64,000 bases of DNA from Deinococcales bacterium. Its GTDB lineage: Bacteria > Deinococcota > Deinococci > Deinococcales > JAAFIG01. The notes beneath the pieces were generated by a model. The model saw only the letters and a list, made by a program, of their open reading frames with translations, was not told the DNA's origin and did not search any database. Numbering within the stretch: position 1 is the stretch's first letter; each line of letters starts with the position of its first letter. The position numbers and the translations under genes are program-made. The stretch lies in NCBI GenBank assembly GCA_031414595.1, contig JANNVX010000098.1, forward strand, positions 64,001 through 128,000. Direction: 5' to 3'. Shown piece by piece: positions 1 to 64,000 of the stretch.

Positions 1-227
1 ATAATTTGGGCTTCTTTAGCGCTTAACCAAGTCCCCAGTTGGTTTTGAATCGCTTCTGGGTCGTCTTTGACCAGCCCTCGAGCCACCACCAAATGCCCAG
101 ACTCGAGTAGAGCATCTACTAAAAACTGCCCGCTTGAGTCGGTCTCGAGTGTGCGGGTATCAGAGATGGTCAGAATGGCGGCACGGATTTGTTTCTGGGC
201 AGCTTCTCGGTGTGATTCAGATGACAT
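1..227 (-). CDS. moaB: Molybdenum cofactor biosynthesis protein B/MogA family (partial, runs off the window edge)
   Basis: Not in the ORF track; manual translation from ATG at 227 gives MSSESHREAAQKQIRAAILTISDTRTLETDSSGQFLVDALLESGHLVVARGLVKDD, the MoaB/Mog N-terminal motif (TISDTR...D.SG...VKDD). Confidence 0.85.
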   Translation of the reverse strand, partial: MSSESHREAAQKQIRAAILTISDTRTLETDSSGQFLVDALLESGHLVVARGLVKDDPEAIQNQLGTWLSAKEAQI

Positions 228-252
228 AAACCACAGGTTAAGAGTCTGGCAC

Positions 253-792
253 TTAAAACACAAGTCTGATGTTCAATTCGCTTGCCAATAAGCCGTACAA
301 AACATCATCCACCCAAGCGCCCTTAAACCAAAAATTCTCGAGTAGATGTCCTTCTTTTCTAAATCCCAATTTCTCGAGTAAACGCATTGAACTGGTGTTG
401 CGTGGGTCGGTGGTCGCATGGACTCGGTGCAGTTTTAAGGTTGTAAAGGCAAACTCGAGCAGGGCGGTAGCGGCTTCGGTGGCGTAACCTTTTCCTTGAA
501 AAGCAGGGTCAAAACTAAAACCGATTTCAGCTTGGCGGTCCTCGAGCTTAAAAGCCAAATCTCCGATTAACTGGTTCTCGAGCGTCACGGCGATTTGATA
601 CCAATGGTCTTGGGTCGGCTGCTCGAGGTGCTGCATTTGGGCAATCAGGGTTTGTGCTGCCTCTAAAGTGTAGCTTTCCCATGTTTGCAATCGTGCCACA
701 TCGGGGTGATTGCGGTAGGCTGCAAAACGGGCTGCATCGGCGGGTTCAAATGCTCGTAAAGTCAAACGGGCGGTTTGTATTGCTTCAAACAT
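253..792 (-). CDS. GNAT acetyltransferase, RimJ/RimL family
   Basis: TARLTLR start, AEIGF, FQGKGYATEA, N.SS.RLLEKLGF..EG motifs; start moved to MFEAIQ. Confidence 0.85.
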   Translation of the reverse strand: MFEAIQTARLTLRAFEPADAARFAAYRNHPDVARLQTWESYTLEAAQTLIAQMQHLEQPTQDHWYQIAVTLENQLIGDLAFKLEDRQAEIGFSFDPAFQGKGYATEAATALLEFAFTTLKLHRVHATTDPRNTSSMRLLEKLGFRKEGHLLENFWFKGAWVDDVLYGLLASELNIRLVF

Positions 793-1032
793 AAATAACC
801 TTAAAACGCTCGCAAACAAGCGGCATCTCGAGTGTGGGTTGCAGACCAAGTGGCTCGAGAAATGCTTGCCAGTAGACTTCTATCTGTGGCTCGGACATGA
901 TTGCAAAGATAACCTAAGAAATTCTAAATCCAAATACGCACATTGACTTAGGGCTTAAAATTGGTGGATCATGCTTTGGTTAAGCCAGTTCTAAATTGTC
1001 TCGAGGCTGAGTTTTCCTGATATGCTCGCATC

Positions 1033-2172
1033 ATGACTGTGATTCTCGCACCGCGTGGCAAAGCCCGTTATGAAACTGGACACCCTTGGGTTTATAAGTC
1101 CGACATTGCTAAAATGCCCGATAAACCCGGTTTAGAAGACATCCAAGACATTCGTGGCAACCATCTTGGCTGGGCAGCCGTCAATCCAGCGTCTGAAATC
1201 ACGGTGCGTTTTTTATCAAAGGGTTCGGTGCGCCCCAACATCTTGCAGCGCTTGGAACGTGCCATTGAATTTAGGCGCTTTCTGCACGTCAATGGCGATT
1301 CGTTTAGGATTGTCCATTCGGATGCCGATGGACTGCCCGGTTTAACCATAGATAAGTACAACGATTACCTTGTCATTCAGCAAAATTGTGCTGCCCTCGA
1401 GCCGTACTTGCAAGATATGTTGCGGGTTCTAAAACGCGAATATAAACTCAAGGGTATTCTGGGGCGCTTTGACTCGAAAATCCGGACGCTCGAGGGCTTA
1501 GAAATGAAAGTTGAAGCCTTATTCGGCGATGTCCCAGAGTGGATTACCTGCCGTGAAGGAGAAATTAGTTACCGTGTTGACCCGTGGAAAGGGCAGAAAA
1601 CAGGGGCGTTTTTAGACCAGCGTGATAACCGCATTGCCCTTGCTGAAGTCGGTTTTGGTAAGGCACTGGATATTTTCTCCTACCATGCCTCATTTGGGCT
1701 GCATTTAGCTAAGGTCTGTGATTCGGTCGAGTGTATTGACTCGAGTGCCGCCGCCTTAGAACGCGCCGAGGACAACGCCCGTTTGAATGGCATCAGCAAC
1801 ATGATTTTTACCGAAGGCAATGCCTTTGATTGGCTGCACCAAACCGATACTGCTAATCGGTATCACACGATTTCTTTAGACCCACCCGCCCTTGCTAAAG
1901 CCCGCAAAGATTTGGACGGGGCGTATCGGGCGTACAAAGAACTCAATCTTCGGGCGCTTAAATTACTCGAGCCGGGTGGTTTTTTGGGGACTGCCAGTTG
2001 CAGCTTTCATGTCTCCGAAGCCGATTTTTACATCATGCTCGAGGATGCGGCTGCCGATGCTGGGCGGATGGTGCGGATTCTCGAGCGCCGTTCTCAGGCA
2101 GCTTGTCACCCCGAAGTGCTGAATTTTCCCGAGAGTCGGTACTTAAAATATGCACTTTTACAGGTGATGTAG
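1033..2172 (+). CDS. rlmI: PUA-domain class I SAM rRNA methyltransferase (RlmI/m5C1962-like)
   Basis: GHPWVY, DGLPGLTIDKY, GQKTGAFLDQRDNR, LDPPA motifs. Confidence 0.8.
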   Translation: MTVILAPRGKARYETGHPWVYKSDIAKMPDKPGLEDIQDIRGNHLGWAAVNPASEITVRFLSKGSVRPNILQRLERAIEFRRFLHVNGDSFRIVHSDADGLPGLTIDKYNDYLVIQQNCAALEPYLQDMLRVLKREYKLKGILGRFDSKIRTLEGLEMKVEALFGDVPEWITCREGEISYRVDPWKGQKTGAFLDQRDNRIALAEVGFGKALDIFSYHASFGLHLAKVCDSVECIDSSAAALERAEDNARLNGISNMIFTEGNAFDWLHQTDTANRYHTISLDPPALAKARKDLDGAYRAYKELNLRALKLLEPGGFLGTASCSFHVSEADFYIMLEDAAADAGRMVRILERRSQAACHPEVLNFPESRYLKYALLQVM

Positions 2173-2257
2173 GTCTGTTTGTAGGTTGTTAGGTTGTACT
2201 GAGTCCTAAGCTAAAAAAACCAAGACACCAGACTTTCTTAGTGTTAGACTTATAGCT

Positions 2258-2908
2258 ATGCAGGATAAGACCAGCACCGCTTGGGAGTCAGTCGGTTTTG
2301 ACTTGTCTGGTGTCTTGGATTCGGCATCAGCCGGTTTGGTCTTGCGGATGTTGGCGCAGCGTGACCCTGATACATATGCTCATTCTGAACGGGTTTCGCG
2401 TTTGGTGGTGCGAATTGGTGAAGAACTGCATTTAACCCCCGATGAACTCGAGACACTGCGGCTTGGGGCGCTTCTGCACGACATTGGTAAAATTTCGGTC
2501 AATCTTGGGATTTTGAATAAACCCTCTAAACTCGAGTCGCACGAATATGTTTTGGTGCAGAATCATACGGTGCTTGGCTTTGAGTTCTTACAAAATGTTC
2601 CGGGTCTCGAGCGCTTTGCCTTAATTGCCCGTTCGCACCATGAGCGCTATGATGGCAAAGGCTATCCAGACCTTTTGGTTGGTGAGGATATTCCGTTTTT
2701 GGCGCGGATTGTGGCTGTGGCAGATTCTTTGGATGTCATGCTCAACGGTCGGGTCTATCAAAAACGGCGTACTCCAAGAGATATTATTTTGGAAGTCTCT
2801 AAAAATGTGCGAACCCATTTTGACCCGCAAGTGGTCAATGCTTTAATGAATGTTTGGCAATCTGGGGCGTTACCGCTCGAGGAAGCCGAATCTCAGCTGA
2901 CCGAATAA
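2258..2908 (+). CDS. HD-GYP domain phosphodiesterase
   Basis: HSERV, LLHDIGK, HHERYDGKGYP motifs. Confidence 0.9.
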   Translation: MQDKTSTAWESVGFDLSGVLDSASAGLVLRMLAQRDPDTYAHSERVSRLVVRIGEELHLTPDELETLRLGALLHDIGKISVNLGILNKPSKLESHEYVLVQNHTVLGFEFLQNVPGLERFALIARSHHERYDGKGYPDLLVGEDIPFLARIVAVADSLDVMLNGRVYQKRRTPRDIILEVSKNVRTHFDPQVVNALMNVWQSGALPLEEAESQLTE

Positions 2909-2967
2909 AACAAGTGTTTGTTTGTGGCTATCACTTTGCAATCGGGGCTTTTCTTAGTCTCAAGCAT

Positions 2968-2996
2968 TTGTTAAACTGTCGCTGTTCTTGTATAAT
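2968..2996 (+). promoter_or_regulatory. Putative sigma70 promoter of the nuo operon
   Basis: TTGTTA-17 nt-TATAAT upstream of nuoA. Confidence 0.65.
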
Positions 2997-3001
2997 TTGC
3001 T

Positions 3002-3019
3002 TCGTGAAAGATAGCACGA
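3002..3019. promoter_or_regulatory. Putative Rex-like operator
   Basis: Palindrome TCGTG-N8-CACGA just downstream of the -10; same geometry as the Rex consensus TTGTG-N8-CACAA. Confidence 0.45.
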
Positions 3020-3044
3020 GCAATCAACCTTGGAGGAAACCATT

Positions 3045-3398
3045 GTGAACCAATACCTAAATGTCTTTATCATGTTCCTTGTCGCGGCAGGCATCGGTGT
3101 GCTTGCCCTGATTGTTGGGGCAGTCCTCGGACCTAAAAAACCTTCTCGAGCCAAAAACATGAGTTATGAAAGTGGTAATGATCCCATCGGTAGCGCTCGA
3201 GAACGCTTCCCAGTCCATTTTTACTTAGTAGCGATGCTCTTTATTATTTTTGACATCGAAACCGCATTCTTTTACCCCTTGGCAGTTGCCTACAATAAAC
3301 TCGGGCTATTTGCCTTTTATGAAGCCCTAGCCTTTGTTTTCTTGGTCGGTATTGGGTACTTTTATATCCTTAAAAAAGGCATTCTGGACTGGAAATAA
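3045..3398 (+). CDS. nuoA: NADH-quinone oxidoreductase subunit A
   Basis: [21 protein letters not shown] motifs; GTG start after GGAGG. Confidence 0.95.
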
Positions 3399-3453
3399 AT
3401 CAGCTTTGAGTTATCAGCTTTGGGCTTTGAGGCAACAAAACTTAGGAGTAACA

Positions 3454-3993
3454 ATGTCAACCCTAAAAGACTTATTTGAAAAAGATGTCCAAGAACTCGA
3501 GAACGAGGGAATAGTTTTTGCGACCCTCGAGAAACTGGTGGCTTGGGGACGCAGCAATTCTATGTGGCCCATGACCTTTGGGCTTGCTTGCTGCGCCATT
3601 GAAATGATGGCATCCACCGATGCCCGCAACGACCTTGCACGGTTTGGCTCGGAAGTATTTCGGGCTTCGCCGCGTCAGTCTGATGTTTTAATTGTGGCTG
3701 GGCGTTTAAGTAAAAAAATGGCACCCGTGATGCGCCGAGTGTATGACCAAATGCCCGACCCTAAATGGGTGATTTCAATGGGCGCATGTGCCTCGAGCGG
3801 CGGCATGTTCAACAATTACGCGATTGTCCAGAACGTAGATAGTGTTGTTCCCGTGGATATTTTTGTCCCCGGCTGTCCGCCCCGCCCCGAAGGACTGATT
3901 TACGCCGTGATGCAACTGCAAAAGAAAGTACGCGGCGAAGCCATGGATGATTTTGGTACGCCCCTACCAATGGTGGAAGCATGGACAAGATAA
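3454..3993 (+). CDS. nuoB: NADH-quinone oxidoreductase subunit B
   Basis: [35 protein letters not shown]. Confidence 0.97.
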
Positions 3994-3996
3994 ATA

Positions 3997-4063
3997 ACCG
4001 TAGGGGCGAGGTTGTCTTGACCCTAAACATGCACCTAGCGGGCAGGGTCGCACGCCTCGCCCT
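3997..4063. repeat. GTAG-type REP-like element (nuoB/nuoC)
   Basis: CGTAGGGGCGAG...CTCGCCC; ~66 nt copy nearly identical to 24014-24079. Confidence 0.8.
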
Positions 4064-4078
4064 CTTTGGAGGACACCC

Positions 4079-4684
4079 ATGAGTTCATTAGTTACCGCCC
4101 TCGAGAAAGCTGGCTTGCGCGAATACCCAATTCTCGAGGGGAAAATCAAAACGGTTGTCGCAGCACTGGACACCTTCAAAGCCTTTTTATTTGAATGTAA
4201 AGCTGTCGGTTTTAGTCTCTGTGCCGATCTCATGGGCGTGGATTACCTCGAGTACACCGAATTTATGCCCGAGCGCTTTGCTGTTATTTATAACTTGTTA
4301 AATGCTAAAAATGGTGAACGGATTCTGGTTAAAGTTTATGTCCCAGATGCTATAAAAATCCCAACCGTGACCGATATTTGGCGCACTGCCGAGTACCATG
4401 AACGCGAAGTGTATGACTTACTGGGGATTGAATTCTCCGACCATCCAGATATGCGTAAAATCCTCACCCCAGAAGATTTAGACGGGCATCCGCTTCGTAA
4501 GGATTTCCCGCTTGGCGAAACGCCAACGCTTTTTCGTGAAGGGCGCTTCTTAGACCCTTCGGCTTTTCGGGCTGGCTTAAGTGGTAAGGATACTGGTTTA
4601 TCGGGTTGGCGCGGTGGGTCACGCATAGACTCGAGCCTGATTCCGAAGTTGCCAACCGCAATTCCAGTATCAAAGGAGAAATGA
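4079..4684 (+). CDS. nuoC: NADH-quinone oxidoreductase subunit C
   Basis: EREVYDLLGIEF.DHPDMRKIL, GHPLRKDFPL. Confidence 0.95.
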   Translation: MSSLVTALEKAGLREYPILEGKIKTVVAALDTFKAFLFECKAVGFSLCADLMGVDYLEYTEFMPERFAVIYNLLNAKNGERILVKVYVPDAIKIPTVTDIWRTAEYHEREVYDLLGIEFSDHPDMRKILTPEDLDGHPLRKDFPLGETPTLFREGRFLDPSAFRAGLSGKDTGLSGWRGGSRIDSSLIPKLPTAIPVSKEK

Positions 4685-4687
4685 GTT

Positions 4688-5959
4688 ATGGCAAAAGTCA
4701 AAGAAAAACCAGTCATGCCAAAGCTCGAGACTCGAGCCGAAGTGATTATTCCCCAAGAACGCTCAGAATTAACGGGTGGGTCTGGTTTGCTGCACACCGA
4801 AATCATGCGCCTCAACGTTGGACCGCAACATCCAAGCACCCACGGTGTACTGAGAGTGGTAGTGGACATGGAGGGCGAATACGTCAAGCGGGTCGAACCG
4901 CACATTGGCTATTTGCATACTGGCTTTGAAAAAACCATGGAGAACCGCACCTACGCCCAAAACTTTACTTTTGCACCACGTATGGATTACTTGCACGGCT
5001 TTGGGTATGAGTTAGCCTACGCGCTGCCAGTTGAGCAACTTGTGGGCGCAGAAGTCCCAGACCGCGCTCGAGAAATCCGTGTGCTGCTGGTTGAACTCAA
5101 CCGCATCTCGAGCCACTTGGTTTTTTTAGGCACGGGCTTACTAGATTTAGGCGCTTTAACCCCATTTTTTTATACATTTGTCGAACGCGAAGCGATTTTA
5201 GATATTTTTGAAGCGATTGGCGGACAGCGCTTGCACCAAGGCTACTTTCGGGTTGGCGGCGTTGCCAAAGATACCCCAGACGGCTTTGAGGGCATGGTCA
5301 AAAAATTCCTTGATACGTTTGATGCCAAAGTAGACGAATACGAAAAACTCTTCAAAACTAATCCGATTTTTCTCGAGCGTACTCAGAACACTGGTATCAT
5401 GTCCGAAGCTGTGGCGCTGGATTTAGGCATCACTGGACCAAATCTTCGGGCTTCGGGTGTGGCGCTTGACCACCGCAAAACCACGCCGTATTCGGGTTAC
5501 GAACAATACGACTTTGATGTTCCACTTGGTACACATGGCGATAGCTTTGACCGCTTTGTGGTGCGTGTCCAAGAAATGCGTGAATCGGCAAAAATTTGTC
5601 GCCAAGCACTCTCGAGATTAAAGCCCGGCGCAATCCAAGACCCAAATCGCAAAATCAGCTTGCCGCCCCGCGAAGAACTCGAGACCAGTATGGAAGCTGT
5701 GATTCACCACTTTAAGCTGGTGACAGAAGGTTATCATCCGCCTAAAGGCGAGGCGTATGTGCCAACTGAATCGGCTCGAGGTGAACTGGGGTGTTATATC
5801 GTTTCTGACGGCGGCAGTATGCCCTACCGCATTCATTTCCGCGCCCCAAGCTTTGTCAATTTGCAAGCCTTGCCCGTAATTGGCATTGGTGGATTATTCG
5901 CCGACCTGATTACTGTAATCGCCAGCCTTGACCCCGTGATGGGCGACGTAGACAGGTGA
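4688..5959 (+). CDS. nuoD: NADH-quinone oxidoreductase subunit D
   Basis: [33 protein letters not shown]-terminus. Confidence 0.97.
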
Positions 5960-5963
5960 GAAT

Positions 5964-6686
5964 ATGAGTCAAACTGCCGAACAAGAATACATGGAACGAC
6001 TGACCCAAGCAGTCAACAACAGTGTGGATTTTAATCAAGAATTTAAGTCTGACTTACACCAATTCAAACTCGAGCAGTTTTACGAAATGTTTGCTCAAGA
6101 AATTCTGTTTTACAAACCTATTGAACTCTTAAACGGTCAAGTCTGGGGCGAAGGAATTCTCGTTACTTACGACGCTGACGACATGAAAAAACTGCATCAC
6201 TCGAGAATACTGATACCAGACCAGCCTGTCGAACTGATTAACGGACATTTTTTCAAAACACCAATATCCACACAAGCCCAAACCAATGCAGCCATTGATT
6301 TAAGCACCGAAATGCTTAGAGGATTAGGTGACAATGCTATTTCTCGAGGCGGTTATGACATCGAACTTGGTGCAAAATTTGTGGTTTCCCCAGAAATTGC
6401 CATTCTACAAGCCCCTCGGGAACGATACAATCATCGCAACGCCACTCTCGGCGACGTGTACTTATTGGTCGAAGTTCTAGCCGAAAAACCTAAGTATTGG
6501 GATTACAAACTTTCAGCCTATGCTCGAGCTTGCGTACCAGAACTCTGGGTGCTGAATACAAGCACCCAACAACTTGAGATTTATGCAGACTCAGACGGTG
6601 TGGAATTCTTGCATCAAGTCAAGCTCGAAAAAGGACAACCAGCCACACCACTCGAGTTTCCAGATGTGCAAATCAGGTGGTGGTGA
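5964..6686 (+). CDS. Uma2 (DUF820) family endonuclease-like protein, atypical
   Basis: VELING, LLVEV, K...YARACVPELWVLN; N-terminal motif appears duplicated. Confidence 0.75.
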   Translation: MSQTAEQEYMERLTQAVNNSVDFNQEFKSDLHQFKLEQFYEMFAQEILFYKPIELLNGQVWGEGILVTYDADDMKKLHHSRILIPDQPVELINGHFFKTPISTQAQTNAAIDLSTEMLRGLGDNAISRGGYDIELGAKFVVSPEIAILQAPRERYNHRNATLGDVYLLVEVLAEKPKYWDYKLSAYARACVPELWVLNTSTQQLEIYADSDGVEFLHQVKLEKGQPATPLEFPDVQIRWW

Positions 6687-7252
6687 TGACCCAAATTTTA
6701 GAACGCCCACAAGACGCTAATTACCCACATCGGTTTAGTGTTCTCGAGTTTGAACGCTTGTTTGAAGCAGGGGTTTTTGGTGAAGAAATTCAAGTTGAAT
6801 TGCTAGACGGAGAAATTTTTGTTATGCCAGAAATGGGAGATGACCACGCCGACAGTCTGACACGACTGACCAAACAACTGATTCGTAAACTCGGTGATTA
6901 CGTCGAGCTTGCCCCACAAATTCCGTTGGATTTACCCGAAGGTGAAACCCGTCCACTGCCCGATTTTATTGTGATTGACATTAAAAAATATGGTCGGCGT
7001 AAACCGATTCCTAGCGATGTGTTCTTCTTAATCGAAATTTCGGATACTACACTGCATAAAGACCGCAACCGCAAAGCCCAAATTTATGCCCGAAACGGGA
7101 TTCTCGAGTATTGGATTGTGAACTTAAAAAACAAGCAACTCGAGGTCTATCGCAACCCAGAAAATGGTGTTTACCCAAAACCACAAATTTTGCAAATCGG
7201 TCAAGCAATTGCGCCCTTGGCATTCCCAGATGTTTTAATTGAGTGGTGGTGA
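6686..7252 (+). CDS. Uma2 (DUF820) family endonuclease
   Basis: HRFSV, VELLDGEI, PLPD, LIEISDTTL.KDR..KAQIYARNGILEYWIVNL. Confidence 0.9.
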   Translation: MTQILERPQDANYPHRFSVLEFERLFEAGVFGEEIQVELLDGEIFVMPEMGDDHADSLTRLTKQLIRKLGDYVELAPQIPLDLPEGETRPLPDFIVIDIKKYGRRKPIPSDVFFLIEISDTTLHKDRNRKAQIYARNGILEYWIVNLKNKQLEVYRNPENGVYPKPQILQIGQAIAPLAFPDVLIEWW

Positions 7253-7262
7253 AAGGAGATTT

Positions 7263-7502
7263 ATGAGTGACGACGAAAAGAAATTACTTCATGCGATTCA
7301 AGATTTACACTTTGCTGTCAGGGATTTAAGTCAGGGATTTGCTCCCGCCAGACCTCGAGACGAAAGTGATTTACGTTACCAATCAAATGAATCTTTTGGT
7401 TCTGGGTTTAATTTACTACATAAAGCATTTGAAGTGATAATAAAAAATCAGGAAAAACAAATCGAATTACTCGAGACTATTGCTCGAAATAGTCGTAGAT
7501 AG
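7263..7502 (+). CDS. Hypothetical protein (79 aa)
   Basis: ORF with AGGAGA RBS between Uma2 and nuoE. Confidence 0.55.
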   Translation: MSDDEKKLLHAIQDLHFAVRDLSQGFAPARPRDESDLRYQSNESFGSGFNLLHKAFEVIIKNQEKQIELLETIARNSRR

Positions 7503-7518
7503 TTTTGGAGGTTCAACC

Positions 7519-8100
7519 GTGAGTTTCTTTACCAATCAACAAGCCCTTGTTCAAGACATTCTCTCGAGATACCCAAAAGGACGCGAACGCAGCGCGGTGA
7601 TGCCGCTCCTGCGCGAAGTCCAGAATGCCGAAGGCTATGTCTCGGATGCGGCTTGTGCTGAAATCGCGCAAATCATCGAAAGTACCGCCACCGAAGTCAA
7701 ATCAGTCATGAGCTTCTACAGCACCTACTCGAGCAGCCCGACAGGAAAGTATCACCTTCAAGTCTGCATGACCTTATCCTGTGCGTTGCAAGGTTCTGAC
7801 CAAATGTGGGATTACTTGTGCGAAACCCTTGATATTGGCGTGGGCGATGTTACCCCAGATGGCTTATTCAGCGTCCAGAAAGTCGAATGTCTAGGCTCAT
7901 GTGGCACTGCGCCCCTGATGCAAGTTTCGGATAGCGGTTATTACGAATGCCTGACCAAAAAACGCTTGGATGCCCTGCTTGCTGATTTCAAGGCTCGAGG
8001 CGATGGCAGTATGCCCGAATCGGATACCCAAGCCCCAGTCTTTATTCAAAGAAATGGTGATGTGGTGAGCCAAATCACTGCCGAAGGAGCAAGTTTATGA
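7519..8100 (+). CDS. nuoE: NADH-quinone oxidoreductase subunit E
   Basis: [23 protein letters not shown] 2Fe-2S motifs; GTG start after GGAGG. Confidence 0.95.
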
Positions 8101-9455
8101 CTTTAGTTGCTGAAGCACCTGTAGCTGAAAAACCAAAAAGCATTACCAGTGGACTCGACCCGCGTTTCAAACCACGATTGTACGAACACGTTGGGCAAAA
8201 TAATTCGTGGACGCTCGAGTACGCCCTGCGTCATGGCGCTTACGAAGGTGCAAAACGTGCCTTGGCTGGAACACCAGAATCAGTCCAAGATGAAGTCAAA
8301 AAATCAGGTTTGCGCGGACGTGGCGGCGCTGGTTTCCCGACGGGCTTAAAGTGGTCATTTATGCCCAAAGAAGATGGCAAACCCCATTATTTGGTCTGCA
8401 ACGCCGATGAATCCGAACCCGGCACGTATAAAGACCGTTACTTGATGGAAGCCGACCCACACCAGTTACTTGAGGGAATGCTTGTGGGAATGCACGCCAT
8501 CCGCGCCAATGTTGGTTACATTTATATTCGCGGCGAGTACATTCTTGGCGCAAATCGCTTAAACGCTGCGATAGCCGAGGCTCGAGCCGCAGGGATTTTT
8601 GGCGAAAATGCGCTTGGTTTTGGTAAAAGTATGGAAGTTTTTGTACATCGCGGGGCTGGGGCATACATTTGCGGTGAAGAAACCGCGTTGATGAATTCAC
8701 TCGAGGGGCTACGAGCCAATCCGCGCCTGAAGCCACCGTTTCCTGCTCAAGCTGGAATTTTTGGAATGCCAAGCACTGTTAATAATGTGGTCAGTATCGC
8801 TTCGGCTGCCCTAATATTGCGCCACGGTGCGGACTGGTTCTCGAGCATGGGGACAGAAAAAAGCAAAGGGAATTTCTTGTTTCATATTTCCGGACCCGTT
8901 AAGCGTCCGGGCGTGTACGAATTGCCACTTGGCACAACTTACCGCGAGATTATTTACACTTGGGGCGGTGGACCAACGGAAAGCATCAAAGCCTTTAACC
9001 CCGGTGGCTCGAGTACCCCGATGCTTCCATTCACTGATGAGATTCTGGACATGCCAGCCGATTACGAAAATTGCGCTGCCAAAGGAACTTTTCTTGGTAC
9101 GGGCGGAATTATCTTGATTCCCCAAAATTGCGATATTGTCAATATGATGTACAACTATGTTCGTTTTTATGGTCACGAATCTTGTGGCAAATGCACCCCA
9201 TGCCGTGAAGGAATTGGTACTTGGATGAATCGTATCTTCCAAAAACTGATTTCTGGTAAAGGCGACCCGAACGATGTAAAAATTCTCGAGGATTTATTTG
9301 GCAACATCAAAGGCAAATCGTTTTGTTTGCTTGCCGATTCGTGCATTATGCCAGTGCAGAGTGCCATGAAACTTTTCCGTGATGAATTTGAATATATTGC
9401 TCAGCATGGTAAACCGATATATACAGGTTACGGCAATCGCTGGAAAGACGAATAG
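8097..9455 (+). CDS. nuoF: NADH-quinone oxidoreductase subunit F
   Basis: [50 protein letters not shown]. Confidence 0.97.
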
Positions 9456-9570
9456 ATTCTCGAGAAGGAGGTGAACCCGTGATGCAAGATTATTTATTTC
9501 AAAAGCTGCCACGCTCGAGCTTTGGGCGGCATTGCGGGTTTAGCTCCAAGTATTCTCGAATTGAATTGAA

Positions 9571-10545
9571 GTGGCGGATATGAAAGAAATTATTGTCCAC
9601 CAAGTCAACATTGCCCATTATCGGTTGCTCGAGCTAACGCTGTTGGCTGACCAAGCCAAACCGTTTTATGATTGGATTGAAAAAACTGCTCGACAAATCA
9701 CAGGCTCGCACTTAACCCTGAATGAATTGCTGCTGACTTGCACAAAAGAACAACTCAAAAGTATTGTGATGGCTTGTTATACCCAAACGACGCAACAAAA
9801 ACCATTTCTGTTTGATGGTGTTGGGCGAGCCTACCCCCATAAAAAAGCCTGTTTCTATTTTTTTGCATGGATGATACGAGATGCACCTCAACAACGACTC
9901 GCGCCACTTATCTCGAGAATGCAAAAACTTGTCAGACTCGAGAAAATAGTAATTGAAACAGATAGTCTAATCGAACTGATTTTCGAGTACAGAACGAATG
10001 TCAAGTCTTTTGAATGGCAAGCTGTTCGTGAGGTCGTGATTGACCGTTTAGAAGGCTCGAGGCGAAGTATCAGTGGTAACAAAATAGAAGCCGATGTGCG
10101 AATTGGTTTAGGAATTGCCTTGCAGTGGTATTACGCGGTTCATGGCAATTATGGTCAGTTCAAAGAAATTCAAATTGCTGATAAGCAAATCAAAGTCGGC
10201 AATCACACCATAGATGTATCTGCGAATTTAATTTTAGAGAACAAACAAAGTAAACAAATTTTTATTCCCGTGAAAACCCGAGAAACCGAAGGCGGCGGGC
10301 ATTCACACTTATTCACTCGAGACATCATGAATGCCATAACAGATATTCAATCAGCCAATTGTTTTATTGTGGCGGTCATCATTGCCGAAAATTGGTCAGT
10401 TCATGAACTCGAGACAATCAAAAATCAAATAGATTTGGTACTGTATTTCAACATGAACCCCAATGTTTTTACGGGTTTTGACCAAGCCTCACAAATACAA
10501 TTTAATCAACTTATCGAAAAAATTCTGCAAGGACAAGCATCATGA
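9571..10545 (+). CDS. Putative type II restriction endonuclease
   Basis: Overlaps the following MTase (ATGA); PD-(D/E)xK-like residues (IDVS...IPVKTRE); inferred from context. Confidence 0.5.
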   Translation: MADMKEIIVHQVNIAHYRLLELTLLADQAKPFYDWIEKTARQITGSHLTLNELLLTCTKEQLKSIVMACYTQTTQQKPFLFDGVGRAYPHKKACFYFFAWMIRDAPQQRLAPLISRMQKLVRLEKIVIETDSLIELIFEYRTNVKSFEWQAVREVVIDRLEGSRRSISGNKIEADVRIGLGIALQWYYAVHGNYGQFKEIQIADKQIKVGNHTIDVSANLILENKQSKQIFIPVKTRETEGGGHSHLFTRDIMNAITDIQSANCFIVAVIIAENWSVHELETIKNQIDLVLYFNMNPNVFTGFDQASQIQFNQLIEKILQGQAS

Positions 10546-11456
10546 ACGGTCAGGTTTTCCTTGGGGATGCTCGAGAGATTGCCGTTAATCTCGAGTATCA
10601 TTCTGTTCAAAGTATTATCACCAGCCCACCCTATTTTGGATTGCGAAATTATGCTGACCAGCCAAGCCCAGCCGAAATTGGACAAGAAGCGACAGTTCAA
10701 GAATATGTGACGAACTTGGTCAGTATTTTCCGCAGCTTAAAACAAGCACTTAAACCTGACGGATTACTCTGGCTTAATTTAGGCGATACATACCGCGAAA
10801 AGTCCTTGCTGGGTATTCCGTGGCGCGTTGCTTTAGCTTTACAAGATGATGGTTGGTTATTGCGTTCGGACATTATTTGGCATAAACCCAACGCCATGCC
10901 CTCGAGTATTAAAAATCGCCCAACTACAGACCATGAGTACATTTTCTTATTTGCGCTCAACCGAGATTATTACTATGATGCCGATGCCATCCGTGAGCCA
11001 CACATTACATTCACTGAGCAATCCAAAATGAAAGGTGGGCGAAATCACTTTGGGAAAGAAGGAGGCACACCCGAAAATGGCAAGAACGCTGGCAATAGTA
11101 ACCTTCATGACGGACGATGGGATCAAGCCTTTCACCCAAAAGGCAGAAACAAACGCACTGTATGGCAAATACCTCTAAGTAAATTTAGAGACTCACACTT
11201 TGCGGTTTTTCCAGAAAAACTTGTTGAAACCTGTATTCTTGCTTCGACTCGAGTGTCTGATGTTATCCTTGACCCATTTGCGGGGTCTGGCACAACTGGT
11301 GTTGTTGCCACAAAATTACAACGCCGATTCATAGGTATAGAACTTGTGAAAAAATATCAAGAAATGGCACAGGCTCGAATAAACCAAGCCAACCCACAAA
11401 CCGATTTATTTAGTGTTCTGACAGCCCAAGAAGAAATGACTCATGAAGCCGCCTAA
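10542..11456 (+). CDS. Site-specific DNA methyltransferase, beta class (probably N4-cytosine)
   Basis: ITSPPY catalytic motif precedes LDPFAGSGTT SAM-binding motif. Confidence 0.9.
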   Translation: MNGQVFLGDAREIAVNLEYHSVQSIITSPPYFGLRNYADQPSPAEIGQEATVQEYVTNLVSIFRSLKQALKPDGLLWLNLGDTYREKSLLGIPWRVALALQDDGWLLRSDIIWHKPNAMPSSIKNRPTTDHEYIFLFALNRDYYYDADAIREPHITFTEQSKMKGGRNHFGKEGGTPENGKNAGNSNLHDGRWDQAFHPKGRNKRTVWQIPLSKFRDSHFAVFPEKLVETCILASTRVSDVILDPFAGSGTTGVVATKLQRRFIGIELVKKYQEMAQARINQANPQTDLFSVLTAQEEMTHEAA

Positions 11457-11483
11457 GTTTAAGATAACTCGAGAAGGAAAACG

Positions 11484-11772
11484 ATGAGCCAAGCCAACCC
11501 AAGTTTTAACCCCACTTTTTGCAAGTGCTGTTCATCATTGCACCATGCCTTATGCTCAGTCCATGCCAAAAAAATCTCGAGAAGAGTTGAAAATTGCAGA
11601 GCAGAATTTCATTGAATTGCTTTGTAAAAATTTTAATGAACCAATAGAAGTGTCTTTTATTGAACTAGATACCAGTGATGAAGAAGCAAACCAGCGATTT
11701 TTAGAGTTTTTCAAGCAAGAGTTACCAAACGATTTTGATAAGTTGTTCTCTTCAGAAAAGGAAAAGGGGTGA
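11484..11772 (+). pseudogene. Small hypothetical gene, apparent +1 frameshift in a T run (or short ORF 11545-11772)
   Basis: RBS plus ATG at 11484 reads MSQANPSFNPTF; removing one T at 11516-11520 joins it in frame to ORF 11545-11772. Confidence 0.35.
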
Positions 11773-12047
11773 GTGAAATGTCTGTGACCATCGAAATTGA
11801 AAAAATCCATGCCAGTGCAATCAGTTTCCCCCGAGATGTGATTGAGGACTCAGAAACTCGAGAATTCAGGATTAAAGTTGTGGGCAACGAATTTGTTATT
11901 TATCCGGCACACATGAAATTCTTTGAAGTTGCCACACCTCAACAACGCGCCAATTTGCTGCTCGAGCGATTAGCGCACAATAAATCCAATCCAGATGCAC
12001 CTCAAATTCCAGATGAAGCTTTACGCCGCGAGAATTTTTACGAATGA
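11769..12047 (+). CDS. Putative antitoxin (VapB-like partner)
   Basis: Small ORF overlapping the PIN gene; C-terminal DEALRRENFYE typical of PIN-toxin partners. Confidence 0.65.
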   Translation: MSEMSVTIEIEKIHASAISFPRDVIEDSETREFRIKVVGNEFVIYPAHMKFFEVATPQQRANLLLERLAHNKSNPDAPQIPDEALRRENFYE

Positions 12048-12496
12048 ATATTTTTTTAGACACCAACATTTTTTTAAGACTGACCGATGAAAACTCGAGT
12101 CAACATGAACTTGTCGTTAAAGCTGTGGCGCAATTACTGGCTCGAGGAGACGAACTTTATTTTGCGCCACAAACAATTGTTGAATTTTGGGCAGTGGCAA
12201 CCAGACCACTACAAGCCAATGGTTTGGGGTTAGATGCCCAAACGATAGAACATAAACGAGAAGAATTTTCTGATGAATATAAAATGCTCGAGGAAACCCC
12301 AGCCTTATATGAAAAGTGGCTCGAGTTGGTCAAGCAACACGCGGTTCAAGGTAAGCAAGTCCACGACACCCGACTTGTGGCACAAATGTTGGTGCATAAT
12401 ATCAATACGATTTTGACAATCAACACGGCGGATTTTAAGCGATTCTCGAACATAACGGCTGTGCATCCAGAGCAAGTGCTAAAAGGTGAAGCATAA
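12044..12496 (+). CDS. vapC: PIN-domain toxin (VapC family)
   Basis: FLDTNI, EFWAVATRP, GKQVHDTRLVA, LTINTADF. Confidence 0.9.
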   Translation: MNIFLDTNIFLRLTDENSSQHELVVKAVAQLLARGDELYFAPQTIVEFWAVATRPLQANGLGLDAQTIEHKREEFSDEYKMLEETPALYEKWLELVKQHAVQGKQVHDTRLVAQMLVHNINTILTINTADFKRFSNITAVHPEQVLKGEA

Positions 12497-12548
12497 AGCC
12501 CAAGCAGAAAGCCAAAAGCCAAAGAGGTGAGTTAATGTCAGTTTTAGA
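12483..12548 (+). repeat. Cassette-junction repeat, copy 1 (type A)
   Basis: AAGGTGAAGCATAAAGCCCAAGCAGAAAGCCAAAAG...GAGGTGAGTTAATGTCAGTTTTAGA. Confidence 0.85.
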
Positions 12549-12729
12549 AATGATTCGAGAAGTTCCAAAATTAACCCATGCAGAGCAAAGTTTATTGCTG
12601 CTCGAGTTGCAAAAATACTTGCAACCACCAGCAGATTTAAGCCAAATTCCAACCAATGGTATAGCCGAGTTATTCCCGTTCTACGAAGCCATTAACGCCA
12701 ACCATGATTTATCCAGAATTGTAAAATAA
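12535..12729 (+). CDS. Small helical partner protein of retropepsin pair 1
   Basis: MSV start after GAGGTGA RBS; paralog of 14893, 20952 and 21632. Confidence 0.7.
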   Translation: MSVLEMIREVPKLTHAEQSLLLLELQKYLQPPADLSQIPTNGIAELFPFYEAINANHDLSRIVK

Positions 12730-12737
12730 GGCAACCA

Positions 12738-13142
12738 ATGAAATCTGTAACCTACCCATACTTACCAAATAGACAAAATTCTCTGATGCCGTATCTGCCC
12801 GTTCAACTCGAGCAGCAAGGTCGGGTTATAGAAACTATGGCGTTGGTAGACAGTGGCGCAGTTTCCAGTATTTTGCCATATTCAATGGGACTAGCCCTAG
12901 GATTAGATTGGCAGTCAGCCCAACAAGGTTTAGATGTGATTGGAGCAGTTGTTTCACCTTCAAAAAATGTTCGTGCGGTACTGCATATCCCGCAATTCTC
13001 GGCACTCGAGACGGGGTTTTCTTGGGTTGAAGATGATAATAAGCCGTTAATTCTTGGGCAGAGGATTTTCTTTTATCAGTTCCAAGTTCAGTTTGACGGT
13101 CGGCAACCAAGTTTTACTTTGACAAGGCAGGAACAAGCATGA
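12738..13142 (+). CDS. Retropepsin-like (clan AA) aspartyl protease, pair 1
   Basis: ALVDSGA catalytic motif; ILGQ..FF motif. Confidence 0.8.
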   Translation: MKSVTYPYLPNRQNSLMPYLPVQLEQQGRVIETMALVDSGAVSSILPYSMGLALGLDWQSAQQGLDVIGAVVSPSKNVRAVLHIPQFSALETGFSWVEDDNKPLILGQRIFFYQFQVQFDGRQPSFTLTRQEQA

Positions 13143-13186
13143 AGCCCAAGCTCGAGCAGAAAGCCAAAAGGGAAGATACAGATGGG
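13134..13186 (+). repeat. Cassette-junction repeat, copy 2 (type B)
   Basis: CAAGCATGAAGCCCAAGCTCGAGCAGAAAGCCAAAAGGGAAGATACAGATGGG. Confidence 0.85.
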
Positions 13187-13203
13187 TTACTCGAGGTCAA
13201 GCC

Positions 13204-14199
13204 ATGATAGATAAATCAGACCGAAATAAAACAATAGAATTATCTGAGGCAGAAAAAATGCTTTACTCAGAACGGTTAAGTCGTTTTGATCAATGTGCAA
13301 CCCAAGCCGATGTACAAAATAAAACCTTAAATCAAGATTTGTTCTCGGTACTCGAGTTTTTACCCACTGGTTTTGTGGATTTGTTGTTTATTGACCCGCC
13401 GTATAATTTAAGTAAAACCTTTAACGAAGTCAGTTTTAAGAAAACCTCGTTTGAAGAGTATGTGATTTGGGTAGACCTTTGGCTGTCCAAGTTGGTGCGA
13501 ACCTTAAAACCAAATGCTTCCGTCTATATCTGCTCGGATTGGCTTTCTTCACCTGCTATTTTTGAAGTTGCAAGACGTTACTTTATTGTCCGTAGTCGAA
13601 TCACTTGGGAACGCGAAAAAGGACGTGGTGCATTGACCAATTGGAAAAATTCATCTGAAGATATTTTGTTTTGTACAGTTTCAGATGAATATACTTTTAA
13701 TGTCGAACAGGTCAAACTCAAGAAAAAAGTGATTGCCCCATACCGCACCGATGATGGAATTCCTAAAGATTGGAGCGAAACCGACGATGGCAATTACAGG
13801 CTGACGCATCCATCTAACCTTTGGACAGACATCACCGTGCCATTCTGGTCAATGCCCGAAAATACTGAGCATCCGACGCAGAAACCCGAGAAACTGCTGG
13901 CTAAAATCATCCTCGCCAGTTCAAATGTTGGCGATATGGTTTTTGACCCATTTTTTGGCTCTGGAACAACCTTGGTGACAGCCAAAAAACTCGAGCGAAA
14001 CTTTTGTGGCGTGGAAATAGACCCATATTATGCTTGTATTTGCCAGAAGCGTCTCGAGATGGCAGAGTTAGACGGTGGCATCCAAGGCTACAGCCAAGGT
14101 GTGTTTTGGGAACGCAATACACTGGCAGAACAAAAATCTGAAGCCCCAAAGCCCAAAAAACGCACTTTGGCTCGAGAGCAACAGGAACAATTCTTATGA
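13204..14199 (+). CDS. Site-specific DNA methyltransferase, beta class (DPPY)
   Basis: FIDPPYN, HPTQKPEKL, FDPFFGSGTT. Confidence 0.92.
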   Translation: MIDKSDRNKTIELSEAEKMLYSERLSRFDQCATQADVQNKTLNQDLFSVLEFLPTGFVDLLFIDPPYNLSKTFNEVSFKKTSFEEYVIWVDLWLSKLVRTLKPNASVYICSDWLSSPAIFEVARRYFIVRSRITWEREKGRGALTNWKNSSEDILFCTVSDEYTFNVEQVKLKKKVIAPYRTDDGIPKDWSETDDGNYRLTHPSNLWTDITVPFWSMPENTEHPTQKPEKLLAKIILASSNVGDMVFDPFFGSGTTLVTAKKLERNFCGVEIDPYYACICQKRLEMAELDGGIQGYSQGVFWERNTLAEQKSEAPKPKKRTLAREQQEQFL

Positions 14200-14837
14200 G
14201 CCAAGTTTTTACCCATGGTTTTGAAACTCGCACCCTCGAGAGGCTGAATGCACTGGCAAAAACCATTCCTGTTTCGATTCTGGGCAGCCCCCGCTCAATT
14301 GGGGATACCATCCAAGATTTAATTGGACAGCACTTTCTCGAGTTAATGGGTAAGGAAATTTGTAAGACATACTCGAGTGAATCAGCACGGCGTTCAATGG
14401 CAGATGTGGCTTTTGAAGATTTTGATGGTAATTTTTATTCGGTGGATATTAAAACCCATAATTTAGGTACAAAATTTAATATGCCAAATTTGACTTCTGT
14501 GGAACGTTTAGCACGGCTTTACGAAAGTGACAAAGATTATTTTTGTGTTCTGCTGATTGCTTATGGTGTCGAAAACTCGAGTATTACTTTTGAAAGCGCT
14601 AAATTTGTGCCGATTGAACATATAGACTGGAATTGTTTAACCATAGGTGCGTTGGGTTGGGGGCAAATTCAAATTGCCAATTCAAACAAGTTTTTAACGA
14701 ATGCCACACAAACCAGAAAAGCATGGATGATTGAACTTTGCGATACGCTACTTGGTTTTTATCCTCGAGAAATTCTCAAAATTAACGAACGAATTGAGCA
14801 TTTTGTAGCCATTCGTCAGAAATGGATGGAGCGTTGA
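14196..14837 (+). CDS. Putative type II restriction endonuclease
   Basis: Overlaps the MTase; ADVAF...VDIKTH fits PD-(D/E)xK. Confidence 0.6.
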   Translation: MSQVFTHGFETRTLERLNALAKTIPVSILGSPRSIGDTIQDLIGQHFLELMGKEICKTYSSESARRSMADVAFEDFDGNFYSVDIKTHNLGTKFNMPNLTSVERLARLYESDKDYFCVLLIAYGVENSSITFESAKFVPIEHIDWNCLTIGALGWGQIQIANSNKFLTNATQTRKAWMIELCDTLLGFYPREILKINERIEHFVAIRQKWMER

Positions 14838-14845
14838 TATGATGT

Positions 14846-14906
14846 CAAGCATGAAGCCCAAGCTCAAGAAGAAAGCCAAAGAGGTGAGTTAAATGTCAGT
14901 TTTAGA
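14846..14906 (+). repeat. Cassette-junction repeat, copy 3 (type A)
   Basis: CAAGCATGAAGCCCAAGCTCAAGAAGAAAGCCAAAGAGGTGAGTTAAATGTCAGTTTTAGA. Confidence 0.85.
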
Positions 14907-15105
14907 TTATGTGCAACAAGCTAAAAATTATAGTTTAGACGAACGTCAAGAAATCATTGCCAGTCTCCAAGAACAAATTTTTGAGCAGCGACAAAAAACC
15001 ATGATAAAACCACGAAAAGATGGGGTGTTTGAAATTTGGTCTCCGACTGTAGATGCTGCTTCGATGGAAAAACTTCAAGAACGAGCAAGGCAGCGAAAAC
15101 TGTGA
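14893..15105 (+). CDS. Small partner protein of retropepsin pair 2
   Basis: MSVLDY...FEIWSP; stop overlaps the protease GTG. Confidence 0.7.
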   Translation: MSVLDYVQQAKNYSLDERQEIIASLQEQIFEQRQKTMIKPRKDGVFEIWSPTVDAASMEKLQERARQRKL

Positions 15106-15527
15106 GCCGAATAGCCCGATTTCCGTATGCAGAATCAGCTACCAATGTGCGTATGCCGTATATAGATGTGCTTATTGATTCTGGCGAAGTAGCAGTTCGA
15201 GTCAAAGCTCTACTCGATTCAGGCGCAATGGTCAATGTCATTCCAAAGCAAGTAGGAGAACGGCTAAACTTAAACTGGGAAAAAGGAGTAGATATTGCCC
15301 TAGGCGGTAACTTAGGCAAAGCACCTGCTCGAGCCTTTTATTTGAATTGTACAGTACAGGGTTTAGAAGTGACACAACTAGAACTTAATTGGTCAATGCT
15401 CGAGGATATTCCTGTTATTTTTGGGCAGTTTGATTTTTTCCAGAATTTCGATGTGTGTTTTTCGTACTCAGAAAATGAAATTAGTGTGCGACCTAGGCGA
15501 GTACAACAGAATCAAGGTGAAGCATGA
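15102..15527 (+). CDS. Retropepsin-like aspartyl protease, pair 2
   Basis: ALLDSGA; IFGQFDFFQNFDVCF; GTGA overlap start. Confidence 0.8.
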   Translation: MSRIARFPYAESATNVRMPYIDVLIDSGEVAVRVKALLDSGAMVNVIPKQVGERLNLNWEKGVDIALGGNLGKAPARAFYLNCTVQGLEVTQLELNWSMLEDIPVIFGQFDFFQNFDVCFSYSENEISVRPRRVQQNQGEA

Positions 15528-15571
15528 AGCCCAAGCTCGAGCAGAAAGCCAAAAGGGAAGACACAGATGGG
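15514..15571 (+). repeat. Cassette-junction repeat, copy 4 (type B)
   Basis: AAGGTGAAGCATGAAGCCCAAGCTCGAGCAGAAAGCCAAAAGGGAAGACACAGATGGG. Confidence 0.85.
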
Positions 15572-15668
15572 TGTTGTGTAAGGTGGGAAAAGCCCCTCCA
15601 CAAGTAGATGTACTCAAGAAATTACAAAAATCAGGGAACAGCTCAAACGTTTTCAGAAGGTTAAAATA

Positions 15669-16037
15669 ATGGTTGATAAAATGAGTCAGAACAGAAACGT
15701 AAAAAGTGCATATAGTGCAACTCGCATTTCAATTAATTATCAAACCTATGTGGGCGCTCGATATATCGGTTGTGGGCTGACATTGCATTATCTTCCAGAT
15801 TCAGAATTACAAGTCAGTTGTACAGCAGAATTTCCTGTAAATGACAACTACCGAATTAATGTTTGTAAAGCGATAGAAAAAACTTGTCAAGAAAAGTTGT
15901 TTGTAGGACAATTTATTGTTGAAGAAATAGATTTTCATCCTATCTACTCGAGCCAAAATGCTTTTGAAAACGCCGCTCAACAAGCTGTTTTAGCAATTCT
16001 GGGCTTACTTTCTTTTAAGCCTCTCACAATGGAGTGA
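15669..16037 (+). CDS. Hypothetical protein
   Basis: AT-rich ORF whose end carries the nuoG RBS. Confidence 0.5.
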   Translation: MVDKMSQNRNVKSAYSATRISINYQTYVGARYIGCGLTLHYLPDSELQVSCTAEFPVNDNYRINVCKAIEKTCQEKLFVGQFIVEEIDFHPIYSSQNAFENAAQQAVLAILGLLSFKPLTME

Positions 16038-16039
16038 CT

Positions 16040-18406
16040 ATGCCTAAAGTAATTGTGAATGATCGTCAAATCGAAGTCCCTAATGGTGCATCTGCTTTGG
16101 ATGCGGTTTTCCAAGCAGGTTTCGATGTGCCTTATTTCTGCTCTAACGAGTATCTCTCGCCGATTGGTGCGTGTCGAATGTGCCTTGTCGAAGCTGGCTC
16201 GCCGCGTAAAAATCCCGATGGTTCTTGGATTCTCGAGGATGGTGTTCCAAAACTGTTTTACTTCCCCGGTACAGTCGCAAGCTGCACACTGGCAACTTCC
16301 GAAGGCATGGTCATTAAAACCACCACTGAGGCGGCTGTCAAAGCCCAAGCTGGGATGATGGAATTCACGCTGATTAACCATCCGCTTGATTGCCCCACCT
16401 GCGATAAGGGTGGCGCGTGTGAACTCCAAGACCGAGCTTACGAGTATGGTTACGGCGAAGCGCGTTTTGAATTTACTCGCCGTCATGCCGATAAGCACCA
16501 TGCCCTGTCTGATTTTATTGTGCTGGATAAGGAACGCTGCATTCATTGCAAACGCTGTGTGCGTTACTTCGAGGAAATCCCGGGCGAAGAAGTGCTGGAT
16601 TTCATCGAACGCGGTGGGCATACTTTTATAGATTCGTACCAATCCGAAGACTTGGCGGGCGCAAAACTCGGTAATTTTAGCGGCAATATTAACGACCTCT
16701 GCCCTGTAGGAGCGCTGCTCGATAACGTCTCGAGATTCCGTGGGCGCAACTGGGAATATGACCGCACCCAAACCACCGATATGTCCAACGCCGATGGCTC
16801 GAGTATTTGGGTGGATGCTCGAACGGGGCGAATCGAACGCATTCGCGCCGCTCACAACAAAGAAGTTAATGAAATTTGGATTTCCGACGCACAGCGTTTT
16901 GGGCATGAATGGGTGGATGCCGATGCTCGAGTCCGCACGCCACTGATTCGTAAAAATGGCAAACTCGAGCCAGCCACCTTTGATGAAGCTGTTGAAGTGA
17001 TTGCAAAAGCCAATCTCGAGCCGAGCAAATTAGGTTTGTATACCAGTGCTGACATCACCCTCGAGGAAGGTGTGGCGCTTGAGTCGTTTGCTAAGACCAT
17101 TGCGACCATCAATGTAGACCATTTTCCGCGTTATAACAGCGCTCTGAGTGGTGTTGCTCGAGCCACCTTTACCGACCTTGCCAAAGCGGACGCAATTATC
17201 GTGATTGGTGCAGACTTGTACGAAGAATCTGGCACAGCCTACTTGCGAATCGAGGAGAGCTTGAAGGGTGTTATCACCTCCGACACGCAATTTAATCACG
17301 GTGCGCCTTTGGCAGATTTGCGTCTCAAAGAACGCATGGACAGAAAGCGCGGTAAACTGGCGGTCTTTGCACCAATTCCAGTGCAACAAATGAGCCACGC
17401 GGGAATCTCGAGCCTGTATGCAGTAGGTGCTGAACTCGAGCTTTTGGCGCAGATTAACCAAGCCAAATCGGGTAATGACTCGAGCAACGCCCAAGCCAAC
17501 GCTGCTGGCAAACTGCTCTCGAGTGCCAAAAACCCTGTGATTGTGCTGGGTAGCTTTGCGCTTGCCTCAGATGCCGAAAAAGTGTTGGCAGCCGCTAAGA
17601 AACTCGGTGGAAAAATCATGCCGATTCCAGCAGGTGCAAACGGCGCTGGACTCGAGACTTTAGAACTTGTACCAACCAAAAATGGGCGCAGTTTTGGGCA
17701 GTGGGACGGCTTAAAAGGCTTGTTCGTTTCGGGTAGTGCCATGACCAAGCGTCCAAAATCGCTCGAGATGTTGGTGGTTCACACCCATACCCTGACAGGC
17801 GCGGCACTCGAGGCGAATGTGGTGCTGCCAGCCCTGACTGCCTACGAGAAACGCGGCACAACCATGAATCTCGAGGGGCGCTTGTTGCCTTTGGCTGGGG
17901 CAGCCGTGGATGGTGGGCAAGGCGTGGACATGATTGGTGCGTTGCAAGTCTTATCCGATGCCATGAGTGCTAAACTCGAGATTCGTGGAACGCGCAGCGC
18001 CCAACGAATCCTGCAAGATAAATTTGGTCTCGAGATGGACAAAATTGCCGTTGAAGGTGCGTTTCCTGTGAAAACTGTCTCGAGTCGTTCAGCGCCAATT
18101 GTGCGCTCCACCACGGGCGAAACCGTACTGCTTGTGCCAAGAATGTGGTCTGAAAACATGCTCTCGAGCCAGCGCATCCGTGAAAGTGTCGGCGCAGATT
18201 ACTTAACTGTCAACTCGAGTGATGCCCAAAAAATGGGTGTGCGGGATGGCTTTACTTTAGAGCTAGAAGTCAACGGCAAACCTCGAGCCGTGACCGTTCG
18301 GATAGATGATGCGGTGTCTGCGCCAACGCTGCCCGCTTTGAATTCAGATTTGTCTGGGGCGCTTTCGAGTGTCAAAATAGCGGTCATGGCAGGAGGGGAT
18401 GATTAA
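16040..18406 (+). CDS. nuoG: NADH-quinone oxidoreductase subunit G
   Basis: [47 protein letters not shown]. Confidence 0.97.
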
Positions 18407-19048
18407 ATGAAAAAATGGTTACTGATACTGGTTTTACCCCTCTTTGCAGCTTGTTCAACTTTTGGTGGCGGCGAGCCTTGGGCGCGACAATTGCTTGCTC
18501 CGTCAGATAACACTTACCGTCAAGTCTGTGACTACACCCTGAGCAATCAACTTACTTCTAATCAACTCAGTAATTTTGGGGCAGCCGTCATTAAAACCGA
18601 GCAACTGGGGGATTTTAATGTTTTTAGTTCCACTTTCTTAGTGGGATTCACTTGCGGTATCCTCGAGCCACTTGCCAGAATCAATCCATCAGGAAAAGCC
18701 CAGTTGCTGCAAAGTAAAGAATTGGCGGATTTATCTCGCTTAGGGCGTTTTGTTGTTTCTACTCGAGTTCGGGTTAAAAACACCAGTCTGGAGAATAAAA
18801 AACTCACCCTAACTTTAGAAGATGAAAAGGGCGAAACCGTGCTGCAATTAAAACCAGAACCATTTATTGCGGGAACAGACGAAGAACCTCGCATTAGTTT
18901 TGCCCTGATTCCAGCCGATTACACCCCCACGCAATTACAAGCCTTTGAGAAAGTCCAAGCCATGTCTTTCAAAATTCAATTTGGAGAAAGCGAAGCCACT
19001 TTTCGTTTAACCCCCAAGGATTTTGGGGCTTTTCAGGTCAGTAAATAA
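18407..19048 (+). CDS. Hypothetical lipoprotein
   Basis: MKKWLL...LFAAC lipobox. Confidence 0.7.
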   Translation: MKKWLLILVLPLFAACSTFGGGEPWARQLLAPSDNTYRQVCDYTLSNQLTSNQLSNFGAAVIKTEQLGDFNVFSSTFLVGFTCGILEPLARINPSGKAQLLQSKELADLSRLGRFVVSTRVRVKNTSLENKKLTLTLEDEKGETVLQLKPEPFIAGTDEEPRISFALIPADYTPTQLQAFEKVQAMSFKIQFGESEATFRLTPKDFGAFQVSK

Positions 19049-19057
19049 ATTACGAGG

Positions 19058-19120
19058 TTCGGATTTTCGCGGGATACTTTGAGTGTCAAAATAGCAGTGA
19101 TGGCAGGAGGCGATGATTAG
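19058..19120 (+). repeat. Diverged duplicate of the nuoG 3' end (18343-18406)
   Basis: GAGTGTCAAAATAGCAGTGATGGCAGGAGGCGATGATTAG vs GAGTGTCAAAATAGCGGTCATGGCAGGAGGGGATGATTAA. Confidence 0.9.
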
Positions 19121-19122
19121 GT

Positions 19123-19308
19123 ATGACAATGAAAATGGTGTACTGGGAAGATGACGGTTGGCTGGTTGGTCGTTTAATTGATTATCCAAATGTGGCAACT
19201 CAAGCCGAAACCCTTGAAGAACTCGAGGAGAACATTAAGGATGCCTTTGAACTGATGTATCTCGAGGATGTACCAGCCAATCACAAGTTTAAGGAAGTTA
19301 CCATTTGA
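19123..19308 (+). CDS. hicB: HicB-family antitoxin (short)
   Basis: WEDDGWLVG...YPNVATQAETLEELEENIKDA. Confidence 0.85.
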   Translation: MTMKMVYWEDDGWLVGRLIDYPNVATQAETLEELEENIKDAFELMYLEDVPANHKFKEVTI

Positions 19309-19496
19309 AGCACCGTGACTTGATTCGCTTACTTGTTCAAAATGGTTGTTTTCTAAAACGAAACGGCAAAAAGCACGATTTGTACATCAATCCAGCAACA
19401 GGCGCATCATCGGCAGTTCCACGACATTCGGAAATCAAAGAGACAATGGCACGAATCATTCTGAAAGAATTAAGTATTGAAATAAAAAACAATTAG
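19305..19496 (+). CDS. hicA: HicA-family toxin
   Basis: LVQNGCFLKRNGKKHDLY.NP...VPRHSEI. Confidence 0.88.
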   Translation: MKHRDLIRLLVQNGCFLKRNGKKHDLYINPATGASSAVPRHSEIKETMARIILKELSIEIKNN

Positions 19497-19539
19497 GTGA
19501 TGCTCGAGATTCAAACGTTTTGCTAAAAGAGGTGAAGAA

Positions 19540-19761
19540 GTGAATCCAAATCCAATACGTCCGCCGCAGCAATTTCTTGTAGACCATCATGGAATAAAAA
19601 CCCATGTTATTTTGCCGCTCGAGGAATACGAGGAAATGATTGACCAGCTTCTTGATGCAAGGGATGCGGTCGAAATGCCAAAATTAGTCGTAGAAGCTCG
19701 AGCCAATAGTGAGAGGATAACGATTGAAGAACTTCGCAAACAATATGGACTCGAGCCATAA
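19540..19761 (+). CDS. Orphan antitoxin-like protein
   Basis: QFLVD..G.KTHVILPLEEYEEM...ITIEELRKQYGL pattern of RelE/ParE-partner antitoxins. Confidence 0.55.
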   Translation: MNPNPIRPPQQFLVDHHGIKTHVILPLEEYEEMIDQLLDARDAVEMPKLVVEARANSERITIEELRKQYGLEP

Positions 19762-19801
19762 GAGAAAAAATGAAGTCTATGAACGCTAATAAGGAGTACA
19801 A

Positions 19802-20926
19802 ATGCTGATTGAAATTTTAATTGTTTTACTAAAAGCCGTTGGTGTAGCCCTTGGGCTACTCACCACTTTCGCCTACATGACCCTAATCGAACGCCGTTTG
19901 CTTGGGCGTTTCCAAATGCGTCACGGTCCAAATCGGGTTGGTGGTCCGCTGGGTTTGGCTCAACCACTTGCCGATGCCATCAAAAGCATTTTCAAAGAGG
20001 ATGTCAACATCACCCTAGCCGATAAGTTCGTCTATTGGATTGCGCCACTTATCGCCATCACCATGTCCTTAACCGCTTTCGGAGCAATTCCAGCCGGTCC
20101 TGCTGGTAGTTTATTCGGCACTGACCCTTGGGTGTTTAACCTCGATATTGGCTTGCTGTTTATTCTTGGAACAACCAGCATGGGTGTCTACGGCATTTTT
20201 CTGGGTGGTTGGGCTTCGGGCAGCAAATACCCGCTTTTGGGTGGGCTTCGTGCCAGCGCCCAAGTGATTAGTTACGAACTCGGTATGGGGCTTAGTGTCT
20301 TGGGGCTACTGATTCTAGTGGGCAGCATGAACTTGCTCGAGATTGTCAAATGGCAAACCGAAAATGGCTGGTTAATTCTGTTTCAGTGTGTGGCTTTCAT
20401 GACTTTTTTTGTTTCCGCCTTTGCCGAAACCAACCGCTCACCGTTTGACCTTCCAGAAGCCGAACAAGAATTGGTGGCAGGGTTTCTAACCGAATACTCG
20501 AGCATCAAATGGGCATTGTTTCAAATGGCGGAGTACGTGGCAATGATTACGGCTTCGGCAGTCATGGCAACCTTGTTCTTTGGTGGCTACAAAGGACCAA
20601 ATCTCGAGATAGCTGGGTTTAACATTGGCAATATTCCATTTATTTGGTTGTACGCTAAAATTGGTGTGTTTTTGTTTGTGTTTATCTGGGTTCGGGCAAC
20701 GCTCCCTCGGATGAGGTACGACAAGCTGATGCAATTCGGTTGGAAGTTCTTGTTTCCTGTGGCACTAGGTAACACGCTTGTGGCAGCAGGTTTCAGAGGC
20801 TACTTCCCCAAAGATACCCCTTGGATTTTAGGTGGGATTAGCTTGGTTGCTCTCATTATTATTTTTGCTGTGACCTCGAGAAACCCTGTGCGACCCGCGC
20901 CTGCTCGAGCCAATGCTGGCGACTGA
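19802..20926 (+). CDS. nuoH: NADH-quinone oxidoreductase subunit H
   Basis: [46 protein letters not shown]. Confidence 0.97.
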
Positions 20927-20959
20927 TAGAATGATTTTGGAGGTGAATGAAATGAGTGT
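20901..20959 (+). repeat. nuoH 3'-end/RBS repeat, copy 1
   Basis: CTGCTCGAGCCAATGCTGGCGACTGATAGAATGATTTTGGAGGTGAATGAAATGAGTGT. Confidence 0.9.
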
Positions 20960-21164
20960 GATGCAAATGGTTGAAAGTGTAAGGGAGTTATCCATAGCCG
21001 AAATTGAACAATTACAAGATGCGCTCGAGAAAGAACGTTTGATGCAACTCAGTAAAATAGCTGCTAAACGTTGGGCTGGTAAGACTTTTGAATTGTGTTT
21101 CCCCTCGAGCAAAGATGTACCTGTCCACCCTTTTCAAGTTTTTCTCGAGAATCAAAAACCATGA
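20952..21164 (+). CDS. Small partner protein of retropepsin pair 3
   Basis: MSVMQM after GGAGGTG RBS; ATGA overlap with the protease. Confidence 0.7.
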   Translation: MSVMQMVESVRELSIAEIEQLQDALEKERLMQLSKIAAKRWAGKTFELCFPSSKDVPVHPFQVFLENQKP

Positions 21165-21577
21165 ATTACGTTAAATTTCCGTATCAACCAATCAAAGATG
21201 ATTTATTCATGCCTTATGCGTGGGTGCGTTTGTCCTTTGGTAATACTTTTTGGGATGAATGGGCTTTGGTTGATAGTGGTGCGGAAATCAATGTTATTCC
21301 GTTTAGTGTTGGAGTAAAATTGGGTCTTGATTGGAATACATCTGAAGATGGTCCAACAATTGGTGGTAGTGCTTCTGGTGCTACGAAAACTGTTGAACTT
21401 ACTGTGACTATCGGTTCTTTTACAAATGTGTCAATGAGTTTTTGTTGGCTCAGTCATGATAATGTTAGGGTTTTACTTGGAGAACAAGATTTTTTTGAGA
21501 ATTTTGCTGTTTATTTTGATTTACAAAACAAAGAATTTGCTTTGTTTCAATATGCAAAGAAACAGGATGTTGAGTAG
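21161..21577 (+). CDS. Retropepsin-like aspartyl protease, pair 3
   Basis: ALVDSGA; LLGEQDFFENFAVYF. Confidence 0.8.
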   Translation: MNYVKFPYQPIKDDLFMPYAWVRLSFGNTFWDEWALVDSGAEINVIPFSVGVKLGLDWNTSEDGPTIGGSASGATKTVELTVTIGSFTNVSMSFCWLSHDNVRVLLGEQDFFENFAVYFDLQNKEFALFQYAKKQDVE

Positions 21578-21580
21578 CCT

Positions 21581-21639
21581 CTGCTCGAGCTAAAGCTGGT
21601 AGCTGATAGAATGATTTTGGAGGTGAATGAAATGAGTGT
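21581..21639 (+). repeat. nuoH 3'-end/RBS repeat, copy 2
   Basis: CTGCTCGAGCTAAAGCTGGTAGCTGATAGAATGATTTTGGAGGTGAATGAAATGAGTGT. Confidence 0.9.
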
Positions 21640-21853
21640 CGGACAAATAATTACACAACTTAAAAGTCTCTCGAGAAATGATTTGGTCTTAATCGTGAAT
21701 GAGGCACAGAAAACACTTCATGAACTTGACCCGATTGCATCCAATCATCTTGACTTGTCCAAAATGCCAAAGAACCCTGAAATTTGGTCGCCTTGGGATG
21801 AATACCAAGCCGCTGATGATATGGAAAGATTACTCGCTGAGGGAAAATTGTGA
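21632..21853 (+). CDS. Small partner protein of retropepsin pair 4
   Basis: MSVGQI...EIWSPWD; GTGA overlap with the protease. Confidence 0.7.
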   Translation: MSVGQIITQLKSLSRNDLVLIVNEAQKTLHELDPIASNHLDLSKMPKNPEIWSPWDEYQAADDMERLLAEGKL

Positions 21854-22272
21854 GTGATGTAGAGCGTTTTTCTTACATAATTAAGGGCGAAATGGGTAAA
21901 ATGCCGATTATTCCTATTCGTTTCTTAGATAATAATAAAGCCATTGAAGAACTAGCGCTTTTAGATTCTGGTGCAGCCGTGAGTATTTTACCGTACAGAA
22001 TGGGTTTAGCATTAAAGCAGGATTGGAATAATCCAAAATTATATGAGGCTAGGCTAGGTGGCGTGTTTCGGCATTTAACTGGAAAATTTGTGAAAGTGTC
22101 ATTGCAAATTGGGCAACTCGAGCCTCGAGATGTTGCATTCGTGTGGATGGAATCTGAAAATGTGCCGCTTATTCTTGGTAATGGTAATTTCTTTCAGATT
22201 TTTGATGTGTGTTTTTCACGCTTAAACAATGAAATTTCGGTGCGTTTAGCTCGAGCCAAAGCTGGTAGCTGA
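21850..22272 (+). CDS. Retropepsin-like aspartyl protease, pair 4
   Basis: ALLDSGA; ILGNGNFFQIFDVCF; C-terminus ARAKAGS supplied by the nuoH-like repeat. Confidence 0.8.
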   Translation: MSDVERFSYIIKGEMGKMPIIPIRFLDNNKAIEELALLDSGAAVSILPYRMGLALKQDWNNPKLYEARLGGVFRHLTGKFVKVSLQIGQLEPRDVAFVWMESENVPLILGNGNFFQIFDVCFSRLNNEISVRLARAKAGS

Positions 22273-22278
22273 TAGAAT
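22249..22278 (+). repeat. nuoH 3'-end repeat, copy 3
   Basis: GCTCGAGCCAAAGCTGGTAGCTGATAGAAT. Confidence 0.85.
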
Positions 22279-22296
22279 AAAATTGGGGGAGTATTT

Positions 22297-22731
22297 ATGC
22301 CAAAAAGTAAAAATCCGTATAGCAAAGAGGTAAAAGAGAAGGCAATAAGAAAAGTTGCAGAAGGTTTGTCTTACGCTGAAGTAGGACGCGAAATGGGGAT
22401 TCCATATTCGACTATTAGTAATTGGTCTAAGGAAGGTGGTATTGAAAGTAAACATAGTAATGGCAAGGGGCAGGCTTTGTACAATATGATGCGGGTCTGT
22501 ACAACCTTGTTTCAAACAATAAGTCAAATCCATAGCTATGCTTATGGCACTTTTCAAAACAGTAGGCACTATAAACATCTACGAGACGCTGCAAAAAAGG
22601 GCTTACTTGAAAGAAGAATAGATGGATTAGATGAGTCATTTAAATTAACAAAACTTGGCAAAGAATGGTTAAAAGCTAATGAAAATACTTTTGAAGAAAA
22701 ATATCAAGAATTAATTTTAAAGCGAGCGTAA
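22297..22731 (+). CDS. Helix-turn-helix protein (transposase-like N-terminal HTH)
   Basis: YSKEVKEKAI...SYAEVGREMGIPYSTISNW. Confidence 0.65.
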   Translation: MPKSKNPYSKEVKEKAIRKVAEGLSYAEVGREMGIPYSTISNWSKEGGIESKHSNGKGQALYNMMRVCTTLFQTISQIHSYAYGTFQNSRHYKHLRDAAKKGLLERRIDGLDESFKLTKLGKEWLKANENTFEEKYQELILKRA

Positions 22732-22769
22732 TTTGACTCTTAATTGCTGTATTATCGGAGGTTCTTAAA

Positions 22770-23444
22770 ATGGGTGTTCTCGAGATCGCCAAAGGGATGG
22801 GTACAACCCTTGGCAAATTGTTCCAAAAGCCTTTAACCGTTTCCTATCCAGAAACGCCAATTCGTTTGCAACCGCGTTTTCGTGGTCGGCATATCCTGAC
22901 TAAGCACGCCAACGGCTTAGAAAAGTGCATTGGCTGTTCGCTCTGCGCTGCCGCCTGTCCAGCCTATGCCATCTATGTCGAAGCCGCCGAGAATACCTCG
23001 ATCCAGACCGTCTCGGCGGGGGAAAGGTACGCTTCGGTATACGAAATCAATATGCTGCGCTGTATTTTTTGCGGCATGTGCGAAGAGGCTTGCCCGACAG
23101 GTGCAATTATTTTAGGTACAGACTTTGAACTCGCCGATTATAAATCTCGAGATTTTGTGTATGGCAAGGAAGACATGATGGTCGGTGTGGTCGGTACAAA
23201 GCCCCAACGCCGCGAAGCCGAACACAAGAATAAACCCGTCAAACTTGGCTACAACATCACCCCTCGAGCCGAAGTTGCCGAGGCACTCGAGGCGCTAAAG
23301 AACCCCAATAAGCGAGTCTCGAGTCTGCCAGCCTCGGGTGTGGGTATAGGGGTTGTATCTCGAGATACTGGGGACGACACAGGGCGCTCGAGTCCAAGCC
23401 GAATTAACGATGCACCAATTGCCAAGGGTATAGTGAAACGATGA
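22770..23444 (+). CDS. nuoI: NADH-quinone oxidoreductase subunit I
   Basis: [12 protein letters not shown] and [12 protein letters not shown] 4Fe-4S motifs. Confidence 0.96.
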
Positions 23445-24004
23445 TTGTCTTTGTTTTGCTGTCTTTACTCGCCGTTGCTGGAGCGCTTGGCACGATTTTA
23501 TGGAAGAACGCGCTTTACAGTGCGCTTTCTTTGGTCGGGACGCTCCTAGCCTTGGCGTGTATTTTCGTGACCCTCGAGGCGCAGTTTTTGGCCAGTGTCC
23601 AAGTGATTGTCTACGCGGGTGCAATCATGGTGCTGTTCTTGTTTGTGATTATGCTCCTGAACGCCCAGTATCCAGACCAGCACGAAGACCCACTGCCGTG
23701 GCTTGCACCTGTAGCCATTGCGGGTGGGATTGTCCTCGCGGGGGCGCTTGCCTACACTGCCTTTTTGTTCAAAGCCCCCAAAGCCCTCGAGACGGCAGCC
23801 AAAGCCTTGCAGGGTGGTACACCGGGTCCTGTGGGTGAAACGCTGTTCACCAAGTTCTTACTGCCATTTGAAGCGGTGTCGTTGCTGCTGATTATCGCTG
23901 TGGTTGGTGCGGTGGCTTTGGTCAAACGCGAACCCGAAGGCAAACAAGTTAGGGAAACCCTCGAGGAACGGGCTACCCACACCCCCGAAGAGGTCGTCGC
24001 ATGA
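23441..24004 (+). CDS. nuoJ: NADH-quinone oxidoreductase subunit J
   Basis: [20 protein letters not shown]. Confidence 0.96.
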
Positions 24005-24013
24005 CCCAAAATC

Positions 24014-24082
24014 ACCGTAGGGGCGAGACTGTCTTGACCCTAAACACGCACCTAGCGGGCAGGGTCGCTTGCCTCGCCCAAC
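24014..24082. repeat. GTAG-type REP-like element (nuoJ/nuoK)
   Basis: ACCGTAGGGGCGAG...CTCGCCCAAC; near copy of 3997-4063. Confidence 0.8.
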
Positions 24083-24094
24083 TGAGAGGACATC

Positions 24095-24397
24095 ATGGTT
24101 GAAACCCCGTATTACATTGCCCTCGCGGGTATTTTATTTTCGATAGGCGCAGTCGGTTTTCTGATGCGCCGCAGTGTGATTCAAATGTTCTTGTGCGTCG
24201 AACTAATGCTGAATTCTGCCAATCTGGTGCTGGTGGCGTTCGCTCGAGCATGGGGGAATCTCGAGGCGCAGACAGCCGTGTTTATCATCCTGACTCTTGC
24301 GGCGGCTGAAGTGGCAATTGGCTTAGGGATTATCGTGGCGATTTTTAGGAAACGAGTCTCCACGAATGTGGATGAACTCTCGAGTTTGAAGGGATAA
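24095..24397 (+). CDS. nuoK: NADH-quinone oxidoreductase subunit K
   Basis: CVELMLNSANL, AAAEVAIGL. Confidence 0.96.
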   Translation: MVETPYYIALAGILFSIGAVGFLMRRSVIQMFLCVELMLNSANLVLVAFARAWGNLEAQTAVFIILTLAAAEVAIGLGIIVAIFRKRVSTNVDELSSLKG

Positions 24398-24400
24398 ATT

Positions 24401-26362
24401 GTGGAGAATATCTTTTACTTAATGATTGTGCCACCGCTTCTTGGTTGGTTGCTTTTAATTGCCTTTGGTAAGCGGTTGCCCGAACCAACTTCGGGGTATG
24501 TGGCGAGTGGCATGATTTTGGTCTCGTTTGTGATGGCAGTGCTTGGGTTTTTCGGGACAATGAATCTCGAGGAAGGTAAGCAGTGGCACGTTAAACTCTG
24601 GGAATTCCTACCATTTATTGGTGGCGAGGGTAAATCCCTGTACATGGGTTTTGCACTCGACCAACTCTCGAGTCTGATGACCCTGATTATCACGGGTGTT
24701 GGCTTTTTGATTCATGTCTTTGCAATTGGCTATATGCACGGGGACACGGGCTTCTCGAGGTTCTTTGCGTACCTGAATTTCTTTGTGGCGTTTATGCTGA
24801 TTCTGGTGTTGGCGGATTCCTTGCCCGTACTGTTTATCGGTTGGGAAGGCGTGGGCGTTGCCAGTTTCCTGCTCATCGGTTTTTGGTACAAGGATTTTAA
24901 TAACTCGAACGCTGCCCGTAAAGCCTTTATCGTCAACCGAGTTGGCGATGCGTTTTTGATGCTGGGGATGTTCTTGTTGTTTAAAGAATTCGGCACATTA
25001 AATCTGCATGAACTCAAAGAATCCTTTGGTTCGGTCAATGTGCCACTGGTCGGCGAAGTCTCGAGGAATGCCGTGGCGTATGGTGCGCCCGGTCTCGAGT
25101 TAGCCTGTGTGTTCTTGCTGCTCGGCGCGGCGGGTAAAAGCGCTCAATTGCCGCTTTCAACTTGGCTACCCGATGCGATGGCGGGTCCAACCCCTGTTTC
25201 TGCCCTGATTCACGCGGCGACGATGGTTACGGCGGGTGTCTACCTTGTGGCGCGTAATTCCGAGTTGTTTGCTCATGCCCCTGTCGCTTCTGGCTGGGTG
25301 GCGTGGGTTGGTGCTGCGACGGCTGCTTACGGGGCGGTGTGTGCCATTGCTCAGACCGATATTAAAAAGATTTTGGCGTACAGCACCGTCTCGCAACTTG
25401 GGTTTATGTTTGTGGCAGTGGGTTGTGGTGCGTACTGGGTCGGGATTTTCCATGTGCTAACCCATGCGTTCTTCAAAGCCTTGTTGTTTCTGGCTTCGGG
25501 TAGCGTCATTCATGCACTGGGCGGCGAACAGGACGTTCGTAAAATGGGCGGTTTACGCAAGGTCTTACCGACCACGCATTTGGTTTCTTTTATTGGCACA
25601 TTAGCCATTATGGGTGTGCCGCTTTTGGCTGGGTTTTTCTCTAAAGATGCGATTCTCGAGAGTACCTTAATGTCGCCTTTCGTGGGTGGAGAAGCTGGTA
25701 ATGTTCTGCTTTTTGCCGTAATGGTGATTGTGGCAACCATGACTGCCGCCTACATGTGGCGTTGGTATGTGCTGGTTTTTGTTGGCGAGTATCGAGGTCA
25801 CGCCCATCCGCATGAATCTGGGGCAGTCATGACTTTACCTCTGATGGTGTTGGCGGTTCTCAGCGTGATTGGTGGCTTTATCGGCTTACCGCACTTCTTG
25901 GGTAAAAATGTCAATTTAATCGAACCGTATCTCGAGAAAGTTGCTCATAATGCTAAGGGCATGACCAAACTCGAGGGAATTGTCGAATTTGTCCCACTGA
26001 TTTTTAGTGTCTTGGCGGTACTTGTCGGGTATTTGATTGCCAATTACTTCTTTAGGCGCGATGGGGCTAACGTTATGGCAGAAATTCCAAACAGCTTTGG
26101 CAATGCTTCAAAAAATGCCTTGTACTTGGATAAAGTCTATGATTTTGTGCTTGGCAATCCGTCTCGAGTGGCGGCGCAGTTCTTAGGGATTGTGGATAAA
26201 AGCGGAGTTCAAGCCAGCGCGCACTTTCTGGGGGAACAAGTCGGGGAAGCTGGCGCGAGTCTATCCATTTGGCAAGCTGGTTTTGCCCGTGGTTACGCGG
26301 TTGCCATTCTCATCGGCACAGTCGGTTTGATTGGTTTTTTAATCCTGCGGGGGTTCGCATGA
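24401..26362 (+). CDS. nuoL: NADH-quinone oxidoreductase subunit L
   Basis: GWEGVG, GKSAQLPL.TWLPDAMAGPTPVSALIHAATMVTAG. Confidence 0.97.
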   Translation: MENIFYLMIVPPLLGWLLLIAFGKRLPEPTSGYVASGMILVSFVMAVLGFFGTMNLEEGKQWHVKLWEFLPFIGGEGKSLYMGFALDQLSSLMTLIITGVGFLIHVFAIGYMHGDTGFSRFFAYLNFFVAFMLILVLADSLPVLFIGWEGVGVASFLLIGFWYKDFNNSNAARKAFIVNRVGDAFLMLGMFLLFKEFGTLNLHELKESFGSVNVPLVGEVSRNAVAYGAPGLELACVFLLLGAAGKSAQLPLSTWLPDAMAGPTPVSALIHAATMVTAGVYLVARNSELFAHAPVASGWVAWVGAATAAYGAVCAIAQTDIKKILAYSTVSQLGFMFVAVGCGAYWVGIFHVLTHAFFKALLFLASGSVIHALGGEQDVRKMGGLRKVLPTTHLVSFIGTLAIMGVPLLAGFFSKDAILESTLMSPFVGGEAGNVLLFAVMVIVATMTAAYMWRWYVLVFVGEYRGHAHPHESGAVMTLPLMVLAVLSVIGGFIGLPHFLGKNVNLIEPYLEKVAHNAKGMTKLEGIVEFVPLIFSVLAVLVGYLIANYFFRRDGANVMAEIPNSFGNASKNALYLDKVYDFVLGNPSRVAAQFLGIVDKSGVQASAHFLGEQVGEAGASLSIWQAGFARGYAVAILIGTVGLIGFLILRGFA

Positions 26363-26375
26363 TTCATTATGGTTT

Positions 26376-26510
26376 CGTAGGGGCGACGGAGCTTCAAGCG
26401 ACGGGGGTCGCCCTTGATGTGCAAAAGCGCAATGCTTTGGCGGGTTGGGCGAGGCATACCTGTCTTGACCCAATACACGCACCTCACGGGCAGGGTCGCT
26501 CGCCCCTACG
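26376..26510. repeat. REP doublet / REPIN-like element (nuoL/nuoM)
   Basis: Terminal inverted repeats CGTAGGGGCGA...TCGCCCCTACG; internal TGTCTTGACCC..ACACGCACCT..CGGGCAGGGTCGC shared with the other copies. Confidence 0.85.
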
Positions 26511-26528
26511 GTTGGATGGGAGATTGGC

Positions 26529-28052
26529 ATGAATTGGGTTTTAATTGCGTTTATTTTCTTGCCGCTTCTGGCTGCCTTGCTGTCGTTACTCGTTCCAAAG
26601 GCGGCTCGAGGGCGTTTTGCAGTGCTGACTGGCTTGGTTCATTTGGCGGTGGGTGTCTACATTTGGTTGGGTGGCACAAAACTCGAGGAGTTCAGTACCA
26701 TCACCGATTGGCTGCCCGGGCTGGGTGTGAAATTCGCGGTCAGCACCGATGGTGTATCCTTGCTGCTCTCACTCGTGACTGCCCTGATGGTTCCGCTTGG
26801 GCTGTACTACCTTTCTTCTCGAGACGATGGCAAGTTATCGGCTTTTTATCCGCTTGCTCTCGCTATGCAGACTGGTATTTTAGGTATTTATGCTGCCAGA
26901 GACTTAATTTTATTCTATGTGTTCTTTGAAGCCACACTGATTCCAAGTTTGTTCTTGCTTGGGCGTTATGGTCGGGCTTCTCGAGTAAAAGCGCTGACCA
27001 CAATGGCGTTGTACACGGTTTTTGGCGGTTTATTGATGTTGGTCAGCATCATCAGTGCCAAGTTACTGACTGGTTCACCGACTTTTCTGCTCGAGGATTT
27101 GTTGCGTGGTTTGCGCTTGCCAATTGCTGATGTGACGCTTTTGTTTATCACTTTTAATCCTAAAACCATGATGTTTATTGGGTTTTTACTTGCCTTGGCG
27201 GTCAAAACCCCGCTTTTTCCGATGCACGCTTGGATGCCAGAATTTCACGCTCAAAATCATCCGAGTGGTGTAGCTGACCTGATGGGAACGCTCTATAAGG
27301 TTGGCGGCTATGCCTTGTTTCGTTTTGCCGTGCCAATGTTCCCCGATGTTGTGGCAAATGCCCAAGGTTGGCTGATGTTCTTAGCCGCCTTTACCGCCAT
27401 TTATGGCGCATGGGTGGCTTTTGCCCAAACCGATTTTAAGCGCTTACTGGCTTACGCAGGTATTTCCCACATGGGTTTGGTGGCATTGGGTGTCTTTAGC
27501 CTTCATCCTGCGGGTGCGGCTGGCGCAATGTTGCTGCTTGCCTTTCAGGGTATCTACTCGAGTGGCTTGTTCTTGGTGGTTGGGATGCTCGAGCGTCGCT
27601 TTATTGTGTTAGAAGGTGGCGATGAAAGCAAAGAAAAAGCCTTGGATCGCGCCCTCGAGATTGGGCGAGTGCGAGGACTTGCCGCAAGCGCTCCAGCCTT
27701 TGCGGGTGTGGCGCTGCTGCTCTGGTTTGCCAGTATTGGTGTTCCGGGTTTGGCAGGTTTTATTGGTGAGTACAGCATTTTACTTGGTGCATACCAAGCC
27801 AATCCGTGGATGGCGGCGATTGCGGTCACAACCGTGATTGCCAGTGCTGCCTTTGCTTTAACTGCCTACCAAAAAACATGGTACGAAGAAGCCACACACA
27901 GCGTAGCCGACCTCTCGAGACGTGAATGGACAGTGCTTATCCCAATCGTTGCCCTTGTGGTCTTGTTTGGTGTCTACAGCGCTCCAGCCCTCGAGTTGGT
28001 CAAACCCGTGGTGGCACAATTGTATGGAATTGCATTGGAGGCAAATAAATGA
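26529..28052 (+). CDS. nuoM: NADH-quinone oxidoreductase subunit M
   Basis: LFYVFFEATLIP, KTPLFPMHAWMP, DFKRLLAY. Confidence 0.96.
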   Translation: MNWVLIAFIFLPLLAALLSLLVPKAARGRFAVLTGLVHLAVGVYIWLGGTKLEEFSTITDWLPGLGVKFAVSTDGVSLLLSLVTALMVPLGLYYLSSRDDGKLSAFYPLALAMQTGILGIYAARDLILFYVFFEATLIPSLFLLGRYGRASRVKALTTMALYTVFGGLLMLVSIISAKLLTGSPTFLLEDLLRGLRLPIADVTLLFITFNPKTMMFIGFLLALAVKTPLFPMHAWMPEFHAQNHPSGVADLMGTLYKVGGYALFRFAVPMFPDVVANAQGWLMFLAAFTAIYGAWVAFAQTDFKRLLAYAGISHMGLVALGVFSLHPAGAAGAMLLLAFQGIYSSGLFLVVGMLERRFIVLEGGDESKEKALDRALEIGRVRGLAASAPAFAGVALLLWFASIGVPGLAGFIGEYSILLGAYQANPWMAAIAVTTVIASAAFALTAYQKTWYEEATHSVADLSRREWTVLIPIVALVVLFGVYSAPALELVKPVVAQLYGIALEANK

Positions 28053-28068
28053 CCCCCGTTTACGAATT

Positions 28069-28180
28069 CGTAGGGGCGAACCTTGTGTTCGCCCTGACCC
28101 TGCCTTGTGCGTACAGGGCGATGACAAGCGACCCAAGCCCGAAGGTGCTGTTTTTGCGGTCAAGAAGCATCGCCCCTACG
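28069..28180. repeat. REP doublet / REPIN-like element (nuoM/nuoN)
   Basis: CGTAGGGGCGAACCTTGTGTTCGCCC ... TCGCCCCTACG. Confidence 0.85.
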
Positions 28181-28215
28181 GTTGGTTTGGTGTTGGTTGT
28201 GACCGAGGTGTGTTT

Positions 28216-29646
28216 ATGACCCCGCCTGATGTCAATGTATTGTCGTTAATGCCTGTACTGATGGTCTTGTTCACGGCTGTTTTCGCCACGGTGTTGCCCT
28301 TTTACACCACCCGCCGTGGAATAGCTGGATTATCAGCCATGGGGCTGGTGGTGGCACTTGGTTGGACGGTTGCCTTGTGGAATCAGAACCTCTCGAGTTT
28401 TAGCGGTTCGTATGTAGCCGATAATTTTGCACTGGCTTTTAGCGTGATTCTGATTCTGGCAGGGATTGCAGCGATTGCCTCGAGTGCCGACGGAATTGTA
28501 CGTGGTGGTTCTATGCCCGCCGAGTTCTACGCGATTATGCTTTACGCCATTTGCGGCACAATGCTCTTGGTTCATGCTCGGGATTTAATTGTGATGCTGA
28601 TTGGTTTTGAAGTGATGAGCCTTGGTGTTTATATTTTGTCCAGTTTCCAAGACCGCAAGCAGTCCGAAGAGGCTGGTTTGAAGTATTTCCTCTTGGGTTC
28701 TTTTGCCAGTGCGATTTTGATTTTTGGGATTGCTTTGGTCTTTGGTGGCACGGGTTCATTTGCCCTCGAGACGATCAGAACAACCCTTGCTGGTAATCCA
28801 ACCAATACACCGATTGTGGCGGTTGGGGCGCTTTTTATTCTGATTGGTTTTGGGTTTAAGGTTGCCTTTGCGCCGTTTCATCAGTGGACTCCGGATGTGT
28901 ATTCTGGTGCGCCGATTGCCGTTACCCAGTACATGAGTGTCGGTGTCAAAGCCGCCGCATTTGCGGGAATGCTGAAAATCTTTGGTGAGGCACTGCCAAG
29001 CGTGGCGGGTTGGCAAACTCCAGCCCAGTTTTTAATTGCTTTAACCCTAATGATTGGTAATTTAGCCGCCCTTAAACAAACTAATTTTAAGCGAATGTTA
29101 GCGTATTCGAGTATTGCCCATGCGGGGTACATCGGTTTGGCGGTACTGTCCGCTCCTGCACAGGCTTTTCCAGCCGCACTTTTTTATATGGCAGCGTACG
29201 CCCTGATGAACGCTGGGGCTTTTGCGGTCTTAAACAGTATTTCACCGTCCGATGATGGGGTCAAAGTGGACAGTCTGGCTGGGCTTGGCTCGAGAAATCC
29301 GTTCTTGGCGGGGATGCTGGCACTATTTTTAATTGCCTTGGCTGGTATTCCGCCCTTGGCTGGTTTTATGGGCAAATACCTGATTTTTGCTGGGGCTGCC
29401 CAAGCTGGTTTTTATGGCTTAGTGATTCTGGCTGCCTTAACCAGTGCAGTCAGTTTGTATTATTATTTGCGTCCGGTTGCTTTAATGTGGTTTGTTGAAC
29501 CCAAAGGTTTTGCCCTACCAGACCTTTCAAGCGGTATGTCTCGAGCCGTGATGGTTGTCTGTGCGCTTGGTGTGGTGCTGCTTGGGGTTGTGCCGAGTCT
29601 GGTGACAAATTTAGTGGCTAACATCGGCATTGTTGCCTCGAGATAA
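28216..29646 (+). CDS. nuoN: NADH-quinone oxidoreductase subunit N
   Basis: EAGLKYFLLG, FKVAFAPFHQWTPDVYSGAP, KRMLAYSSIAHAGY; start moved to MTPPD. Confidence 0.96.
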   Translation: MTPPDVNVLSLMPVLMVLFTAVFATVLPFYTTRRGIAGLSAMGLVVALGWTVALWNQNLSSFSGSYVADNFALAFSVILILAGIAAIASSADGIVRGGSMPAEFYAIMLYAICGTMLLVHARDLIVMLIGFEVMSLGVYILSSFQDRKQSEEAGLKYFLLGSFASAILIFGIALVFGGTGSFALETIRTTLAGNPTNTPIVAVGALFILIGFGFKVAFAPFHQWTPDVYSGAPIAVTQYMSVGVKAAAFAGMLKIFGEALPSVAGWQTPAQFLIALTLMIGNLAALKQTNFKRMLAYSSIAHAGYIGLAVLSAPAQAFPAALFYMAAYALMNAGAFAVLNSISPSDDGVKVDSLAGLGSRNPFLAGMLALFLIALAGIPPLAGFMGKYLIFAGAAQAGFYGLVILAALTSAVSLYYYLRPVALMWFVEPKGFALPDLSSGMSRAVMVVCALGVVLLGVVPSLVTNLVANIGIVASR

Positions 29647-29662
29647 ATCTATTTTGTTTTAG

Positions 29663-29693
29663 ACAGGGACTTCTTAAAGAAGTCCCTGTTTTT
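29663..29693. terminator. Intrinsic terminator between convergent nuoN and MATE genes
   Basis: ACAGGGACTTCT-TAA-AGAAGTCCCTGT hairpin followed by a T run. Confidence 0.85.
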
Positions 29694-31038
29694 AATGTTG
29701 AGCGACTGCACCAATACTCGAGGTTCGCCAGTGTCCAGCTTGCCAACGCAGCCAGTACACAACCGACAACAGCGCCAAGTAAACAAATGGGGCGAACCAA
29801 ATTTCGATTAACCCACCGCCGTTGGTGACAATTAAATAACCACCACCGACCATGATTGTCCAAGCACACAAAAGGGTCACGAGGGCAGCAAATCGGGTGT
29901 CACCAGTGCCGAGTAAGGCACTGCGAAAGACAATGTTAGCCGCATCAAACAATTGATAAAATGCCATGAAGCGCAGTAGCGAAGCGGTCAGCAAAATCAC
30001 TTTTTCGTCACTCGAGAATAGGCGGGCGAGTGGTTCGGCTAAAACCCAGAAGAAAATGCCAATCACGCCCATCCAAATCATCCCGAGGCGCACCCCAGCA
30101 AAAGTGGCTTGGTTGGCGGTCTCTAAGTTCTTTGCCCCAATGTAGCGTCCGACTAAACTGGCGGTGGCACTCCCCAAGGCAAATCCGGGCATAAAGGCAA
30201 GGCTCGAGATTTGATTGCCAACTTGACTGGCAGCCAGTGCTTCGGTGCTGATACGGGCGGTCAGCGCCATAAAAACCGTAAAGGCACTAACCTCAAGCAT
30301 TTCCAGTGCGCCCATTGGAGCGCCGACCCGCAGCATCTCGAGCCATTCGCTTTTGCTGGGTTTAACAATTCGCAGTTGGTATTTTTTGGCATGGTGTCTC
30401 CAAACCACGAAGCTAAAAATAACTGCGCCAATCGCCACGCTAATCACACTGCCAAGGGCTGAGCCAACAATCCCAAGTGCAGGTGCGCCAAGGTTGCCAA
30501 AAACAAAAACCCAGTTGAGAAAAATGTTGCCTAAGACCACCCCCCAGTTAATCAGCATCGGCGTTTTTGAATCGTTGATACCGACCAAAAAACCAGTCAG
30601 AATCACACTGAAGAGTGCAAACGGGACTTCAAAAACCCGTACTTTGACGTACTCGAGGGCGAGTGTTTGGACAGCTTGTTCTGCCCCACTTGCGCCAATT
30701 AAAATAGTCAGGGCGGGAACAAATAAAAAACCAAGTGGCAGCAAAGCCAAACCCAAAGCCAAGAAATTACCCAGCCAACGCCCAACCCGAGCCGTATCAT
30801 TTGCGCCGTAAGCCTGTGATACAAAAGCAATGATGCTACCAACAATTCCTTTAGGCAGCAAGTAAAGCGTGAAATACCACATCACCCCAATGCCAGCCGC
30901 ACCAAGCGCCACCGTACCGAGTTTTCCTGCAAAAAAGGTGTCGATCACACCAATCAGAACGATAGCAAGGTTAGAAAATAACAACGGCAAAGCCAGTTTG
31001 ATCATTTCGGCATTGAGGATTTTTTTTGGCACAACCAT
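29692..31038 (-). CDS. MATE family efflux transporter
   Basis: IKLALP, IDTFFAGKLG, GTGDTR; ~12 TM segments. Confidence 0.9.
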   Translation of the reverse strand: MVVPKKILNAEMIKLALPLLFSNLAIVLIGVIDTFFAGKLGTVALGAAGIGVMWYFTLYLLPKGIVGSIIAFVSQAYGANDTARVGRWLGNFLALGLALLPLGFLFVPALTILIGASGAEQAVQTLALEYVKVRVFEVPFALFSVILTGFLVGINDSKTPMLINWGVVLGNIFLNWVFVFGNLGAPALGIVGSALGSVISVAIGAVIFSFVVWRHHAKKYQLRIVKPSKSEWLEMLRVGAPMGALEMLEVSAFTVFMALTARISTEALAASQVGNQISSLAFMPGFALGSATASLVGRYIGAKNLETANQATFAGVRLGMIWMGVIGIFFWVLAEPLARLFSSDEKVILLTASLLRFMAFYQLFDAANIVFRSALLGTGDTRFAALVTLLCAWTIMVGGGYLIVTNGGGLIEIWFAPFVYLALLSVVYWLRWQAGHWRTSSIGAVAQH

Positions 31039-31098
31039 TTTTCTAGGCTAACATCTGTCTGTCAGGCAATGCGTCAGTCAATCAGCTTAGAATAGCGC

Positions 31099-31701
31099 AT
31101 GGCGACCGAACGCGAATTAAAACTGACCGGAGTTTTACCAAAACTCGAGGGCGTTACAAGCATCGCGGGTGTTCCTTTGCGCTTTTTGCGTTTGGAGCAT
31201 CAAATCAATGTCTACTTTGATACCCCAGAACTGACCCTGCGACGTGGTGGCTCGAGCCTTCGTTTGCGGCGTGTAGAAAACGGTGAGCATGTTTTTACCT
31301 GGAAAGGACAAAGCCAGATTTTAGGTGGATGGCATTCTAAACAAGAAATTGAAGTTCCTGCTGGAGAGGCAAAAACCATTCAAGACCTGACCGAACCAAG
31401 CATTCTCGAGAAATTAGGTGATGTAAAACTCGAGCAGCTTGTGCCAATTTGTCGGTTTGATACGGCTCGAGCGATTTATCGGCTCGAGGGCATTGGTGAA
31501 CTTTGTTTAGATAGTGTGCAAATTAAACGCGGTGAGGAAATGATTGAAGCCTTTGAAGAACTCGAGTTAGAAGCCCTTGAAACCGCCGATGAGACCAAGT
31601 TGCAACAAGTGGCACTGACTTTAACGGCAATCGGGCGGCTCGAGCCGAGTGCTTTAAGTAAATCAGCACGGGCTTTACGGGCGCTGGGGATTGAGGCTTA
31701 G
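31099..31701 (+). CDS. CYTH domain protein
   Basis: ERELK, YFDTP, LRLR, ELELE motifs. Confidence 0.85.
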   Translation: MATERELKLTGVLPKLEGVTSIAGVPLRFLRLEHQINVYFDTPELTLRRGGSSLRLRRVENGEHVFTWKGQSQILGGWHSKQEIEVPAGEAKTIQDLTEPSILEKLGDVKLEQLVPICRFDTARAIYRLEGIGELCLDSVQIKRGEEMIEAFEELELEALETADETKLQQVALTLTAIGRLEPSALSKSARALRALGIEA

Positions 31702-31709
31702 GGTAAAGC

Positions 31710-32963
31710 CTAATCTGGCTTAAATGCCCATTCGCCAGCGTTTAACAACTCGAGTCTCGAGCCATCGGCTCGAATGCCAACCACCTGCATTTCCTTACTG
31801 CCAATCATCCAATCCACATGCACTTGGCTGTCGTTTGCACCGTGGGCTGCCAGTTCTTCTTTACTCATGGTTGTGCCGCCATTGAGGGTGTAGGCATAAG
31901 CCCTGCCCATAGCGATATGACAAGCCGCATTCTCATCAAAAAGTGTTTCTTGGAACAGCACCCCACTTCTGGCAACCGGCGAGGATTCGGCAACCAAAGC
32001 AATTTCGCCTAAGCGACTTGCCCCTTCGTCGGTCTCGAGCAGTTGGTGCAGAATATCCTCGCCTGTGGCTGCCCCCGCCACAATCGCTTTACCGTCCTTG
32101 AAGGTCATGCGAATGCCATCTATGATTTGCCCATTAAACGATAATGGTTTGGTCGAACGCACTGAGCCGTTCACGCCATAACGGTGCGGCATGGTGAACA
32201 CTTCTTCGGTGGGGATGTTCGGCACATACTGAATTGGCATGGGGTGCTTGGGGTTGCTGGTACGGCTCGAGCCTCCTTCCCACTTGTGCAGTTCGGGTAA
32301 TTCAATGCTTAAGTCTGTGCCGGGGGCGTGTAACTCGAGACGGCGCAAATGTTGCTTGTTCAGGTAATCACGCCTGGCTTCAAGGTCGGTTAAATGGGTT
32401 TGCCAAGCACTTACAGGGTCGGGTTGGTCAGCTCGAGAAACCATAAAAATGGCATCCCAGAGTTTTTCTAACCCCTCGGCTTGGGGGAGGTCTGGGAAAA
32501 CCCGTTTAGACCAACTTGGCACGGCGTAAGCAATAATGCTCCAATTGACTTGTCCAGAACCAAATAATTCCATCACTTTTTTGCCACGCATCCCCATGGC
32601 TCGCATCATCATCGAGACTCGGTTGGGGTCGGTGTGTTCAAAGGCGGCTGGGTCATTGGCAAGAATACTCAAGTAGGCATCGCCGCGCTCACAAGCGGAC
32701 TCCATGGCTTGGTAACGAAGTTCTGAAACCTCGGATAAATTGGCTTCGGCACTGTGATTTAAGCGCTCTAAGGTGCTTAAATCATCCATCCAGATGGTAT
32801 CCACCAAACTTGCCCCAGCTTTATAGGCAGCCCGAGCAATTAAACGCACAAGCGGCGCGGACTCGAGCGGTGCGCGAATGTACAAACGCTGATTGGGGTG
32901 AATGTTATTGCCGATTCGTACTGCTAATGTCGCTAGGTTCTCGAGTTTTTGTTGGAAATCCAT
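31710..32963 (-). CDS. Aminopeptidase, M29 (AmpS/PepS) family
   Basis: PNIPTEEVFT, LGEIALV, TLFDENAACHIAMG, HVDWMIG. Confidence 0.93.
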   Translation of the reverse strand: MDFQQKLENLATLAVRIGNNIHPNQRLYIRAPLESAPLVRLIARAAYKAGASLVDTIWMDDLSTLERLNHSAEANLSEVSELRYQAMESACERGDAYLSILANDPAAFEHTDPNRVSMMMRAMGMRGKKVMELFGSGQVNWSIIAYAVPSWSKRVFPDLPQAEGLEKLWDAIFMVSRADQPDPVSAWQTHLTDLEARRDYLNKQHLRRLELHAPGTDLSIELPELHKWEGGSSRTSNPKHPMPIQYVPNIPTEEVFTMPHRYGVNGSVRSTKPLSFNGQIIDGIRMTFKDGKAIVAGAATGEDILHQLLETDEGASRLGEIALVAESSPVARSGVLFQETLFDENAACHIAMGRAYAYTLNGGTTMSKEELAAHGANDSQVHVDWMIGSKEMQVVGIRADGSRLELLNAGEWAFKPD

Positions 32964-33030
32964 GAGACAGTCTAATCCCTGACAGATTGCGAAAACGTAG
33001 CCTAGGAGAAGTTCTCGAGTAGACTAAGCC

Positions 33031-33456
33031 ATGAACCCAGTACAGAGTATGCAAAATGCAATTGCAGCTGGTTGGCAAAAAGTCTTAGATGGCGTGTTGT
33101 CCTTAAATCCTGTACCAGAGGCACTTCGTCCGATACTTGGCTCGAGGTATTTTTGGTTTTTAATTTGGGTGGCGATTTTCTCGAGCCTAGGACGGAATTT
33201 ACTTGGAGAACGGTTTGGGGCGTGGCTGGGCGCAATTTTAGGCGGTTTAGTCTGGGCAAGTTTTATGCCTAAGCCAGAACTGGAATTAAGCGGTTTAGTG
33301 CTGGTGATGATTATTTTTCCTGTGCTGCTTGGTTGGTTCTCGAGAACCAAAATGGGGCAACGCACCCGAGGCGCAAAAACCTGTCCCGATTGCGCTGAGG
33401 AAATTAAAACCCAAGCCAAAGTTTGTAAGCACTGCGGTTTTCGTTTTGGTTCGTAA
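33031..33456 (+). CDS. Membrane protein with C-terminal zinc ribbon
   Basis: Hydrophobic segments then KTCPDCAEEIK.QAKVCKHCGFRF. Confidence 0.75.
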   Translation: MNPVQSMQNAIAAGWQKVLDGVLSLNPVPEALRPILGSRYFWFLIWVAIFSSLGRNLLGERFGAWLGAILGGLVWASFMPKPELELSGLVLVMIIFPVLLGWFSRTKMGQRTRGAKTCPDCAEEIKTQAKVCKHCGFRFGS

Positions 33457-33545
33457 ATGTTGCGTTCCACACATCACAGCCTAGCTGTTTGATGGTTGTG
33501 ATGATAACCCAAAAGCTGCATACTCGAGAACGGAGGAAAGTGTAC

Positions 33546-34088
33546 ATGCGTTTATACAATTTTTTATTTGTGTTGGTGCTGGTCTTGGTAATTATTTTTG
33601 CTTTTGCCAACATTGATTCCTTGCGTACCACAACCCAAGTTGTGATTCCTTTTTTTGGCAAACAAACCCTGCCAATGCGCTTATATGGTTGTGTCTCCCT
33701 GATTGTGTTAGCTGCTGTGTACAGCCTTCTTTGGTATCTCTCGAGTACCCGCCAAAAAGCCAAGAGCGCCGATTACCTGACCAAGCTCGAGGAAACCCGC
33801 CGCACCTTAGACGAAAAAGAAGCTGGGCGTTTTGCCCAATTGCAAGCCCAATTAGAAACAGCAACCCAAGACATTCTGGCTCGAGTTGGTGGGGTTGCGC
33901 CAGTCAAGAAAGGCTTATTCGCTGGGCTAACGCAAAAAGACGCACCCGTGCCGCTCCCCAGCACGGTGCAGAGTTTAGAAGGTTTGGTCGGACGCATCGA
34001 AAAAGTCCGCGATGAACTGGCAGCCGACATTGCCAGTTCAGAACACGAAATTCTGCAAGCCATCGAGACACTAAAAGACCGGCGTTAA
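33546..34088 (+). CDS. LapA-like membrane protein with coiled coil
   Basis: Two N-terminal TM helices (FAFAN) and a helical tail. Confidence 0.55.
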   Translation: MRLYNFLFVLVLVLVIIFAFANIDSLRTTTQVVIPFFGKQTLPMRLYGCVSLIVLAAVYSLLWYLSSTRQKAKSADYLTKLEETRRTLDEKEAGRFAQLQAQLETATQDILARVGGVAPVKKGLFAGLTQKDAPVPLPSTVQSLEGLVGRIEKVRDELAADIASSEHEILQAIETLKDRR

Positions 34089-35536
34089 AACACACTTCTC
34101 GAGATAAACCCTGCCATATCACTTGCCATTTGTACAAGGCTGGGCTGGTGAACGTACATCATATGTCCAGCTTGGTAATAGGTGGTCTCGAGGTTGCTTC
34201 TGAGGTGCGTGGGAATTGCTAAATGGTCAAACACATAGTCGGAAGCCCAGTACGGCGTAGCGAGGTCGTAGTAGCCATTTAAGACCATCACCCGCAGATT
34301 TGGATTCATGTTCATGGCTTTACGCAGGGTTTCGGCAACATTGACATATTTATTCTCGAATTCTTTGTATGACCACGGTTGCCAGACTTTCCAGCTTAGG
34401 ATTTCGTAGCTTGTATCGGTTTCAAAACCAAGTTCGGTGCGGACATACTGGTTAAAAGCAGCCGTATATGCGCCATAAATTGCGGCGTAACTCGGGTCGA
34501 ATTCAAAATGCTGTCCAGCAGAATCGCGGTCTGAAGCCTTAAATCTCGAGTCTAAGCGCCCAACGGTATTGCCTTGGTCACGCATCAGTTCTTTACAAAA
34601 GCGCATAATCTCGAGGCGTAAATCGGATCGCTCAACAAATTCACGGCTGACCCCTGTTAAACGCGAAACTTCACGCACCACTTTGTTCTTGGTTGTTTCA
34701 TCCAAACGATGTCCCTTAAAAAGTGCGGTTTGGTAGGTGTTTTGGGCAAAATTCTCGGCTTGGCGTAAGTGCGTCTCGAGCGATGTGCCTTTGGTTTTCC
34801 CATGATAATAGGCAGTCGCCGCAAAAGCCGGTAAGTAGAGGGTATGCGGTAAGTCGTTACCGAGTTCAAATTTGATGGTCGAAAAATCCAGCACCGTAGA
34901 AACCAGAATAATTCCGTTCAAATACATCCCGTGACGTTCTTGCAAGTAGCCTGCTAAACCACTCGCCCTTGTTGTGCCGTAGCTTTCACCAGCCAAGAAT
35001 TTAGGCGATAACCAACGGTTTTCTCTGGTGACAAACAAACGGATAAAATCACCAACCGACTCAATATCCCTACTAAAGCCATAAAAATCCTTGGCTTTTT
35101 CGCCTTTAATCACCCTCGAGAAACCCGTGCCAACTGGGTCAATAAAGACCAAATCGGAATGTTCTAAAAGCGTTTGGGCATTGTCCTCGAGACCAAACGG
35201 CGGCGGGGTGAGCGCATCAACATCACCCATGACGACTTTACGCGGACCAAACGCCCCCATGTGCAGCCAGACACTCGAGCTTCCGGGTCCGCCATTAAAA
35301 CAAAAAGTAATCGGACGGGCTTTATCTGCGCCGTTCAAGGTGTAGGCAATAAAAAACAGTTGGGCTTGGTCTTTGTCGCCCTCCGAAACCCCGTCTTTTT
35401 CGGATTCGGAACGCAAGATAATTGTTCCAGTTTTAGCGGTGTACTCGAGTTTTTTGCCGTTCAGCATCAAACTATGCTGAGTGACAACAATTTTATCCTC
35501 GAGCGGCGGGATAACCACTTTGGTTTCTTCGGGCAT
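34085..35536 (-). CDS. Peptidase S10 serine carboxypeptidase
   Basis: FNGGPGSSS, DPVGTGFS, GESYG, AGHMMY. Confidence 0.92.
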   Translation of the reverse strand: MPEETKVVIPPLEDKIVVTQHSLMLNGKKLEYTAKTGTIILRSESEKDGVSEGDKDQAQLFFIAYTLNGADKARPITFCFNGGPGSSSVWLHMGAFGPRKVVMGDVDALTPPPFGLEDNAQTLLEHSDLVFIDPVGTGFSRVIKGEKAKDFYGFSRDIESVGDFIRLFVTRENRWLSPKFLAGESYGTTRASGLAGYLQERHGMYLNGIILVSTVLDFSTIKFELGNDLPHTLYLPAFAATAYYHGKTKGTSLETHLRQAENFAQNTYQTALFKGHRLDETTKNKVVREVSRLTGVSREFVERSDLRLEIMRFCKELMRDQGNTVGRLDSRFKASDRDSAGQHFEFDPSYAAIYGAYTAAFNQYVRTELGFETDTSYEILSWKVWQPWSYKEFENKYVNVAETLRKAMNMNPNLRVMVLNGYYDLATPYWASDYVFDHLAIPTHLRSNLETTYYQAGHMMYVHQPSLVQMASDMAGFISRSVF

Positions 35537-35547
35537 GAGGTATTCTA

Positions 35548-36003
35548 CTACGGTTTACCACGGTCACTCGAGTCAATAATAATCGTCACAGGACCGTCGT
35601 TCAGTAAACTAATTTTCATATCGGCTTGAAAAATCCCTTCTTGTACCTCGAGTTGCTGGTTACGTAGGGCTTCACAGAATTCTTTGTACAAACGCCGTCC
35701 ATCGTCGCTGCTGGCAGCTTCAATAAAACTTGGACGATTTCCGCCGCGAGTCTCGGCGTAGAGCGTAAATTGAGAGACTGCCAAAATCGCCCCACCAATC
35801 TGCTCGAGACTGAGGTTCATTTTACCAGCTTCGTCGTTGAAAACCCGTAACTTAGCGATTTTACGCGCTAAGTAATTGGCATCTTCCCTAGAATCGCTTT
35901 TTTTTACGCCAATCAGTACCAAAAAACCTTGTTCGATACTCGAGATGAGCTTATTGTCTACAGTCACACTGGCGCTAGTGACGCGCTGAATCACGGCTTT
36001 CAT
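35548..36003 (-). CDS. dtd: D-aminoacyl-tRNA deacylase
   Basis: MKAVIQRV, VSQFTLYA, NDGPVT. Confidence 0.95.
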   Translation of the reverse strand: MKAVIQRVTSASVTVDNKLISSIEQGFLVLIGVKKSDSREDANYLARKIAKLRVFNDEAGKMNLSLEQIGGAILAVSQFTLYAETRGGNRPSFIEAASSDDGRRLYKEFCEALRNQQLEVQEGIFQADMKISLLNDGPVTIIIDSSDRGKP

Positions 36004-36004
36004 C

Positions 36005-36277
36005 TCATGCCTCGGCTTTCTCGAGTGGTGAGTTAGCAAGCAGTGTACTGACGCTGCTGACCGCTTCGGTTAAGGTCTTGGCTTCTTCGGCGTTTAAGTT
36101 GCCTCGGGTTTTAATTGCCAGCATCTCGAGCAGGCGCAAACTGCGTTCGGCGGTTGTGCGGTTACGGCTGACACCATCGCGGTTCATACGGGCGGTCAGG
36201 GCATTGAATTGTCCTAAACTGGTTTCGGCGGCGGCTGTCAAACTATGGATTAAACCCAGAAAATCGGTGTTGGTCAT
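36005..36277 (-). CDS. DUF1844-like small protein
   Basis: FLGLIHSL...LEMLAIKTRGNL..EE. Confidence 0.7.
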   Translation of the reverse strand: MTNTDFLGLIHSLTAAAETSLGQFNALTARMNRDGVSRNRTTAERSLRLLEMLAIKTRGNLNAEEAKTLTEAVSSVSTLLANSPLEKAEA

Positions 36278-36367
36278 GAAAGGAGATTATCAAATTTTAC
36301 TGCCTCAAGTGCAAAACGAAACTTAAAGCACATCTTAACGTGTGCTTGCTTACGAAAATACGCTGGT

Positions 36368-37120
36368 TTGACCAGTACAGTGCTGGATGTGATTGCCCAA
36401 ACGCCTCTGAAGCCAAAATTTCAAATTCCTTTTCTGGTCTGGATGTACCTTGGGGTGATTGTTTTCTTGGGTGGATTGTACTTATTTGTCCCCAGTGTCC
36501 GTGTTTTTGTGACCCAATGCTTTGAAATTCTGGTCAGCAATGACCGTGGGCGTATCGAAACTTTTGTGGCGGGTTTTGGCTGGTGGGGACCGGTTTTAAT
36601 CATTGGCATGATGATTGCCCAAACGCTCTTAAGTGCCGTACCAATGATTCTGGTGTTGGTGGTGTCGGTACTGGCGTATGGTCCGATTTGGGGCGGCTTA
36701 CTCGGGTGGTGCGGCGCAATGATTGCAGCGATGGTTGGCTACGGGATTGCTCGAGTCTTTGGGGATACTTTACAAGATAAATTTGTGACCCCTAAAATTA
36801 GGGATATTATAGCCCGTAATGTTGCCAGATACGGCGCATTGGCAATTCTGGCGCTGCGTTTATCGCCACTGATTCCATCAGATGGTGTAAGTTTTGTGGC
36901 GGGTTTACTGCGAATGAACTTTGTGACTTTTCTGCTGGGAACGCTTAGCGGTGTTACCCCTTTGGTGATGGTCGTGGCGTATTTTGGCAGTGATTTTGAA
37001 CGCTTGACTGGTTTTGTTATTGGTGTGACGATTTTTAGTTTAACTGCTCTGATTTCATGGGTGATTTACGATGGGTTCATCAAACGCAAGAAGAATATCC
37101 AGCCTGTTGAATACAAATAA
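36368..37120 (+). CDS. TVP38/TMEM64 (DedA/SNARE-associated) membrane protein
   Basis: YGPIWGGLL, LRLSPLIP.D.VSFVAG. Confidence 0.85.
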   Translation: MTSTVLDVIAQTPLKPKFQIPFLVWMYLGVIVFLGGLYLFVPSVRVFVTQCFEILVSNDRGRIETFVAGFGWWGPVLIIGMMIAQTLLSAVPMILVLVVSVLAYGPIWGGLLGWCGAMIAAMVGYGIARVFGDTLQDKFVTPKIRDIIARNVARYGALAILALRLSPLIPSDGVSFVAGLLRMNFVTFLLGTLSGVTPLVMVVAYFGSDFERLTGFVIGVTIFSLTALISWVIYDGFIKRKKNIQPVEYK

Positions 37121-37136
37121 CGCTAAGTTTTTATGT

Positions 37137-40100
37137 TCATTCGCTCGAGAGTTGTGCCAATAATTTTGCTTGTTCTAAAACAGTATTTGTCGCTGCTTCT
37201 TGTTGCTCTGGTGGATAGCCATACTTACGCAGTACCCGTTTAACCAAACGTCGTAAATTTGCTTGGACTTGTTCACGTACCGCCCAATCAATCGTGGTGT
37301 TATTACGAACAGTTTGTGCTACTTCTAAGGCAATGGTTCGCAGCACATCATCTGCCATGATTTGGTTAGAATCACCGTCTTGCAAGGCATCATAAAAGGC
37401 AATTTCATCCTCGGCAAGCCCCAATGTCTCACTTCGGCTCTGCACATCACGGTAGGCTCGAGCCAAGGCAATTAATTCCTCAATCACTTGGGCGGTTTCT
37501 ATCGCCCGATTCTGATACTTTAACAACGCAGCCTCGAGTTTTTGCGAAAAAGCCTTGGATTGAACCAAATTGCGTTTAGACCCTGTTTTAACTTCATCTT
37601 TCATTAAACGCTCGAGCAGTTCCACGGCTAAATTACGTTGCGGCATATTCTGAACTTCTGCTAGAAATGATTCAGATAAAATACTGATGTCGGGTTTTTT
37701 TAAGCCAGCCGCCGCGAAAATATCAATCACGCCTTCGGGAGCAACCGCACGTTCAACCAAGCGCTGAATTGCATCGTGCAAATCTGAACTGGCAGCTTGA
37801 CTACTTGTTCCGACACGTTTCTCGAAGGTCGCACGCACGGTTTGAAAAAATACAATTTCTTGACGCAATACAAGAGCTTCCTCGAGCGGCACAGATAACG
37901 CAAAGGCTTTCGCCAGTTCAAGCGAGGCTTTAATCAGGCGCTCCTTACCTTTTACTCGGTCTTGAGCCAAAATAAAATCCTGAGCTTCGGGCAGAATTGC
38001 CACGCGGTCAGACGGTGAACCGCTCATAAAATCCGAGTAATCAAAACCATGAAATAAACCACGGCAAATCGAAAGTTTTTCTTGTAAAACCGCAAAAGCT
38101 GCTTCTTGGTCAAGGGTTGGTGCGCCCTGACCGCCGCTACTGGTGTACGTGACCAGTGCCTCACGCAAATTATTGGCTAAACCAAGGTAATCCACCACCA
38201 AACCACCGGGCTTATTACTAAAAACCCGATTGACTCGAGCGATTGCCTGCATTAACCCATGACCACGCATTGGTTTATCCAAGTACATCGTGTGCAAACA
38301 AGGCACATCAAAACCTGTCAGCCACATATCACGCACAATCACCAATTTAAGATTTGAACGATCATCCCGAAAATGCTCGGCAATCGCACGCTGTCGCGCT
38401 TTAGAACGAATATGCGGCTGCCAATTGTCAGGGTCAGAAGCTGCGCCTGTCATCACCACTTTAAGCACACCATCGGTATCGGTTGCGCCAAACCACGCAG
38501 GACGAAGTTTAATCAGTTCATTGTACAAATCCACACAAATACGGCGACTCATACAGACAATCATGCCTTTACCAAGCAGCACTTCTTGCCGAGCTTCAAA
38601 ATGCTGAACTAAATCGGCGGCAATTTGCTCGAGCCGTTTTTTCGTACCAATCAGCGCCTCGAGTTGCGCCCATTTGGATTTTAGTTTTTCTTTACTAAAA
38701 GCCTCTTCTCCTTCGGTTACTTCTTCAAAACCATCATCTAAACGCGGTTTTTCCGACTCGAGCAAATCGAGTTTGGCTAACCTGGACTCATAATAAATCG
38801 GCACAGTTGCGCCATCATCCACTGCCCGTTGCACATCATAAATGTCTATGTACTCACCAAAAATACCACGGGTATTCTTATCGGTACTTTCGACTGGTGT
38901 ACCCGTAAAACCAAGAAACGTGGCATTTGGTAAGGCATCGCGCACATTTTGGGCAAATCCATAACGCAAATCGCCTGTTTGCAAATCCACTTTGGCTTCA
39001 AACCCATACTGGCTACGATGCGCTTCATCGGCAATCACCACGATATTGCGCCGAGGCGACAATTGCGGGAATTTATCACCGCGTTCTTCGGGTAAAAATT
39101 TTTGAATCGTGGTAAAAACCACACCGCCCGCTTCACGCTCGAGCAACAGCCGTAAGTCTGCCCTGTTACCCGCTTGCACAGGGGTTTGACGCAGTAAATC
39201 CTTGCACCTCGAGAAAGTCCCAAACAGTTGGTCGTCTAAATCGTTACGGTCGGTTAAAATGACAATGGTTGGGCTTGCCAGTGCTGCGCTCTGCACCAAG
39301 CCACCCGCAAAGAACACCATCGTTAAACTCTTACCACTTCCTTGGGTATGCCAAACCACACCGCCCTTACCATCACCAATTGCGCTCGAAGCTGCCACGG
39401 TACTTTGCAAGGCTTTTTGCACCGCAAAAAACTGATGATACGCTGCAATTTTCTTATTAATACTCGAGCCGAAATCCTCGAACACAATAAAACCACGCAA
39501 AAACGCCAGTAAGCGCGAGCGTTCAAACACACCCTTAATCAAAGTCTCGAGCGATTCAGACAGCAACTCCGTACCAGACACGGTTTTCCACGGCACAAAA
39601 CGCTCCATTTCTGCGCCAACACAACCAAGCCGTGCCTGCACCCCATCGGAAATGACCAGCAGGGCATTAAAAATAAACAACCGACTAATCTGGTTCTGAT
39701 AGGTTCTAAGCTGCTGATAGGCATTTTCGATGGTGGCTTTACTGTCCGCCGCGTTTTTAAGTTCAATTACGGCAATTGGTAAACCGTTCAGGTAAACCAC
39801 AACATCTGGGCGGCGGTTAATCTGCCCATCTATCACCGTTAATTGATTGACCACCAACCAATTGTTGGCATCTGGATTTTGCCAATCTACCAGCCGCACC
39901 AAAAAACCACGCAGCCCACCATCTTGCAGCACCTCGGTTTCGACACCCTCGGCAAGCAACTTATGAAACGCCCGATTGTTTTGCATTAATGCCGGAAATT
40001 CAGGCGTAGACACACGCCGCACGGCTTCCTCGAGCGCCAAATCTGGGGCAGTTGGATTCAAACGCCGCAACGCATCCCGCAAACGCCCAAGCAGTAATAC

Positions 40101-40232
40101 TTCACGAAAAGATCCGCGTTCGGCACATTTTTCTTCTGGCGCAATACTCGGACCAAATTCGTACTCGTAACCAAGACCGCGCAACCACTCGAGCGAGGCT
40201 TGTTCAACAGTATTTTCGTTAAAAGAAGGCAT
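37137..40232 (-). CDS. hsdR: Type I restriction enzyme subunit R
   Basis: [47 protein letters not shown]. Confidence 0.96.
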
Positions 40233-40342
40233 TAAAAAAGATTATCGCACATTTGCAGCACAAGACAGATTTTGCTATAATTTTTGTAGTCTCATCTACC
40301 AAGCTGTAGAAAGAGCGTTCGGGGTCGTCCAAAAGGGCGACC

Positions 40343-40609
40343 CTAGTTTTTAGAATTCTCGAGTTGATGTGCCTTCGTGAGCGCAAACTGACTCTCGAGA
40401 TTAAGCCAAAAGACGGCTGGCACACGCAAAGCCACCTCTAATTGCAAAGCGGTTTCTGGTGTAATGGACTTTGTACCCTGAATAATTTCGTTAATTGCTG
40501 TGGCAGGTCTGCCCATGCGCCGTGCCAAATCAGCTTGGGTCATACCAAAGCCCTCTAAAATCTCAGCAATGTACTTACCTGGAGCAATAGCCAAATCCGA
40601 GTACAACAC
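40343..40609 (-). CDS. higA: HigA-family addiction module antidote (HTH), no adjacent toxin
   Basis: APGKYIAE.LE..GMTQADLARRMG...INEIIQG...ITPETALQLE...FWLNLE; GTG start after GAGGAGGTG. Confidence 0.8.
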   Translation of the reverse strand: MLYSDLAIAPGKYIAEILEGFGMTQADLARRMGRPATAINEIIQGTKSITPETALQLEVALRVPAVFWLNLESQFALTKAHQLENSKN

Positions 40610-40613
40610 GTTA

Positions 40614-40688
40614 TCACCTCCTCGAGTCAAACCAAACGATGAACATCCAATTCCCCAGAAAGCAATTTGGGAAGCAAAAAATCTCGAG
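40614..40688 (-). repeat. Diverged duplicate of the hsdS 3' end (41506-41580)
   Basis: Encodes RDFLLPKLLSGELDVHRLV* vs RDSLLPKLLSGELDVGNLV* in hsdS. Confidence 0.92.
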
Positions 40689-40745
40689 CGTAGCTTGTTC
40701 AACAGTATTTTCGTCAAAAGAAGGCATTGCAAAGATTATCGCACA
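40683..40745 (-). repeat. Diverged duplicate of the hsdR 5' end (40188-40251)
   Basis: Encodes MPSFDENTVEQATLE vs [15 protein letters not shown], plus shared upstream sequence. Confidence 0.92.
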
Positions 40746-40754
40746 AAAGAAAAA

Positions 40755-41372
40755 TCACCATGTTGTTGGCTTCAGAATTAGAGTACCTAAACCACCCACA
40801 ACAGAATTCGGCAATTGAGCCTTAGATAACTTATCAAGGGGTAACGTAGCGTTCTTATCAGCAGCACTTCGTAATTCTCGAGCCGCCCCACGCATTTTAT
40901 CTCGAGCAGGAACGTAGACCGTTATTTTTATACTCGGAAAACGCTGTTTAATCAACCGTATTGTTGGCACAAGATCAGAATCACCACTGACCAAAACCAT
41001 ACGATCACACAAACCCCTGTACGCATCATCTAACATTCGCAAAGCAATGTTGACATCCGTACCTTTTTCCTCTGGCATCTGAAATTCTTTAAGCCCACCA
41101 AAAGAACAACCTGAAACACGACACTTCACTTTTTTAGTTTTGAATAAACCATATTCAATTTGCAACTTCTGAGAAGCAGCTTCAAGCGCTTGCAAGTAAG
41201 TTGTTTGGTCAGGAGTACCTGTTCGAGCCGTAAAATACCAAACTTGCTGAATGATGTCATCTTGTCGAATCAAACTAAATAATTTCTCGAGGTCAAGCCA
41301 TTTTTCAGACGAACCTTTTAACGCTCCGTAGTACAAGTTGAAACCATCAATATAAATAATACTTCGATTCAT
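40755..41372 (-). CDS. NYN (LabA/DUF88, PIN-like) domain nuclease
   Basis: YIDGFNLYYG, EEKGTDVNIA, LVSGDSDLVP. Confidence 0.92.
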   Translation of the reverse strand: MNRSIIYIDGFNLYYGALKGSSEKWLDLEKLFSLIRQDDIIQQVWYFTARTGTPDQTTYLQALEAASQKLQIEYGLFKTKKVKCRVSGCSFGGLKEFQMPEEKGTDVNIALRMLDDAYRGLCDRMVLVSGDSDLVPTIRLIKQRFPSIKITVYVPARDKMRGAARELRSAADKNATLPLDKLSKAQLPNSVVGGLGTLILKPTTW

Positions 41373-41397
41373 TCTGTTATGTCCTAAATCAACTTAT

Positions 41398-41424
41398 AAA
41401 AAAAAGGCAGCCACTGGAGCTGCC
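41398..41424 (-). terminator. Intrinsic terminator in the NYN gene leader
   Basis: Minus strand GGCAGC-TCCAGTG-GCTGCC followed by T8. Confidence 0.8.
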
Positions 41425-41448
41425 CAACCGGTTGCCCGGGGAGTTGTG
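41398..41448 (-). ncRNA. Candidate ~50-nt small RNA / attenuator upstream of the NYN gene
   Basis: Lies between a consensus promoter and the terminator; contains a CCGG-GCAA-CCGG GNRA hairpin. Confidence 0.45.
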
Positions 41449-41453
41449 ACAAG

Positions 41454-41482
41454 AATCTACAAGAAGCATCTTGATTTGTCAA
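41454..41482 (-). promoter_or_regulatory. Sigma70 promoter for the NYN leader
   Basis: Minus strand TTGACA-17 nt-TAGATT; -35 flanked by inverted repeat AGCATCTTG/CAAGATGCT (41465-41496). Confidence 0.7.
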
Positions 41483-41518
41483 CTAACCAAGATGCTCACA
41501 AATGCTCACCTCCTCGAG

Positions 41519-42730
41519 TTAAACCAAATTGCCAACATCCAATTCCCCAGAAAGCAACTTAGGAAGCAATGAATCTCGAGTCGTAGAAAGTCGTACAGAC
41601 TCCAAGCGATTTTCAAGGGACTTCTCATATAAAGGCTGAACAGCTTCTGAAAACCTAAATGCTATCTCTGGTGACGGAACAATGATTTCTGCTTGTAGTA
41701 CATCGTTAGGTCTTGCACGTTGATGACTTTTGGATGTTCCTGTAACTTTTGACGCAAAGATACCTGTGAAAAAATCAGAATTTAAGATGCCATGGACAAA
41801 GAATTTTACCTGCAAATCTCGAGGCATCACAACTAAAAATTCTGTTGAGGCAATAGCGCGACGTTCAGGGTGAATAACAGTCAACCAAACTCGAGGGGTT
41901 TCTGGATTTAATTTCGATACAAGAATAGAATCTGACTGAACCATAAATTTATTACTAAGAATAGACACGCCTAAGTCTTGCATTGGTATTTGTCCAGCAT
42001 CAAAAGCAGGTAAACTAAAATGATCAAAAAGCTCATCTGGAAAAGCCTGCGGGGTCAGTGTTGCTTTTGACAATGTAATAAACTTCTCAAGTGTTCCAAC
42101 CTCCCAGCCTTCTGGAATTTCGCCCATGCTCGAGCTAACAAAAGCACTTGGAAATAACGCTGCCGTAGCCGCATCCACACCCTTTGGCTCGAGACCAAGC
42201 GCTTTGGCTCTGACCACATCAAAATTCACAAACCAAGATTTGAAAAGCGTTTGTGCCATTGCCTCGAGTGTTGCGTTGGTACGGCGGTTCAGTTCGATTT
42301 TATCATCTAAAGCCCCGAGGATGAAAGCGATTTTCTTTTGGGTCTCGAGGGGTGGGAGGTAAACTTTATAAAGATGGACATGATTCCGATTGATTCCAGG
42401 AACGCTGCTTTTGTCATTGAATTGTTGGAAGTCCAATGTTTTCAAAAGATAGTAAACAAAGTGTGGTTCGTTACCATGAAAATCTTTCACCCATAAAGTT
42501 GTGTTCAAAGGAAAGAAATCTTCTTCAATAAAAAATACTTGACCAATTGTTCCGTATCGTCCTGTAACAACACCAGGAGCAGTAACTCGAGCTTCATTAT
42601 GTGTATCTGTTTTACCAGAAGAAGAAATTATCGGAATATTCCCCAACTTTCGATTCTGCTGTGGTAAATCAAAACCTCTTTGTAAAGTCGCAACTTCACC
42701 AAGTGTTATCTCGAGCCAATCCGCATTCAT
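41519..42730 (-). CDS. hsdS: Type I restriction enzyme specificity subunit
   Basis: PPLETQKKIA.IL.ALDDKIELN, EIPEGWEV, RDSLLPKLLSGE. Confidence 0.95.
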   Translation of the reverse strand: MNADWLEITLGEVATLQRGFDLPQQNRKLGNIPIISSSGKTDTHNEARVTAPGVVTGRYGTIGQVFFIEEDFFPLNTTLWVKDFHGNEPHFVYYLLKTLDFQQFNDKSSVPGINRNHVHLYKVYLPPLETQKKIAFILGALDDKIELNRRTNATLEAMAQTLFKSWFVNFDVVRAKALGLEPKGVDAATAALFPSAFVSSSMGEIPEGWEVGTLEKFITLSKATLTPQAFPDELFDHFSLPAFDAGQIPMQDLGVSILSNKFMVQSDSILVSKLNPETPRVWLTVIHPERRAIASTEFLVVMPRDLQVKFFVHGILNSDFFTGIFASKVTGTSKSHQRARPNDVLQAEIIVPSPEIAFRFSEAVQPLYEKSLENRLESVRLSTTRDSLLPKLLSGELDVGNLV

Positions 42731-42763
42731 GTCTTCGCCTTGTCTCGAGCAGGTAAAAAATAA

Positions 42764-43468
42764 TTACCGCACATGAAAATCCACTCCCAATTTTACCAAT
42801 GCTGCTTCAACACCAATTACACCCCGCGTCTCGAGCCATTTTGTGGGGTTGTTGCGGATGTACCGCGCAATATTCCCAAACATCAGGTCATCACGCACAA
42901 TGACCTCATAATAATTACGTTGCCAAAAACGAACCCCAGAACGCCCCAAATGTTTATTTACCCCGATTGCCGAAATGGATTTGAACGCCCGTATAATTTC
43001 CGATAACGATGCGTGTTTTGTTTTGGTTGTCGTACTGGTTGGGGCGCTGGTTGGGGCGCTGCTTGCCGCGCCCTGCCCTTGACCCTGCCCTTTTAATCCC
43101 GCGTTAATGGGCGCAGCGAGCAGCGCCCCTACTACGGGATTTTGGTCATGGTCACGAACGGGATTTTGGTCATGGTCGTGTATGGGATTTTTGGGATTTG
43201 CCGGGTTGATGATAATAATGCCGTGTACATGGTCGGGCATGATCATAAATTCGTCGGTTTGGATATTAAATCGGTTTGGTAATTCGTTCCATGTGTTTTG
43301 GATAATTTGTCCTATTTCGGTTGGGTTTGCTGTGTTGTTTTGTATGATACTCAAAGTATCGTCGCGGTGTTCGGTACAAATCGTAATGAAGTACGCGCCA
43401 CTCGAGGTGTAGTCGTAGTTTTTTAGTCGAATACTTTGTCGGTGGCGCTTATTTGGGTTGTAGGGCAT
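42764..43468 (-). mobile_element. REP-associated tyrosine transposase (RAYT, IS200/Y1 HUH family)
   Basis: RQSIRLKNYDY...YFITICT, IMPDHVHGII (HUH), FKSIS, FWQRNYYE..VR, YIRNNP. Confidence 0.9.
43050..43132. repeat. REP doublet inside the RAYT coding sequence
   Basis: GTTGGGGCGCTGCTTGCCGCGCCC ... GGGCGCAGCGAGCAGCGCCCCTAC. Confidence 0.85.
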
Positions 43469-45023
43469 AGCCTAGTTTCTCCAAGTTGGTTTTTATTTGT
43501 TGCTCGAGTATTGCGCTTTGTGCAAATTGGCTGTGTAAGTCTTGGGTTAGTCGTTGCATTTTCTGCTCGAAAGGTTCGCTGTCTGGTTCTTGGGCTTCGA
43601 TGCCAACGTACCGTCCGGGGGTTAGGACGTATCCGTGGGTTTTGATTTCTTCTAGGTTGGCACTTTTGCAGTATCCGGCTTGGTCGGTGTATTGCCCGTG
43701 TCCGTCGCCGCGCCAGTTGTGGTAGGTGCTGGCGATTTGGGCAATGTCTGTGTCGGTAAAGTTGCGGTTGACCCTTGTTTCCATAAACCCAAGTTTTCGG
43801 GCATCTATAAAAAGGGTATGACCGCTTCGGTCACGCAAGGAGCGCCCCTCGAGTCCTCGTCCGTTTTTCTTGTTACGGGCGATAAACCATAAAGCTACGG
43901 GGATTTGAGTGGTGTAAAAAAGCTGTCCGGGCATGGAAACAATGCAGTCCACAAGGTCGGCTTCAATAATTCTCTGGCGGATGTCACCTTCGCCGCTCGA
44001 GTTACTGCTGAGCGAACCGTTAGCAAGCACAAATCCTGCAATCCCATTTGGAGCAAGGTGATAAATCATATGCTGCATCCATGCGTAATTGGCGTTGCTG
44101 TTAGGAGGTGTACCGTGTTGCCAGCGTCCGTCTTCTCGCAAGTTTTCGCCGCCCCAATCAGAAATGTTAAAGGGTGGGTTCGCCAGAATATAATCGGCGC
44201 GTAAATCTGGGTGCTGGTTGTTGTGGAAAGTATCGGCGTTTTGTGTGCCTAGATTTGCCTCGAGTCCGCGAATGGCAAGGTTCATTTTGGCAAGTTTCCA
44301 AGTGGTGGGGTTGCTTTCTTGTCCGTAAATACTGACATCGCCAATTTTTCCACCGTGGGCTTCGACGAACTTTTCGCTACTGACAAACATTCCGCCCGAG
44401 CCACAAGCAGGGTCATAGATTCGTCCTTTGTAGGGTGCAAGCATTTCAACAATCACCCGTACTACGCTGGTGGGGGTGTAGAATTCTCCACCGAGTTTAC
44501 CTTCGGCACTGGCAAATTTGGATAGAAAGTATTCGTAGACTCGCCCAAGCATATCTTTGCTCGAGTTTTTCTGATTTTGCCCAGCTTCGGCACTTGCCAT
44601 TTTCAGGTCACTAAATTTGTCTATCAGTTCACCGAGTTTGGTTTTGTCTAGGGTTGGTCGGGCAAAATCTTTGGGTAGTACACCTTTTAACTGCTTGGGA
44701 TTTTCGTTCTCGAGCAATTCCATGGCTTGGTCTATCAGTGTTCCAATTTTAGAATCCTTAGCGTTTTCTTGTAAGTAAATCCATCGTGCTTTGGGCGGAA
44801 CCCAAAAAATGCCTTCGGCGGCGTATTCGTCTCGGTCTTCGGCGGCTTCTATGCCAAATTCTTGTTTGATGCGCTCAAACTGTCCTGTGAAGGCATCTGA
44901 AATGTATTTTAGGAAAATGAGTCCGAGTACGATGTGTTTGTATTCGGCTGCGTCCATATGACCGCGTAGTTTATCGGCGGCTGCCCAAAGAATACTTTCA
45001 AACTGCCTGTTGGTGGTTTCCAT
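43449..45023 (-). CDS. hsdM: Type I restriction-modification methyltransferase subunit
   Basis: [33 protein letters not shown]. Confidence 0.96.
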
Positions 45024-45042
45024 GTGTAGGCATTATGACAGA

Positions 45043-45666
45043 TTAAAACAGCTTGGTTTGCTCAATCTCGAGCGAGACTTCTTTTTTATCGGGCAGTTGC
45101 TCTAATTTCTCTTTGACTGCCTTTATATCTTGCCATGTCAGCCATTTAGGTCCACCAGTAGTTCGTACTGCGTTGCGTAATAAATAGGCTGGGTGAAACA
45201 TCGGCATTAGGGGTATCGGGATGCTGAGTCTCTTAAACTCCGTCCAAATCCCTCGGGTTTTGGTGATGCCTAGGGTTGTCCCTAGCGCCCATTGGGTCGG
45301 AACATTGCCAAGCGTGATGATGATTTTCGGCTGAATAAGCCGAATCTGCTCGAGTAACCAATCTTCACAAGCAATGATTTCGTCTGGTTCTGGGTTACGG
45401 TTGTTTGGTGGTCGGCATTTGACTACATTGGCGATGTACACTTCTTCTCGAGCAATGCCGACTGCTGCTAATATCTGGTCTAAGAGTTGCCCAGCTTGTC
45501 CAACAAATGGCTTTCCTATGCGGTCTTCTTCTTGTCCAGGTCCTTCGCCAATCAGAATAAGCCGCGCATTTAGATTACCGACACCAAAAACAACTTGTGT
45601 GCGGGTGTTTGCTAGTTTACAAGCGGTGCAAGTGCTGCAAGTATTCTTTAACTCCTCGAGATTCAT
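45043..45666 (-). CDS. Uracil-DNA glycosylase family 4
   Basis: C..C.L, GEGPG, NVVKCRPP.NR.P, FHPAYLLR. Confidence 0.92.
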   Translation of the reverse strand: MNLEELKNTCSTCTACKLANTRTQVVFGVGNLNARLILIGEGPGQEEDRIGKPFVGQAGQLLDQILAAVGIAREEVYIANVVKCRPPNNRNPEPDEIIACEDWLLEQIRLIQPKIIITLGNVPTQWALGTTLGITKTRGIWTEFKRLSIPIPLMPMFHPAYLLRNAVRTTGGPKWLTWQDIKAVKEKLEQLPDKKEVSLEIEQTKLF

Positions 45667-46406
45667 CGGTTAATCTCCTCGATTTGCACAATTTCCAAAT
45701 GCCAAAGTTTAAGTTGCTTGGCTCGAGCAATGGCTTTTTTGGTTTCTCTGGCACGAATTGCCTTCATAAAATTTGGGTCATGGGCAAGGCTGGTTAAGAC
45801 CCAGTAATCGCCCCAGATTTCTAAGCCCCATTCTTGGCGCATGACTTGACTGGCGGTTTGCCAAATATGTTCGCCCATTTCCTCGAGCGGCGCGATATAG
45901 TGGCTTGTGCCGTCGGTGACAGAATTGGCTTTAATTTGGCGCTGAAATGCTTGAGTTTCTGGTTTGCTCATCTGCTCGAGTGTACCAACTTTACAATAAT
46001 GCGAATCAAAGGCACTGTAGGTGTCGCGGCATCGGGCTGGACGGGCTTCATAGGCAGTACAGTTACCCGTGGTTTGGTCTAGGAGCGGACAAAAACCGAC
46101 CTGTGTGCGGTGCTGCCAAAAATAGGTATCCCAACTCGAGGCATTCTGGGCATTTTTAATCACTCGGGTTGCGTGTGACTGCATGGCTACCAGTTGTGCT
46201 GGACTGAGTAAATGAGCCGTATACACAGCTTCGGCAAGACTGATTTGAATCGGGAAATTACAGCAATTGGCGCATCCAGCCCGGCAAAAGACTTGCCCGC
46301 CTTGGCTGGTAAACCCTTTTATCCACTTGTTAGATTGGGTTTCGTAACTTGCATAAGCCTTGGCGAGGCTCGAGATGATAGGTTGGTCAGAAGCGCTGAG
46401 TGACAT
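45663..46406 (-). CDS. YkgJ family cysteine-cluster protein
   Basis: CRAGCANCC, CPLLD...C.AYEARPARCR. Confidence 0.8.
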   Translation of the reverse strand: MSLSASDQPIISSLAKAYASYETQSNKWIKGFTSQGGQVFCRAGCANCCNFPIQISLAEAVYTAHLLSPAQLVAMQSHATRVIKNAQNASSWDTYFWQHRTQVGFCPLLDQTTGNCTAYEARPARCRDTYSAFDSHYCKVGTLEQMSKPETQAFQRQIKANSVTDGTSHYIAPLEEMGEHIWQTASQVMRQEWGLEIWGDYWVLTSLAHDPNFMKAIRARETKKAIARAKQLKLWHLEIVQIEEINR

Positions 46407-46509
46407 CTACCGATTAGCATAACGCCTACAACGCTCAAAAGAGGGCAGTCTAAATTTTTTACCGCTCGAGACTTGAACATCATCACACACAAGCAGTTAC
46501 AATAGACCC

Positions 46510-47034
46510 GTGAATAAGAATTTAATCGGAATCCTTGTCGGTATTGGCATTTTGTTACTCGGCGCAATTTGGGTCAGCCGTAATCCAGTCGCAAGCTCGA
46601 GTAACCCCTCTAGCCCCACAGAAACACCCACACCAGCCTCAACCCCTGCTGCCAGTGCCATGTGTACCAATAAGCCAGCCGCCAACACCAGCTTAAAAGA
46701 CGCGGATGTCAAAGAACTTAAAAAAGAAGATGTCAAAATCGGTACGGGCGCAGAAGCTGTAGCTGGTAAAACCGTGGTGGTCAATTACATTGGGCGCTTA
46801 GTGAGCGGTAAACAATTTGACGCTTCATGTGACCGTGGACAACCCTTTGACTTTGTACTTGGCACAGGTGGTGTAATCCAAGGCTGGGATCAAGGTGTAG
46901 CCGGCATGAAAATTGGTGGTCAACGCCGCCTGATTATCCCCTCGAGCCTAGGTTACGGTGAAAATGGGGCTGGCGCAGATATTCTACCAAATGCGGCTTT
47001 GATTTTTGATGTTGAACTGCTCGAGGTACGCTAA
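46510..47034 (+). CDS. FKBP-type peptidyl-prolyl isomerase
   Basis: VNYIGRL..GKQFD, VIQGWDQGVAGMKIGGQRRLIIP, FDVELL. Confidence 0.93.
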   Translation: MNKNLIGILVGIGILLLGAIWVSRNPVASSSNPSSPTETPTPASTPAASAMCTNKPAANTSLKDADVKELKKEDVKIGTGAEAVAGKTVVVNYIGRLVSGKQFDASCDRGQPFDFVLGTGGVIQGWDQGVAGMKIGGQRRLIIPSSLGYGENGAGADILPNAALIFDVELLEVR

Positions 47035-47065
47035 ACTCATCCTGCTCGAGGTACGCTAAAACCTA

Positions 47066-47710
47066 CTATTTTATTCCCAGTTTCTCTTCGTATGCTTTGC
47101 GCCAACGCTCGGCAATTGGACTCGAGAGGGCGCGTTTCATATCCCGCTCGGAGGGTTTGGAGTAATGCCAGCGCATCAGTTCCATTAGGGTGACACTGCC
47201 ATTCATCCACGGTTGTAATGACACAGACTGCCCAACTTTTAAGATACCAGTCTCGAGGACACGGCAGTATGCACCGGGGCGTTCTGCTACGGCAAAATGC
47301 TTGACAAACGCGGTGTTTTCCATGCGTTGGGCTAACACATGACAGGGTATACGCGGGGCGGTGACTTCGAGAATAATCGGGTCATTTTCTGGATCGCCAA
47401 TAAAAATTCTGTCGCCAACGTGCAAATTGGCACTCTCAAAACCCGAAATGGTCAGGTTCTCACCAAACGTCCCCGGCTCGAGTTCACGACCAAGGGTGTC
47501 TATCCACCAATCATAATCTTGGGTGGTGTAAACATAGACAGCTTGGTCTGCACCGCCGTGATTTTTGCTGTCGGCAATGCAGTCTCCCTCGAGTCCCAAT
47601 TCGGTCAGAACAGCACTGTCTTTAGGGGTTTTATAAATTCCGGTGGTTAAACGCCGCTCCCCAATTTGCATTTCTTGGGCTAAGCCCACGTTGATACTGA
47701 CAATCTTCAC
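47066..47710 (-). CDS. MOSC domain protein (YiiM-like)
   Basis: TGIYK, HGGADQAV, FGENL, PRIPC. Confidence 0.88.
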   Translation of the reverse strand: MKIVSINVGLAQEMQIGERRLTTGIYKTPKDSAVLTELGLEGDCIADSKNHGGADQAVYVYTTQDYDWWIDTLGRELEPGTFGENLTISGFESANLHVGDRIFIGDPENDPIILEVTAPRIPCHVLAQRMENTAFVKHFAVAERPGAYCRVLETGILKVGQSVSLQPWMNGSVTLMELMRWHYSKPSERDMKRALSSPIAERWRKAYEEKLGIK

Positions 47711-47768
47711 ATCTGGAGCATACAGAATTACAGGTGAGAAAAGATACGCTTAAATAGGGGATACACTT

Positions 47769-50150
47769 TTAGAGCCGAATCTCGAGCCGTTTCCAAGTGG
47801 CAGCCATTTCTAGGCTTAAAACCCCGTTTTCCAAATGATAATTTTTTGCCCCAGCCACACTTTGTAAATTGTCTATTTGATATAAAACAATGGTCTCGAT
47901 GGTGCGCTCTAAACTCAATAAACCAGTCACATGTTTCTCGAGAACCAAGACATTATTTAGAAGCTCCCCATCTAAAAAACTGTGCCGCGAAGCTCCGTAA
48001 CCGTCGCCAGCGTCTTCAAATAATTCGCCAAACATGGTCTCGGCAGGCAACAAATGCCAAGTTAAACTTGTCCAATTGGCGGTGGTGGTGTGCTTAGCTG
48101 CTTTCGTGACCGCCAAGGCTAGACCTTCACGTAAATAAAGCGGTATTTGCTCGAGTGGCGCATCTGAAATGGTGTAACCCGCTTCGAAAACTCTGCCTGC
48201 TTTCAAATCTGTAAACTCGAGCCAACGCCCTTTTGGAAGATAGGTCAGTTTTTTGCTGGTACTCGGTGTGACCACAGGCGAAACCAACAACCCATCGCCA
48301 AACATAAATTGGTGATTGGCTCGCAAACAGTCTGGGTCGCTTGGACTGAGCATGATTAACGGACGCATGACTGGTAAGCCGTTCTGACTGGCGGTGTGCA
48401 TCAAGGTGTACAGTGTTGGTAGTAGGCGATAACGCATCTCGAGGGCAGCCCGTGCCAGACTTAAAAACGGTTCGCCAAAACGCCACGGTTCTTGCATGGT
48501 TGTGCCTTTGGCGCTGTGGTTACGCATTAAAGGATAAAACGCGCCTAGCTGATACCAACGGGCTAATAATTCGCCGTTAGCATTGGCGGCAAAGCCCGGA
48601 ATATCTGCGCCCGTAAACGCCACGCCACTTAAACCCAGCCCAAGCAACATCGGGATACTAAACGCCAAATGTTCCCAATACGAAGAATTATCACCCGTCC
48701 AAACTGCGCTGTAGCGTTGAATCCCAGCAAAACCGGCTCGGGTTAGCACAAAACCACGTTTGCCATCGCCAAAACGCTCTAAGGCATCTCGAGTGGCGGC
48801 GCACATCGTCAGCCCGTAGACATTGTGTACCTCGAGATGTCGCCGTGTGCCGTGGCGGGCATTGTACGGTAGGGTTTTGCCTTCGACCCTGCCAATCCCG
48901 TCAGATAAACTGCCATCATCGGTAAAGTTACTGGTGCGTTGCAAAGAAAAGCTGCTTGGTTCGTTCATGTCATTCCAAAAACCCGCAATTCCCGTCTCGA
49001 GCATATCTTGGTGCAAATCCGCCCACCAGTTCTGAACTTCACTTCGAGTAAAATCTGGAAAGACAGCCGGCTTGGGCCAGACTTCACCAATTAAAGTTTC
49101 GCCGCGTTCAAAACGCACCAAGTAATCGCTTGCTAGTGCCTCTTCAAAAACTTTGTAACCTGCCTCGAGTTTAATCCCGGGGTCTATAATAGGCACGAGT
49201 TTAACGCCTTCAAGCGCAGCCTCCTGACACAGTTGTTTGGGATTTGGATAACGGCTTTTATCCCATGTAAAGACCTTAAATCCGTCTTGGTAATCAATGT
49301 CGGTACTGACCACATCAAGCGGTAAATTGTGGTGCTTGTAGGCTGCAATCACTGCCCGAACATCGTTTTCGTTTTCGTAACCCCAACGCGACTGCTGTGC
49401 GCCCAATGCCCAAAGCGGTGCGAGTGGTTGCCGCCCTGTCAGGGCTGTGTAACGCTCGAGAACAGTTTTTATGCTTGAACCAGCAATCAGATAACAATCG
49501 AGTTCTGCACCACTGCTCGACCAGATTAAGCGCTCAGGGTTTGATGATGCGACATCACATTCAGTGCGCCACGATTCATCTAAGAAAAAACCCCATGCCA
49601 GACCATCTCGTAAACCAATAAAAAACGGAATACTCTGATACATCGGGTCGGTGTCTGGATGGTGCGGCACAACATCGGTATTCCAAAAGGTCAGGTGCAT
49701 GCCGCGTTTATCCAGCCCGCCAACCTTTTCGCCAAAACCAAGGTAGGCTTCGCCGCTAGGCGCACGCAACTCGAGACTGCTCGAGAATGAATCATTGGGA
49801 AAAGCCTGAGTTGCACTGCCTCGAGCCTCAAAACCACGGCACAGCAACCTTGAATCGGCATCAAAGAACTTCCATTCACCACTTGGCATGTCCAACTCAA
49901 AATGCACCCCACCAGCCTCGAGTGACAAAATTCCATCCTCGAGCATTGTATCTATTGGCAGGCTACTTTTATGGATGACGGCGAACGAATCTTTATTGGG
50001 CAAATACGGAAAAACCAGACTCGAGACCCGAGCAACCGAGGCAAAACGCGCTCGAATTACGCCTTCTAGTGGGGCGGATAACTCGAGGGTGGCGTTGTGC
50101 GACCAGAGTCTAGCAAGATGTGCCGTAAAATCATGATTTGAAAAGGACAT
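47769..50150 (-). CDS. Glycoside hydrolase family 31 (alpha-glucosidase)
   Basis: GFWNDMNEPS, WTGDN, GADIPGF, RNHS. Confidence 0.92.
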   Translation of the reverse strand: MSFSNHDFTAHLARLWSHNATLELSAPLEGVIRARFASVARVSSLVFPYLPNKDSFAVIHKSSLPIDTMLEDGILSLEAGGVHFELDMPSGEWKFFDADSRLLCRGFEARGSATQAFPNDSFSSSLELRAPSGEAYLGFGEKVGGLDKRGMHLTFWNTDVVPHHPDTDPMYQSIPFFIGLRDGLAWGFFLDESWRTECDVASSNPERLIWSSSGAELDCYLIAGSSIKTVLERYTALTGRQPLAPLWALGAQQSRWGYENENDVRAVIAAYKHHNLPLDVVSTDIDYQDGFKVFTWDKSRYPNPKQLCQEAALEGVKLVPIIDPGIKLEAGYKVFEEALASDYLVRFERGETLIGEVWPKPAVFPDFTRSEVQNWWADLHQDMLETGIAGFWNDMNEPSSFSLQRTSNFTDDGSLSDGIGRVEGKTLPYNARHGTRRHLEVHNVYGLTMCAATRDALERFGDGKRGFVLTRAGFAGIQRYSAVWTGDNSSYWEHLAFSIPMLLGLGLSGVAFTGADIPGFAANANGELLARWYQLGAFYPLMRNHSAKGTTMQEPWRFGEPFLSLARAALEMRYRLLPTLYTLMHTASQNGLPVMRPLIMLSPSDPDCLRANHQFMFGDGLLVSPVVTPSTSKKLTYLPKGRWLEFTDLKAGRVFEAGYTISDAPLEQIPLYLREGLALAVTKAAKHTTTANWTSLTWHLLPAETMFGELFEDAGDGYGASRHSFLDGELLNNVLVLEKHVTGLLSLERTIETIVLYQIDNLQSVAGAKNYHLENGVLSLEMAATWKRLEIRL

Positions 50151-50212
50151 AAAGCAGTCTAACAAATTAGGACTTGGCAACCTTCCAATCGGCAGTATTT
50201 TTAGGCTTAAAA

Positions 50213-51469
50213 TCAAATACCATCTTGTGCAGATGTCGCTGCTCTCATAACACAACGATAATCATTGACATTTGTTCCGGTTGGACCAACTACTACCAAA
50301 TCACCTAATGCCGAAAAAAACGAATAAGCATCATTATTCTCGAGCATCGCCTCTGGGTTTAAGCCAAGTCGGGCGGCACGCTCGAGTGAATCTGGTGTAA
50401 GGATTGCTCCGGCTGCTTGGGTCACACCGTCAAGACCATCGGTATCACAGGCAATCGCATAAAGGTTTGGCGCACCTTGAAGCTCGAGTGCCAGAGCCAG
50501 CAGGAATTCGCAATTTCGCCCACCTCGTCCTGTGCCACGCACCGTCACCGTCGTTTCTCCACCAGACAAAAAAGCCGTGCCAGACTCGAGGGTACGGGCT
50601 TTTTTGGCATGTAATTGGGCAGCGATTCTGGCTTCGCCAGTGATTGCGTCAGACCAGATTTGGGTTTCTATCTTGTGTTCTTGCAACACATTTTTTGCGG
50701 CTTCTAAGGCAGTTAAATTGGTGACAATCAAATGATTTTGGACTCGAGATGGATGATTGGCTTTTGGCGTTTCGTAGTCGGTCTGTTCTAAATACCGAAG
50801 GGCGGCTGGAGAACTGATTTTGAAACGTTTCAGGACGTTGATGGCATCTTGGATGGTACTGGGGTCTGGTACAGTTGGACCACTGGCAATGGTGGAGAGG
50901 TCATCACCAACCACATCGGAGACAATCAGCGAAACCACCCTTGCAGGGGCAGCCGCCAGCGCTAAGCGTCCACCTTTAAGTTGCGAAAGGTGCTTACGGA
51001 CAATGTTCATCTCGCCAATCTCTGCGCCTGAATCGAGGAGTTGTTGGTTGATTCGCCGTTTTTCTTCTAAGGTCACACCATTTGGCGCAACCATTAAAGC
51101 CGAACCACCACCAGAAAGTAAAACAATCACCAAATCATCGCTCGAGAGATGGCTGACTGTTTTAAGGATTCGCTTTCCAGCTTGTTGGCTGGCTGCATCT
51201 GGCACAGGATGGCTTGCCTCGAGCAGCACAATTTGTCTGGGTTGGACAATCGCGTGACCATAACGGGTCACGACCACACCACTTAAATCAGTTTCCCAAG
51301 ACTCCTCGAGTGCCTTTGCCATACTTGCGGCAGCTTTACCGCCACCAACCACGATGGTTCGACCTTTGGGGACAAGAATGGTTTGGGCTGCGTCACGCAC
51401 AGCTTGGTCTGGCAAAGCCGCCTTGACTGCCACCGCAAAGGAACTGAGTAATTGGTCTCGAGGGGTCAT
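50213..51469 (-). CDS. Glycerate 2-kinase (TtuD/MOFRL family)
   Basis: GGGKAA, ASHPVPD, LSGGGSAL, GGETTV, GRGGRN, TGTNVND. Confidence 0.9.
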   Translation of the reverse strand: MTPRDQLLSSFAVAVKAALPDQAVRDAAQTILVPKGRTIVVGGGKAAASMAKALEESWETDLSGVVVTRYGHAIVQPRQIVLLEASHPVPDAASQQAGKRILKTVSHLSSDDLVIVLLSGGGSALMVAPNGVTLEEKRRINQQLLDSGAEIGEMNIVRKHLSQLKGGRLALAAAPARVVSLIVSDVVGDDLSTIASGPTVPDPSTIQDAINVLKRFKISSPAALRYLEQTDYETPKANHPSRVQNHLIVTNLTALEAAKNVLQEHKIETQIWSDAITGEARIAAQLHAKKARTLESGTAFLSGGETTVTVRGTGRGGRNCEFLLALALELQGAPNLYAIACDTDGLDGVTQAAGAILTPDSLERAARLGLNPEAMLENNDAYSFFSALGDLVVVGPTGTNVNDYRCVMRAATSAQDGI

Positions 51470-51542
51470 GCCATCACCCATTATGCCACGCCCTAGGTAC
51501 TGGCTCGAGCCAATCGTCAATTTCAAAACGGACTTATTTTAA

Positions 51543-52361
51543 TTATGGTGCAATAGCAATTCCTGTAATCATTAAGCCGCCCACCAAGCGAATTAGTTTG
51601 GCTTTGCCTGTTTTTAAGTCAATCGTGTATAACTTTGAGCTTCCATTAACCGTTAAGGTCGCATACGCTGTGCCATCACTTGCACCGCTAATGTCAAATC
51701 CAACCGCTTGGCTGGTATCCACACCAAGTTTTCCCACCACGGTCAGTTTGCCTTCGTTGGGTGGCGCTACCGTCACAAGCACATCACGACTCGAGTCTAT
51801 GGCGTACAGCACGGTACTGGTGGCGGTGGCGGTGCTGTTGGTGTAGGCAGTGCCGGCAATCATTGGGGCTGTTCCGCCATCGGTGTAGTTCAGGTTTAAG
51901 TCTGGTTGAGTCCCTGCGGTGTTGGGGTCAAAATCCACCATTGCGCCTGTTTCTTGGTTGAATCTGGCATTAAAGCCAGTATTGCCATGAATCCGAATAC
52001 GGTTGACCGTCGGGTTAAAATCCATGCCAAAAGCTGCTCCGACCAGACTTGGGCTAAAGGCATTCGCGCCAATCGCACTGGCTTTGGCGGTGCTAGGGTC
52101 TATGGTGTAAATGCGGTTTTGGCTGCTGATGCCGTAGAGCTTCCCGTCCCTTGGTCCAAAGTCAATGCCAATCATTGTTTCGCCGATGTTTAAGCCACCA
52201 AAGGCTTTGGTGCGGCTGCTCGAGGTGGCAATGTCTATGGTGGCAAGACGATTATCTTGGGTTGTGGCGTACAAGGTGCGTTTGGTTTGTCCTGATGCAC
52301 TACCAGCAATCAGTGCGACAAAAACAGCGATTCCTAAGCCAATTTTAAGTTGTGTTTTCAT
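51543..52361 (-). CDS. Secreted DUF4394-like protein
   Basis: Signal peptide; GIDF.P..GKLYG, DFNPTVNRIR, AYTNS. Confidence 0.75.
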   Translation of the reverse strand: MKTQLKIGLGIAVFVALIAGSASGQTKRTLYATTQDNRLATIDIATSSSRTKAFGGLNIGETMIGIDFGPRDGKLYGISSQNRIYTIDPSTAKASAIGANAFSPSLVGAAFGMDFNPTVNRIRIHGNTGFNARFNQETGAMVDFDPNTAGTQPDLNLNYTDGGTAPMIAGTAYTNSTATATSTVLYAIDSSRDVLVTVAPPNEGKLTVVGKLGVDTSQAVGFDISGASDGTAYATLTVNGSSKLYTIDLKTGKAKLIRLVGGLMITGIAIAP

Positions 52362-52461
52362 GATTCTCCTTGTGGGGTTTGAAGAACTTACCCTTATTTA
52401 GATTTACGAAGCGAACAGCCCTTTTGGATGTCAGACCTAAACCTTGGGTTAGAATGGAGAC

Positions 52462-53076
52462 ATGAAAGACACGCCTTGGTGGATGTACGTTTTAGTAATT
52501 GCAATTGGTGTCGGTGCTGGACTGCTTTTACGCCCTTTGATTCAAAATAGTAATTTGCTTGGTCCCAGTACCCCCAAAGCCGATGTGCGTTGTGCAGGTC
52601 CTGAGGGTAGCGAACTGGCTTTGTCCGAAACACTGTCCTCGAGTTTTGCTGGGCAAACCCAAACTGTGAGCCGTTCGTACTTACTCGAGCGTCCCGGGCA
52701 AGTGCCTTTGGCTTTTGATGGCGGTTCAGATTCGGAAGCTGCACCAATTTCGTGCAGTGCTGTGGCGTTTGGTCCTGGCGCAAGAATTTCTTTTGCCAGA
52801 GCTTTAGAAGTTCAGATCGTAGAATTCCTTGGTCCGAGTGTCAAACGCTACGCTCTGTCCAACGACAAGGTATTCTCGAGTTTTGCGTTAGAACCAAAAT
52901 TTAAGTTAGGGCTAAAACTGATTGATTACACGCCGCGAGGTGTGCCGAACATCGAAGAAGCTGGCAAACGCGGACGGCTCGAGTTACGGCGCGTTAAATC
53001 AGACCCGAATTTCCCCACCTCTTTGGTCTTTACGACACAAAATGGTGGCTCGAGTTGGGTTTTTCAAAAGCAGTAA
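52462..53076 (+). CDS. Hypothetical membrane-anchored protein
   Basis: N-terminal TM helix, GGAG RBS. Confidence 0.6.
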   Translation: MKDTPWWMYVLVIAIGVGAGLLLRPLIQNSNLLGPSTPKADVRCAGPEGSELALSETLSSSFAGQTQTVSRSYLLERPGQVPLAFDGGSDSEAAPISCSAVAFGPGARISFARALEVQIVEFLGPSVKRYALSNDKVFSSFALEPKFKLGLKLIDYTPRGVPNIEEAGKRGRLELRRVKSDPNFPTSLVFTTQNGGSSWVFQKQ

Positions 53077-53158
53077 TTGTATTGTCTAGGATGAATAGAA
53101 TGACCTTGTTGCGGTGCTGTCACGGTTTTCTTGTACACTGGCTTTGTAAAGGAGCAAC

Positions 53159-54928
53159 ATGAAACAATTTTGGGGAGCTTTATTGTTGGCTGGGTCGGTT
53201 CTGGGTGGGTTTGAAGCCAAAGCCCAAAATCCGTACCCACCGTCTGGGTTTATACGGATCGGTTCTCAAGTCAGTCTCGAGTTACGGCAAAGTTGGACAA
53301 GTACCGTTTCAGGTAAAGATGTAGATGGTGATTGGACAGGCGATGTTCGAGGGGCGAACGGCACTGTTGGTAAGTTTTTTGCCTTGGCATTGAATGGCGG
53401 TGCGTTTCGTTTTCAAGTGGCTTATTCGGGTGCAAGTGAATTCTGTGATTTAACTGGCACAAACAGTGTTATTAACTCGAGTGCTAACAGTGTTACTTAT
53501 TCAGGTAATCGAGCTTTCAAACAAGGCGCTGGTGTAATTACTTCGGATAATACGACGTGCCGAGTGGTTGTTAGTAATGCCGCAAGCCCAGTTATTCAAC
53601 AACCTGTGCAGCCAGTACAACCGATTCAACCACCTACACTACCCAGCACCCAAGCTCAGCTTCCAGCCCTGACTTTCCCGCCACGTCTCGAGGTTGGGCA
53701 GCGCTGGGAAATTAGACTTGGAAACCGTGCCATTGTCTACCGTGGGGTCTTAAATAGCCTAGATTCGGCTCGCAATGTGTACATCGGCACACTGACCACG
53801 GATGGCATTGGCGACCCTATAGCACAACGTAAATTCGAGGTTTTCTTTGCCCAGAATACTTTAGCGATGTATGCCACCGACCCGCAAGGTGGGACGACGG
53901 TGTGCAGTTTTGCTGGGGCTGGAACGCTACAAAATAATGTTTTAACTGGAACAGTTTTTTTTAAGACCGCAACCGAGACGCAATTTCGCTCCCTGACGGC
54001 TGTTCAGGACGCGCCTTGTAAAGCCAATCTCGAGCCAGTCCAACAAGCGGTTCAACCTGTTTCGCCCATACAACCTGTACAGCCTGTACAGCCCGTCCAG
54101 CCACCTGCACAGAACCTCACGCCCTCATTGCCTGCTCGAGTTGGCGATACTTGGCGCATTGTCGCCAATGGCAACCTTGGGCTTGACCCTTGGGTGCTTA
54201 CATTTAGCCGTACAGATACCGACGGTACTTTGGTTGGTACTGCCAGCCAAGGCAATGGGCGAGGTGAAGCCAATGGTCTGAAAACCACAGATGGTGGTTA
54301 CGCTTTTGTGATGGAAGTCAATAACCGCGTGATTGCCTGTTTGACTGTTGCTAATACACCCGTGGTGAATGGTGGATTTTTGGGTCAACTGGTTGAAATC
54401 GCACAAAATCAAGCCAAGAGCCTGAATACTTCTTGTACCCTGACCCTGACATCTCGAGGCGGAACAACTTCCACCGTTGTCACCCCACCTGTACAGAGTC
54501 TAGCTGCCGCTTTTCCGCCCAAAGTTGGGCAAACTTGGACAATCACCATCGAAGGGCTGTCCCCGTGGGTTGTTCTTTTTCAAGACCTGAATAAGGACAA
54601 CGAACTGAGTGGTACAGGGCTGCAAAATGGTCTGGCACGACGGGTTCTGGCTTATCTCAATAATGGCTTGAAAATCTTTGCGATGGCTGGCGAAAACGAT
54701 GTGATTTATTACTGTGCTTTTGCCGCCAATATCCAAGCTGTCGGAGCAACCTTAAGCGGTGGAGTGGCGTACCAAGAACCAAAAGGCGCTCAGCAACCAA
54801 CGGCGATGAACCGCTCTTGCAGCGCAACCTTAACGGCTCAGCAATTGCTTTTAGGTGCTGGGCAACAGCTTGAAACTCGAGGTGCTAGTTGGCTGCCAAG
54901 TTTCTTAAAATTATCGCCTCTTTTCTAA
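53159..54928 (+). CDS. Secreted protein with four repeated beta-rich domains and QPV linkers
   Basis: Signal peptide; repeats begin P...VGQ/D.W.I; (Q/P)PV tandem linkers. Confidence 0.7.
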   Translation: MKQFWGALLLAGSVLGGFEAKAQNPYPPSGFIRIGSQVSLELRQSWTSTVSGKDVDGDWTGDVRGANGTVGKFFALALNGGAFRFQVAYSGASEFCDLTGTNSVINSSANSVTYSGNRAFKQGAGVITSDNTTCRVVVSNAASPVIQQPVQPVQPIQPPTLPSTQAQLPALTFPPRLEVGQRWEIRLGNRAIVYRGVLNSLDSARNVYIGTLTTDGIGDPIAQRKFEVFFAQNTLAMYATDPQGGTTVCSFAGAGTLQNNVLTGTVFFKTATETQFRSLTAVQDAPCKANLEPVQQAVQPVSPIQPVQPVQPVQPPAQNLTPSLPARVGDTWRIVANGNLGLDPWVLTFSRTDTDGTLVGTASQGNGRGEANGLKTTDGGYAFVMEVNNRVIACLTVANTPVVNGGFLGQLVEIAQNQAKSLNTSCTLTLTSRGGTTSTVVTPPVQSLAAAFPPKVGQTWTITIEGLSPWVVLFQDLNKDNELSGTGLQNGLARRVLAYLNNGLKIFAMAGENDVIYYCAFAANIQAVGATLSGGVAYQEPKGAQQPTAMNRSCSATLTAQQLLLGAGQQLETRGASWLPSFLKLSPLF

Positions 54929-55035
54929 ATTAGCGCTTTAAGTTACAATACGCCGTTTTGCAAGTCTCGAGCGCCCAAACACTGGGCGCTCATTTGCGAC
55001 CCAATGCTCGGGCGCTTATTGCAACAAGGAGAACT

Positions 55036-55599
55036 ATGATTAGTGTCACAGATTTAAGAAGCAACACCAAAGTTGAAATGGAAAATGGCTTATGGGAAAC
55101 CATTGATTATATGCACCAAAAAATTGGTCGCGGCGGCGCAAAAGTCGTGGCAAAATTTCGCAATCTCGAGACCGGCAGTATTGTAGACCGCACCTTTAGT
55201 GCCACCGAAAAACTCCAAGATATTTTTATTGAAGGTCGCACCATGCAGTTTTTATACAAAGACGGCGAAGATTTTGTGTTTATGGACATGGAAACATTTG
55301 ACCAACAAACCCTGCCAATGATTCTGGCAGGTGATTCGGCACGTTTCTTAAAGGAAAACACCGAAGTCGAAGTTCAGTTCTACAAAGAAAAACCCCTTAA
55401 AATTAGCTTGCCAAACATGATTGTGCTAAAAATCATTGAAGCCACGCCGGGCTTAAAAGGCGACACTGCCAGTGGTGGTGGCACAAAAGCCGCCAAGCTC
55501 GAGACGGGAACGACCATTCAAGTACCACTCTTTATTGAACAAGATGAATCGGTGCGCGTAGACACCCGCACTGGTGAATACCTTGGGCGCTCGAATTAA
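55036..55599 (+). CDS. efp: Elongation factor P
   Basis: HQKIGRGGA, FMDMETFDQ, PGLKGDTA, VPLFI, VDTRTGEY. Confidence 0.96.
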   Translation: MISVTDLRSNTKVEMENGLWETIDYMHQKIGRGGAKVVAKFRNLETGSIVDRTFSATEKLQDIFIEGRTMQFLYKDGEDFVFMDMETFDQQTLPMILAGDSARFLKENTEVEVQFYKEKPLKISLPNMIVLKIIEATPGLKGDTASGGGTKAAKLETGTTIQVPLFIEQDESVRVDTRTGEYLGRSN

Positions 55600-55674
55600 A
55601 GTTAAAAGCCGAAAGGTAGGCATCAAGCCAAAAGAAAAAGCCTCCCAGTACGCATAAAATTACAATTAGTCAGC

Positions 55675-55954
55675 CCCTCTCCCGACTCGCTTAGGCTCGC
55701 CACCTGTTGGAATGCCTGTAATTCTCTTCCTGCATTTCCACGAGCTTCGCTCGAACTGTTGTAGTCCCAAATCGCTTCGCTGGGGGAGGGTCTAGGGTAT
55801 AGGTTTTGACTTTATTTGTCCTTAAAAAATTTCTCTGGAACAATGTTTTTTGGTTTTCTAGGATAAAAAACCAAAGCAAAAAGCACCCTGAACAACCCTC
55901 TCCCGCGCTTTTTGGCGGGACGAGGGTAACGAGCCTAAGCGAGTTGGGTGAGGG
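55675..55954. repeat. Non-coding element with ~25-bp terminal inverted repeats (MITE/REP-like)
   Basis: CCCTCTCCCGACTCGCTTAGGCTCG ... CGAGCCTAAGCGAGTTGGGTGAGGG (2 mismatches). Confidence 0.65.
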
Positions 55955-56072
55955 TTGGGGCGCGGTATGGGCTACTCCATTTTGAGCAATGGGTTTTTGT
56001 TGTTCTGAACTATAAACTTCCTTGAATTGATGCCTATGGGACATCCTTTTAACCTTTTTCCCCTTTGACCTT

Positions 56073-58661
56073 TTAACCTGTATTCCTTAGTCCTGCGGCA
56101 ATACCTTGGATACTCAGCAACAAAGCTCGCTCGAGTGTGGCGCGTTCGGCATTTTCGGGCGGCATCGAACGGTAACGCGCTAATAGTTCGACTTGTACCA
56201 TATGAATTGGGTCTACATAGGGATTGCGGACTTCGATACTGCGTTTTAAGCGTGGTTCGGACTCGAGAAGTTCTGTACCAATTGCATTTTTAACGTGCTG
56301 AACAGCTTTGGCGTATTCCTCGAGAATAGCATCTTTAAGGTTTGTGTGTTCAGAAAGCGCCGCGTATTGCTTAAAGATACCCATGTCGGACTTGGCAAGG
56401 CTCATTTGGGCATTGTCCAGTAAACTGCGAAAAAATGCCCATTCTCGGTAAAGTTTGGCACTCAGTCCAGATTGCTGTTGCTCGAGGGCTGCCAGACCCG
56501 TCCCTAAGCCGTACCATCCAGGGACAGTGGCTCGGTTTTGCGTCCAACTCATCACCCACGGGATAGCCCGCAGGTTATCAAGCGTTGGTTTACCGGGGCG
56601 GCGTACTGGACGGCTGGCAATTCGCAGACTGGCGATTTCGTTAATCGGTGTGGCAGCCTCAAAGAACTCGAGAAAATCTGGGTCAAAAACCAAGGCTTGG
56701 TAGGCTTGGCTCGAGGCTGTAGCGGCAGTATTGAGGGCTTCACGCCACTCGAGCGGTACAGCTTGGGGTGATTGGGCAGCCGCCACGATAATGGCATAGA
56801 GCAACTGCTCGAGGTTGCGTTTTGCCAGTTCTGGGCTGGCGTAACGGTCGGCAAGGGCTTCGCCTTGTTCGGTCAGGCGCAGTCCCGCCCCGATTGTGCC
56901 GGGCGGTTGTGCCATGATACCGCGTGCCGCAGGTCCGCCGCCGCGTCCGATGCTTGTGCCGCGACCATGAAAAAAACGGTAGGGTACACCCGCTTTGGCT
57001 AGAATTTCGGACAAGCGTTCTTGGGCTTGGTACAACGCCCAGTTCGCAGCTAAGAAACCAGCTTCTTTGTTGCTATCCGAGTAACCAAGCATCACTTCTT
57101 GCACCCTTGAGCCGAGATGAGTGCGGTACACTGGGCTGTCCAATAAGGCTTGCATCACACTTGGACAATTTTCTAAGTCATGCGGCGTTTCAAAAAGCGG
57201 CGAAACATCAAGGGCGCTAAAACCAGCTTCACGCCCAAGAATCAGCGCCTCGAGAACATCCGAAGCCGTTTCGCCGTGCGAAATCACATAGCGTCCAAAG
57301 GCTTGCGGGTTGGTTTGCAAGTGCTTGAACATCACTTGTAATGGCTCGAGAACGGCACGTAATTCTTCGGTGATGTTTGCACCAATAGGCAAGAGTGGGC
57401 GGCGTGTCTCGAGTTCGTGTTCGAGCAGCGCCATACGTTCTGGTTCGCTTAAGTTGGCGTAATTCGAGCTAACCCCACCAAGGGTTAGGAGTTCTGCCAC
57501 CGCCATCTCGAGTTTGCCAGAAAATTCCCTTATATCCAAAGCCACCAAATGTGTACCGAACATCCTAGCGCGTACAAGCACAGGTTCAACAAAAACCCGT
57601 GCCGCCCGTTCTTGCCCTGCGGCAACCAAGGAATCCCTGACCCGCTCCAATATCGGCACAGCATCCACCGATTCAGTTTTTAAGCGTAAATGCAGCGCCT
57701 CGAGTTCTGCCCGCCACGGTTCTGGGGCAGTTGAATCCAAATGGACATGAACACGTTCACGGTGCTGCGAAAGCACTGCAAAAAGCTGTTTAACATCTTC
57801 ACGCAGACGCTCACGGGCTTGGGTCTGATGATAACTCAGGGTTTCGGCAGTCACTTCGGGGGTCACAAACGGATTGCCGTCGCGGTCTCCACCAATCCAC
57901 GAATAGAACTTAAGCGGTAAATTTACTTCTGGTGTACCATCGCCAAATTCAAGGCGCATTGCCTCGAGTAAATCGGCTTGCAAGGCTGGCAGCGACTGGG
58001 CAATAAAGTTGAGGTAATGCAAACCATTAACCACTTCGTCGTGAACAGTTGGATTACGTGCCTGAAGTTCTAAAGTCCCCCACAAGACTTCAACTCGAGC
58101 CGTGATTTGCTCCAAGGCGGTCTGGCGTTCGGAATCGGACTCGAGAAAGGTCATTTCGTGCGAAATATGTTCTAAGTGCGCCCGAACAGTGCGCCGCCGC
58201 AACTCGGTTGGATGCGCCGTAAAAGTGCTGCCCAACTCGACTCGAGCCAGTAAATCGGCGACCGTTTGGGCTGTAAAACCCAATTGTTTGAGTTGCCGAA
58301 TGGCATCGTGCAAGCTCTGTTTACGCGGTTCTAAATTGGAAGCTCGGGTATCACGCCAACGCACCCGGTGACGTTCTTCTGCCAAATTAGTCAAATGAAA
58401 ATACTGAGTAAAAGCCCGAATCAGGGCTTCGGCATTCTGTACCCCAAGTTTTTTAGCAATCGCTTCGAGTTCGCTTGGGGCGCTGGTGTCGCCGCTTCTG
58501 GCTCGTTTGGTCAGTTCCCGCACCTCTTCTTCGAGGTCAAAAAATTCTTGTCCTTCTTGTTCGATTAAAACAGCACCTAAGCAGCGCCCAAGTAAATCCA
58601 CATCCCTTGAGAGTGAATCGCGTGGAGCGCCGATTGACGCAAATAATTCGGCTGATGTCAT
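56073..58661 (-). CDS. ppc: Phosphoenolpyruvate carboxylase
   Basis: FTAHPTE, SWIGGDRDGNP, VMLGYSDSNK, FHGRGTSIGRGG, LRAIPW, RNTG C-terminus. Confidence 0.96.
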   Translation of the reverse strand: MTSAELFASIGAPRDSLSRDVDLLGRCLGAVLIEQEGQEFFDLEEEVRELTKRARSGDTSAPSELEAIAKKLGVQNAEALIRAFTQYFHLTNLAEERHRVRWRDTRASNLEPRKQSLHDAIRQLKQLGFTAQTVADLLARVELGSTFTAHPTELRRRTVRAHLEHISHEMTFLESDSERQTALEQITARVEVLWGTLELQARNPTVHDEVVNGLHYLNFIAQSLPALQADLLEAMRLEFGDGTPEVNLPLKFYSWIGGDRDGNPFVTPEVTAETLSYHQTQARERLREDVKQLFAVLSQHRERVHVHLDSTAPEPWRAELEALHLRLKTESVDAVPILERVRDSLVAAGQERAARVFVEPVLVRARMFGTHLVALDIREFSGKLEMAVAELLTLGGVSSNYANLSEPERMALLEHELETRRPLLPIGANITEELRAVLEPLQVMFKHLQTNPQAFGRYVISHGETASDVLEALILGREAGFSALDVSPLFETPHDLENCPSVMQALLDSPVYRTHLGSRVQEVMLGYSDSNKEAGFLAANWALYQAQERLSEILAKAGVPYRFFHGRGTSIGRGGGPAARGIMAQPPGTIGAGLRLTEQGEALADRYASPELAKRNLEQLLYAIIVAAAQSPQAVPLEWREALNTAATASSQAYQALVFDPDFLEFFEAATPINEIASLRIASRPVRRPGKPTLDNLRAIPWVMSWTQNRATVPGWYGLGTGLAALEQQQSGLSAKLYREWAFFRSLLDNAQMSLAKSDMGIFKQYAALSEHTNLKDAILEEYAKAVQHVKNAIGTELLESEPRLKRSIEVRNPYVDPIHMVQVELLARYRSMPPENAERATLERALLLSIQGIAAGLRNTG

Positions 58662-59449
58662 GCTAAAACCTCTCCTTCATATATACCAATTTCGTCGGTC
58701 TCGAGAAATTTATAACGCACAGCTTTGGTTACTTTTCCATGCTCTAAGGTAAACGCCACGGCACTAAGTTGCACCGCGCCTAGAGCAACTTCGACTTTCA
58801 TCGGTAAACCCGTGCGGAGTTTATAGGTACTGGCTTCTAAACCCATGCCAATACTCGAGTCAAGCACACCAGTCATGCCAACATCACACTGAAACAACGT
58901 ACCATTGGGTAAAATTCGGGTGTCCGCTGTTGCCACATGGGTATGCGTGCCAATACAGGCGGCGATACGACCATCAAAATGATAAGCAAAACAGGTTTTT
59001 TCCGAAGTTGCCTCGGCATGAAAATCCACAAAGACCGGCGAATCGGCAGTCTCTAGGACAGTCTCGAGCGCATCATAAGGGTTATCGGTTGGCTGCATAA
59101 AAACCCGTCCGAGTAAATTCACCACCGTGATTTTTTCTGTCCCGACCGTAAATGTGCCGTAGCCACGCCCGGGTGCTTCCTTGTGGGCATTCAGAGGACG
59201 GATTAAACGGGGGTCGTCTATCAGTTGCAGGACTTCACGGTTATCCCAGGCATGATTGCCCAAGGTCACACAATGCGCCCCAGCTTTTAAGAGTGCCTCA
59301 AATGAATCCTTGTTGATGCCATGACCACCCGCCGCATTCTCGCCGTTGGCAATAATAAAATCAAAATTAGATTTGATACGCGGTAAATGGCTCGAGACCA
59401 AGTTTCGCCCAGGTTTACCAAAAACATCACCAATGAAAAGAACACGCAC
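58658..59449 (-). CDS. YmdB/TIGR00282 family metallophosphoesterase
   Basis: FIGDVFGKPG, NGEN, TLGNH, DFHAEATSEK, GTHTH. Confidence 0.92.
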   Translation of the reverse strand: MRVLFIGDVFGKPGRNLVSSHLPRIKSNFDFIIANGENAAGGHGINKDSFEALLKAGAHCVTLGNHAWDNREVLQLIDDPRLIRPLNAHKEAPGRGYGTFTVGTEKITVVNLLGRVFMQPTDNPYDALETVLETADSPVFVDFHAEATSEKTCFAYHFDGRIAACIGTHTHVATADTRILPNGTLFQCDVGMTGVLDSSIGMGLEASTYKLRTGLPMKVEVALGAVQLSAVAFTLEHGKVTKAVRYKFLETDEIGIYEGEVLA

Positions 59450-59536
59450 GGGCTAGGCTAACAAGAATTGGTACAAAGTGTGCGAACAACCGTTCAGTTG
59501 TATAGTTTACATAAATAATCAAGTATAGTCTGGGCT

Positions 59537-60430
59537 GTGAAACGAATTGCCCTGCTGATAAGCCTAATCACCTCGAGCCTCTTAATTGCCCAAGCTGCTA
59601 ACCCGATTGTCACCATCACTGACATGACCGGCGCACGCATCGAAATCAGCGATACCGCCCGAGTGGTGACATTAGGCAGCAGCTTAACCGAAATTGTCTA
59701 TGCTCTCAAAGCCGAAACCCGTTTAATTGCCGTGGATGCCACCAGCAATTACCCAAGTGTGGCAAAAAACCTAATCCAATTGCCTTCTACCCGCAGTGTT
59801 GGCATCGAAGGAATTTTAAGCACCAAACCCAGTCTAGTCCTGACCCTCGACACTGCCTTGCCAGAAACGATTGCTGCCTTGCGAAAATTTAATATCCCCA
59901 CCGTGGTCATCAGTGCCAAAGAAAACTTGGAAAATGCCGAAAATAAAATTAGGTTTGTCGCCCAAGCCTTATCGCTCGAAAGCCAAGGACAAGACCTGAT
60001 TCGCAGCTACAAAAAAGATTTAGCCCTTGCCAAAGCCAAATACTCGAGCATCCGCACCCGCCCAAAAGTGATGTTTTTGTACAGTGGCTCAAACGGCAGA
60101 ATTACGGTATCGGGACGTGACACCGCCGCCGCCGCGATTATCAAGTTGGCTGGCGGAATCAACCCATTCCAGAGTTATACCGGGTACGCCCCACTCTCCC
60201 AAGAAGCCACTTTACTGGCTAATCCAGATGCAATTTTAATGACCAACCTCGGATTCTCGAGTGTTGGCGCAGAAGGAATTCTTAAACTGCCCGGGCTTGC
60301 CAATACCACGGCGGGGCGCAACCAACGCTTTTTGGGGTTTGAAGGCAATTATTTACTTGGTTTTGGACCTAGAGTCGGAAAAGCGGTGCTGGAACTGATG
60401 TACACGCTGCACCCAGAGTTAAAAAGGTGA
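59537..60430 (+). CDS. Heme/iron ABC transporter substrate-binding protein
   Basis: RVVTLGSSLTEIVYAL, AVDATSNYP, LLGFGPR. Confidence 0.8.
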   Translation: MKRIALLISLITSSLLIAQAANPIVTITDMTGARIEISDTARVVTLGSSLTEIVYALKAETRLIAVDATSNYPSVAKNLIQLPSTRSVGIEGILSTKPSLVLTLDTALPETIAALRKFNIPTVVISAKENLENAENKIRFVAQALSLESQGQDLIRSYKKDLALAKAKYSSIRTRPKVMFLYSGSNGRITVSGRDTAAAAIIKLAGGINPFQSYTGYAPLSQEATLLANPDAILMTNLGFSSVGAEGILKLPGLANTTAGRNQRFLGFEGNYLLGFGPRVGKAVLELMYTLHPELKR

Positions 60431-60619
60431 ATTCAAAAGTTTGAGATCCACTTTCTAGATGGTACTCAATAAAGGCTCGTATGGCTTTAGGGGCAATCAC
60501 ATTCAAGAATTTCACCAAACCTAATTGTTCTGACGCAAGCACAACCAAAAGTTTATCGAGGTTGAGGCTTTGAGTCTTGAGAACCCGCAACACAGGTTGC
60601 TGCAAACCCACCGAGCTAC

Positions 60620-62542
60620 TTATGCGTAAGCCCGCACTTCGCCATCTAGCGTGACCAAATATAAAGCCCCATTGATGATTAATGGTGTGGCTTGAATACT
60701 CGAGCCGCATTGATCCGACCAAAGAATTTTGCCATCCTCGAGCCGCAGTCCTAAAATCTCACCAGCCTCGCTGCAAACATAGACAATGCCTCTGGAAATA
60801 ATTGGGCTGGCAGTGATTCGCCCCAAAGTTTGCACCGTCCACAAGTCATCGCCGTTTCCCAGTTGGACTGCCCTGACCACACCTGTTTCGGCTTGCCAGT
60901 TACAGAGAATCACGATATTGCCAAAAATAGCTGGACAAGCCCAAACTTCGCCTTCAAGGTCATATTCCCAACGGGCTTCGGATTCGGGTAGCCAACCACG
61001 TTCGGAGCGTTTTAACTCGAGGGCAGCCACTTCGCCTTGCCATGATGGAACAATTAAAAGTGCGGTTTCTTGATTTTTAGGGTCACGGACAATACTTGGC
61101 GTGGCTTGGACACCTTCAAGTCCCAATTGCCAAATTTTTTTACCATTTTGCAAATTGATTCCTGTAACACTGCCGTTTTCATCAGCGAGAATCGCACTAC
61201 CCGCCCAGATGACTGGGCTGGCAGCAAAACCAGCACTGCTCGAGAAACCCCAATCGGTTTTTCCATTTTTGAGGCTCGAGCCGCCGCCGTCTCTGCCCAC
61301 CACCAGCCATGTGTTTTTATAAGGCGTTGGGGCAGTTGCAATTTCGGCTTGTCCTTTGTGCGCCCAGAGGACTTTTTTAGATTGCCATTCGATGGCTCGA
61401 GTGATTCCGTCCCAGCCGCTAAAAATCAGTTGAGAACCATCAAAAGCGGCTGGGGCGGTCAGTTCATCTTGGGTTTGAAAATCGGCGAATACTGTACCGC
61501 TCGAGGCACTGAGCAGATTCATTTTGCCGTCCCGAGTGCCAATCGCTAGGGTGTCACCTGAGCCAGTGATGGCTGCCCCCCAACTGACTTCGCCAGACAA
61601 CTGGGTTTGCCAAATTAAACGCAAACGACTTGGTTTGGCAAGACCACCGGGATGTACCCCAGTCCGACAACGCCCACCTCGGTAATGACTGGGGAAATGT
61701 GAAGTTTTGAGCCGATCAAAAGCCTCTTCAAAGCGCTCGGCGGGATTGTTCGGGCGCTCGATAGGGTCTTTATCTAAAAACTCGAGAATCGTTTCTGAAA
61801 TGGCAACTGGCAAACTTGGGTTGTGTTCCTCGAGTGGCTTGGGCGTTTCGTAGACGTGTTGGTACAAAACCCCTTGGTCGTTATCGGCTTCAAATGGGGC
61901 AACCCCAGTGGCGCTACGGTACAGCACTGCCCCAAACGAATAAATATCAGATTTCGCCGAGATACTTGTGCCTTTGGCTTGTTCGGGTGCCATGTACTGC
62001 GGTGTGCCGAGGGTGTAGCCCGTGCGGGTTAAGTCCCGCGTGGCATCGGACACATAGACCAAACCAAAATCCATGATTCGTGGATGTCCTTGTGCATCAA
62101 TTAAAATGTTGCGTGGGGTTAAATCGCGGTGAACCAATTTAGAATCATGCAAATAAGCTAATCCTCTGGAGGCTTCTTTGGCAATCCGTAAGAACCGCTC
62201 GAGTTCTTCAGGGTTGTCTTCTAAAGGACCTAAACTCGAGATATGCCCACCAGTTAAAAGCTCCATCGTAAAAAAAGCCCGACCATCTTCTTCGCCTAGG
62301 TCGTAGATGCCAATAATATTCGGGTGCGCCAGTCTCGAGAGGGTGCGGATTTCACGCCGAAAACGCTGTCGGTCAGTCGGTGGGACATATTCGTGCAGCA
62401 CTTTTAAGGCAACATCGCGCTTGAGAATCGTGTCGTATGCCCGCCAGACCACCGCCATACCGCCTTCACCAACAGGTTCACGCAGTTGGTAACGCCCAGC
62501 CAGCAGCGTGGGTTTAGGGGACTCAGGCTCAGACACGCCCAA
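60620..62542 (-). CDS. Ser/Thr protein kinase with PQQ beta-propeller (RqkA-like)
   Basis: GEGGMAVV, VALK, HRDLTPRN, DFG, GTPQYMAPE; C-terminal PQQ-type W repeats. Confidence 0.88.
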   Translation of the reverse strand: MGVSEPESPKPTLLAGRYQLREPVGEGGMAVVWRAYDTILKRDVALKVLHEYVPPTDRQRFRREIRTLSRLAHPNIIGIYDLGEEDGRAFFTMELLTGGHISSLGPLEDNPEELERFLRIAKEASRGLAYLHDSKLVHRDLTPRNILIDAQGHPRIMDFGLVYVSDATRDLTRTGYTLGTPQYMAPEQAKGTSISAKSDIYSFGAVLYRSATGVAPFEADNDQGVLYQHVYETPKPLEEHNPSLPVAISETILEFLDKDPIERPNNPAERFEEAFDRLKTSHFPSHYRGGRCRTGVHPGGLAKPSRLRLIWQTQLSGEVSWGAAITGSGDTLAIGTRDGKMNLLSASSGTVFADFQTQDELTAPAAFDGSQLIFSGWDGITRAIEWQSKKVLWAHKGQAEIATAPTPYKNTWLVVGRDGGGSSLKNGKTDWGFSSSAGFAASPVIWAGSAILADENGSVTGINLQNGKKIWQLGLEGVQATPSIVRDPKNQETALLIVPSWQGEVAALELKRSERGWLPESEARWEYDLEGEVWACPAIFGNIVILCNWQAETGVVRAVQLGNGDDLWTVQTLGRITASPIISRGIVYVCSEAGEILGLRLEDGKILWSDQCGSSIQATPLIINGALYLVTLDGEVRAYA

Positions 62543-62571
62543 CAGTCTAACGCAACTACCTTAAGTTTTTC

Positions 62572-62620
62572 CCTTTCGCCCTTCGCCCTTCACCTTTCGC
62601 CTTTCGCCCTTTGCCTTTCG
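62572..62620. repeat. Heptamer tandem repeat (CCYTTCG-like x7)
   Basis: cctttcg cccttcg cccttca cctttcg cctttcg ccctttg cctttcg. Confidence 0.85.
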
Positions 62621-62645
62621 CCTATTTTTGTCTTAAACTAAATCC

Positions 62646-63149
62646 ATGCACCTTTACTTACTTCGTCATGCTCACACCGAAGACCTCGAGCTTGGACATT
62701 TAGACCAAAACCGCAAACTGACCCTCAAGGGACACGACCAAGCCAAAAGCCTACGCCGTACCCTGCAAACGCTCGAGATACACTTTGATACGGTCATCTC
62801 GAGTCCTTGGCGACGCGCTAGGCAAACCGCCAGTGCTTTAGAAAGTATCTCTGAAAATCTCGAGGTTTCGGATTTATTGGCAGCCTCACCTAGCCAAGCC
62901 CTACTGCATTTAATTGCCAAACAAAGCCAGACCAACCAGTGTCTACTTTTGATTGGACATCAACCATGGATGAGCCAACTGACCAGCCAACTCTTGACCA
63001 ACAACTCAAGTTTTGAAATGGCGTTTGAATACAAAAAATGCAGCCTGTACGCGCTCGAGTACAACGCACCTCCGTCGAACGAGTACAACCCCGAACACAC
63101 TTATTTACGTTTTATTTTGCCGCCTGGAGTGCTGAGGCGATTATTCTGA
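62646..63149 (+). CDS. sixA: SixA-type phosphohistidine phosphatase
   Basis: LYLLRHA, R.LT.KG, SSPW.RARQTA, LIGHQP. Confidence 0.85.
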   Translation: MHLYLLRHAHTEDLELGHLDQNRKLTLKGHDQAKSLRRTLQTLEIHFDTVISSPWRRARQTASALESISENLEVSDLLAASPSQALLHLIAKQSQTNQCLLLIGHQPWMSQLTSQLLTNNSSFEMAFEYKKCSLYALEYNAPPSNEYNPEHTYLRFILPPGVLRRLF

Positions 63150-64000
63150 GTACCACCGCGTTGCAATTCGTTAGCTTCTAAGAACAATGCTCGTCCGAAG
63201 GCTTTGCGAAATAAATCACCATGTTTGGAAGCCTCCCAGAGTTCGACTCGAGGGGTTTGAGCCGCAATTAAGCCAATCGTAATCCGTTCTTTTTCGATTT
63301 TTAGGCTTAAGTCCTGTACCCGTCCAGAACGCGAACGCTCGAGGTATTCGGCTAAACGCAAGCATGCGGCTAATCGCAGCAAACGTATTTCGTCATCTGG
63401 CTCGAGAATACGTTTGAACTGACCAAGTTTTGGGTCGCCCTTACGGTGATACTGCACCAACAATGCCAGTAAAATCTGCTCACGATGGGTAAAACCCGGC
63501 ATTTGGGTGTTCAGCACCAAGTACGCGCCATGCTTATGATGGTCATGGTAGGACACCGCCATGCCAATGTCGTGCAAAGAAGCCGCCGCATCGAGCAGCC
63601 GCGCCTCTGAAGCCCCATACCGATGAATTGGCTCGAGTGCCATAAACAACTTTCTGGAGAGTTTTCGCACATGCTGGGTATGATTTTCGTCTTGAGGATA
63701 ATGGGCAAATAAGTTCTGAACACTAAAAACCCGAACCTCTGGCAGTAAATGCGGTACTCGAGGCACAAATTCTTTGTAAAACGCCCCTTCACGCACCCCC
63801 TGCCCAGAAATAATCAGACTTTTAGCCCCGATTTCACGCAAAACCGTGCGGTAGACCAATGCCCCAGCCAAAATTGCATCGGCACGGTCAGCATGAATTC
63901 CAGAAATAATGGCGCGCTCATTAGTCGGTAAATCGAGTAAGCGCTGAATTAAACTTTCCAAAGCATCGCGTTTTAATTCGTAGCCATGCAGGGCATCAAG
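63101..64000 (-). CDS. ppx: Ppx/GppA exopolyphosphatase (C-terminal part; starts outside the window)
   Basis: DRADAILAGA, SGQGVREG, LHDIG...HHKHGAY HD domain. Confidence 0.88.
   Translation of the reverse strand, partial: LDALHGYELKRDALESLIQRLLDLPTNERAIISGIHADRADAILAGALVYRTVLREIGAKSLIISGQGVREGAFYKEFVPRVPHLLPEVRVFSVQNLFAHYPQDENHTQHVRKLSRKLFMALEPIHRYGASEARLLDAAASLHDIGMAVSYHDHHKHGAYLVLNTQMPGFTHREQILLALLVQYHRKGDPKLGQFKRILEPDDEIRLLRLAACLRLAEYLERSRSGRVQDLSLKIEKERITIGLIAAQTPRVELWEASKHGDLFRKAFGRALFLEANELQRGGTQNNRLSTPGGKIKRK

Follow-up and report, generated by a model that had tools for sequence, protein, structure and literature searches.

The hexamer CTCGAG is a highly iterated palindrome in one uncultured family of Deinococcales

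The DNA analysed here, a stretch of 64,000 bases to which we refer throughout as the window, includes nuoD and two variable cargo slots at nuoD/nuoE and nuoF/nuoG, and is strewn over its whole length with the palindrome CTCGAG (Table 1). The observed number of copies, equivalent to 5.8 per kb, was reached in none of 100 dinucleotide-preserving shuffles of the window (mean 8.23, s.d. 2.86, maximum 18). A first-pass annotation had counted 12 sites in the first 1020 bases, and a recount gave exactly that number, at positions 77, 102, 144, 337, 373, 454, 541, 577, 622, 827, 854 and 1000. Its observation that the word is used in all reading frames and in intergenic DNA also holds (Table 1), with open reading frames (ORFs) called crudely as the longest ORFs of at least 120 aa. 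Both cargo slots differ in content in a related genome, G001, which at nuoF/nuoG has 2.5 kb of other DNA; the ORFs of the nuoF/nuoG slot in the window carry 2.7-8.8 CTCGAG per kb. The 632-base gap devoid of the word (Table 1) covers one copy of a dispersed repeat some 400 bases long, which contains no CTCGAG.

Table 1. Positions of CTCGAG sites, genes, cargo slots and motif-free stretches in the 64,000-base window
Feature	Coordinates	Strand	Details
CTCGAG, 372 copies	1..64000	.	184 CTC-GAG (Leu-Glu), 57 nCT-CGA-Gnn, 91 nnC-TCG-AGn, 40 non-ORF
12 CTCGAG sites of first 1020 bases	77..1005	.	
nuoD	4688..5959	+	8 CTCGAG sites
Doublet CTCGAGnCTCGAG	4724..4736	.	tightest CTCGAG spacing observed
Variable cargo slot nuoD/nuoE	5957..7507	+	two Uma2-family nuclease genes, 5.2 and 6.9 sites per kb
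Variable cargo slot nuoF/nuoG, 6.5 kb	9487..16030	+	two N4/N6 methyltransferases, PIN protein, unknowns
Motif-free AT-rich stretch, GC 0.355	21161..21577	+	in cargo ORF, weak aspartyl-protease match
Second CTCGAG doublet, spacing 7	22117..22129	.	
Motif-free AT-rich cargo ORF, GC 0.352	22297..22731	+	transposase-type helix-turn-helix
Third CTCGAG doublet, spacing 7	31749..31761	.	
Motif-free gap, 632 bases	55498..56130	.	covers dispersed-repeat copy 55617-56040

The whole genome (G000; 94% complete, 120 contigs) contains 23,235 copies of CTCGAG, or 5.2 per kb, approximately one per 190 bases. It is the top hexamer of the genome, threefold ahead of the next, and is found on every contig at 2.3-8.6 sites per kb. 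Genome-wide observed/expected (O/E) ratios were 23.9, 43.6 and 18.1 under Markov models of order 0, 1 and 2, falling to 3.8 at order 3 and 1.16 at order 4. This shrinkage at the higher orders is circular, because the words CTCGA and TCGA mostly come from CTCGAG itself: of the CTCGA pentamers in the genome 90% fall within it, as do 69% of the TCGA tetramers.

The order-4 ratio is one of two observations in favour of a compositional by-product, in which the excess would stem from a preference for the codon pair CTC-GAG, from GC-rich ancestry or from a bias in lower-order k-mers; the other is that GC-rich relatives beyond the family carry CTCGAG at 1.4-1.9 per kb and write 27-59% of Leu-Glu as CTC-GAG. 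We give this explanation a negligible probability. Shuffling synonymous codons with the proteins and per-gene codon usage fixed left 1,939 ± 29 ORF sites in the genome against 19,976 observed (11,878, 3,905 and 4,193 by frame), an excess of 10.3 times; away from CTCGAG, CTC accounts for 7.9% of Leu and GAG for 20% of Glu codons; and two further reading frames are used. Density is alike inside and outside ORFs (5.15 per kb in ORFs, 5.32 in non-ORF DNA and 5.13 in intergenic pieces of up to 300 bases), and cargo of long residence is just as dense. In non-ORF DNA the O/E ratio is 28.6 at Markov order 0, 38.8 at order 1 and 15.0 at order 2, and the lower-order words are derived from CTCGAG. The first-pass annotation had allowed that the enrichment might vanish once codon-pair usage and shorter words were modelled; in genome-wide counts and under the codon-aware null it persists, and a codon or lower-order k-mer artefact is refuted by the synonymous shuffle, the containment of CTCGA and TCGA, and the non-ORF density.

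The effect of the word extends to the proteome. Leu-Glu dipeptides occur at 2.22 times expectation and Glu-Leu at 0.98 times, and CTCGAG encodes 60% of Leu-Glu where 1.6% is expected. Orthologues of nuoD carry 6-8 sites within the family and none in five Deinococcus, and some of these sites needed amino-acid changes, for example Leu-Glu in the family where Deinococcus has Leu-Asp. The upkeep of CTCGAG is strong enough to double Leu-Glu dipeptides, at the cost of protein change.

All 19 family genomes examined, which come from five genera and as kin are not independent, have CTCGAG at 4.3-7 per kb, a density independent of GC over the family range of 45-62%. The Deinococcus genomes sampled have 0.03-0.27 per kb, that is, they avoid the word. 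Genome G019, with 1.6 sites per kb, was considered as an intermediate and rejected, this being the usual level of GC-rich relatives. In one uncultured family of Deinococcales, CTCGAG is thus established as a genuine highly iterated palindrome. The comparison with cyanobacterial HIP1 made in the first-pass annotation is apt, CTCGAG being an exact palindrome that occurs in all frames and in non-coding DNA, is clade-wide and is conserved beyond the conservation of its codons. No published account of its iteration was found in the literature searched; supplementary tables of HIP1 papers may list non-cyanobacterial genomes.

Conservation and turnover were compared between G000 and G001 over 253,321 aligned bases (91.3% identity). 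Identical CTCGAG windows numbered 1,235 out of 1,560 (79%), which ranks first among 952 hexamers (median 48%). Mismatch at third codon positions was 7.2% within CTCGAG and 18.5% elsewhere, and in non-coding DNA 5.8% and 9.9%, respectively. Codons inside the word were better conserved than the same codons outside it (CTC 91.7 against 64.6%, GAG 93.2 against 68.1%, TCG 91.4 against 75.1% and CGA 87.7 against 72.2%). One-off variants of CTCGAG were 45.6% conserved against a median of 66.6%, and 14% of them stand opposite an intact CTCGAG in the other genome. CTCGAG is retained more strongly than any other hexamer, and its one-off variants are short-lived. Gain and loss are near balance, with 171 sites private to G000 and 154 private to G001. 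Among changed sites, 26% differ at three or more of the six bases, again rank 1 of 952 (median 7%), and these multi-base changes toggle CTCGAG with the AT-rich Leu-Glu synonyms CTTGAA and TTAGAA.

Nothing is preserved beyond the six-base core. Base frequencies remain between 0.17 and 0.30 at the 10 positions on each side, with no flanking context, and a longer hidden motif or a dispersed repeat of the REP or MITE type was rejected on these grounds. Spacing is Poisson-like (variance/mean 1.01 in 1-kb windows; gap CV 0.99); gaps are under-represented below 25 bases only, and no regularity was found over distances of 0.5-5 kb. Doublets of the CTCGAGnCTCGAG type number 101 in G000, in unrelated contexts; a spacing of 6 would yield GAGCTC, an avoided word. 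The transition neighbours TTCGAG, CCCGAG and CTTGAG have O/E ratios of 1.07-1.23, with no position-specific depletion. The orientation skew characteristic of Chi-like sites was not found for CTCGAG, which is its own reverse complement, so that strand skew is impossible.

The two AT-rich cargo stretches that were first noted as lacking CTCGAG (Table 1) indeed have no site, although taken alone these gaps are weak evidence because the probability of no site at window density is ~0.09 and ~0.08. Genome-wide, 1-kb windows with GC below 0.35 have 1.04 sites per kb against 5.2 overall. The proposal that density might date the acquisition of cargo holds for DNA from outside the family; within the family it fails, because cassettes that differ between G000 and G001, at 91% identity, already carry 3-9 CTCGAG per kb. 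There was no enrichment of CTCGAG at indel or cassette junctions between these two genomes (8 of 66 ends carried it where chance predicts 13.1%, some junctions being entered twice via overlapping loci).

CTCGAG is also present in the CRISPR repeats of G000. In one array it occurs in 8 of 26 spacers, none of which matches the genome itself, implying that some invading DNA is equally motif-rich; it occurs in 1 of 32 spacers in the other two arrays, so not every invader bears the motif. When viral contigs were scanned for triple motifs, at least 126 stretches were obtained, and the most CTCGAG-rich among those listed are GC-rich, with GGCC and often GAGCTC, and unlike the host. Two spacer cores had no exact match, and the CRISPR array as query gave no convincing protospacer among the 19 family genomes.

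The search for a responsible enzyme covered nucleases, repair proteins and methyltransferases. XhoI-family nucleases (PF04555) were found in none of the 19 family genomes and in none of the control genomes; across the order, 7 of 301 genomes had them. CTCGAG as the target of an XhoI/PaeR7I-type system was rejected, there being no nuclease, and a 24-fold excess where abundance at or below expectation is required. Vsr was likewise found in 0 of 19 family genomes, and enrichment driven by very-short-patch (VSP) repair was rejected, with Vsr absent and no deamination neighbour depleted. Methyltransferases were searched with five Pfam families in 41 genomes. G000 encodes many, with specificities that are not readable from sequence, and none is orthologous between genera when G000 is compared with G013, a complete family genome (best match ≤38% identity). 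An orphan Dam-like gene common to G013, G019, G001 and others (54-71% identity) is missing in G000, where the locus holds a C5-methyltransferase cassette instead. No close homologue of the methyltransferases that adjoin XhoI-family genes in other parts of the order was found in G000. The suggested link to methylation, uptake or recombination gained no support: neither an XhoI-family nuclease nor a cross-genus methyltransferase was found, and the junctions showed no enrichment. G000 also encodes MutS (two genes) and MutL; a Dam-family methyltransferase adjoining a 207-aa Sau3AI/MutH-like protein (G000:C1:26904-28483); and ComEC and DprA, both widespread and not specific to uptake preference. 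Uma2 paralogues, of the PD-(D/E)XK type, are present in 4-39 copies per family genome, and nothing on Uma2 function was found among the literature matches listed. On contig C89, a methyltransferase bearing TaqI_C is similar to CamA and M.BseCI, a resemblance that is uninformative on specificity.

The Poisson-like spacing and a density about five times the ceiling of distance models (~1 per kb) lead us to infer a force that acts per site. Our preferred reading, held tentatively with a probability of approximately 40%, is a site-autonomous restoring force at the DNA level, in which a putative CTCGAG-recognising activity biases repair or recombination. Each site would be acted on by itself. Most likely a putative protein would bind CTCGAG and bias mismatch or heteroduplex correction, or short-patch recombination, toward the motif strand. 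All DNA replicating for long in cells of the family would then be subject to a molecular drive, to which methylation of CTCGAG may be, but need not be, linked. Against it, the candidate agents, Vsr and an XhoI-family nuclease, are missing in 19 of 19 family genomes, and the trait persists through five genera, a clade-wide persistence that would be a sign of function by the argument of Elhai (PMC4390886, excerpt). It seems unlikely that the agent is a motif-writing system, a nuclease or repair factor that would convert near-CTCGAG heteroduplexes wherever DNA replicates, resident mobile elements included; such a writer might be an expanded PD-(D/E)XK Uma2 paralogue. If that were true, the genome would harbour a genome-wide selfish gene-conversion drive powerful enough to rewrite ~11,000 dipeptides of the proteome, and HIP-type motifs generally could be drive footprints and not functional signals. 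Per-site natural selection, with CTCGAG as a methylated or protein-bound functional tag, is possible and nearly as likely as the repair or recombination drive. Both predict the same conservation and turnover, so the comparative data cannot separate them. The tag might label DNA as self or kin, aiding uptake, recombination or survival of related incoming DNA; invaders rich in the word would in that case be mimics or elements derived from kin. This accords with a trait common to all five genera, with the motif-bearing spacers of one CRISPR array, with ComEC and DprA, and with reports that HIP1 raises transformation methylation-dependently (PMC13756078, excerpt) and its proposal as an uptake signal (10.1101/2024.09.10.611283, excerpt). 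However, the two competence proteins are too widespread to prove anything, CTCGAG is roughly five times as dense as known uptake signals, and its spacing is Poisson-like, not even. With dozens of sites per fragment an extra site should bring next to nothing, and sites cost amino-acid changes although 40% of Leu-Glu is still open to synonymous conversion. Nor was a cognate methyltransferase found with the five Pfam families or between G013 and G000, and the junctions of indels and swapped cassettes were not enriched.

A methylation-directed mismatch-repair ratchet, as Elhai proposed for HIPs, is distinctly unlikely here. A CTCGAG methyltransferase would mark the template, a MutH-like nickase would read the mark, and site-creating errors would escape repair. 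The genome has MutS, MutL, many methyltransferases and the Dam-family gene beside the Sau3AI/MutH-like protein, but this pair looks to be GATC-type because it passes the Dam-family cut-off and GATC has an O/E ratio of 0.14, and Dam-type matches of the same score class occur in some genomes of one genus only. The ratchet also predicts saturation at ~1 site per kb (PMC4390886, excerpt) against 5.2 here, and G013 and G000 have no orthologous methyltransferase in common. G013 comes close to being a family genome of full motif density with neither a MutH-like gene nor a candidate methyltransferase. It is highly improbable that CTCGAG is the binding site of a nucleoid-organising protein, selected for chromosome structure. 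The periodic distribution of HIP1 led to the suggestion of a chromosome or nucleoid function (PMC5861425, excerpt), and CTCGAG is present on all contigs; against this, it has no regular spacing at 0.5-5 kb, motif-rich spacers from foreign DNA are not expected, and no candidate protein is known.

Uptake sequences of Pasteurellaceae (USS) and Neisseriaceae (DUS) are 9-12 bases long, non-palindromic and present at ~1 per kb, and are thought to spread via molecular drive. Like CTCGAG, they are hyper-abundant short words common to related species that bias peptides and are scarce in foreign islands. In E. coli, Dcm/Vsr VSP repair raises CCWGG by less than about twofold and depletes one deamination product. 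The likeness would be that biased repair at a specific site makes the recognition word of a methyltransferase more frequent; unlike Dcm/Vsr, CTCGAG has no position-specific neighbour depletion, and Vsr is absent throughout the family. To our knowledge, three decades have passed without an explanation of HIP1 (GCGATCGC, cyanobacteria), one reason being its restriction to a single phylum and a single word.

CTCGAG is a second, denser counterpart of HIP1, an independent case in Deinococcota. Both are palindromes that exceed expectation by tens of times, appear in every reading frame as well as in non-coding DNA, and extend over a clade. In both, sites and their codons are better conserved than the same codons elsewhere, which for HIP1 was read as selection (PMC5861425, excerpt), and both occur in CRISPR repeats (for HIP1, PMC6604393, excerpt). 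They differ in that CTCGAG belongs to another phylum, has six bases rather than eight, and reaches ~5 per kb against ~1 per kb for HIP1 (PMC4390886, excerpt). A HIP-bearing genome would be expected to carry a methyltransferase for the word or a nested word (Elhai 2015, PMC4390886, excerpt); among the many methyltransferases of G000 matched by the five Pfam families, no cognate or nested one was found for CTCGAG. One-off variants are less conserved than ordinary hexamers for CTCGAG, and more than controls for HIP1 (PMC5861425, excerpt). The alternate cyanobacterial hexamer HIPs (GGCGCC, GCCGGC, GCsGC; PMC4390886, excerpt) are, like CTCGAG, very frequent GC-containing palindromes, but are sporadic in single strains, each with a matching methyltransferase; CTCGAG spans a whole family of five genera with no match identified.

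The Deinococcales case offers a shorter word, at about five times the density of HIP1, with a measurable effect on the proteome. Its sister lineages either avoid the word, as Deinococcus does, or carry XhoI-family systems (the 7 genomes of the order noted above); with an independent HIP case and contrasting sisters, comparison can test what HIP-bearing lineages share. The case speaks against models that act over a distance, whether through the reach of mismatch repair or as a single signal on each fragment. Statistics of codon pairs and of dipeptides are distorted by the word, and it marks DNA foreign to the family. In practical terms, XhoI would cut family genomes every ~190 bases unless the site is modified, which affects cloning and digestion.

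The window corresponds to G000:C98:64001-128000. The hexamer CTCGAG occurs 372 times in it, against a mean of 8.2 and a maximum of 18 in 100 dinucleotide-preserving shuffles (0/100 reached 372), and a recount of the first 1020 bases returned exactly the 12 copies reported in the first-pass annotation. The whole genome (G000; 4.49 Mb in 120 contigs, GC 47.2%, 94% complete) carries 23,235 copies, or 5.18 per kb, and, counted on both strands (46,470), it is three times as frequent as the next-commonest hexamers, which are overlaps of CTCGAG itself. Observed/expected ratios (O/E) are 23.9, 43.6 and 18.1 under Markov models of orders 0, 1 and 2, dropping to 3.8 at order 3 and 1.16 at order 4. The low values at these higher orders are circular, because many copies of the shorter words belong to the motif: it accounts for 70% of CTCG, 69% of TCGA and 42% of all CTC, and CTCGA is followed by G in 90% of cases. 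Base frequencies at the 10 positions on each side range from 0.17 to 0.30, with no context, so nothing beyond the hexamer itself belongs to the unit.

The motif had also been described as present in all reading frames and in intergenic DNA, and this holds across the genome. With ORFs crudely defined (longest ORFs of at least 120 residues, selected greedily; 3,610 ORFs covering 3.88 Mb), its density is 5.15 per kb in ORFs versus 5.32 outside them, and 5.13 in intergenic pieces of up to 300 bases; all three frames are populated (CTC-GAG 11,878; nCT-CGA-Gnn 3,905; nnC-TCG-AGn 4,193). The prospect that codon or k-mer models would erase the enrichment was not borne out. When synonymous codons were shuffled within each gene, preserving the protein sequence and the gene's own codon usage, 1,939 ± 29 copies were obtained (n = 10) against 19,976 observed, and this null is conservative because the codons of CTCGAG owe part of their frequency to the motif. 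In non-ORF DNA (612 kb, 3,256 sites) O/E is 28.6, 38.8 and 15.0 at orders 0 to 2. Leu-Glu, at 2.22 times expectation, is the most over-represented dipeptide (Glu-Leu, 0.98), and 60% of its 19,766 occurrences are encoded by CTCGAG against 1.6% expected; outside Leu-Glu pairs, Leu is encoded by CTC in 7.9% of cases and Glu by GAG in 20%.

Conservation was assessed over 253,321 positions of G000 aligned with contigs of its relative G001 (91.3% identity). Among 1,560 windows holding CTCGAG in either genome, 1,235 (79%) are identical, which ranks first of 952 hexamers (median 48%). Mismatch within the motif is 7.2% at third codon positions (18.5% elsewhere) and 5.8% in non-coding DNA (9.9% elsewhere). 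Codons are better conserved inside the motif than outside it: CTC 91.7% versus 64.6%, GAG 93.2% versus 68.1%, TCG 91.4% versus 75.1% and CGA 87.7% versus 72.2%. Conservation of HIP1, the highly iterated palindrome of cyanobacteria, was shown by the same inside/outside codon comparison (PMC5861425). The over-representation, the survival of the codon-aware null and this shared codon pattern uphold the earlier description of CTCGAG as a HIP1-like palindrome.

Sites present in one genome only number 171 in G000 and 154 in G001, so that turnover is balanced. Variants one base away from CTCGAG are conserved in only 45.6% of cases, below the 5th percentile of ordinary hexamers (57.9%; median 66.6%), and 14% lie opposite a full motif in the other genome. 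In 26% of changed CTCGAG sites at least three of the six bases differ, again rank 1 of 952 (median 7%), and most alternates are Leu-Glu synonyms rich in AT (CTTGAA 19 times, TTAGAA 10 times). This multi-base excess is partly explained by location in locally more diverged DNA, with about 4 mismatches in 24 flanking bases versus 2.6 at single changes. Together the changes describe two attractors, CTCGAG and the AT-rich background, with short-lived intermediates; the instability of one-off variants and the multi-base switching are new relative to the HIP1-type conservation test.

CTCGAG is a real and exact DNA-level word, fixed throughout the uncultured Deinococcales family of G000: it stands at 4.3-7 per kb in 19 of 19 genomes from five genera, which are kin rather than independent cases, over a GC span of about 0.45-0.62, and GAGCTC, the reverse of the word, is found 0-568 times in each genome. 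An 80-kb sample (GC 0.58) of the complete genome G013 has 4.8 per kb; Leu-Glu there reaches 2.04 times expectation, and CTCGAG encodes 56% of it. The window's NuoD shares 80-95% identity with five 'MAG: Deinococcales bacterium' records and 66-70% with Deinococcus species; family orthologues of its gene carry 6-8 CTCGAG, five Deinococcus orthologues none, and several of the sites needed amino-acid replacements. The motif is maintained above every other hexamer, with balanced turnover and at a cost to protein sequence. GC-rich relatives outside the family have 1.4-1.9 CTCGAG per kb and Leu-Glu at 1.2-1.4 times expectation, which is an ordinary codon-pair effect; this baseline also accounts for one of them, G019, which had been considered an intermediate and was rejected as such. 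A Deinococcus-like genus avoids the motif: its genomes of 3.5-4.8 Mb hold 128-942 copies each, and the density in eleven nuo loci is 0-0.09 per kb. Both CTCGAG and GAGCTC are strongly avoided in its genomes G020, G024, G028, G032, G036 and G040, and likewise in Deinococcus-like loci L006-L016, L019, L020, L023 and L026.

Within G000 the motif is found on all contigs (2.3-8.6 per kb), rising from 1.04 per kb at GC below 0.35 to 6.4 at GC above 0.53; GC is 0.32-0.44 in the 15 CTCGAG-free stretches that exceed 1.8 kb. Counts have a variance/mean ratio of 0.89 at 500 bases, 1.01 at 1 kb and 1.56 at 5 kb, and the gap coefficient of variation is 0.99. Gaps under 25 bases are under-represented. A spacing of 6 is missing, because two motifs so placed would form GAGCTC, of which the entire genome holds six copies; a spacing of 7 piles up, as 101 doublets in unrelated contexts.

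This distribution bears on how the motif is kept. A mismatch-repair ratchet acting at a distance is described in PMC4390886 with a ceiling of about 1 site per kb, and a similar ceiling is expected if one uptake signal serves each fragment. Since spacing is Poisson-like and density some five times that ceiling, we infer that the maintaining force acts autonomously at each site. Our preferred reading, to which we give a probability of roughly 0.4, is that a putative CTCGAG-recognising protein would keep the motif through local repair or conversion bias. Selection on each site as a bound or modified tag would equally act site by site and is a slightly less probable reading; since it would leave the same substitution pattern as repair or conversion bias, sequence comparison does not separate the two. 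Among known systems, CTCGAG comes nearest to HIP1 and to the hexamer palindromes found sporadically in single cyanobacteria (PMC4390886, whose main text does not contain CTCGAG). Full-text searches of openly accessible papers found no account of the CTCGAG enrichment.

The methyltransferases and nucleases searched in G000 and its family yielded no candidate for a recognising protein. G000 has Pfam matches to C5-family (5), N4/N6-family (9), Eco57I/TaqI-like (9), N6_Mtase (10, some overlapping the Eco57I/TaqI-like ones) and Dam-type (1) methyltransferases. No XhoI-family nuclease was found in the family: it occurs in 0 of 19 family genomes, yet in 7 of 301 of the order, and in none of 95 genomes of the Deinococcus-like genus's family despite the avoidance of CTCGAG there. 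Methyltransferases adjoining XhoI-family genes have only family-level matches in G000 (23-28% identity over at least 260 residues), Vsr is found in 0 of 19 family genomes, and none of seven methyltransferase genes found in G013 matches G000 above 38% identity. MutS, MutL, ComEC and DprA are encoded in G000 and are not informative on the agent. An orphan Dam-like gene is common to G013, G019, G001 and others; at the same locus G000 carries another cassette, of two genes including a C5 methyltransferase, as if one cassette had been exchanged for the other at a single hotspot. The sole Dam-family gene of G000 overlaps a gene for a Sau3AI/MutH-like protein, and because GATC is avoided (O/E 0.14) the pair is most simply read as a GATC system. 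It would be either a small GATC restriction system or a MutH-like nickase, and such a nickase would be unusual for this phylum. Uma2 matches number 4-39 per family genome, 32 in G019, 10-16 in the Thermus-like g9, 0-3 in Deinococcus-like genomes and none in family f4; expansion alone is not sufficient, since G019 has many copies without CTCGAG excess. Outside the family, in G031, an XhoI-family nuclease gene is broken and the adjacent methyltransferase intact, so the latter may be an orphan.

Coordinates of the features discussed (window positions unless a genome and contig are named)
Feature	Location	Content
nuo (complex I) operon	3334-29646	interrupted by at least four cargo slots
nuo cargo slot	5957-7507	
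nuo cargo slot	9487-16030	
nuo cargo slot	18410-19820	
nuo cargo slot	21094-22757	
Uma2-family (PF05685) PD-(D/E)XK nuclease genes	5964-7252	expanded here and genome-wide
Type I restriction-modification locus	37137-45023	HsdR, HsdS, HsdM, split by IS200-like transposase, NYN-domain and helix-turn-helix genes
Dispersed repeat, ~400 bases	55617-56040	no CTCGAG; overlaps 117-aa ORF without family match
CRISPR array	G000:C11:14152-16143	35-base repeats, two related types among the arrays
CRISPR array	G000:C82:70753-71719	as above
CRISPR array	G000:C101:44-1435	as above
Dam-family gene pair	G000:C1:26904-28483	Dam-family gene; 207-aa Sau3AI/MutH-like protein
Two-gene cassette	G000:C90:33093-35067	unknown 284-aa ORF; C5 methyltransferase
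Two-gene cassette	G001:C245 (L141:7079-9008)	same flanking genes; unknown 365-aa ORF; Dam-like methyltransferase
XhoI-family nuclease gene	G031:C1:1094188-1097598 (L302-L304)	stops and frame change; beside intact 583-aa TaqI/Eco57I-type methyltransferase ORF

Nearly all six-base palindromes of G000 other than CTCGAG are strongly avoided, 42 of 64 having O/E below 0.2 as counted from the O/E table; GGGCCC is absent and GGCC occurs 152 times (O/E 0.01). This extreme avoidance of short palindromes accompanies dozens of methyltransferase genes. GGCC is at its normal level in a family member's locus (L005), so the avoidance and the CTCGAG excess are not linked. The non-palindromic ATCGAC/GTCGAT is also depleted (O/E 0.06), other non-palindromic NTCGAN words lying at about 0.6-1.2.

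Each repeat of the three CRISPR arrays contains one CTCGAG. Their 58 spacers (2,117 bases) hold 9, against about 0.4 expected at random and 9.5 at host density, with no GGCC or GAGCTC and no match to G000 itself. Motif-bearing spacers are unevenly distributed (8/26, 1/13 and 0/19), and some invaders were therefore as CTCGAG-rich as the host and others not. Searching one array against the 19 family genomes, and two spacer cores by exact match, recovered no targets.

CTCGAG at the junctions of indels and swapped cassettes is not enriched (8 of 66 ends, versus 13.1% by chance). Among the nuo cargo are Uma2 nucleases, two N4/N6 methyltransferase cassettes, a PIN protein and small AT-rich ORFs; the cargo content differs from that of G001 and of other family genomes, and nuoB-L is compact in Deinococcus alpinitundrae. 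The cassettes that differ between G000 and G001 already carry 3-9 CTCGAG per kb, and the earlier idea that motif density dates cargo therefore stands for DNA from outside the family and fails for swapped cassettes. About 15-20 copies of the dispersed repeat, partial or full, lie in G000 at 75-88% identity, with many more in G001, G005, G006 and G007.

Follow-up and report, generated by a model that had tools for sequence, protein, structure and literature searches.

The nuo operon of a Deinococcales bacterium as a probable long-lived accretion site for small promoterless genes

The Complex I (nuo) operon of this Deinococcales bacterium carries 24 extra ORFs on its own strand, confined to four gaps between its core genes (D/E, F/G, G/H and H/I, with 3, 12, 4 and 5 ORFs, respectively). 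We consider it probable that these gaps are long-lived accretion sites, at which cassettes turn over by ordinary recombination without a dedicated integrase. On this reading, selfish and defensive genes can use a core operon as a landing pad over long periods. The analysed window is a 64,000-nt stretch of contig JANNVX010000098.1 (assembly GCA_031414595.1) to which all positions refer; related genomes are designated by numbers (G001, G002 and so on).

All 14 genes nuoA-N are full length and ordered A-N on the + strand (3030-29646, Pfam), as the preliminary description of this DNA had stated. The origin from Deinococcota that it implied is also correct. The core genes and the operon edges are:

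2968..2996, + strand: promoter-like site 5' of nuoA (TTGTTA-17-TATAAT; consensus match only)
3030..5959, + strand: compact block nuoA-D, with gaps of -62, 88 and 6 nt (nuoA 3030-3398, nuoB 3334-3993, nuoC 4079-4684, nuoD 4688-5959; Pfam)
3992..4075, + strand: 84-nt REP-like palindromic element in the nuoB/nuoC gap, further copies at 24009-24092 (J/K) and 26460-26504 (L/M)
7480..9455, + strand: overlapping pair nuoE and nuoF, separated in no relative (nuoE 7480-8100, nuoF 8097-9455; Pfam)
16034..18406, + strand: nuoG (Pfam)
19802..20926, + strand: nuoH (Pfam)
22770..29646, + strand: compact block nuoI, J, K, L, M, N (nuoI 22770-23444, nuoJ 23441-24004, nuoK 24095-24397, nuoL 24401-26362, nuoM 26529-28052, nuoN 27922-29646; Pfam)
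29661..29691, + strand: strong intrinsic-terminator-like hairpin directly past nuoN (14-bp stem, 6 GC pairs, T-run)

The number of + strand ORFs at the four junctions matches the preliminary count of about 24 genes, and the accompanying picture of co-oriented, tightly packed cargo without obvious terminators holds as well. Overlaps of 4-10 nt between neighbours are common (10542/10545, 11769/11772, 12044/12047, 14196/14199, 16034/16037, 19305/19308, 21850/21853). Within the nuo region, 22 terminator-like sites were counted where shuffled sequence predicts 22.2. All of these are weak; the hairpin after nuoN is the sole strong one. The GC content of the cargo is about 41% versus about 50% for the nuo genes, and the REP-like element gives 22 blastn hits genome-wide. 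Most likely, the cargo is transcribed together with the nuo genes. Autoregulated promoters of their own are usual for toxin-antitoxin pairs, though, and a consensus scan could miss them.

The D/E gap and the F/G gap, the latter with its 12 ORFs between 9571 and 16037, contain:

5964..6686, + strand: Uma2 family protein (PADLOC PDC-S03), first D/E cassette (Pfam, PADLOC)
6677..7252, + strand: second Uma2 family protein, D/E (Pfam, PADLOC)
7239..7502, + strand: 87-aa ORF, a doubtful gene, D/E
9455..9572, + strand: long imperfect hairpin, leader of the R-M cassette (-22.9 kcal/mol, z -3.66)
9571..10545, + strand: type II restriction endonuclease (PADLOC)
10542..11456, + strand: N6/N4 DNA methyltransferase (PADLOC)
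11545..12496, + strand: 75-aa ORF, VapB-like 92-aa ORF and VapC (PIN) toxin
12535..13142, + strand: 64-aa ORF and retropepsin-like protease (134 aa), PDC-M52B-type module
13204..14199, + strand: second DNA methyltransferase
14196..14837, + strand: 213-aa protein, partner of the second methyltransferase, no family assigned
14893..15527, + strand: 70-aa ORF and retropepsin-like protease (163-aa ORF)
15669..16037, + strand: 122-aa ORF overlapping the nuoG start

Uma2 nucleases and VapBC had been named among the cargo, and both were recovered: the two D/E proteins match Uma2 (E 4e-12 and 2.5e-32), and a PIN/VapC match (1.3e-12) accompanies the VapB-like ORF, with VapB/VapC orthologues at F/G of G005, G011, G014 and G018. 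Two R-M pairs had been proposed as well. The type II endonuclease with its methyltransferase stands (PADLOC, 8e-87 and 1e-93), in a cassette (9456-11470) bracketed by the direct repeat CTCGAGAAGGA (9460-9470, 11468-11478), while the second pair is unverified because the 213-aa partner of its methyltransferase matched nothing in family searches. These searches also returned no match for the 87-aa ORF 7239-7502, which has no relative and no second genomic copy. The 122-aa ORF 15669-16037 has a 35%-identical homologue in the same place in G003. An overlapping ORF (15421-15669) was rejected as a thirteenth F/G gene, being only read-through of a repeat.

Four ORFs occupy G/H (18407-19761) and five H/I (20913-22731):

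18407..19048, + strand: 213-aa lipoprotein (signal peptide, lipobox Cys), G/H
19123..19308, + strand: HicB, G/H
19305..19496, + strand: HicA, G/H
19540..19761, + strand: Phd-like orphan antitoxin, G/H
20913..21577, + strand: H/I module 1, small ORF 20913-21164 and retropepsin-like protease 21095-21577
21611..22272, + strand: H/I module 2, small ORF 21611-21853 and retropepsin-like protease 21850-22272
22297..22731, + strand: 144-aa helix-turn-helix protein (IS3 OrfA-like HTH only), H/I

The lipoprotein family occurs at G/H only, with 10 copies in 9 genomes. The insert 18407-19048 is a conserved lipoprotein and not a selfish element, so that the view of the cargo as largely selfish or defensive does not extend to it. 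The HicBA assignment is sound for HicA (6.7e-9) and weak for HicB, and the orphan antitoxin weakly resembles Phd, below cut-off (7.6e-4); next in line to its homologue in G001 is a ParE toxin. Family searches found no transposase domain in the 144-aa protein, of which a 72% identical homologue lies in the same place in G006.

Each of the four retropepsin-like proteins in the window follows an ORF of 64-83 aa and matches PADLOC PDC-M52B (1e-18 to 1e-27), which confirms the four protease modules first noted and specifies their type. In this uncultured Deinococcales family, 22 such copies occur in 12 of 19 genomes: 18 in nuo F/G or H/I, three adjoining sufB/sufD-family genes and one in a dihydropyrimidine-dehydrogenase-like operon. 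The catalytic Asp is kept in 11 of 12 sequences, as is a full DSGA or DTGA motif. It is conceivable that the inserts are functional partners of their host operons instead of hitch-hikers, the protease modules and the lipoprotein helping to assemble, quality-control or regulate Fe-S respiratory enzymes. In all 22 cases the host genes indeed code for Fe-S proteins or for the machinery that assembles them, all four copies of this genome lie within nuo, and motif conservation and the restriction of the lipoprotein to G/H in nine genomes point the same way. Yet the PDC-M52B family was defined from defence islands in general, and the proteases stand among R-M and toxin-antitoxin genes and vary in copy number and position. 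Seven of the 19 family genomes lack them altogether, as do the compact operons in other families. Such a partnership is very unlikely in our judgement. The H/I proteases form a clade (99/99 support), and the two extra proteases of this genome, one in F/G and one in H/I, are sisters (92/92), implying movement between gaps.

The cassettes are set apart by direct repeats of 25-65 nt. One type is copied from the 3' end of nuoG and another from that of nuoH; R_FG is the third:

12477..12535, + strand: R_FG copy 1, without the CTCGAG hexamer
13135..13187, + strand: R_FG copy 2, at double depth in Logan contigs
14835..14899, + strand: R_FG copy 3
15508..15572, + strand: R_FG copy 4, 98% identical to copy 2
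19078..19119, + strand: repeated nuoG 3' end with its Shine-Dalgarno sequence, leader of hicB; the end of nuoG itself is at 18364-18405
20901..20968, + strand: nuoH 3' end and leader (R_HI original); copies at 21581-21648 and 22247-22314

Duplicated gene ends are thus present as described before, the nuoG end twice and the nuoH end three times; the third repeat occurs four times in F/G. Copies of the nuoG and nuoH 3' ends trail cassettes here and in G013, G011 and G016, and R_HI copy 22247-22314 forms the C-terminus of a 140-aa protease. The nuoG-end copy (19081-19119) matches the nuoG ends of G003 and G005 at 97.4% identity and that of its own genome at only 90-92%, so the two copies stem from different alleles. 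R_FG, which is not the same sequence as the 3' end of the present nuoF, also occurs twice in G001 around a Uma2 gene, four times in G005 and twice in G007 around a protease module. It has a sharp left edge, and the cassettes that it brackets in four species are unrelated to one another (protease module, R-M, Uma2, VapBC). It is 96-98% identical between species, compared to 88-92% for nuo genes; this conservation could also reflect a selected function as a protein-binding, RNA-binding or recombinase site. A genome-wide search found no boundary repeats outside these gaps.

The operon had initially been likened to an integron cassette array, an identity that we reject. The 205,723-nt contig encodes no tyrosine recombinase, none of the five in the genome reaches the integron-integrase cut-off of 265 bits (best 63.8), the boundaries show no hairpin or inverted-repeat structure (z -0.9 to +0.8), and the repeats of the individual gaps are unrelated to one another. 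There could nevertheless be a true site-specific system analogous to integrons, in which a recombinase from another genomic locus would use the R sequences as attachment sites, and cassettes would excise as circles and re-insert beside the upstream nuo gene. The five tyrosine recombinases are compatible with it, as are the sharp edge of R_FG, its unrelated cassettes and its conservation above that of the coding flanks; the newest cassette may moreover adjoin the upstream gene, resembling tandem integration at a gene 3' end. However, a single site-specific enzyme would not recognise three unrelated repeats in three gaps, and duplication lengths vary among genomes (25, 33, 39, 42 and 60 nt). Together with the low recombinase scores, the lack of a recombinase on the contig and the unfolded boundaries, this leaves the analogue distinctly unlikely.

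Over 16 family loci, D/E measures 202-1927 nt, F/G 113-6581, G/H 2-1726 and H/I 175-1846, and the other nine nuo gaps remain below 200 nt in every genome with both flanks present. All relatives examined within the family (f1) have gene-sized inserts at at least one of the four gaps, except the nearly compact G002, which retains only a Uma2 fragment; G013, a single 5.1-Mb contig, has them at all four. Gaps are at most single-gene-sized in 12 genomes of four other Deinococcales families and in 32 further nuo loci, mostly of Deinococcaceae. At the 16 loci, 144 junction ORFs were called, of which 131 share the nuo strand and 13, of 47-179 aa, are antisense. Two of the antisense ORFs overlap sense-strand homologues. 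Four of them are in the window; the nine in relatives were scanned with Pfam, and none has a hit.

An assembly artefact, with collapsed strain variants or chimeric contigs in a metagenome bin, would be suggested by the source genome being a MAG of 120 contigs, by the breaks in relatives' contigs within these loci and by loose ends at 5918, 9494, 12951 and 15280, where co-occurring relatives continue otherwise. This concern, raised in the preliminary description, was not borne out. Logan contigs from four runs of one study, which possibly include the source sample and are not fully independent, span 4500-24400 without a single difference in their main pieces, bridge every nuo/cargo joint, break only at exact repeats and have the same depth in nuo and cargo pieces. 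As the separately assembled f1 relatives (except G002) have inserts at the same gaps, including all four in the one-contig genome G013, we find an artefact scarcely credible.

G005, the closest relative (about 94% DNA identity), lacks the R-M cassette 9456-11470 and has two extra R-delimited cassettes. VapBC, HicAB, protease modules and the lipoprotein occur at the same gaps in different genera and are therefore part of an arrangement as old as the family. The cargo does differ among relatives, as the original suggestion requires, but it is not purely fast-moving. If the ancestor was already loaded, differential loss and not ongoing gain could account for much of the patchy distribution. At the extreme, the array would be old and essentially frozen, having undergone differential loss only, without ongoing movement. 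Cargo identities close to those of flanking nuo genes (VapB 72% and nuoG 71% versus G018; HicB 75% and nuoG 76% versus G013) agree with this, as do the H/I protease clade, the G002 fragment, which looks like loss, and the family's CTCGAG signature, carried by the cargo at native density. By contrast, the Uma2 gene 5964-6686 has a dS of 0.157 versus G003, five-fold below the flanking nuoD, nuoE and nuoF (0.61-0.85), and identity to G003, at about 85% further upstream, climbs to 94-98% at a point some 80-130 nt ahead of the nuoD stop. This pattern indicates that the gene and the last ~100 nt of nuoD were recently exchanged with the G003 lineage, and homologous or illegitimate recombination is therefore favoured; a tract from the nuoD 3' end into the cassette fits the earlier idea of nuo flanks as recombination arms. 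The different allele behind the nuoG-end copy, the presence of R_FG in species with unrelated cassettes and the sister proteases of F/G and H/I likewise argue against immobility, and we hold a frozen array to be unlikely. Values of dN/dS (0.07-0.21 in 11 cargo genes versus 0.03-0.09 in nuo genes) indicate that the cargo is functional and under purifying selection.

In the accretion model that we favour, the four gaps of the single Complex I operon, in which neighbouring nuo genes are not translationally coupled, would have been used as sites where small promoterless genes settle: type II toxin-antitoxin pairs, R-M, Uma2, protease modules and a lineage-specific lipoprotein. The arrays would be as old as the family and would alter as individual cassettes are gained, lost or exchanged. 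The 5' leader of each cassette would be the last 25-100 nt of the preceding gene, including stop codon and ribosome-binding site, so that arrays become punctuated by short direct repeats. The insert habit is not special to nuo: ccm, suf, P-II and pyrimidine-degradation operons of the family have the same kinds of inserts. In two of these operons, ccm and P-II, no duplicated 3' ends accompany the inserts, and the leader rule is thus not universal. Repeats and nuo gene ends would provide the homology for ordinary RecA-type, partly illegitimate recombination, either between chromosome copies or with relatives' DNA after its uptake. Judging from the footprints, such recombination would delete, duplicate and swap cassettes, and selection would retain only inserts that neither terminate nor uncouple the operon.

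Defence islands and hotspots, for example those surveyed in E. coli and Acinetobacter (PMC10121019, PMC11723918), similarly hold variable R-M, toxin-antitoxin and candidate defence genes at fixed positions between conserved bounding genes, and relatives exchange them via flank recombination. The nuo hotspots differ in being internal to a single transcription unit, between the cistrons of a 14-gene respiratory operon, and their inserts are all on the operon strand and without mobile-element genes. Price, Arkin and Alm (2006, PMC1480536) proposed for ORFans that new genes gain expression from a native promoter by operon insertion, and found within-operon insertions to be much rarer than additions at the ends. 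The nuo operon alone, by contrast, holds 24 internal genes, and the situation recurs family-wide. Integrons and CALINs share with the nuo arrays co-oriented promoterless cassettes behind one promoter, a boundary sequence that recurs between cassettes, an abundance of toxin-antitoxin and defence genes, and content variable among relatives. Integrons, however, have IntI and attI, which the nuo arrays lack, and folding attC palindromes in place of direct repeats from gene 3' ends; the nuo arrays, moreover, are four separate ones, each with its own repeat, between core-operon genes.

The Paracoccus nqo cluster contains URFs. So does the Rhodobacter capsulatus nuo operon, for example urf7 (PMC9036352), and cyanobacterial hoxEFUYH clusters have a few ORFs in between, with cotranscription shown in Lyngbya, whose hox region also contains a Uma2/DUF820 gene (PMC2674450). 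The likeness lies in unrelated ORFs between cistrons of Complex I or hydrogenase relatives, there transcribed with the cluster; such ORFs are few, mostly fixed and not toxin-antitoxin or defence genes, and these accounts describe no repeat-delimited arrays. In naturally transformable bacteria such as Acinetobacter and Streptococcus, homology-facilitated illegitimate recombination inserts foreign genes beside a one-sided homologous anchor, with an illegitimate or short-homology joint opposite. With an upstream nuo end as the anchor, by analogy, this process could leave duplicated 3' ends.

The genome under study is metagenome-assembled (120 contigs, 94% complete) and belongs to the uncultured Deinococcales family f1, represented by 19 species genomes (ours is G000; relatives carry other G numbers). 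Pfam identifies the 14 Complex I subunits without truncation, arranged nuoA-N on the + strand (3030-29646), with a single nuoG match in the whole genome. Between the subunits lie 24 extra ORFs, three in the D/E gap, 12 in F/G, four in G/H and five in H/I, all co-oriented with the operon. One of them (7239-7502) is a doubtful gene; the overlapping ORF 15421-15669 is a mere read-through of a repeat and stands outside the count. Overlaps of 4-10 nt are frequent between neighbouring ORFs. The GC content of this cargo is about 41%, against about 50% for the nuo genes and 47.2% genome-wide. Inside the region, promoter-like sites (24, with 27.7 expected from shuffled sequence) and terminator-like sites (22, with 22.2 expected) are no excess, and the only strong terminator-like hairpin is found 3' of nuoN at 29661-29691. 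The preliminary description had reported intact, ordered nuo genes, overlapping neighbours, no obvious internal terminator and the same cargo count per gap on the nuo strand; the first three hold and the count is reproduced exactly. The features are as follows.

2968-2996, promoter-like site (sequence match)
D/E, + strand, two Uma2 proteins (PADLOC PDC-S03, twice)
9571-10545, + strand, type II restriction endonuclease (PADLOC PDLC03531, 7.9e-87)
10542-11456, + strand, type II methyltransferase (PADLOC PDLC03387, 1e-93), 4-nt overlap with the endonuclease gene
13204-14199, + strand, second methyltransferase, with an overlapping partner ORF of 213 aa at 14196-14837
F/G, + strand, VapC (PIN domain, 1.3e-12; TIGR00028 8.1e-14, below the curated cut-off)
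F/G and H/I, + strand, four modules of a 64-83 aa ORF and a retropepsin-like protease (PADLOC PDC-M52B, 1e-18 to 1e-27)
G/H, 3' of nuoG, + strand, 213-aa lipoprotein of a lineage family, a non-selfish insert
G/H, + strand, HicB (UPF0150-like, 1.4e-3, below cut-off)
G/H, + strand, HicA (6.7e-9, above cut-off)
G/H, + strand, Phd-like orphan (in G001, ParE follows the homologue)
22297-22731, + strand, 144-aa helix-turn-helix protein (HTH_Tnp_1, 3.5e-8; IS3 OrfA-like)

The adjacent endonuclease and methyltransferase genes (9571-10545/10542-11456) form a type II restriction-modification (R-M) system. A second such pair, which had also been listed, is not established because the 213-aa partner of the second methyltransferase matches nothing in Pfam, NCBIfam, PADLOC, PHROGs or PDB sequences; apart from this pair and the lipoprotein gene, which is no selfish element, the earlier list of selfish and defensive cargo stands. 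The PIN toxin gene is overlapped by 4 nt by an upstream 92-aa ORF, its putative antitoxin, as in a VapBC system. Both are kept as a pair in G005 and G014; in G018 only the 92-aa ORF is retained and in G011 only the PIN gene, the partner having no match. Toxin and adjacent antitoxin are likewise present for HicAB, in the order hicB to hicA, and the same pair recurs in G013 and G018. Component B of the PADLOC system PDC-M52 is matched by all four proteases, component A by none of the four small upstream ORFs, which have no PADLOC match. Within the retropepsin-like family, 11 of 12 members conserve the catalytic Asp, and a DSGA or DTGA motif is found in 11 of 12. Shared cargo is under purifying selection (dN/dS of 11 such genes, 0.07-0.21; of nuo genes, 0.03-0.09).

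A long imperfect hairpin (9455-9572) directly follows nuoF; folded as DNA it reaches -22.9 kcal/mol (z -3.66), and none of 200 shuffles is as stable. This hairpin, which is also conserved in G003, is the R-M cassette's leader; a Shine-Dalgarno sequence and a short ORF lie within it. It may control expression of the restriction enzyme.

That such a locus results from collapsed strain variants or a chimeric metagenomic assembly had been raised as a possible refutation. Per-run Logan contigs from four sequencing runs (X1-X4) of one study, possibly including the source sample, cover 4500-24400 and their main pieces show no differences. They break only at exact repeats (5918-5947, 13135-13176, 15532-15549, 20930-20952 and 21603-21639), and the 42-nt repeat piece is about twice as deeply covered as the pieces next to it. 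In X1 and X2, the segment at about 20953-21602, which is the first H/I protease cassette, falls outside the contigs, which contain no joint across it. Within each of the four runs the depth of nuo and cargo pieces is equal. In addition, G013 is a single 5.1-Mb contig with the same architecture, and the independent assemblies of other relatives agree. Since the four-run contigs, the even depth and the relatives' assemblies concur, a chimeric assembly is very unlikely. Loose contig ends at 5918, 9494, 12951 and 15280 (X1-X4, 4500-24400) mark points at which these samples also contain other continuations, so nuo gene ends are shared with co-occurring relatives whose cargo beyond them differs.

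Across 16 family loci, the same four gaps vary in length (D/E 202-1927 nt, F/G 113-6581, G/H 2-1726, H/I 175-1846) and no others do, the remaining nine being shorter than 200 nt wherever both flanks are present. G002, of the same genus, has a nearly compact operon that retains only a Uma2 fragment. In other Deinococcales, the gaps are at most single-gene-sized (12 genomes from four families, plus 32 loci mostly of Deinococcaceae). The nuo strand carries 131 of the 144 junction ORFs called. The 13 antisense ORFs (nine in relatives, four in the window) measure 47-179 aa and two of them overlap sense-strand homologues; a Pfam scan of the nine from relatives gave no hit. Cargo families are gap-specific: Uma2 is present in D/E (11 copies) and F/G (7), proteases in F/G (5) and H/I (7), the lipoprotein exclusively in G/H (10 copies in nine genomes), as are HicB and the Phd-like protein. 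The cargo of relatives further includes Mrr, ParE/RelB and AAA_21 with DUF4276.

An arrangement fixed in all relatives is contradicted by the closest genomes, although part of the cargo is indeed ancient. G001 is 88-92% identical to our genome in nuo DNA, yet its cargo differs. Its homology ends at, or at most about 30 nt past, the stop codons of nuoD, nuoF and nuoG, continues past nuoH through the first small ORF up to 21094, and restarts 4-13 nt 5' of the nuoE, nuoG and nuoI starts and 18 nt inside nuoH. The differences from the closest relative, G005 (about 94% DNA identity), are cassette-precise: the R-M cassette 9456-11470, flanked here by an 11-nt direct repeat CTCGAGAAGGA, is missing there, and two additional repeat-delimited cassettes separate VapC from the following protease module in G005. 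On the other hand, VapB is 72% identical between our genome and G018 (nuoG, 71%), HicB is 75% identical to that of G013 (nuoG, 76%), and an H/I protease clade spanning two genera has 99/99 support. By these divergences, part of the cargo is as old as the family.

Three kinds of direct repeats delimit the arrays, and none occurs elsewhere in the genome. Past the lipoprotein gene, the final 42 nt of nuoG (ribosome-binding site included) reappear and serve as hicB leader. From nuoH, the final 25 nt and a leader of about 40 nt are repeated after each H/I protease module; the third copy forms the C-terminus (…ARAKAGS) of a 140-aa protease, comparable to the nuoH end …ARANAGD. The duplicated gene ends that had been noticed around several blocks are thereby confirmed. 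The third kind, R_FG (core CATGAAGCCCAAGCTCGAGCAGAAAGCCAAA), has four copies in F/G, where it supplies the stop codon of unrelated upstream genes and the …GEA C-terminus of the PIN protein and a 163-aa protease, an ending shared by a 131-aa protein of G001. Among relatives, G005 has four copies of R_FG; in G001 the repeat flanks a Uma2 gene, in G007 a protease module. Copies of nuoG or nuoH ends after a cassette are also present in G013 (39 nt), G011 (60 nt) and G016 (33 nt).

Two tracts retain footprints of recombination. The dS of the Uma2 gene 5964-6686 relative to G003 is 0.157, compared with 0.76, 0.61 and 0.85 for nuoD, nuoE and nuoF. In a sliding window, identity to G003 rises from about 85% to 94-98% at 80-130 nt before the nuoD stop codon and persists to the end of the Uma2 cassette, where homology stops; the exchanged piece therefore comprises the upstream gene end and the cassette. 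The nuoG-end copy before hicB shares 97.4% identity with the nuoG ends of G003 and G005, in which hicB directly follows nuoG, and only 90-92% with that of its own genome. Recombination between different alleles therefore placed the lipoprotein gene between nuoG and hicB. A foreign tract in nuoG itself beside the lipoprotein gene is unsupported, the last full window being 96% identical to G005 and G001.

Variable content among relatives is a feature of integrons as well as of defence islands, and the operon had been described as integron-like with no integrase in view. The tyrosine recombinase family PF00589 has no match on the 205,723-nt contig, and recombinases are absent from the window outside the nuo region. 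Five PF00589 matches elsewhere in the genome score 30.5-63.8 bits with TIGR02249, whose cut-off is 265. Eight repeat-bearing boundary stretches and the spacer 11455-11548, folded as DNA (three of the stretches on both strands), show no attC-like folding (z -0.87 to +0.76); among all boundary and leader stretches folded, only 9455-9572 does fold. Consistent inverted repeats are not found at the cassette boundaries. Because the integrase is absent (best 63.8 against 265 bits), the repeats are unfolded and the repeat differs from gap to gap, the defining features of an integron are lacking and we reject this reading. Of an insertion sequence or transposon, the IS3 OrfA-like protein shows the helix-turn-helix only (NF033516, 22 bits against a cut-off of 160), with no catalytic domain or terminal inverted repeats. 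A tRNA-type integration target is not present, given zero tRNA/tmRNA genes in the window and zero Rfam matches in 2000-31000 (E up to 0.1).

The genome is also marked by the palindrome CTCGAG, with 23,235 copies in 4.49 Mb, about 24 times the expectation from composition, with a mean spacing of 191 nt. Its flanking bases show no preference, coding DNA is nearly as rich in it as non-coding DNA, and its abundance resembles that of the HIP1 palindrome of cyanobacteria. It is a family trait, with 4.2-10.6 copies per kb in every family locus (other families of Deinococcales have 0-2.9), and is similarly dense in nuo cargo (5.6/kb) and nuo genes (6.0/kb). A search of the literature, mainly at the level of listings and abstracts, found no paper joining "highly iterated palindrome" with CTCGAG and none on a CTCGAG-rich genome. 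Several other 6-nt palindromes are nearly absent (GGGCCC 0, TGCGCA 2, CGATCG, GACGTC, CGCGCG and GGCGCC 3 each, with about 800-970 expected), which suggests long exposure to many restriction systems. CTCGAG occurs as an indel between homologous sequences (12490-12525 versus 13135-13170; 11460-11480 versus locus L096): R_FG copy 1 lacks precisely this hexamer, which copies 2 and 4 contain, and the CTCGAGAA of the leader at 11468 has no counterpart in G005. Both the nuoH-end and the nuoG-end duplication have their left edge at an (ancestral) CTCGAG site, with weak statistical support for such a link. Of 39 homology break points or repeat edges, which are non-independent, nine fall within 5 nt of CTCGAG (3.7 expected, p ~0.01); genome-wide the hexamer is 1.3-1.4 times denser around gene ends.

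A second palindromic element, REP-like (GGGGCGAGG…CCTCGCCC, with an insert of about 45 nt in the loop), occupies the B/C (3992-4075), J/K (24009-24092) and L/M (26460-26504) gaps. It has 22 blastn hits in the genome, and the same gaps of G001, G003 and G007 hold shorter hairpin versions. It may serve as an mRNA stabiliser or processing site.

Insertion of co-oriented genes is not specific to nuo. The cytochrome c maturation (ccm) operon (L083, G000:C64:13900-24500; 4551-5621, - strand) has Uma2, YefM and YoeB between ccmE and ccmF, all co-oriented, with a 4-nt overlap of Uma2 and ccmE. The P-II/aminotransferase operon contains a co-oriented VapBC pair. 3'-end duplications were sought beside the inserts of these two operons and none was found. 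Within the window, a type I R-M operon is interrupted similarly.

37137-45023, - strand, type I R-M operon (hsdM 43449-45023, hsdS 41519-42730, hsdR 37137-40232)
42764-43468, - strand, co-oriented insert, Y1/IS200-like transposase-domain gene
40755-41372, - strand, co-oriented insert, NYN-domain gene
40343-40732, - strand, co-oriented insert, HTH gene

The Y1 protein is a candidate for the REP-associated transposase of the nuo REP-like element. The protease has 22 copies in 12 of the 19 family genomes, 18 of them in nuo, three adjoining sufB/sufD-family genes (one within an array of at least 11 cargo ORFs) and one in a dihydropyrimidine-dehydrogenase-like operon. In the suf operons (L101 G016:C207, L099 G014:C338, L102 G009:C87), VapBC, ParE, protease modules and ORFs without assigned function lie beside sufB/sufD, and the arrays of G014 and G016 have a common recurring boundary motif …GAGTTTGCRTAATCTCGAGAA…. 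In our genome, where sufB and sufD are on separate contigs, tandem copies of a closely similar motif CTCGAGAACTGGATAGAAAGAA lie 5' of sufD (G000:C59:1-1825). The nuo operon is the extreme case of a family-wide habit.

On our reading, the arrays would be built and reshuffled by ordinary homologous recombination, in part with one of the two joints illegitimate, and selection would remove inserts that stop or uncouple the operon. The gaps never used (E/F, I/J, K/L, M/N and A/B) are those in which genes overlap or almost touch. Cassette arrays that use nuo flanks, as first proposed, are hence retained, as something other than an integron, not peculiar to nuo and partly ancient. Competence and polyploidy are assumed for the lineage from cultured Deinococcota. 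A bolder reading, which we consider doubtful, is a recombinase-free counterpart of the integron: in cells that are polyploid and transformable, general recombination would move leader-bearing, promoterless defence and toxin-antitoxin cassettes between uncoupled gaps of the essential operons nuo, suf and ccm, with CTCGAG as frequent joints and defence dosage tied to respiratory expression. Each leader would be the last few dozen bases of a gene, including stop codon and ribosome-binding site, doubling as translation signal and homology patch.

The operon of a multi-subunit enzyme is normally seen as among the most protected and compact units of bacterial genomes. Here, foreign genes outnumber native ones (24 to 14) with all subunits intact, across the whole family. 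The resulting map of joints tolerant of interruption (D/E, F/G, G/H and H/I; never E/F, I/J, K/L or M/N) is useful for engineering and for understanding the control of subunit stoichiometry. Defence islands can probably exist within transcription units, and the arrays offer a natural test of whether ordinary recombination can, with no integrase, assemble and reshuffle cassettes. Expression of phage defence and addiction modules may, as the arrangement suggests, keep pace with respiration.

Extra reading frames have precedents elsewhere, the Paracoccus URFs being a further case. The Rhodobacter nuo operon is described with extra reading frames, urf7 being named (PMC9036352), and for extra reading frames in cyanobacterial hoxEFUYH clusters cotranscription has been demonstrated (PMC2674450). 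That new genes gain expression via insertion into operons is published, and in that study internal insertions proved far less common than genes added at operon ends (PMC1480536). Core-flanked defence hotspots are well documented; a literature search, mainly of listings and abstracts, found no paper on repeat-delimited defence or toxin-antitoxin arrays inside a Complex I operon. Like such hotspots, the region holds PADLOC defence genes (REase_II, MTase_II, PDC-S03 twice and PDC-M52B four times) between conserved nuo genes. The nuo arrays are kin to core-flanked defence hotspots and to operon hitch-hiking, with an unusual architecture.

Follow-up and report, generated by a model that had tools for sequence, protein, structure and literature searches.

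Integrative elements that enter at the 3' end of a gene bring a replacement end with them and can accrete in tandem, as in the case of phage 21 and e14 in icd, the islands in tRNA genes and the ICE/CIME arrays. A second type of event, insertion with long target duplication, is described for complexes of restriction-modification (RM) genes and was found mostly in naturally competent species, according to the survey cited here (Furuta, Abe and Kobayashi, 2010; PMC2853133). In cyanobacteria, rearrangements have been described at copies of the palindrome HIP1 (GCGATCGC), and this literature gives indications of site-specific or illegitimate recombination and of precise insertion at HIP1 (Elhai, 2015, PMC4390886; PMC5861425).

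The DNA analysed here, a stretch of 64,000 nucleotides that we call the window, carries the complex I operon of an uncultured clade of Deinococcales. Between its nuoG and nuoH genes lies a second copy of the nuoG 3' end (19078-19120), which is probably a displaced end that has ceased to be coding, forming the tail half of a duplication-type junction between two stacked allelic versions. The junction is composed as follows.

16034..18406, + strand: nuoG, NADH dehydrogenase subunit G (Pfam Molybdopterin, Fer4_Nqo3, NADH-G_4Fe-4S_3, Fer2_4)
18364..18406, + strand: functional nuoG tail, copy 1 of the repeat, with a degenerate CTCGAG (TTCGAG, 18364-18369), the last 13 codons and TAA
18407..19048, + strand: lipoprotein-like gene, 213 aa, N-terminus MKKWLLILVLPLFAAC, lipobox read by eye
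19049..19077, + strand: spacer from the lipoprotein stop to the orphan tail, perhaps the decayed remnant of a nuoH 5' head
19078..19120, + strand: orphan nuoG tail, copy 2 of the repeat, with TTTGAG, 13 codons and TAG
19123..19308, + strand: hicB-like antitoxin gene, 61 aa (Pfam UPF0150, 18.9 bits, below the cut-off of 27.3)
19305..19496, + strand: hicA toxin gene, 63 aa (Pfam HicA_toxin PF07927, E = 6.7e-9, 36.2 bits, cut-off 27)
19540..19761, + strand: Phd/RelB-like antitoxin gene (PhdYeFM 19.6 bits, RelB-like 17.8 bits, both below cut-off)
19802..20926, + strand: nuoH (Pfam NADHdh, E = 2.6e-113)

We compared this junction with those of 13 relatives for the type of gap, and searched 12 gaps (the window and 11 relatives) for orphaned nuoG tails. 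As in the long-target-duplication insertions described in PMC2853133, the insert is absent from the same site in relatives (L006 and L012), the flanking direct repeats exceed 30 bp and correspond to a single-copy target sequence (here 42 nt, 90% identity), and the insert has no transposase or integrase, with repeats that can overlap a gene 3' end. Unlike the R and M genes that define that survey (PMC2853133), the cargo flanked by the nuoG repeats consists of a lipoprotein gene, and hicBA follows the second copy. Further differences from this class are that the nuoG repeats have the look of two alleles and not of a single target that was duplicated, that the junctions can also carry the head of the downstream gene, and that an essential operon has here been entered repeatedly at a site between two of its cistrons. 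With the 3'-end integrative elements, the locus shares the displaced end of a conserved gene downstream of an insert, a copy that differs mainly at silent sites and the ability of several units to pile up between gene-end copies; unlike them, it has no recombinase gene that we could find in the 64-kb window, its repeats derive from the ends of several unrelated genes and from the head of one gene, and its units measure 0.5-0.9 kb. Integron arrays are similar in their short promoter-less cassettes, often toxin-antitoxin genes, lying in one orientation behind an upstream promoter. Unlike integrons, the window has no intI among the 72 ORFs scanned with Pfam, and the boundary repeat is a gene tail without an attC-like hairpin, since in single-strand DNA folding neither strand of 19040-19130 did better than its shuffled versions (z = 0.31 and -0.65).

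The last 13 codons of nuoG with their stop (18368-18406, AGT GTC AAA ATA GCG GTC ATG GCA GGA GGG GAT GAT TAA) recur at 19082-19120 with four altered codons, GCA, GTG, GGC and TAG. All four differences fall at third codon positions and are silent, so that the same 12 residues are read from both copies. A repeat search returned the pair as a direct repeat of 42 nt (18364-18405 and 19078-19119, family D18) with 90% identity, and its local alignments reached scores of 65 and 64, whereas shuffled sequences attained at most 26 and 24. Only 26 of the 117 possible single substitutions of the tail are silent, and in a post hoc simulation (100,000 runs per setting) four random substitutions were all silent with a probability of 0.0018, 0.0025 and 0.0032 for a transition bias of 1, 2 and 4, respectively. 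A fifth difference, just 5' of the 13 codons, is non-silent (TCG at 18365-18367, TTG at 19079-19081). The copy and its four silent-only differences, as reported by the initial annotation, were thus confirmed by direct reading and by the repeat search, with a chance expectation of about 0.002-0.003 for the silent-only pattern, but the weaker similarity to nuoG that it had seen ~25 nt further upstream was not significant (best local alignment of 19049-19081 with the 60 nt before the nuoG tail, score 7.5, p = 0.12, 300 shuffles). Silent-only divergence is no general property of the orphans in this set: amino-acid changes were present in 7 of the 8 orphan-versus-functional comparisons other than the nuoG pair of the window, and an internal stop in one.

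Among true nuoG ends, that of L002 is nearest to the orphan (37/39 positions), followed by L005 (36/39), the window's own (35/39), L001 (34/39), L004 (32/39), L006 (31/39), L010 (27/39), L042 (25/39) and six others (19-24/39). The orphan codons GCA and GGC are the states of the true ends in L002, L004 and L005; the states GTG and TAG occurred in none of the 13 true nuoG ends examined. In both L010 and L042, hicBA comes immediately after a true nuoG, and the orphan tail, hicB and hicA of the window (19094-19462) are colinear with the true tail, hicB and hicA of L010 (12359-12724; 72% over 376 columns). The initial annotation had proposed that the copy came from a functional nuoG allele of another strain, which brought hicBA along as its own downstream cargo. 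A functional origin is favoured by the match to L002 exceeding that to the window's own end and by the shared GCA and GGC, but it finds no counterpart for GTG and TAG. An association of hicBA with such an allele is favoured by the adjacency and colinearity just described, but the nuoG ends concerned are among those less like the orphan, and a search of the relatives for the orphan's exact allele followed by hicBA recovered the adjacency but no sampled genome with both. The further proposal that cassettes are being stacked held up well, since stacking is recurrent and is seen in the mirror order of L010, in orphan nuoH tails and in the hsd operon (see below). Taken together, the original inference was largely right, and its interpretation partly supported. 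Because the nearest relatives differ from the window by about 10% in nuoG DNA, "another strain" is indistinguishable from an older polymorphism; at the protein level NuoG is 92-96% identical to L001, L002, L004 and L005, and its start (ATG 16040) is conserved in all nine relatives displayed. A recombination breakpoint inside nuoG was considered and rejected: there was no clear identity switch near the 3' end in comparison with these four relatives, the sliding identity to which was noisy (75-95% in 150-nt windows, in-register part).

Within this Deinococcales clade, the cassettes found at the nuoG-nuoH junction vary. Of the 13 relatives, two (L006 and L012) have an empty site, with the stop of nuoG directly adjoining or overlapping the start of nuoH, and two more (L011 and L047) have a gap of about 60 nt; in the remaining nine the gap spans 594-1539 nt, filled by lipoprotein ORFs alone (L004, L007, L008), small toxin-antitoxin-like ORFs and a lipoprotein ORF (L001, L002), three small ORFs (L005), just a 48-aa ORF (L009) or a series that begins with hicBA (L010, L042). 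Only the window and L010, of the 12 gaps searched, have an orphan nuoG tail, the tail being single-copy in 10 of 11 relatives; in the two gaps of 60 nt and in the 8 occupied gaps besides these, the scores were below those of shuffles. L042 shows the order nuoG-hicBA-lipoprotein without a scar, the hicA stop overlapping the lipoprotein ATG. This scarless arrangement and the rarity of orphans indicate that cassettes also enter or settle without duplication.

In the window, 18407-19801 contains the lipoprotein-like, hicB, hicA and phd-like ORFs only, and no mobility gene. The lipoprotein gene begins on the base right after the nuoG stop, and a GGAGG in the functional nuoG tail lies 10 nt before its ATG. 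Its product had no family match in Pfam, NCBIfam or PADLOC, and in the ESM Atlas it fell into unnamed clusters only, with recognition below the usual level. It aligns at 19-26% identity with the lipoprotein-like ORFs that occupy this junction in L001, L002, L004, L007, L008 (two copies) and L010, with C16, W25, C41, S74, C83 and F165 invariant, and only one close homologue (98%, on 1 contig) was found among 5.8 billion proteins; the gene is fast-evolving. The hicB and hicA genes overlap by 4 nt and are predicted to form a type II toxin-antitoxin pair, with HicA scoring above its domain cut-off. The HicB-like protein is 75% identical to the L010 ORF directly behind nuoG and HicA is 61% identical to the L010 copy; homologues of the former carry the JGI name HicB family, and a 98% identical HicB occurs on 6 contigs of up to 4.7 kb. 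The Phd/RelB-like gene has no partner toxin gene behind it; its product shares 53-55% identity with ORFs from the corresponding gap of L001 and L002, in both of which an 85-aa ORF comes next. We found no promoter-like or terminator-like site on the + strand of 18300-19800, and no match at blastn sensitivity between 18343-19801 and 72,556 plasmids or 50,697 phages. A literature search on toxin-antitoxin genes inside nuo operons gave nothing relevant by title and abstract start.

We propose that the few bases separating the stop of nuoG from the start of nuoH serve as a site where promoter-less genes, among them lipoprotein and toxin-antitoxin genes, lodge and are swapped. One version of the junction would have read nuoG tail, lipoprotein and nuoH head (of the form ATGATTCTCGAGATACTT), and a second nuoG tail, hicBA(-phd) and nuoH. 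A join of the DNA just 3' of the lipoprotein gene, probably the first nuoH codons, to the nuoG tail of the second version would have yielded the order nuoG, lipoprotein, decayed nuoH head plus orphan nuoG tail, hicBA, phd and nuoH, and the two tails would differ only at silent sites because their separate history was mostly spent inside working nuoG genes. Such a recombination event may have been an unequal exchange between copies, or the integration by homology of a circularised tail-to-head fragment, perhaps after natural transformation. In the spacer, TTCGCGGGATACTT matches TTCTCGAGATACTT of the L001 and L002 nuoH heads at 12 of 14 positions (p = 0.012 and 0.018 per test), a fit no worse than that of the stretch to nuoG; comparison with nuoH heads gave p values of 0.006-0.034 in 4 of 14 correlated tests and above 0.3 in the other 10, with p = 0.98 for the window's own head. 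This is weakly suggestive of a decayed nuoH head of the L001/L002 type in these 29 nt. The window's own head, ATGCTGATTGAA, is without CTCGAG, a motif present at codons 3-4 in 6 of the 13 relatives listed. The orphan tail, for its part, would provide hicB, as in its former place, with a Shine-Dalgarno sequence, the GGAGG of its Gly-Gly codons 13 nt before the hicB ATG, and with a stop 2 nt before that ATG, so that hicB would stay translated from the operon transcript. Both units would have retained a nuoG tail as the ribosome-binding site of their first gene.

A mirror order is found in L010 (OZ252252.1, a 5.09-Mb record titled 'chromosome: 1'), where nuoG is followed first by hicBA, then by a fusion of an orphan nuoH head with an orphan nuoG tail, and after that by the lipoprotein gene and nuoH. 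The head (12753-12780, after hicA) is 92.9% identical to the real one over 28 nt, and the tail (12826-12864) matches at 36/39, differing from the L010 nuoG tail in two non-synonymous codons and one synonymous codon. Head and tail make up one open chimeric ORF of 34 codons (MILEILIT...VGVAVMAGSDD*), which starts 2 nt after the hicA stop and ends with a stop that overlaps the lipoprotein ATG; the robust 39-nt repeat does not start at a CTCGAG. The window itself has further orphan heads and tails.

21581..21606, + strand: orphan nuoH tail 1, repeat family D1, behind the first PDC-M52-like pair
22249..22272, + strand: orphan nuoH tail 2, repeat family D1, forming the present 3' end of the second Asp-protease-like ORF
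40614..40754, - strand: hybrid junction in the type I restriction operon, repeat families D7 and D12, between the NYN cassette and the HTH cassette

At the hybrid junction, an orphan hsdR head (40754-40683) meets an orphan hsdS tail (40693-40614) at one CTCGAG (40683-40688). Orphan nuoH tails lie behind cassettes in 4 of 11 genomes, namely the window (twice), L002, L009 and L047.

CTCGAG occurs 372 times in the 64 kb, versus 8.2 expected from shuffles (45-fold over-representation), and at 4.2-10.6 per kb in the nuo loci of 16 related Deinococcales genomes, versus 0-0.3 in 21 loci titled Deinococcus. Within the 64 kb and the nuo-operon loci, its many-fold, clade-wide excess is that of a highly iterated palindrome. 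Like HIP1, as portrayed in the work cited above, it is tens of times over-represented across a clade, inside genes and in all frames; unlike HIP1, it is a different 6-mer in a different phylum. We found no link of CTCGAG to such abundance in a literature search. The methyltransferase genes of the window are two of the beta class (10542-11456 and 13204-14199) and the type I hsdM. An origin of the excess in very-short-patch repair was rejected, because the one-step variants CTTGAG and CTCAAG were not specially depleted (O/E 0.79). An intact CTCGAG occupies the position homologous to 18364-18369 in L001, L002, L004 and L005, and the 8 of 48 boundaries counted in this connection stem from few and partly related events. 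These sites may have acted as joints; the repeat boundaries in the window read TTCGAG and TTTGAG, so that a CTCGAG joint at this place would be deduced from the relatives only. A wider conception, which we consider doubtful, is that of an integrase-free cassette system, in which CTCGAG sites inside gene heads and tails would act as joints, tail-cassette-head modules would be cut or paired, circularised and re-inserted, and promoter-less defence and toxin-antitoxin genes would be stacked between the cistrons of essential operons, each with its own ribosome-loading pad.

The recurrence of the scars could also be explained by site-specific accretion, in which a recombinase encoded elsewhere would use the nuoG 3' end as attachment site, each cassette bringing a replacement tail and displacing the old one downstream, in the manner of the integrative elements that enter at gene 3' ends. 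Inserts are indeed flanked by 3'-end direct repeats that recur at the same places (the nuoG tail in the window and L010, the nuoH tail in the four genomes named above), and the two nuoG orphans begin at nearly the same codon, about -13. We nevertheless think this unlikely. The Pfam scan of 72 window ORFs revealed neither an integrase nor a resolvase family, the only mobile-element matches being an IS3 OrfA-like HTH (22297-22731) and a partial Y1_Tnp (42764-43468). The sequences repeated are no fewer than four (the tails of nuoG, nuoH and hsdS and the head of hsdR), which argues against a single att site. Their lengths moreover vary from 35 to 81 nt, and the orphan heads of downstream genes beside orphan tails in L010 and the hsd operon are the signature of a duplication junction, not of an attP arm.

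Quite unlikely, in our estimation, is a long target duplication in situ, whereby 42 nt of the resident nuoG end were doubled at insertion of the lipoprotein gene (or of hicBA) and then drifted, the silent-only pattern being due to luck or to constraint on a ribosome-binding region. This class of event is described for RM genes without a mobility gene, including a case of 46-bp repeats overlapping a gene 3' end (PMC2853133), and other orphans of this study do carry amino-acid changes. Against it stand the low probability of four silent changes, the GCA and GGC states shared with true ends of L002, L004 and L005, an orphan nearer to L002 than to its own genome, the colinearity of orphan and hicBA with true nuoG and hicBA in L010, and a probable orphan head that resembles the nuoH head of L001/L002 rather than the window's own.

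An assembly artefact, with two co-occurring strains that carry different cassettes chained into one contig, would fit the fact that the clade is known here from metagenome-assembled genomes only and that the two tails look like two alleles. It is very improbable: the left flank of the orphan is unique sequence other than nuoG, which leaves the two units without a long shared word to link them, and the same architecture occurs in the independent assemblies of L010 (the 5.09-Mb record), L002, L009 and L047 and at two other places in the window. Translation and selection of the orphan as a peptide, either as a 13-codon mini-ORF from TTG 19079 or as a lipoprotein extension by read-through of the TAA, has hardly any likelihood, for although the divergence is silent-only, the orphan is in the frame of the lipoprotein ORF with no further stop than that TAA before the tail, and the L010 counterpart is an open ORF with an ATG and an SD-like context, the L010 orphan has two non-synonymous codons, the other comparisons show the changes and internal stop noted above, the homologues of the lipoprotein stop at that same place in the alignment and have no extension of this sort, and the chance of being in frame is 1/3.

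If the reading as a junction between two stacked allelic versions is true, essential operons would not be closed units in this lineage, and the few bases between two complex I genes would be a docking site for the exchange and piling up of genes for toxin-antitoxin systems, restriction and candidate defence functions, with the operon itself providing transcription and translational coupling. Orphan gene tails and heads would then be datable scars from which one can reconstruct the order and source of events, something that small insertions without an integrase rarely allow. The recombination role of cyanobacterial HIP1 is a question that has stood since the 1990s, and confirmation of the CTCGAG link would assign to highly iterated palindromes a concrete function in recombination.

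RM genes are absent between nuoG and nuoH. The cassette restriction gene at 9580-10545 had no relative in the PDB, and that at 14196-14837 gave a chance-level match only. The nuoF-nuoG gap contains a type II RM pair, recognised by PADLOC as REase_II (E = 1e-86) and MTase_II (E = 1e-93).

The 3' end of nuoG occurs twice in the window, once in the functional gene and once as an orphan tail in front of hicBA. The nuoG ORF ends at 18368-18406 with AGT GTC AAA ATA GCG GTC ATG GCA GGA GGG GAT GAT TAA, and direct reading shows a second copy at 19082-19120, differing by GCA, GTG, GGC and TAG. A repeat search of the window recovered the two as a 42-nt direct pair of 90% identity (18364-18405 / 19078-19119, repeat family D18), with local alignment scores of 65 and 64 versus shuffle maxima of 26 and 24. 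All four differences fall at third codon positions and both copies have the same 12-residue peptide, bearing out the proposal of the initial annotation that the copy differs only silently; the weaker similarity that it described further upstream is no better than chance (p = 0.12). Silent changes account for 26 of the 117 single substitutions possible in this stretch, and the probability that four random substitutions would all be silent is 0.0018-0.0032 in a post hoc simulation (100,000 runs per setting, three transition biases). One further, non-silent difference, TCG versus TTG, lies immediately 5' of the repeated codons, where the window has TTCGAG and TTTGAG and the relatives L001, L002, L004 and L005 have CTCGAG. 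The orphan lies in the nuoG-nuoH gap, which contains four genes:

18407-19048: lipoprotein-like gene, its first base next after the nuoG stop
29-nt spacer, between the lipoprotein-like gene and the orphan nuoG tail
19123-19308: hicB, starting 2 nt past the orphan TAG
19305-19496: hicA (Pfam HicA_toxin, 36.2 bits)
19540-19761: Phd/RelB-like gene, the last ahead of nuoH

A consensus scan of the plus strand from 18300 to 19800 found no promoter-like or terminator-like site, and these inserts thus appear to ride on the operon transcript. No toxin gene accompanies the Phd/RelB-like gene (region 19540-19801). Behind its homologue in L001 and L002 come an 85-aa ORF, which is split in L002, and next the lipoprotein gene; the window may therefore have lost both by deletion.

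The window falls in an uncultured clade of Deinococcales. A NuoG query against 185,579 species-representative genomes returned 47 loci (L numbers), with identities to the window of 96% (L001), 95% (L002, L005), 92% (L004), 84% (L006), 76% (L010, a 5.09-Mb record titled 'chromosome: 1') and 68-71% (L007-L009, L011, L012, L042, L047); at the DNA level nuoG diverges by about 10% even from the closest relatives. The nuoG-nuoH junction, compared in 13 relatives (not including L003, L015 and L043, which stop within nuoG), is highly variable:

L006, L012: no gap, the nuoG stop touching or overlapping the nuoH start
L011, L047: gap of about 60 nt
L009: 594-nt gap, sole ORF 48 aa
L004, L007: one lipoprotein gene
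L008: two lipoprotein genes
L001, L002: small toxin-antitoxin-like ORFs, then a lipoprotein gene
L005: three small ORFs
L010, L042: hicBA directly after nuoG, then a lipoprotein gene

The lipoprotein-like proteins belong to a single family, in which certain Cys and Trp positions are conserved; that of the window shares only 19-26% identity with other members and has a single near-identical match among 5.8 billion proteins.

The initial annotation had derived the orphan from a functional nuoG allele of another strain, with hicBA as its cargo, and predicted a relative in which such an allele is followed directly by hicBA. Both halves of this prediction were found, but in different genomes, since orphan-like true nuoG ends occur in L002 and a colinear nuoG-hicBA arrangement in L010. 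The orphan matches the true end of L002 at 37/39 positions and that of L005 at 36/39, compared with 35/39 for its own genome, and it shares its GCA and GGC codons with the true ends in L002, L004 and L005, but its GTG and TAG are absent from all 13 true ends examined. As for the cargo, window 19094-19462 (orphan tail, hicB, hicA) is colinear with L010 12359-12724 (true tail, hicB, hicA), aligning at 72% over 376 columns, with a shorter alignment to L042; the true nuoG ends of L010 and L042, however, match the orphan at only 27/39 and 25/39. Leaving aside the donor and the direction of transfer, the inference was largely right.

L010 also holds a mirror case, in the order nuoG, hicB, hicA, nuoH-head copy, nuoG-tail copy, lipoprotein gene, nuoH:

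12753-12780: orphan nuoH head, 92.9% of 28 nt versus the real head at 13496-13523
12826-12864: orphan nuoG tail, 36/39 versus 12349-12387
12758-12862: open chimeric ORF of 34 codons, nuoH head plus nuoG tail (MILEILITKALSTPPEALSESLIVGVAVMAGSDD*)

The chimeric ORF begins with an ATG 2 nt 3' of the hicA stop and ends in a TGA that overlaps the lipoprotein ATG, and it may be a translational relay bridging the two. A junction of a downstream-gene head with an upstream-gene tail is the residue of a tandem-duplication-type event, and as the 'duplicated' units carry different cargo, this event brought together two allelic versions of the site. The window shows the opposite order, with the lipoprotein gene first and hicBA second. 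Its 29-nt spacer is similar to the nuoH head in L001 and L002 (TTCGCGGGATACTT versus TTCTCGAGATACTT, 12/14, p = 0.012 and 0.018) and has no likeness to its own nuoH head (p = 0.98); because 4 of 14 tests fell below 0.05 and the tests are correlated, this likeness is suggestive only. In L009, L011, L042 and L047, AGATTCTCGAGGTGGC(A/T)TGA stands directly 5' of the nuoH ATG (20-30 nt upstream). It looks like a nuoH-type head (ATTCTCGAG) plus a short tail with a CTCGAG joint, and so may be an older scar, i.e. a leftover head or tail copy.

Scars are also found at other genes. The type I restriction operon on the minus strand of the window has the order hsdM, Y1_Tnp-like ORF, hsdS, NYN gene (PADLOC HEC-09), HTH gene, hsdR. 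The last 20 hsdS codons, from CTCGAG to just beyond the stop, are repeated ahead of the HTH gene, and the first 15 hsdR codons plus 22 nt upstream, with CTCGAG at the end, are repeated just before this orphan hsdS tail, the two orphans sharing one CTCGAG (40683-40688):

40614-40754 and 41506-41586, minus: hsd head/tail junction between the NYN (HEC-09) and HTH cassettes
42764-43468: ORF with a partial IS200-like Y1 transposase match, between hsdM and hsdS

The orphan hsdS tail keeps the conserved LLPKLLSGEL motif and differs at variable residues. Cassettes are followed by a copy of the nuoH tail in 4 of 11 genomes examined (the window, twice, L002, L009 and L047), and the repeat starts 1-3 nt before CTCGAG in the window and exactly at CTCGAG in L009 and L047. 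Over nine orphan-versus-functional comparisons, differences number 10, 11 and 22 at codon positions 1, 2 and 3, an excess that fits a divergence partly older than orphaning. Amino acids change in seven of the nine, and an internal stop interrupts one orphan, indicating that orphans are not protected as coding sequence. We read the nuoG orphan of the window, the cleanest case, as a young scar between two alleles. Among 12 nuoG-nuoH gaps searched, nuoG-tail orphans were found only in the window and L010, and L042 has nuoG-hicBA-lipoprotein without a scar; the process that left the small scar in the window nevertheless seems common in this clade.

The comparisons show a variable junction, an orphan that agrees with real alleles, hicBA next to nuoG in other genomes, and the existence of head-plus-tail junctions. 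We infer that two versions of the nuoG-nuoH junction were joined in series, which could occur by unequal exchange between genome copies, or through a circularised tail-to-head fragment that integrated by homology, perhaps following DNA uptake from a relative. Deinococcus is known for natural competence, polyploidy and fragment reassembly. The nuoG tail contains GGAGG through its Gly-Gly codons and its end adjoins the next start codon in every genome compared, so that a unit keeping the tail would keep the putative ribosome-loading region of its first gene. As the first gene of hicBA is the antitoxin, tail-preserving joins would be those favoured for survival.

This scar-forming process has been described only in part. 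Among described classes, insertion with long target duplication comes closest; it concerns restriction-modification genes without a mobility gene, flanked by repeats of 46 to several hundred bp that sometimes overlap a gene 3' end (PMC2853133). The nuoG case agrees with it on three criteria but lacks restriction-modification cargo, and differs in its allelic-looking repeats and head-plus-tail junction. The process at nuoG is somewhat like that of integrative elements which supply a substitute gene end and pile up in tandem, but here no recombinase was found among the 72 window ORFs scanned and four different sequences serve as repeats. An integron was rejected because the window has no intI and no attC-like fold.

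CTCGAG is the commonest hexamer of the window, with 372 sites (5.8 per kb) where dinucleotide-preserving shuffles predict 8.2, an excess of about 45-fold, and every reading frame contains it. CCTCGAGG is rare (3 sites), TTCGAG mildly enriched (O/E 1.5) and CTAGAG depleted (0.11). The nuo loci of 16 related Deinococcales genomes (L001-L012, L015, L042, L043, L047) have 4.2-10.6 sites per kb, versus 0-0.3 in 21 loci titled Deinococcus. In 24 local direct-repeat pairs from 12 clade sequences, CTCGAG is intact in both copies at 8 of 48 boundaries, versus about 5% expected per boundary; as the number of events is small and some are related, and a motif under maintenance may persist while its flanks decay, we treat this tie to repeat boundaries as a lead. 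Our literature search found no mention of CTCGAG at such abundance; a parallel is the cyanobacterial HIP1, for which one report suggests links to recombination (PMC4390886).

The 14-gene complex I operon (nuoA to nuoN by Pfam, plus strand) carries inserted genes at four junctions, the three besides nuoG-nuoH holding defence-type inserts:

5964-7252, nuoD-nuoE: two Uma2 genes (PADLOC PDC-S03)
9480-16037, nuoF-nuoG: twelve ORFs, including a type II restriction-modification pair (9580-11456), a PIN toxin module, a second methyltransferase with a 213-aa partner, and two small-ORF plus Asp-protease-like pairs (PADLOC candidate system PDC-M52, PDC-M52B)
20927-22769, nuoH-nuoI: two more PDC-M52-like pairs (four in the operon) and an HTH gene, IS3 OrfA-like

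The nuoG ORF is listed from GTG 16034; the conserved start is ATG 16040 (ATGCCTAAAGTAAT...) in 9/9 relatives printed (window 16034-16042). NuoG (residues ~720-790) and NuoH (residues 329-374) have C-terminal extensions in this clade: the NuoG match of loci titled Deinococcus stops at residue 709-723 of 790, and the Pfam domain of NuoH reaches only residue 328 of 374. The repeated nuoG and nuoH tails fall inside these extensions. Four cassettes (small inserted genes or gene sets) in the nuoF-nuoG gap share an end, ...GGTGAAGCAT(A/G)A then AGCCCAAGC(TCGAG)CAGAAAGCCAAA, which gives unrelated ORFs the same 'GEA*' end, and a REP-like 45-84-nt element with the stem GGGGCGAG...CTCGCCC occupies three intergenic spots of the operon (repeat families D4/D5):

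12477-12530, 13129-13187, 14841-14899, 15514-15572: shared cassette-end element
L001 6984-7026, 7613-7663: two copies of the same element
3992-4075, 24009-24092, 26460-26504: REP-like element
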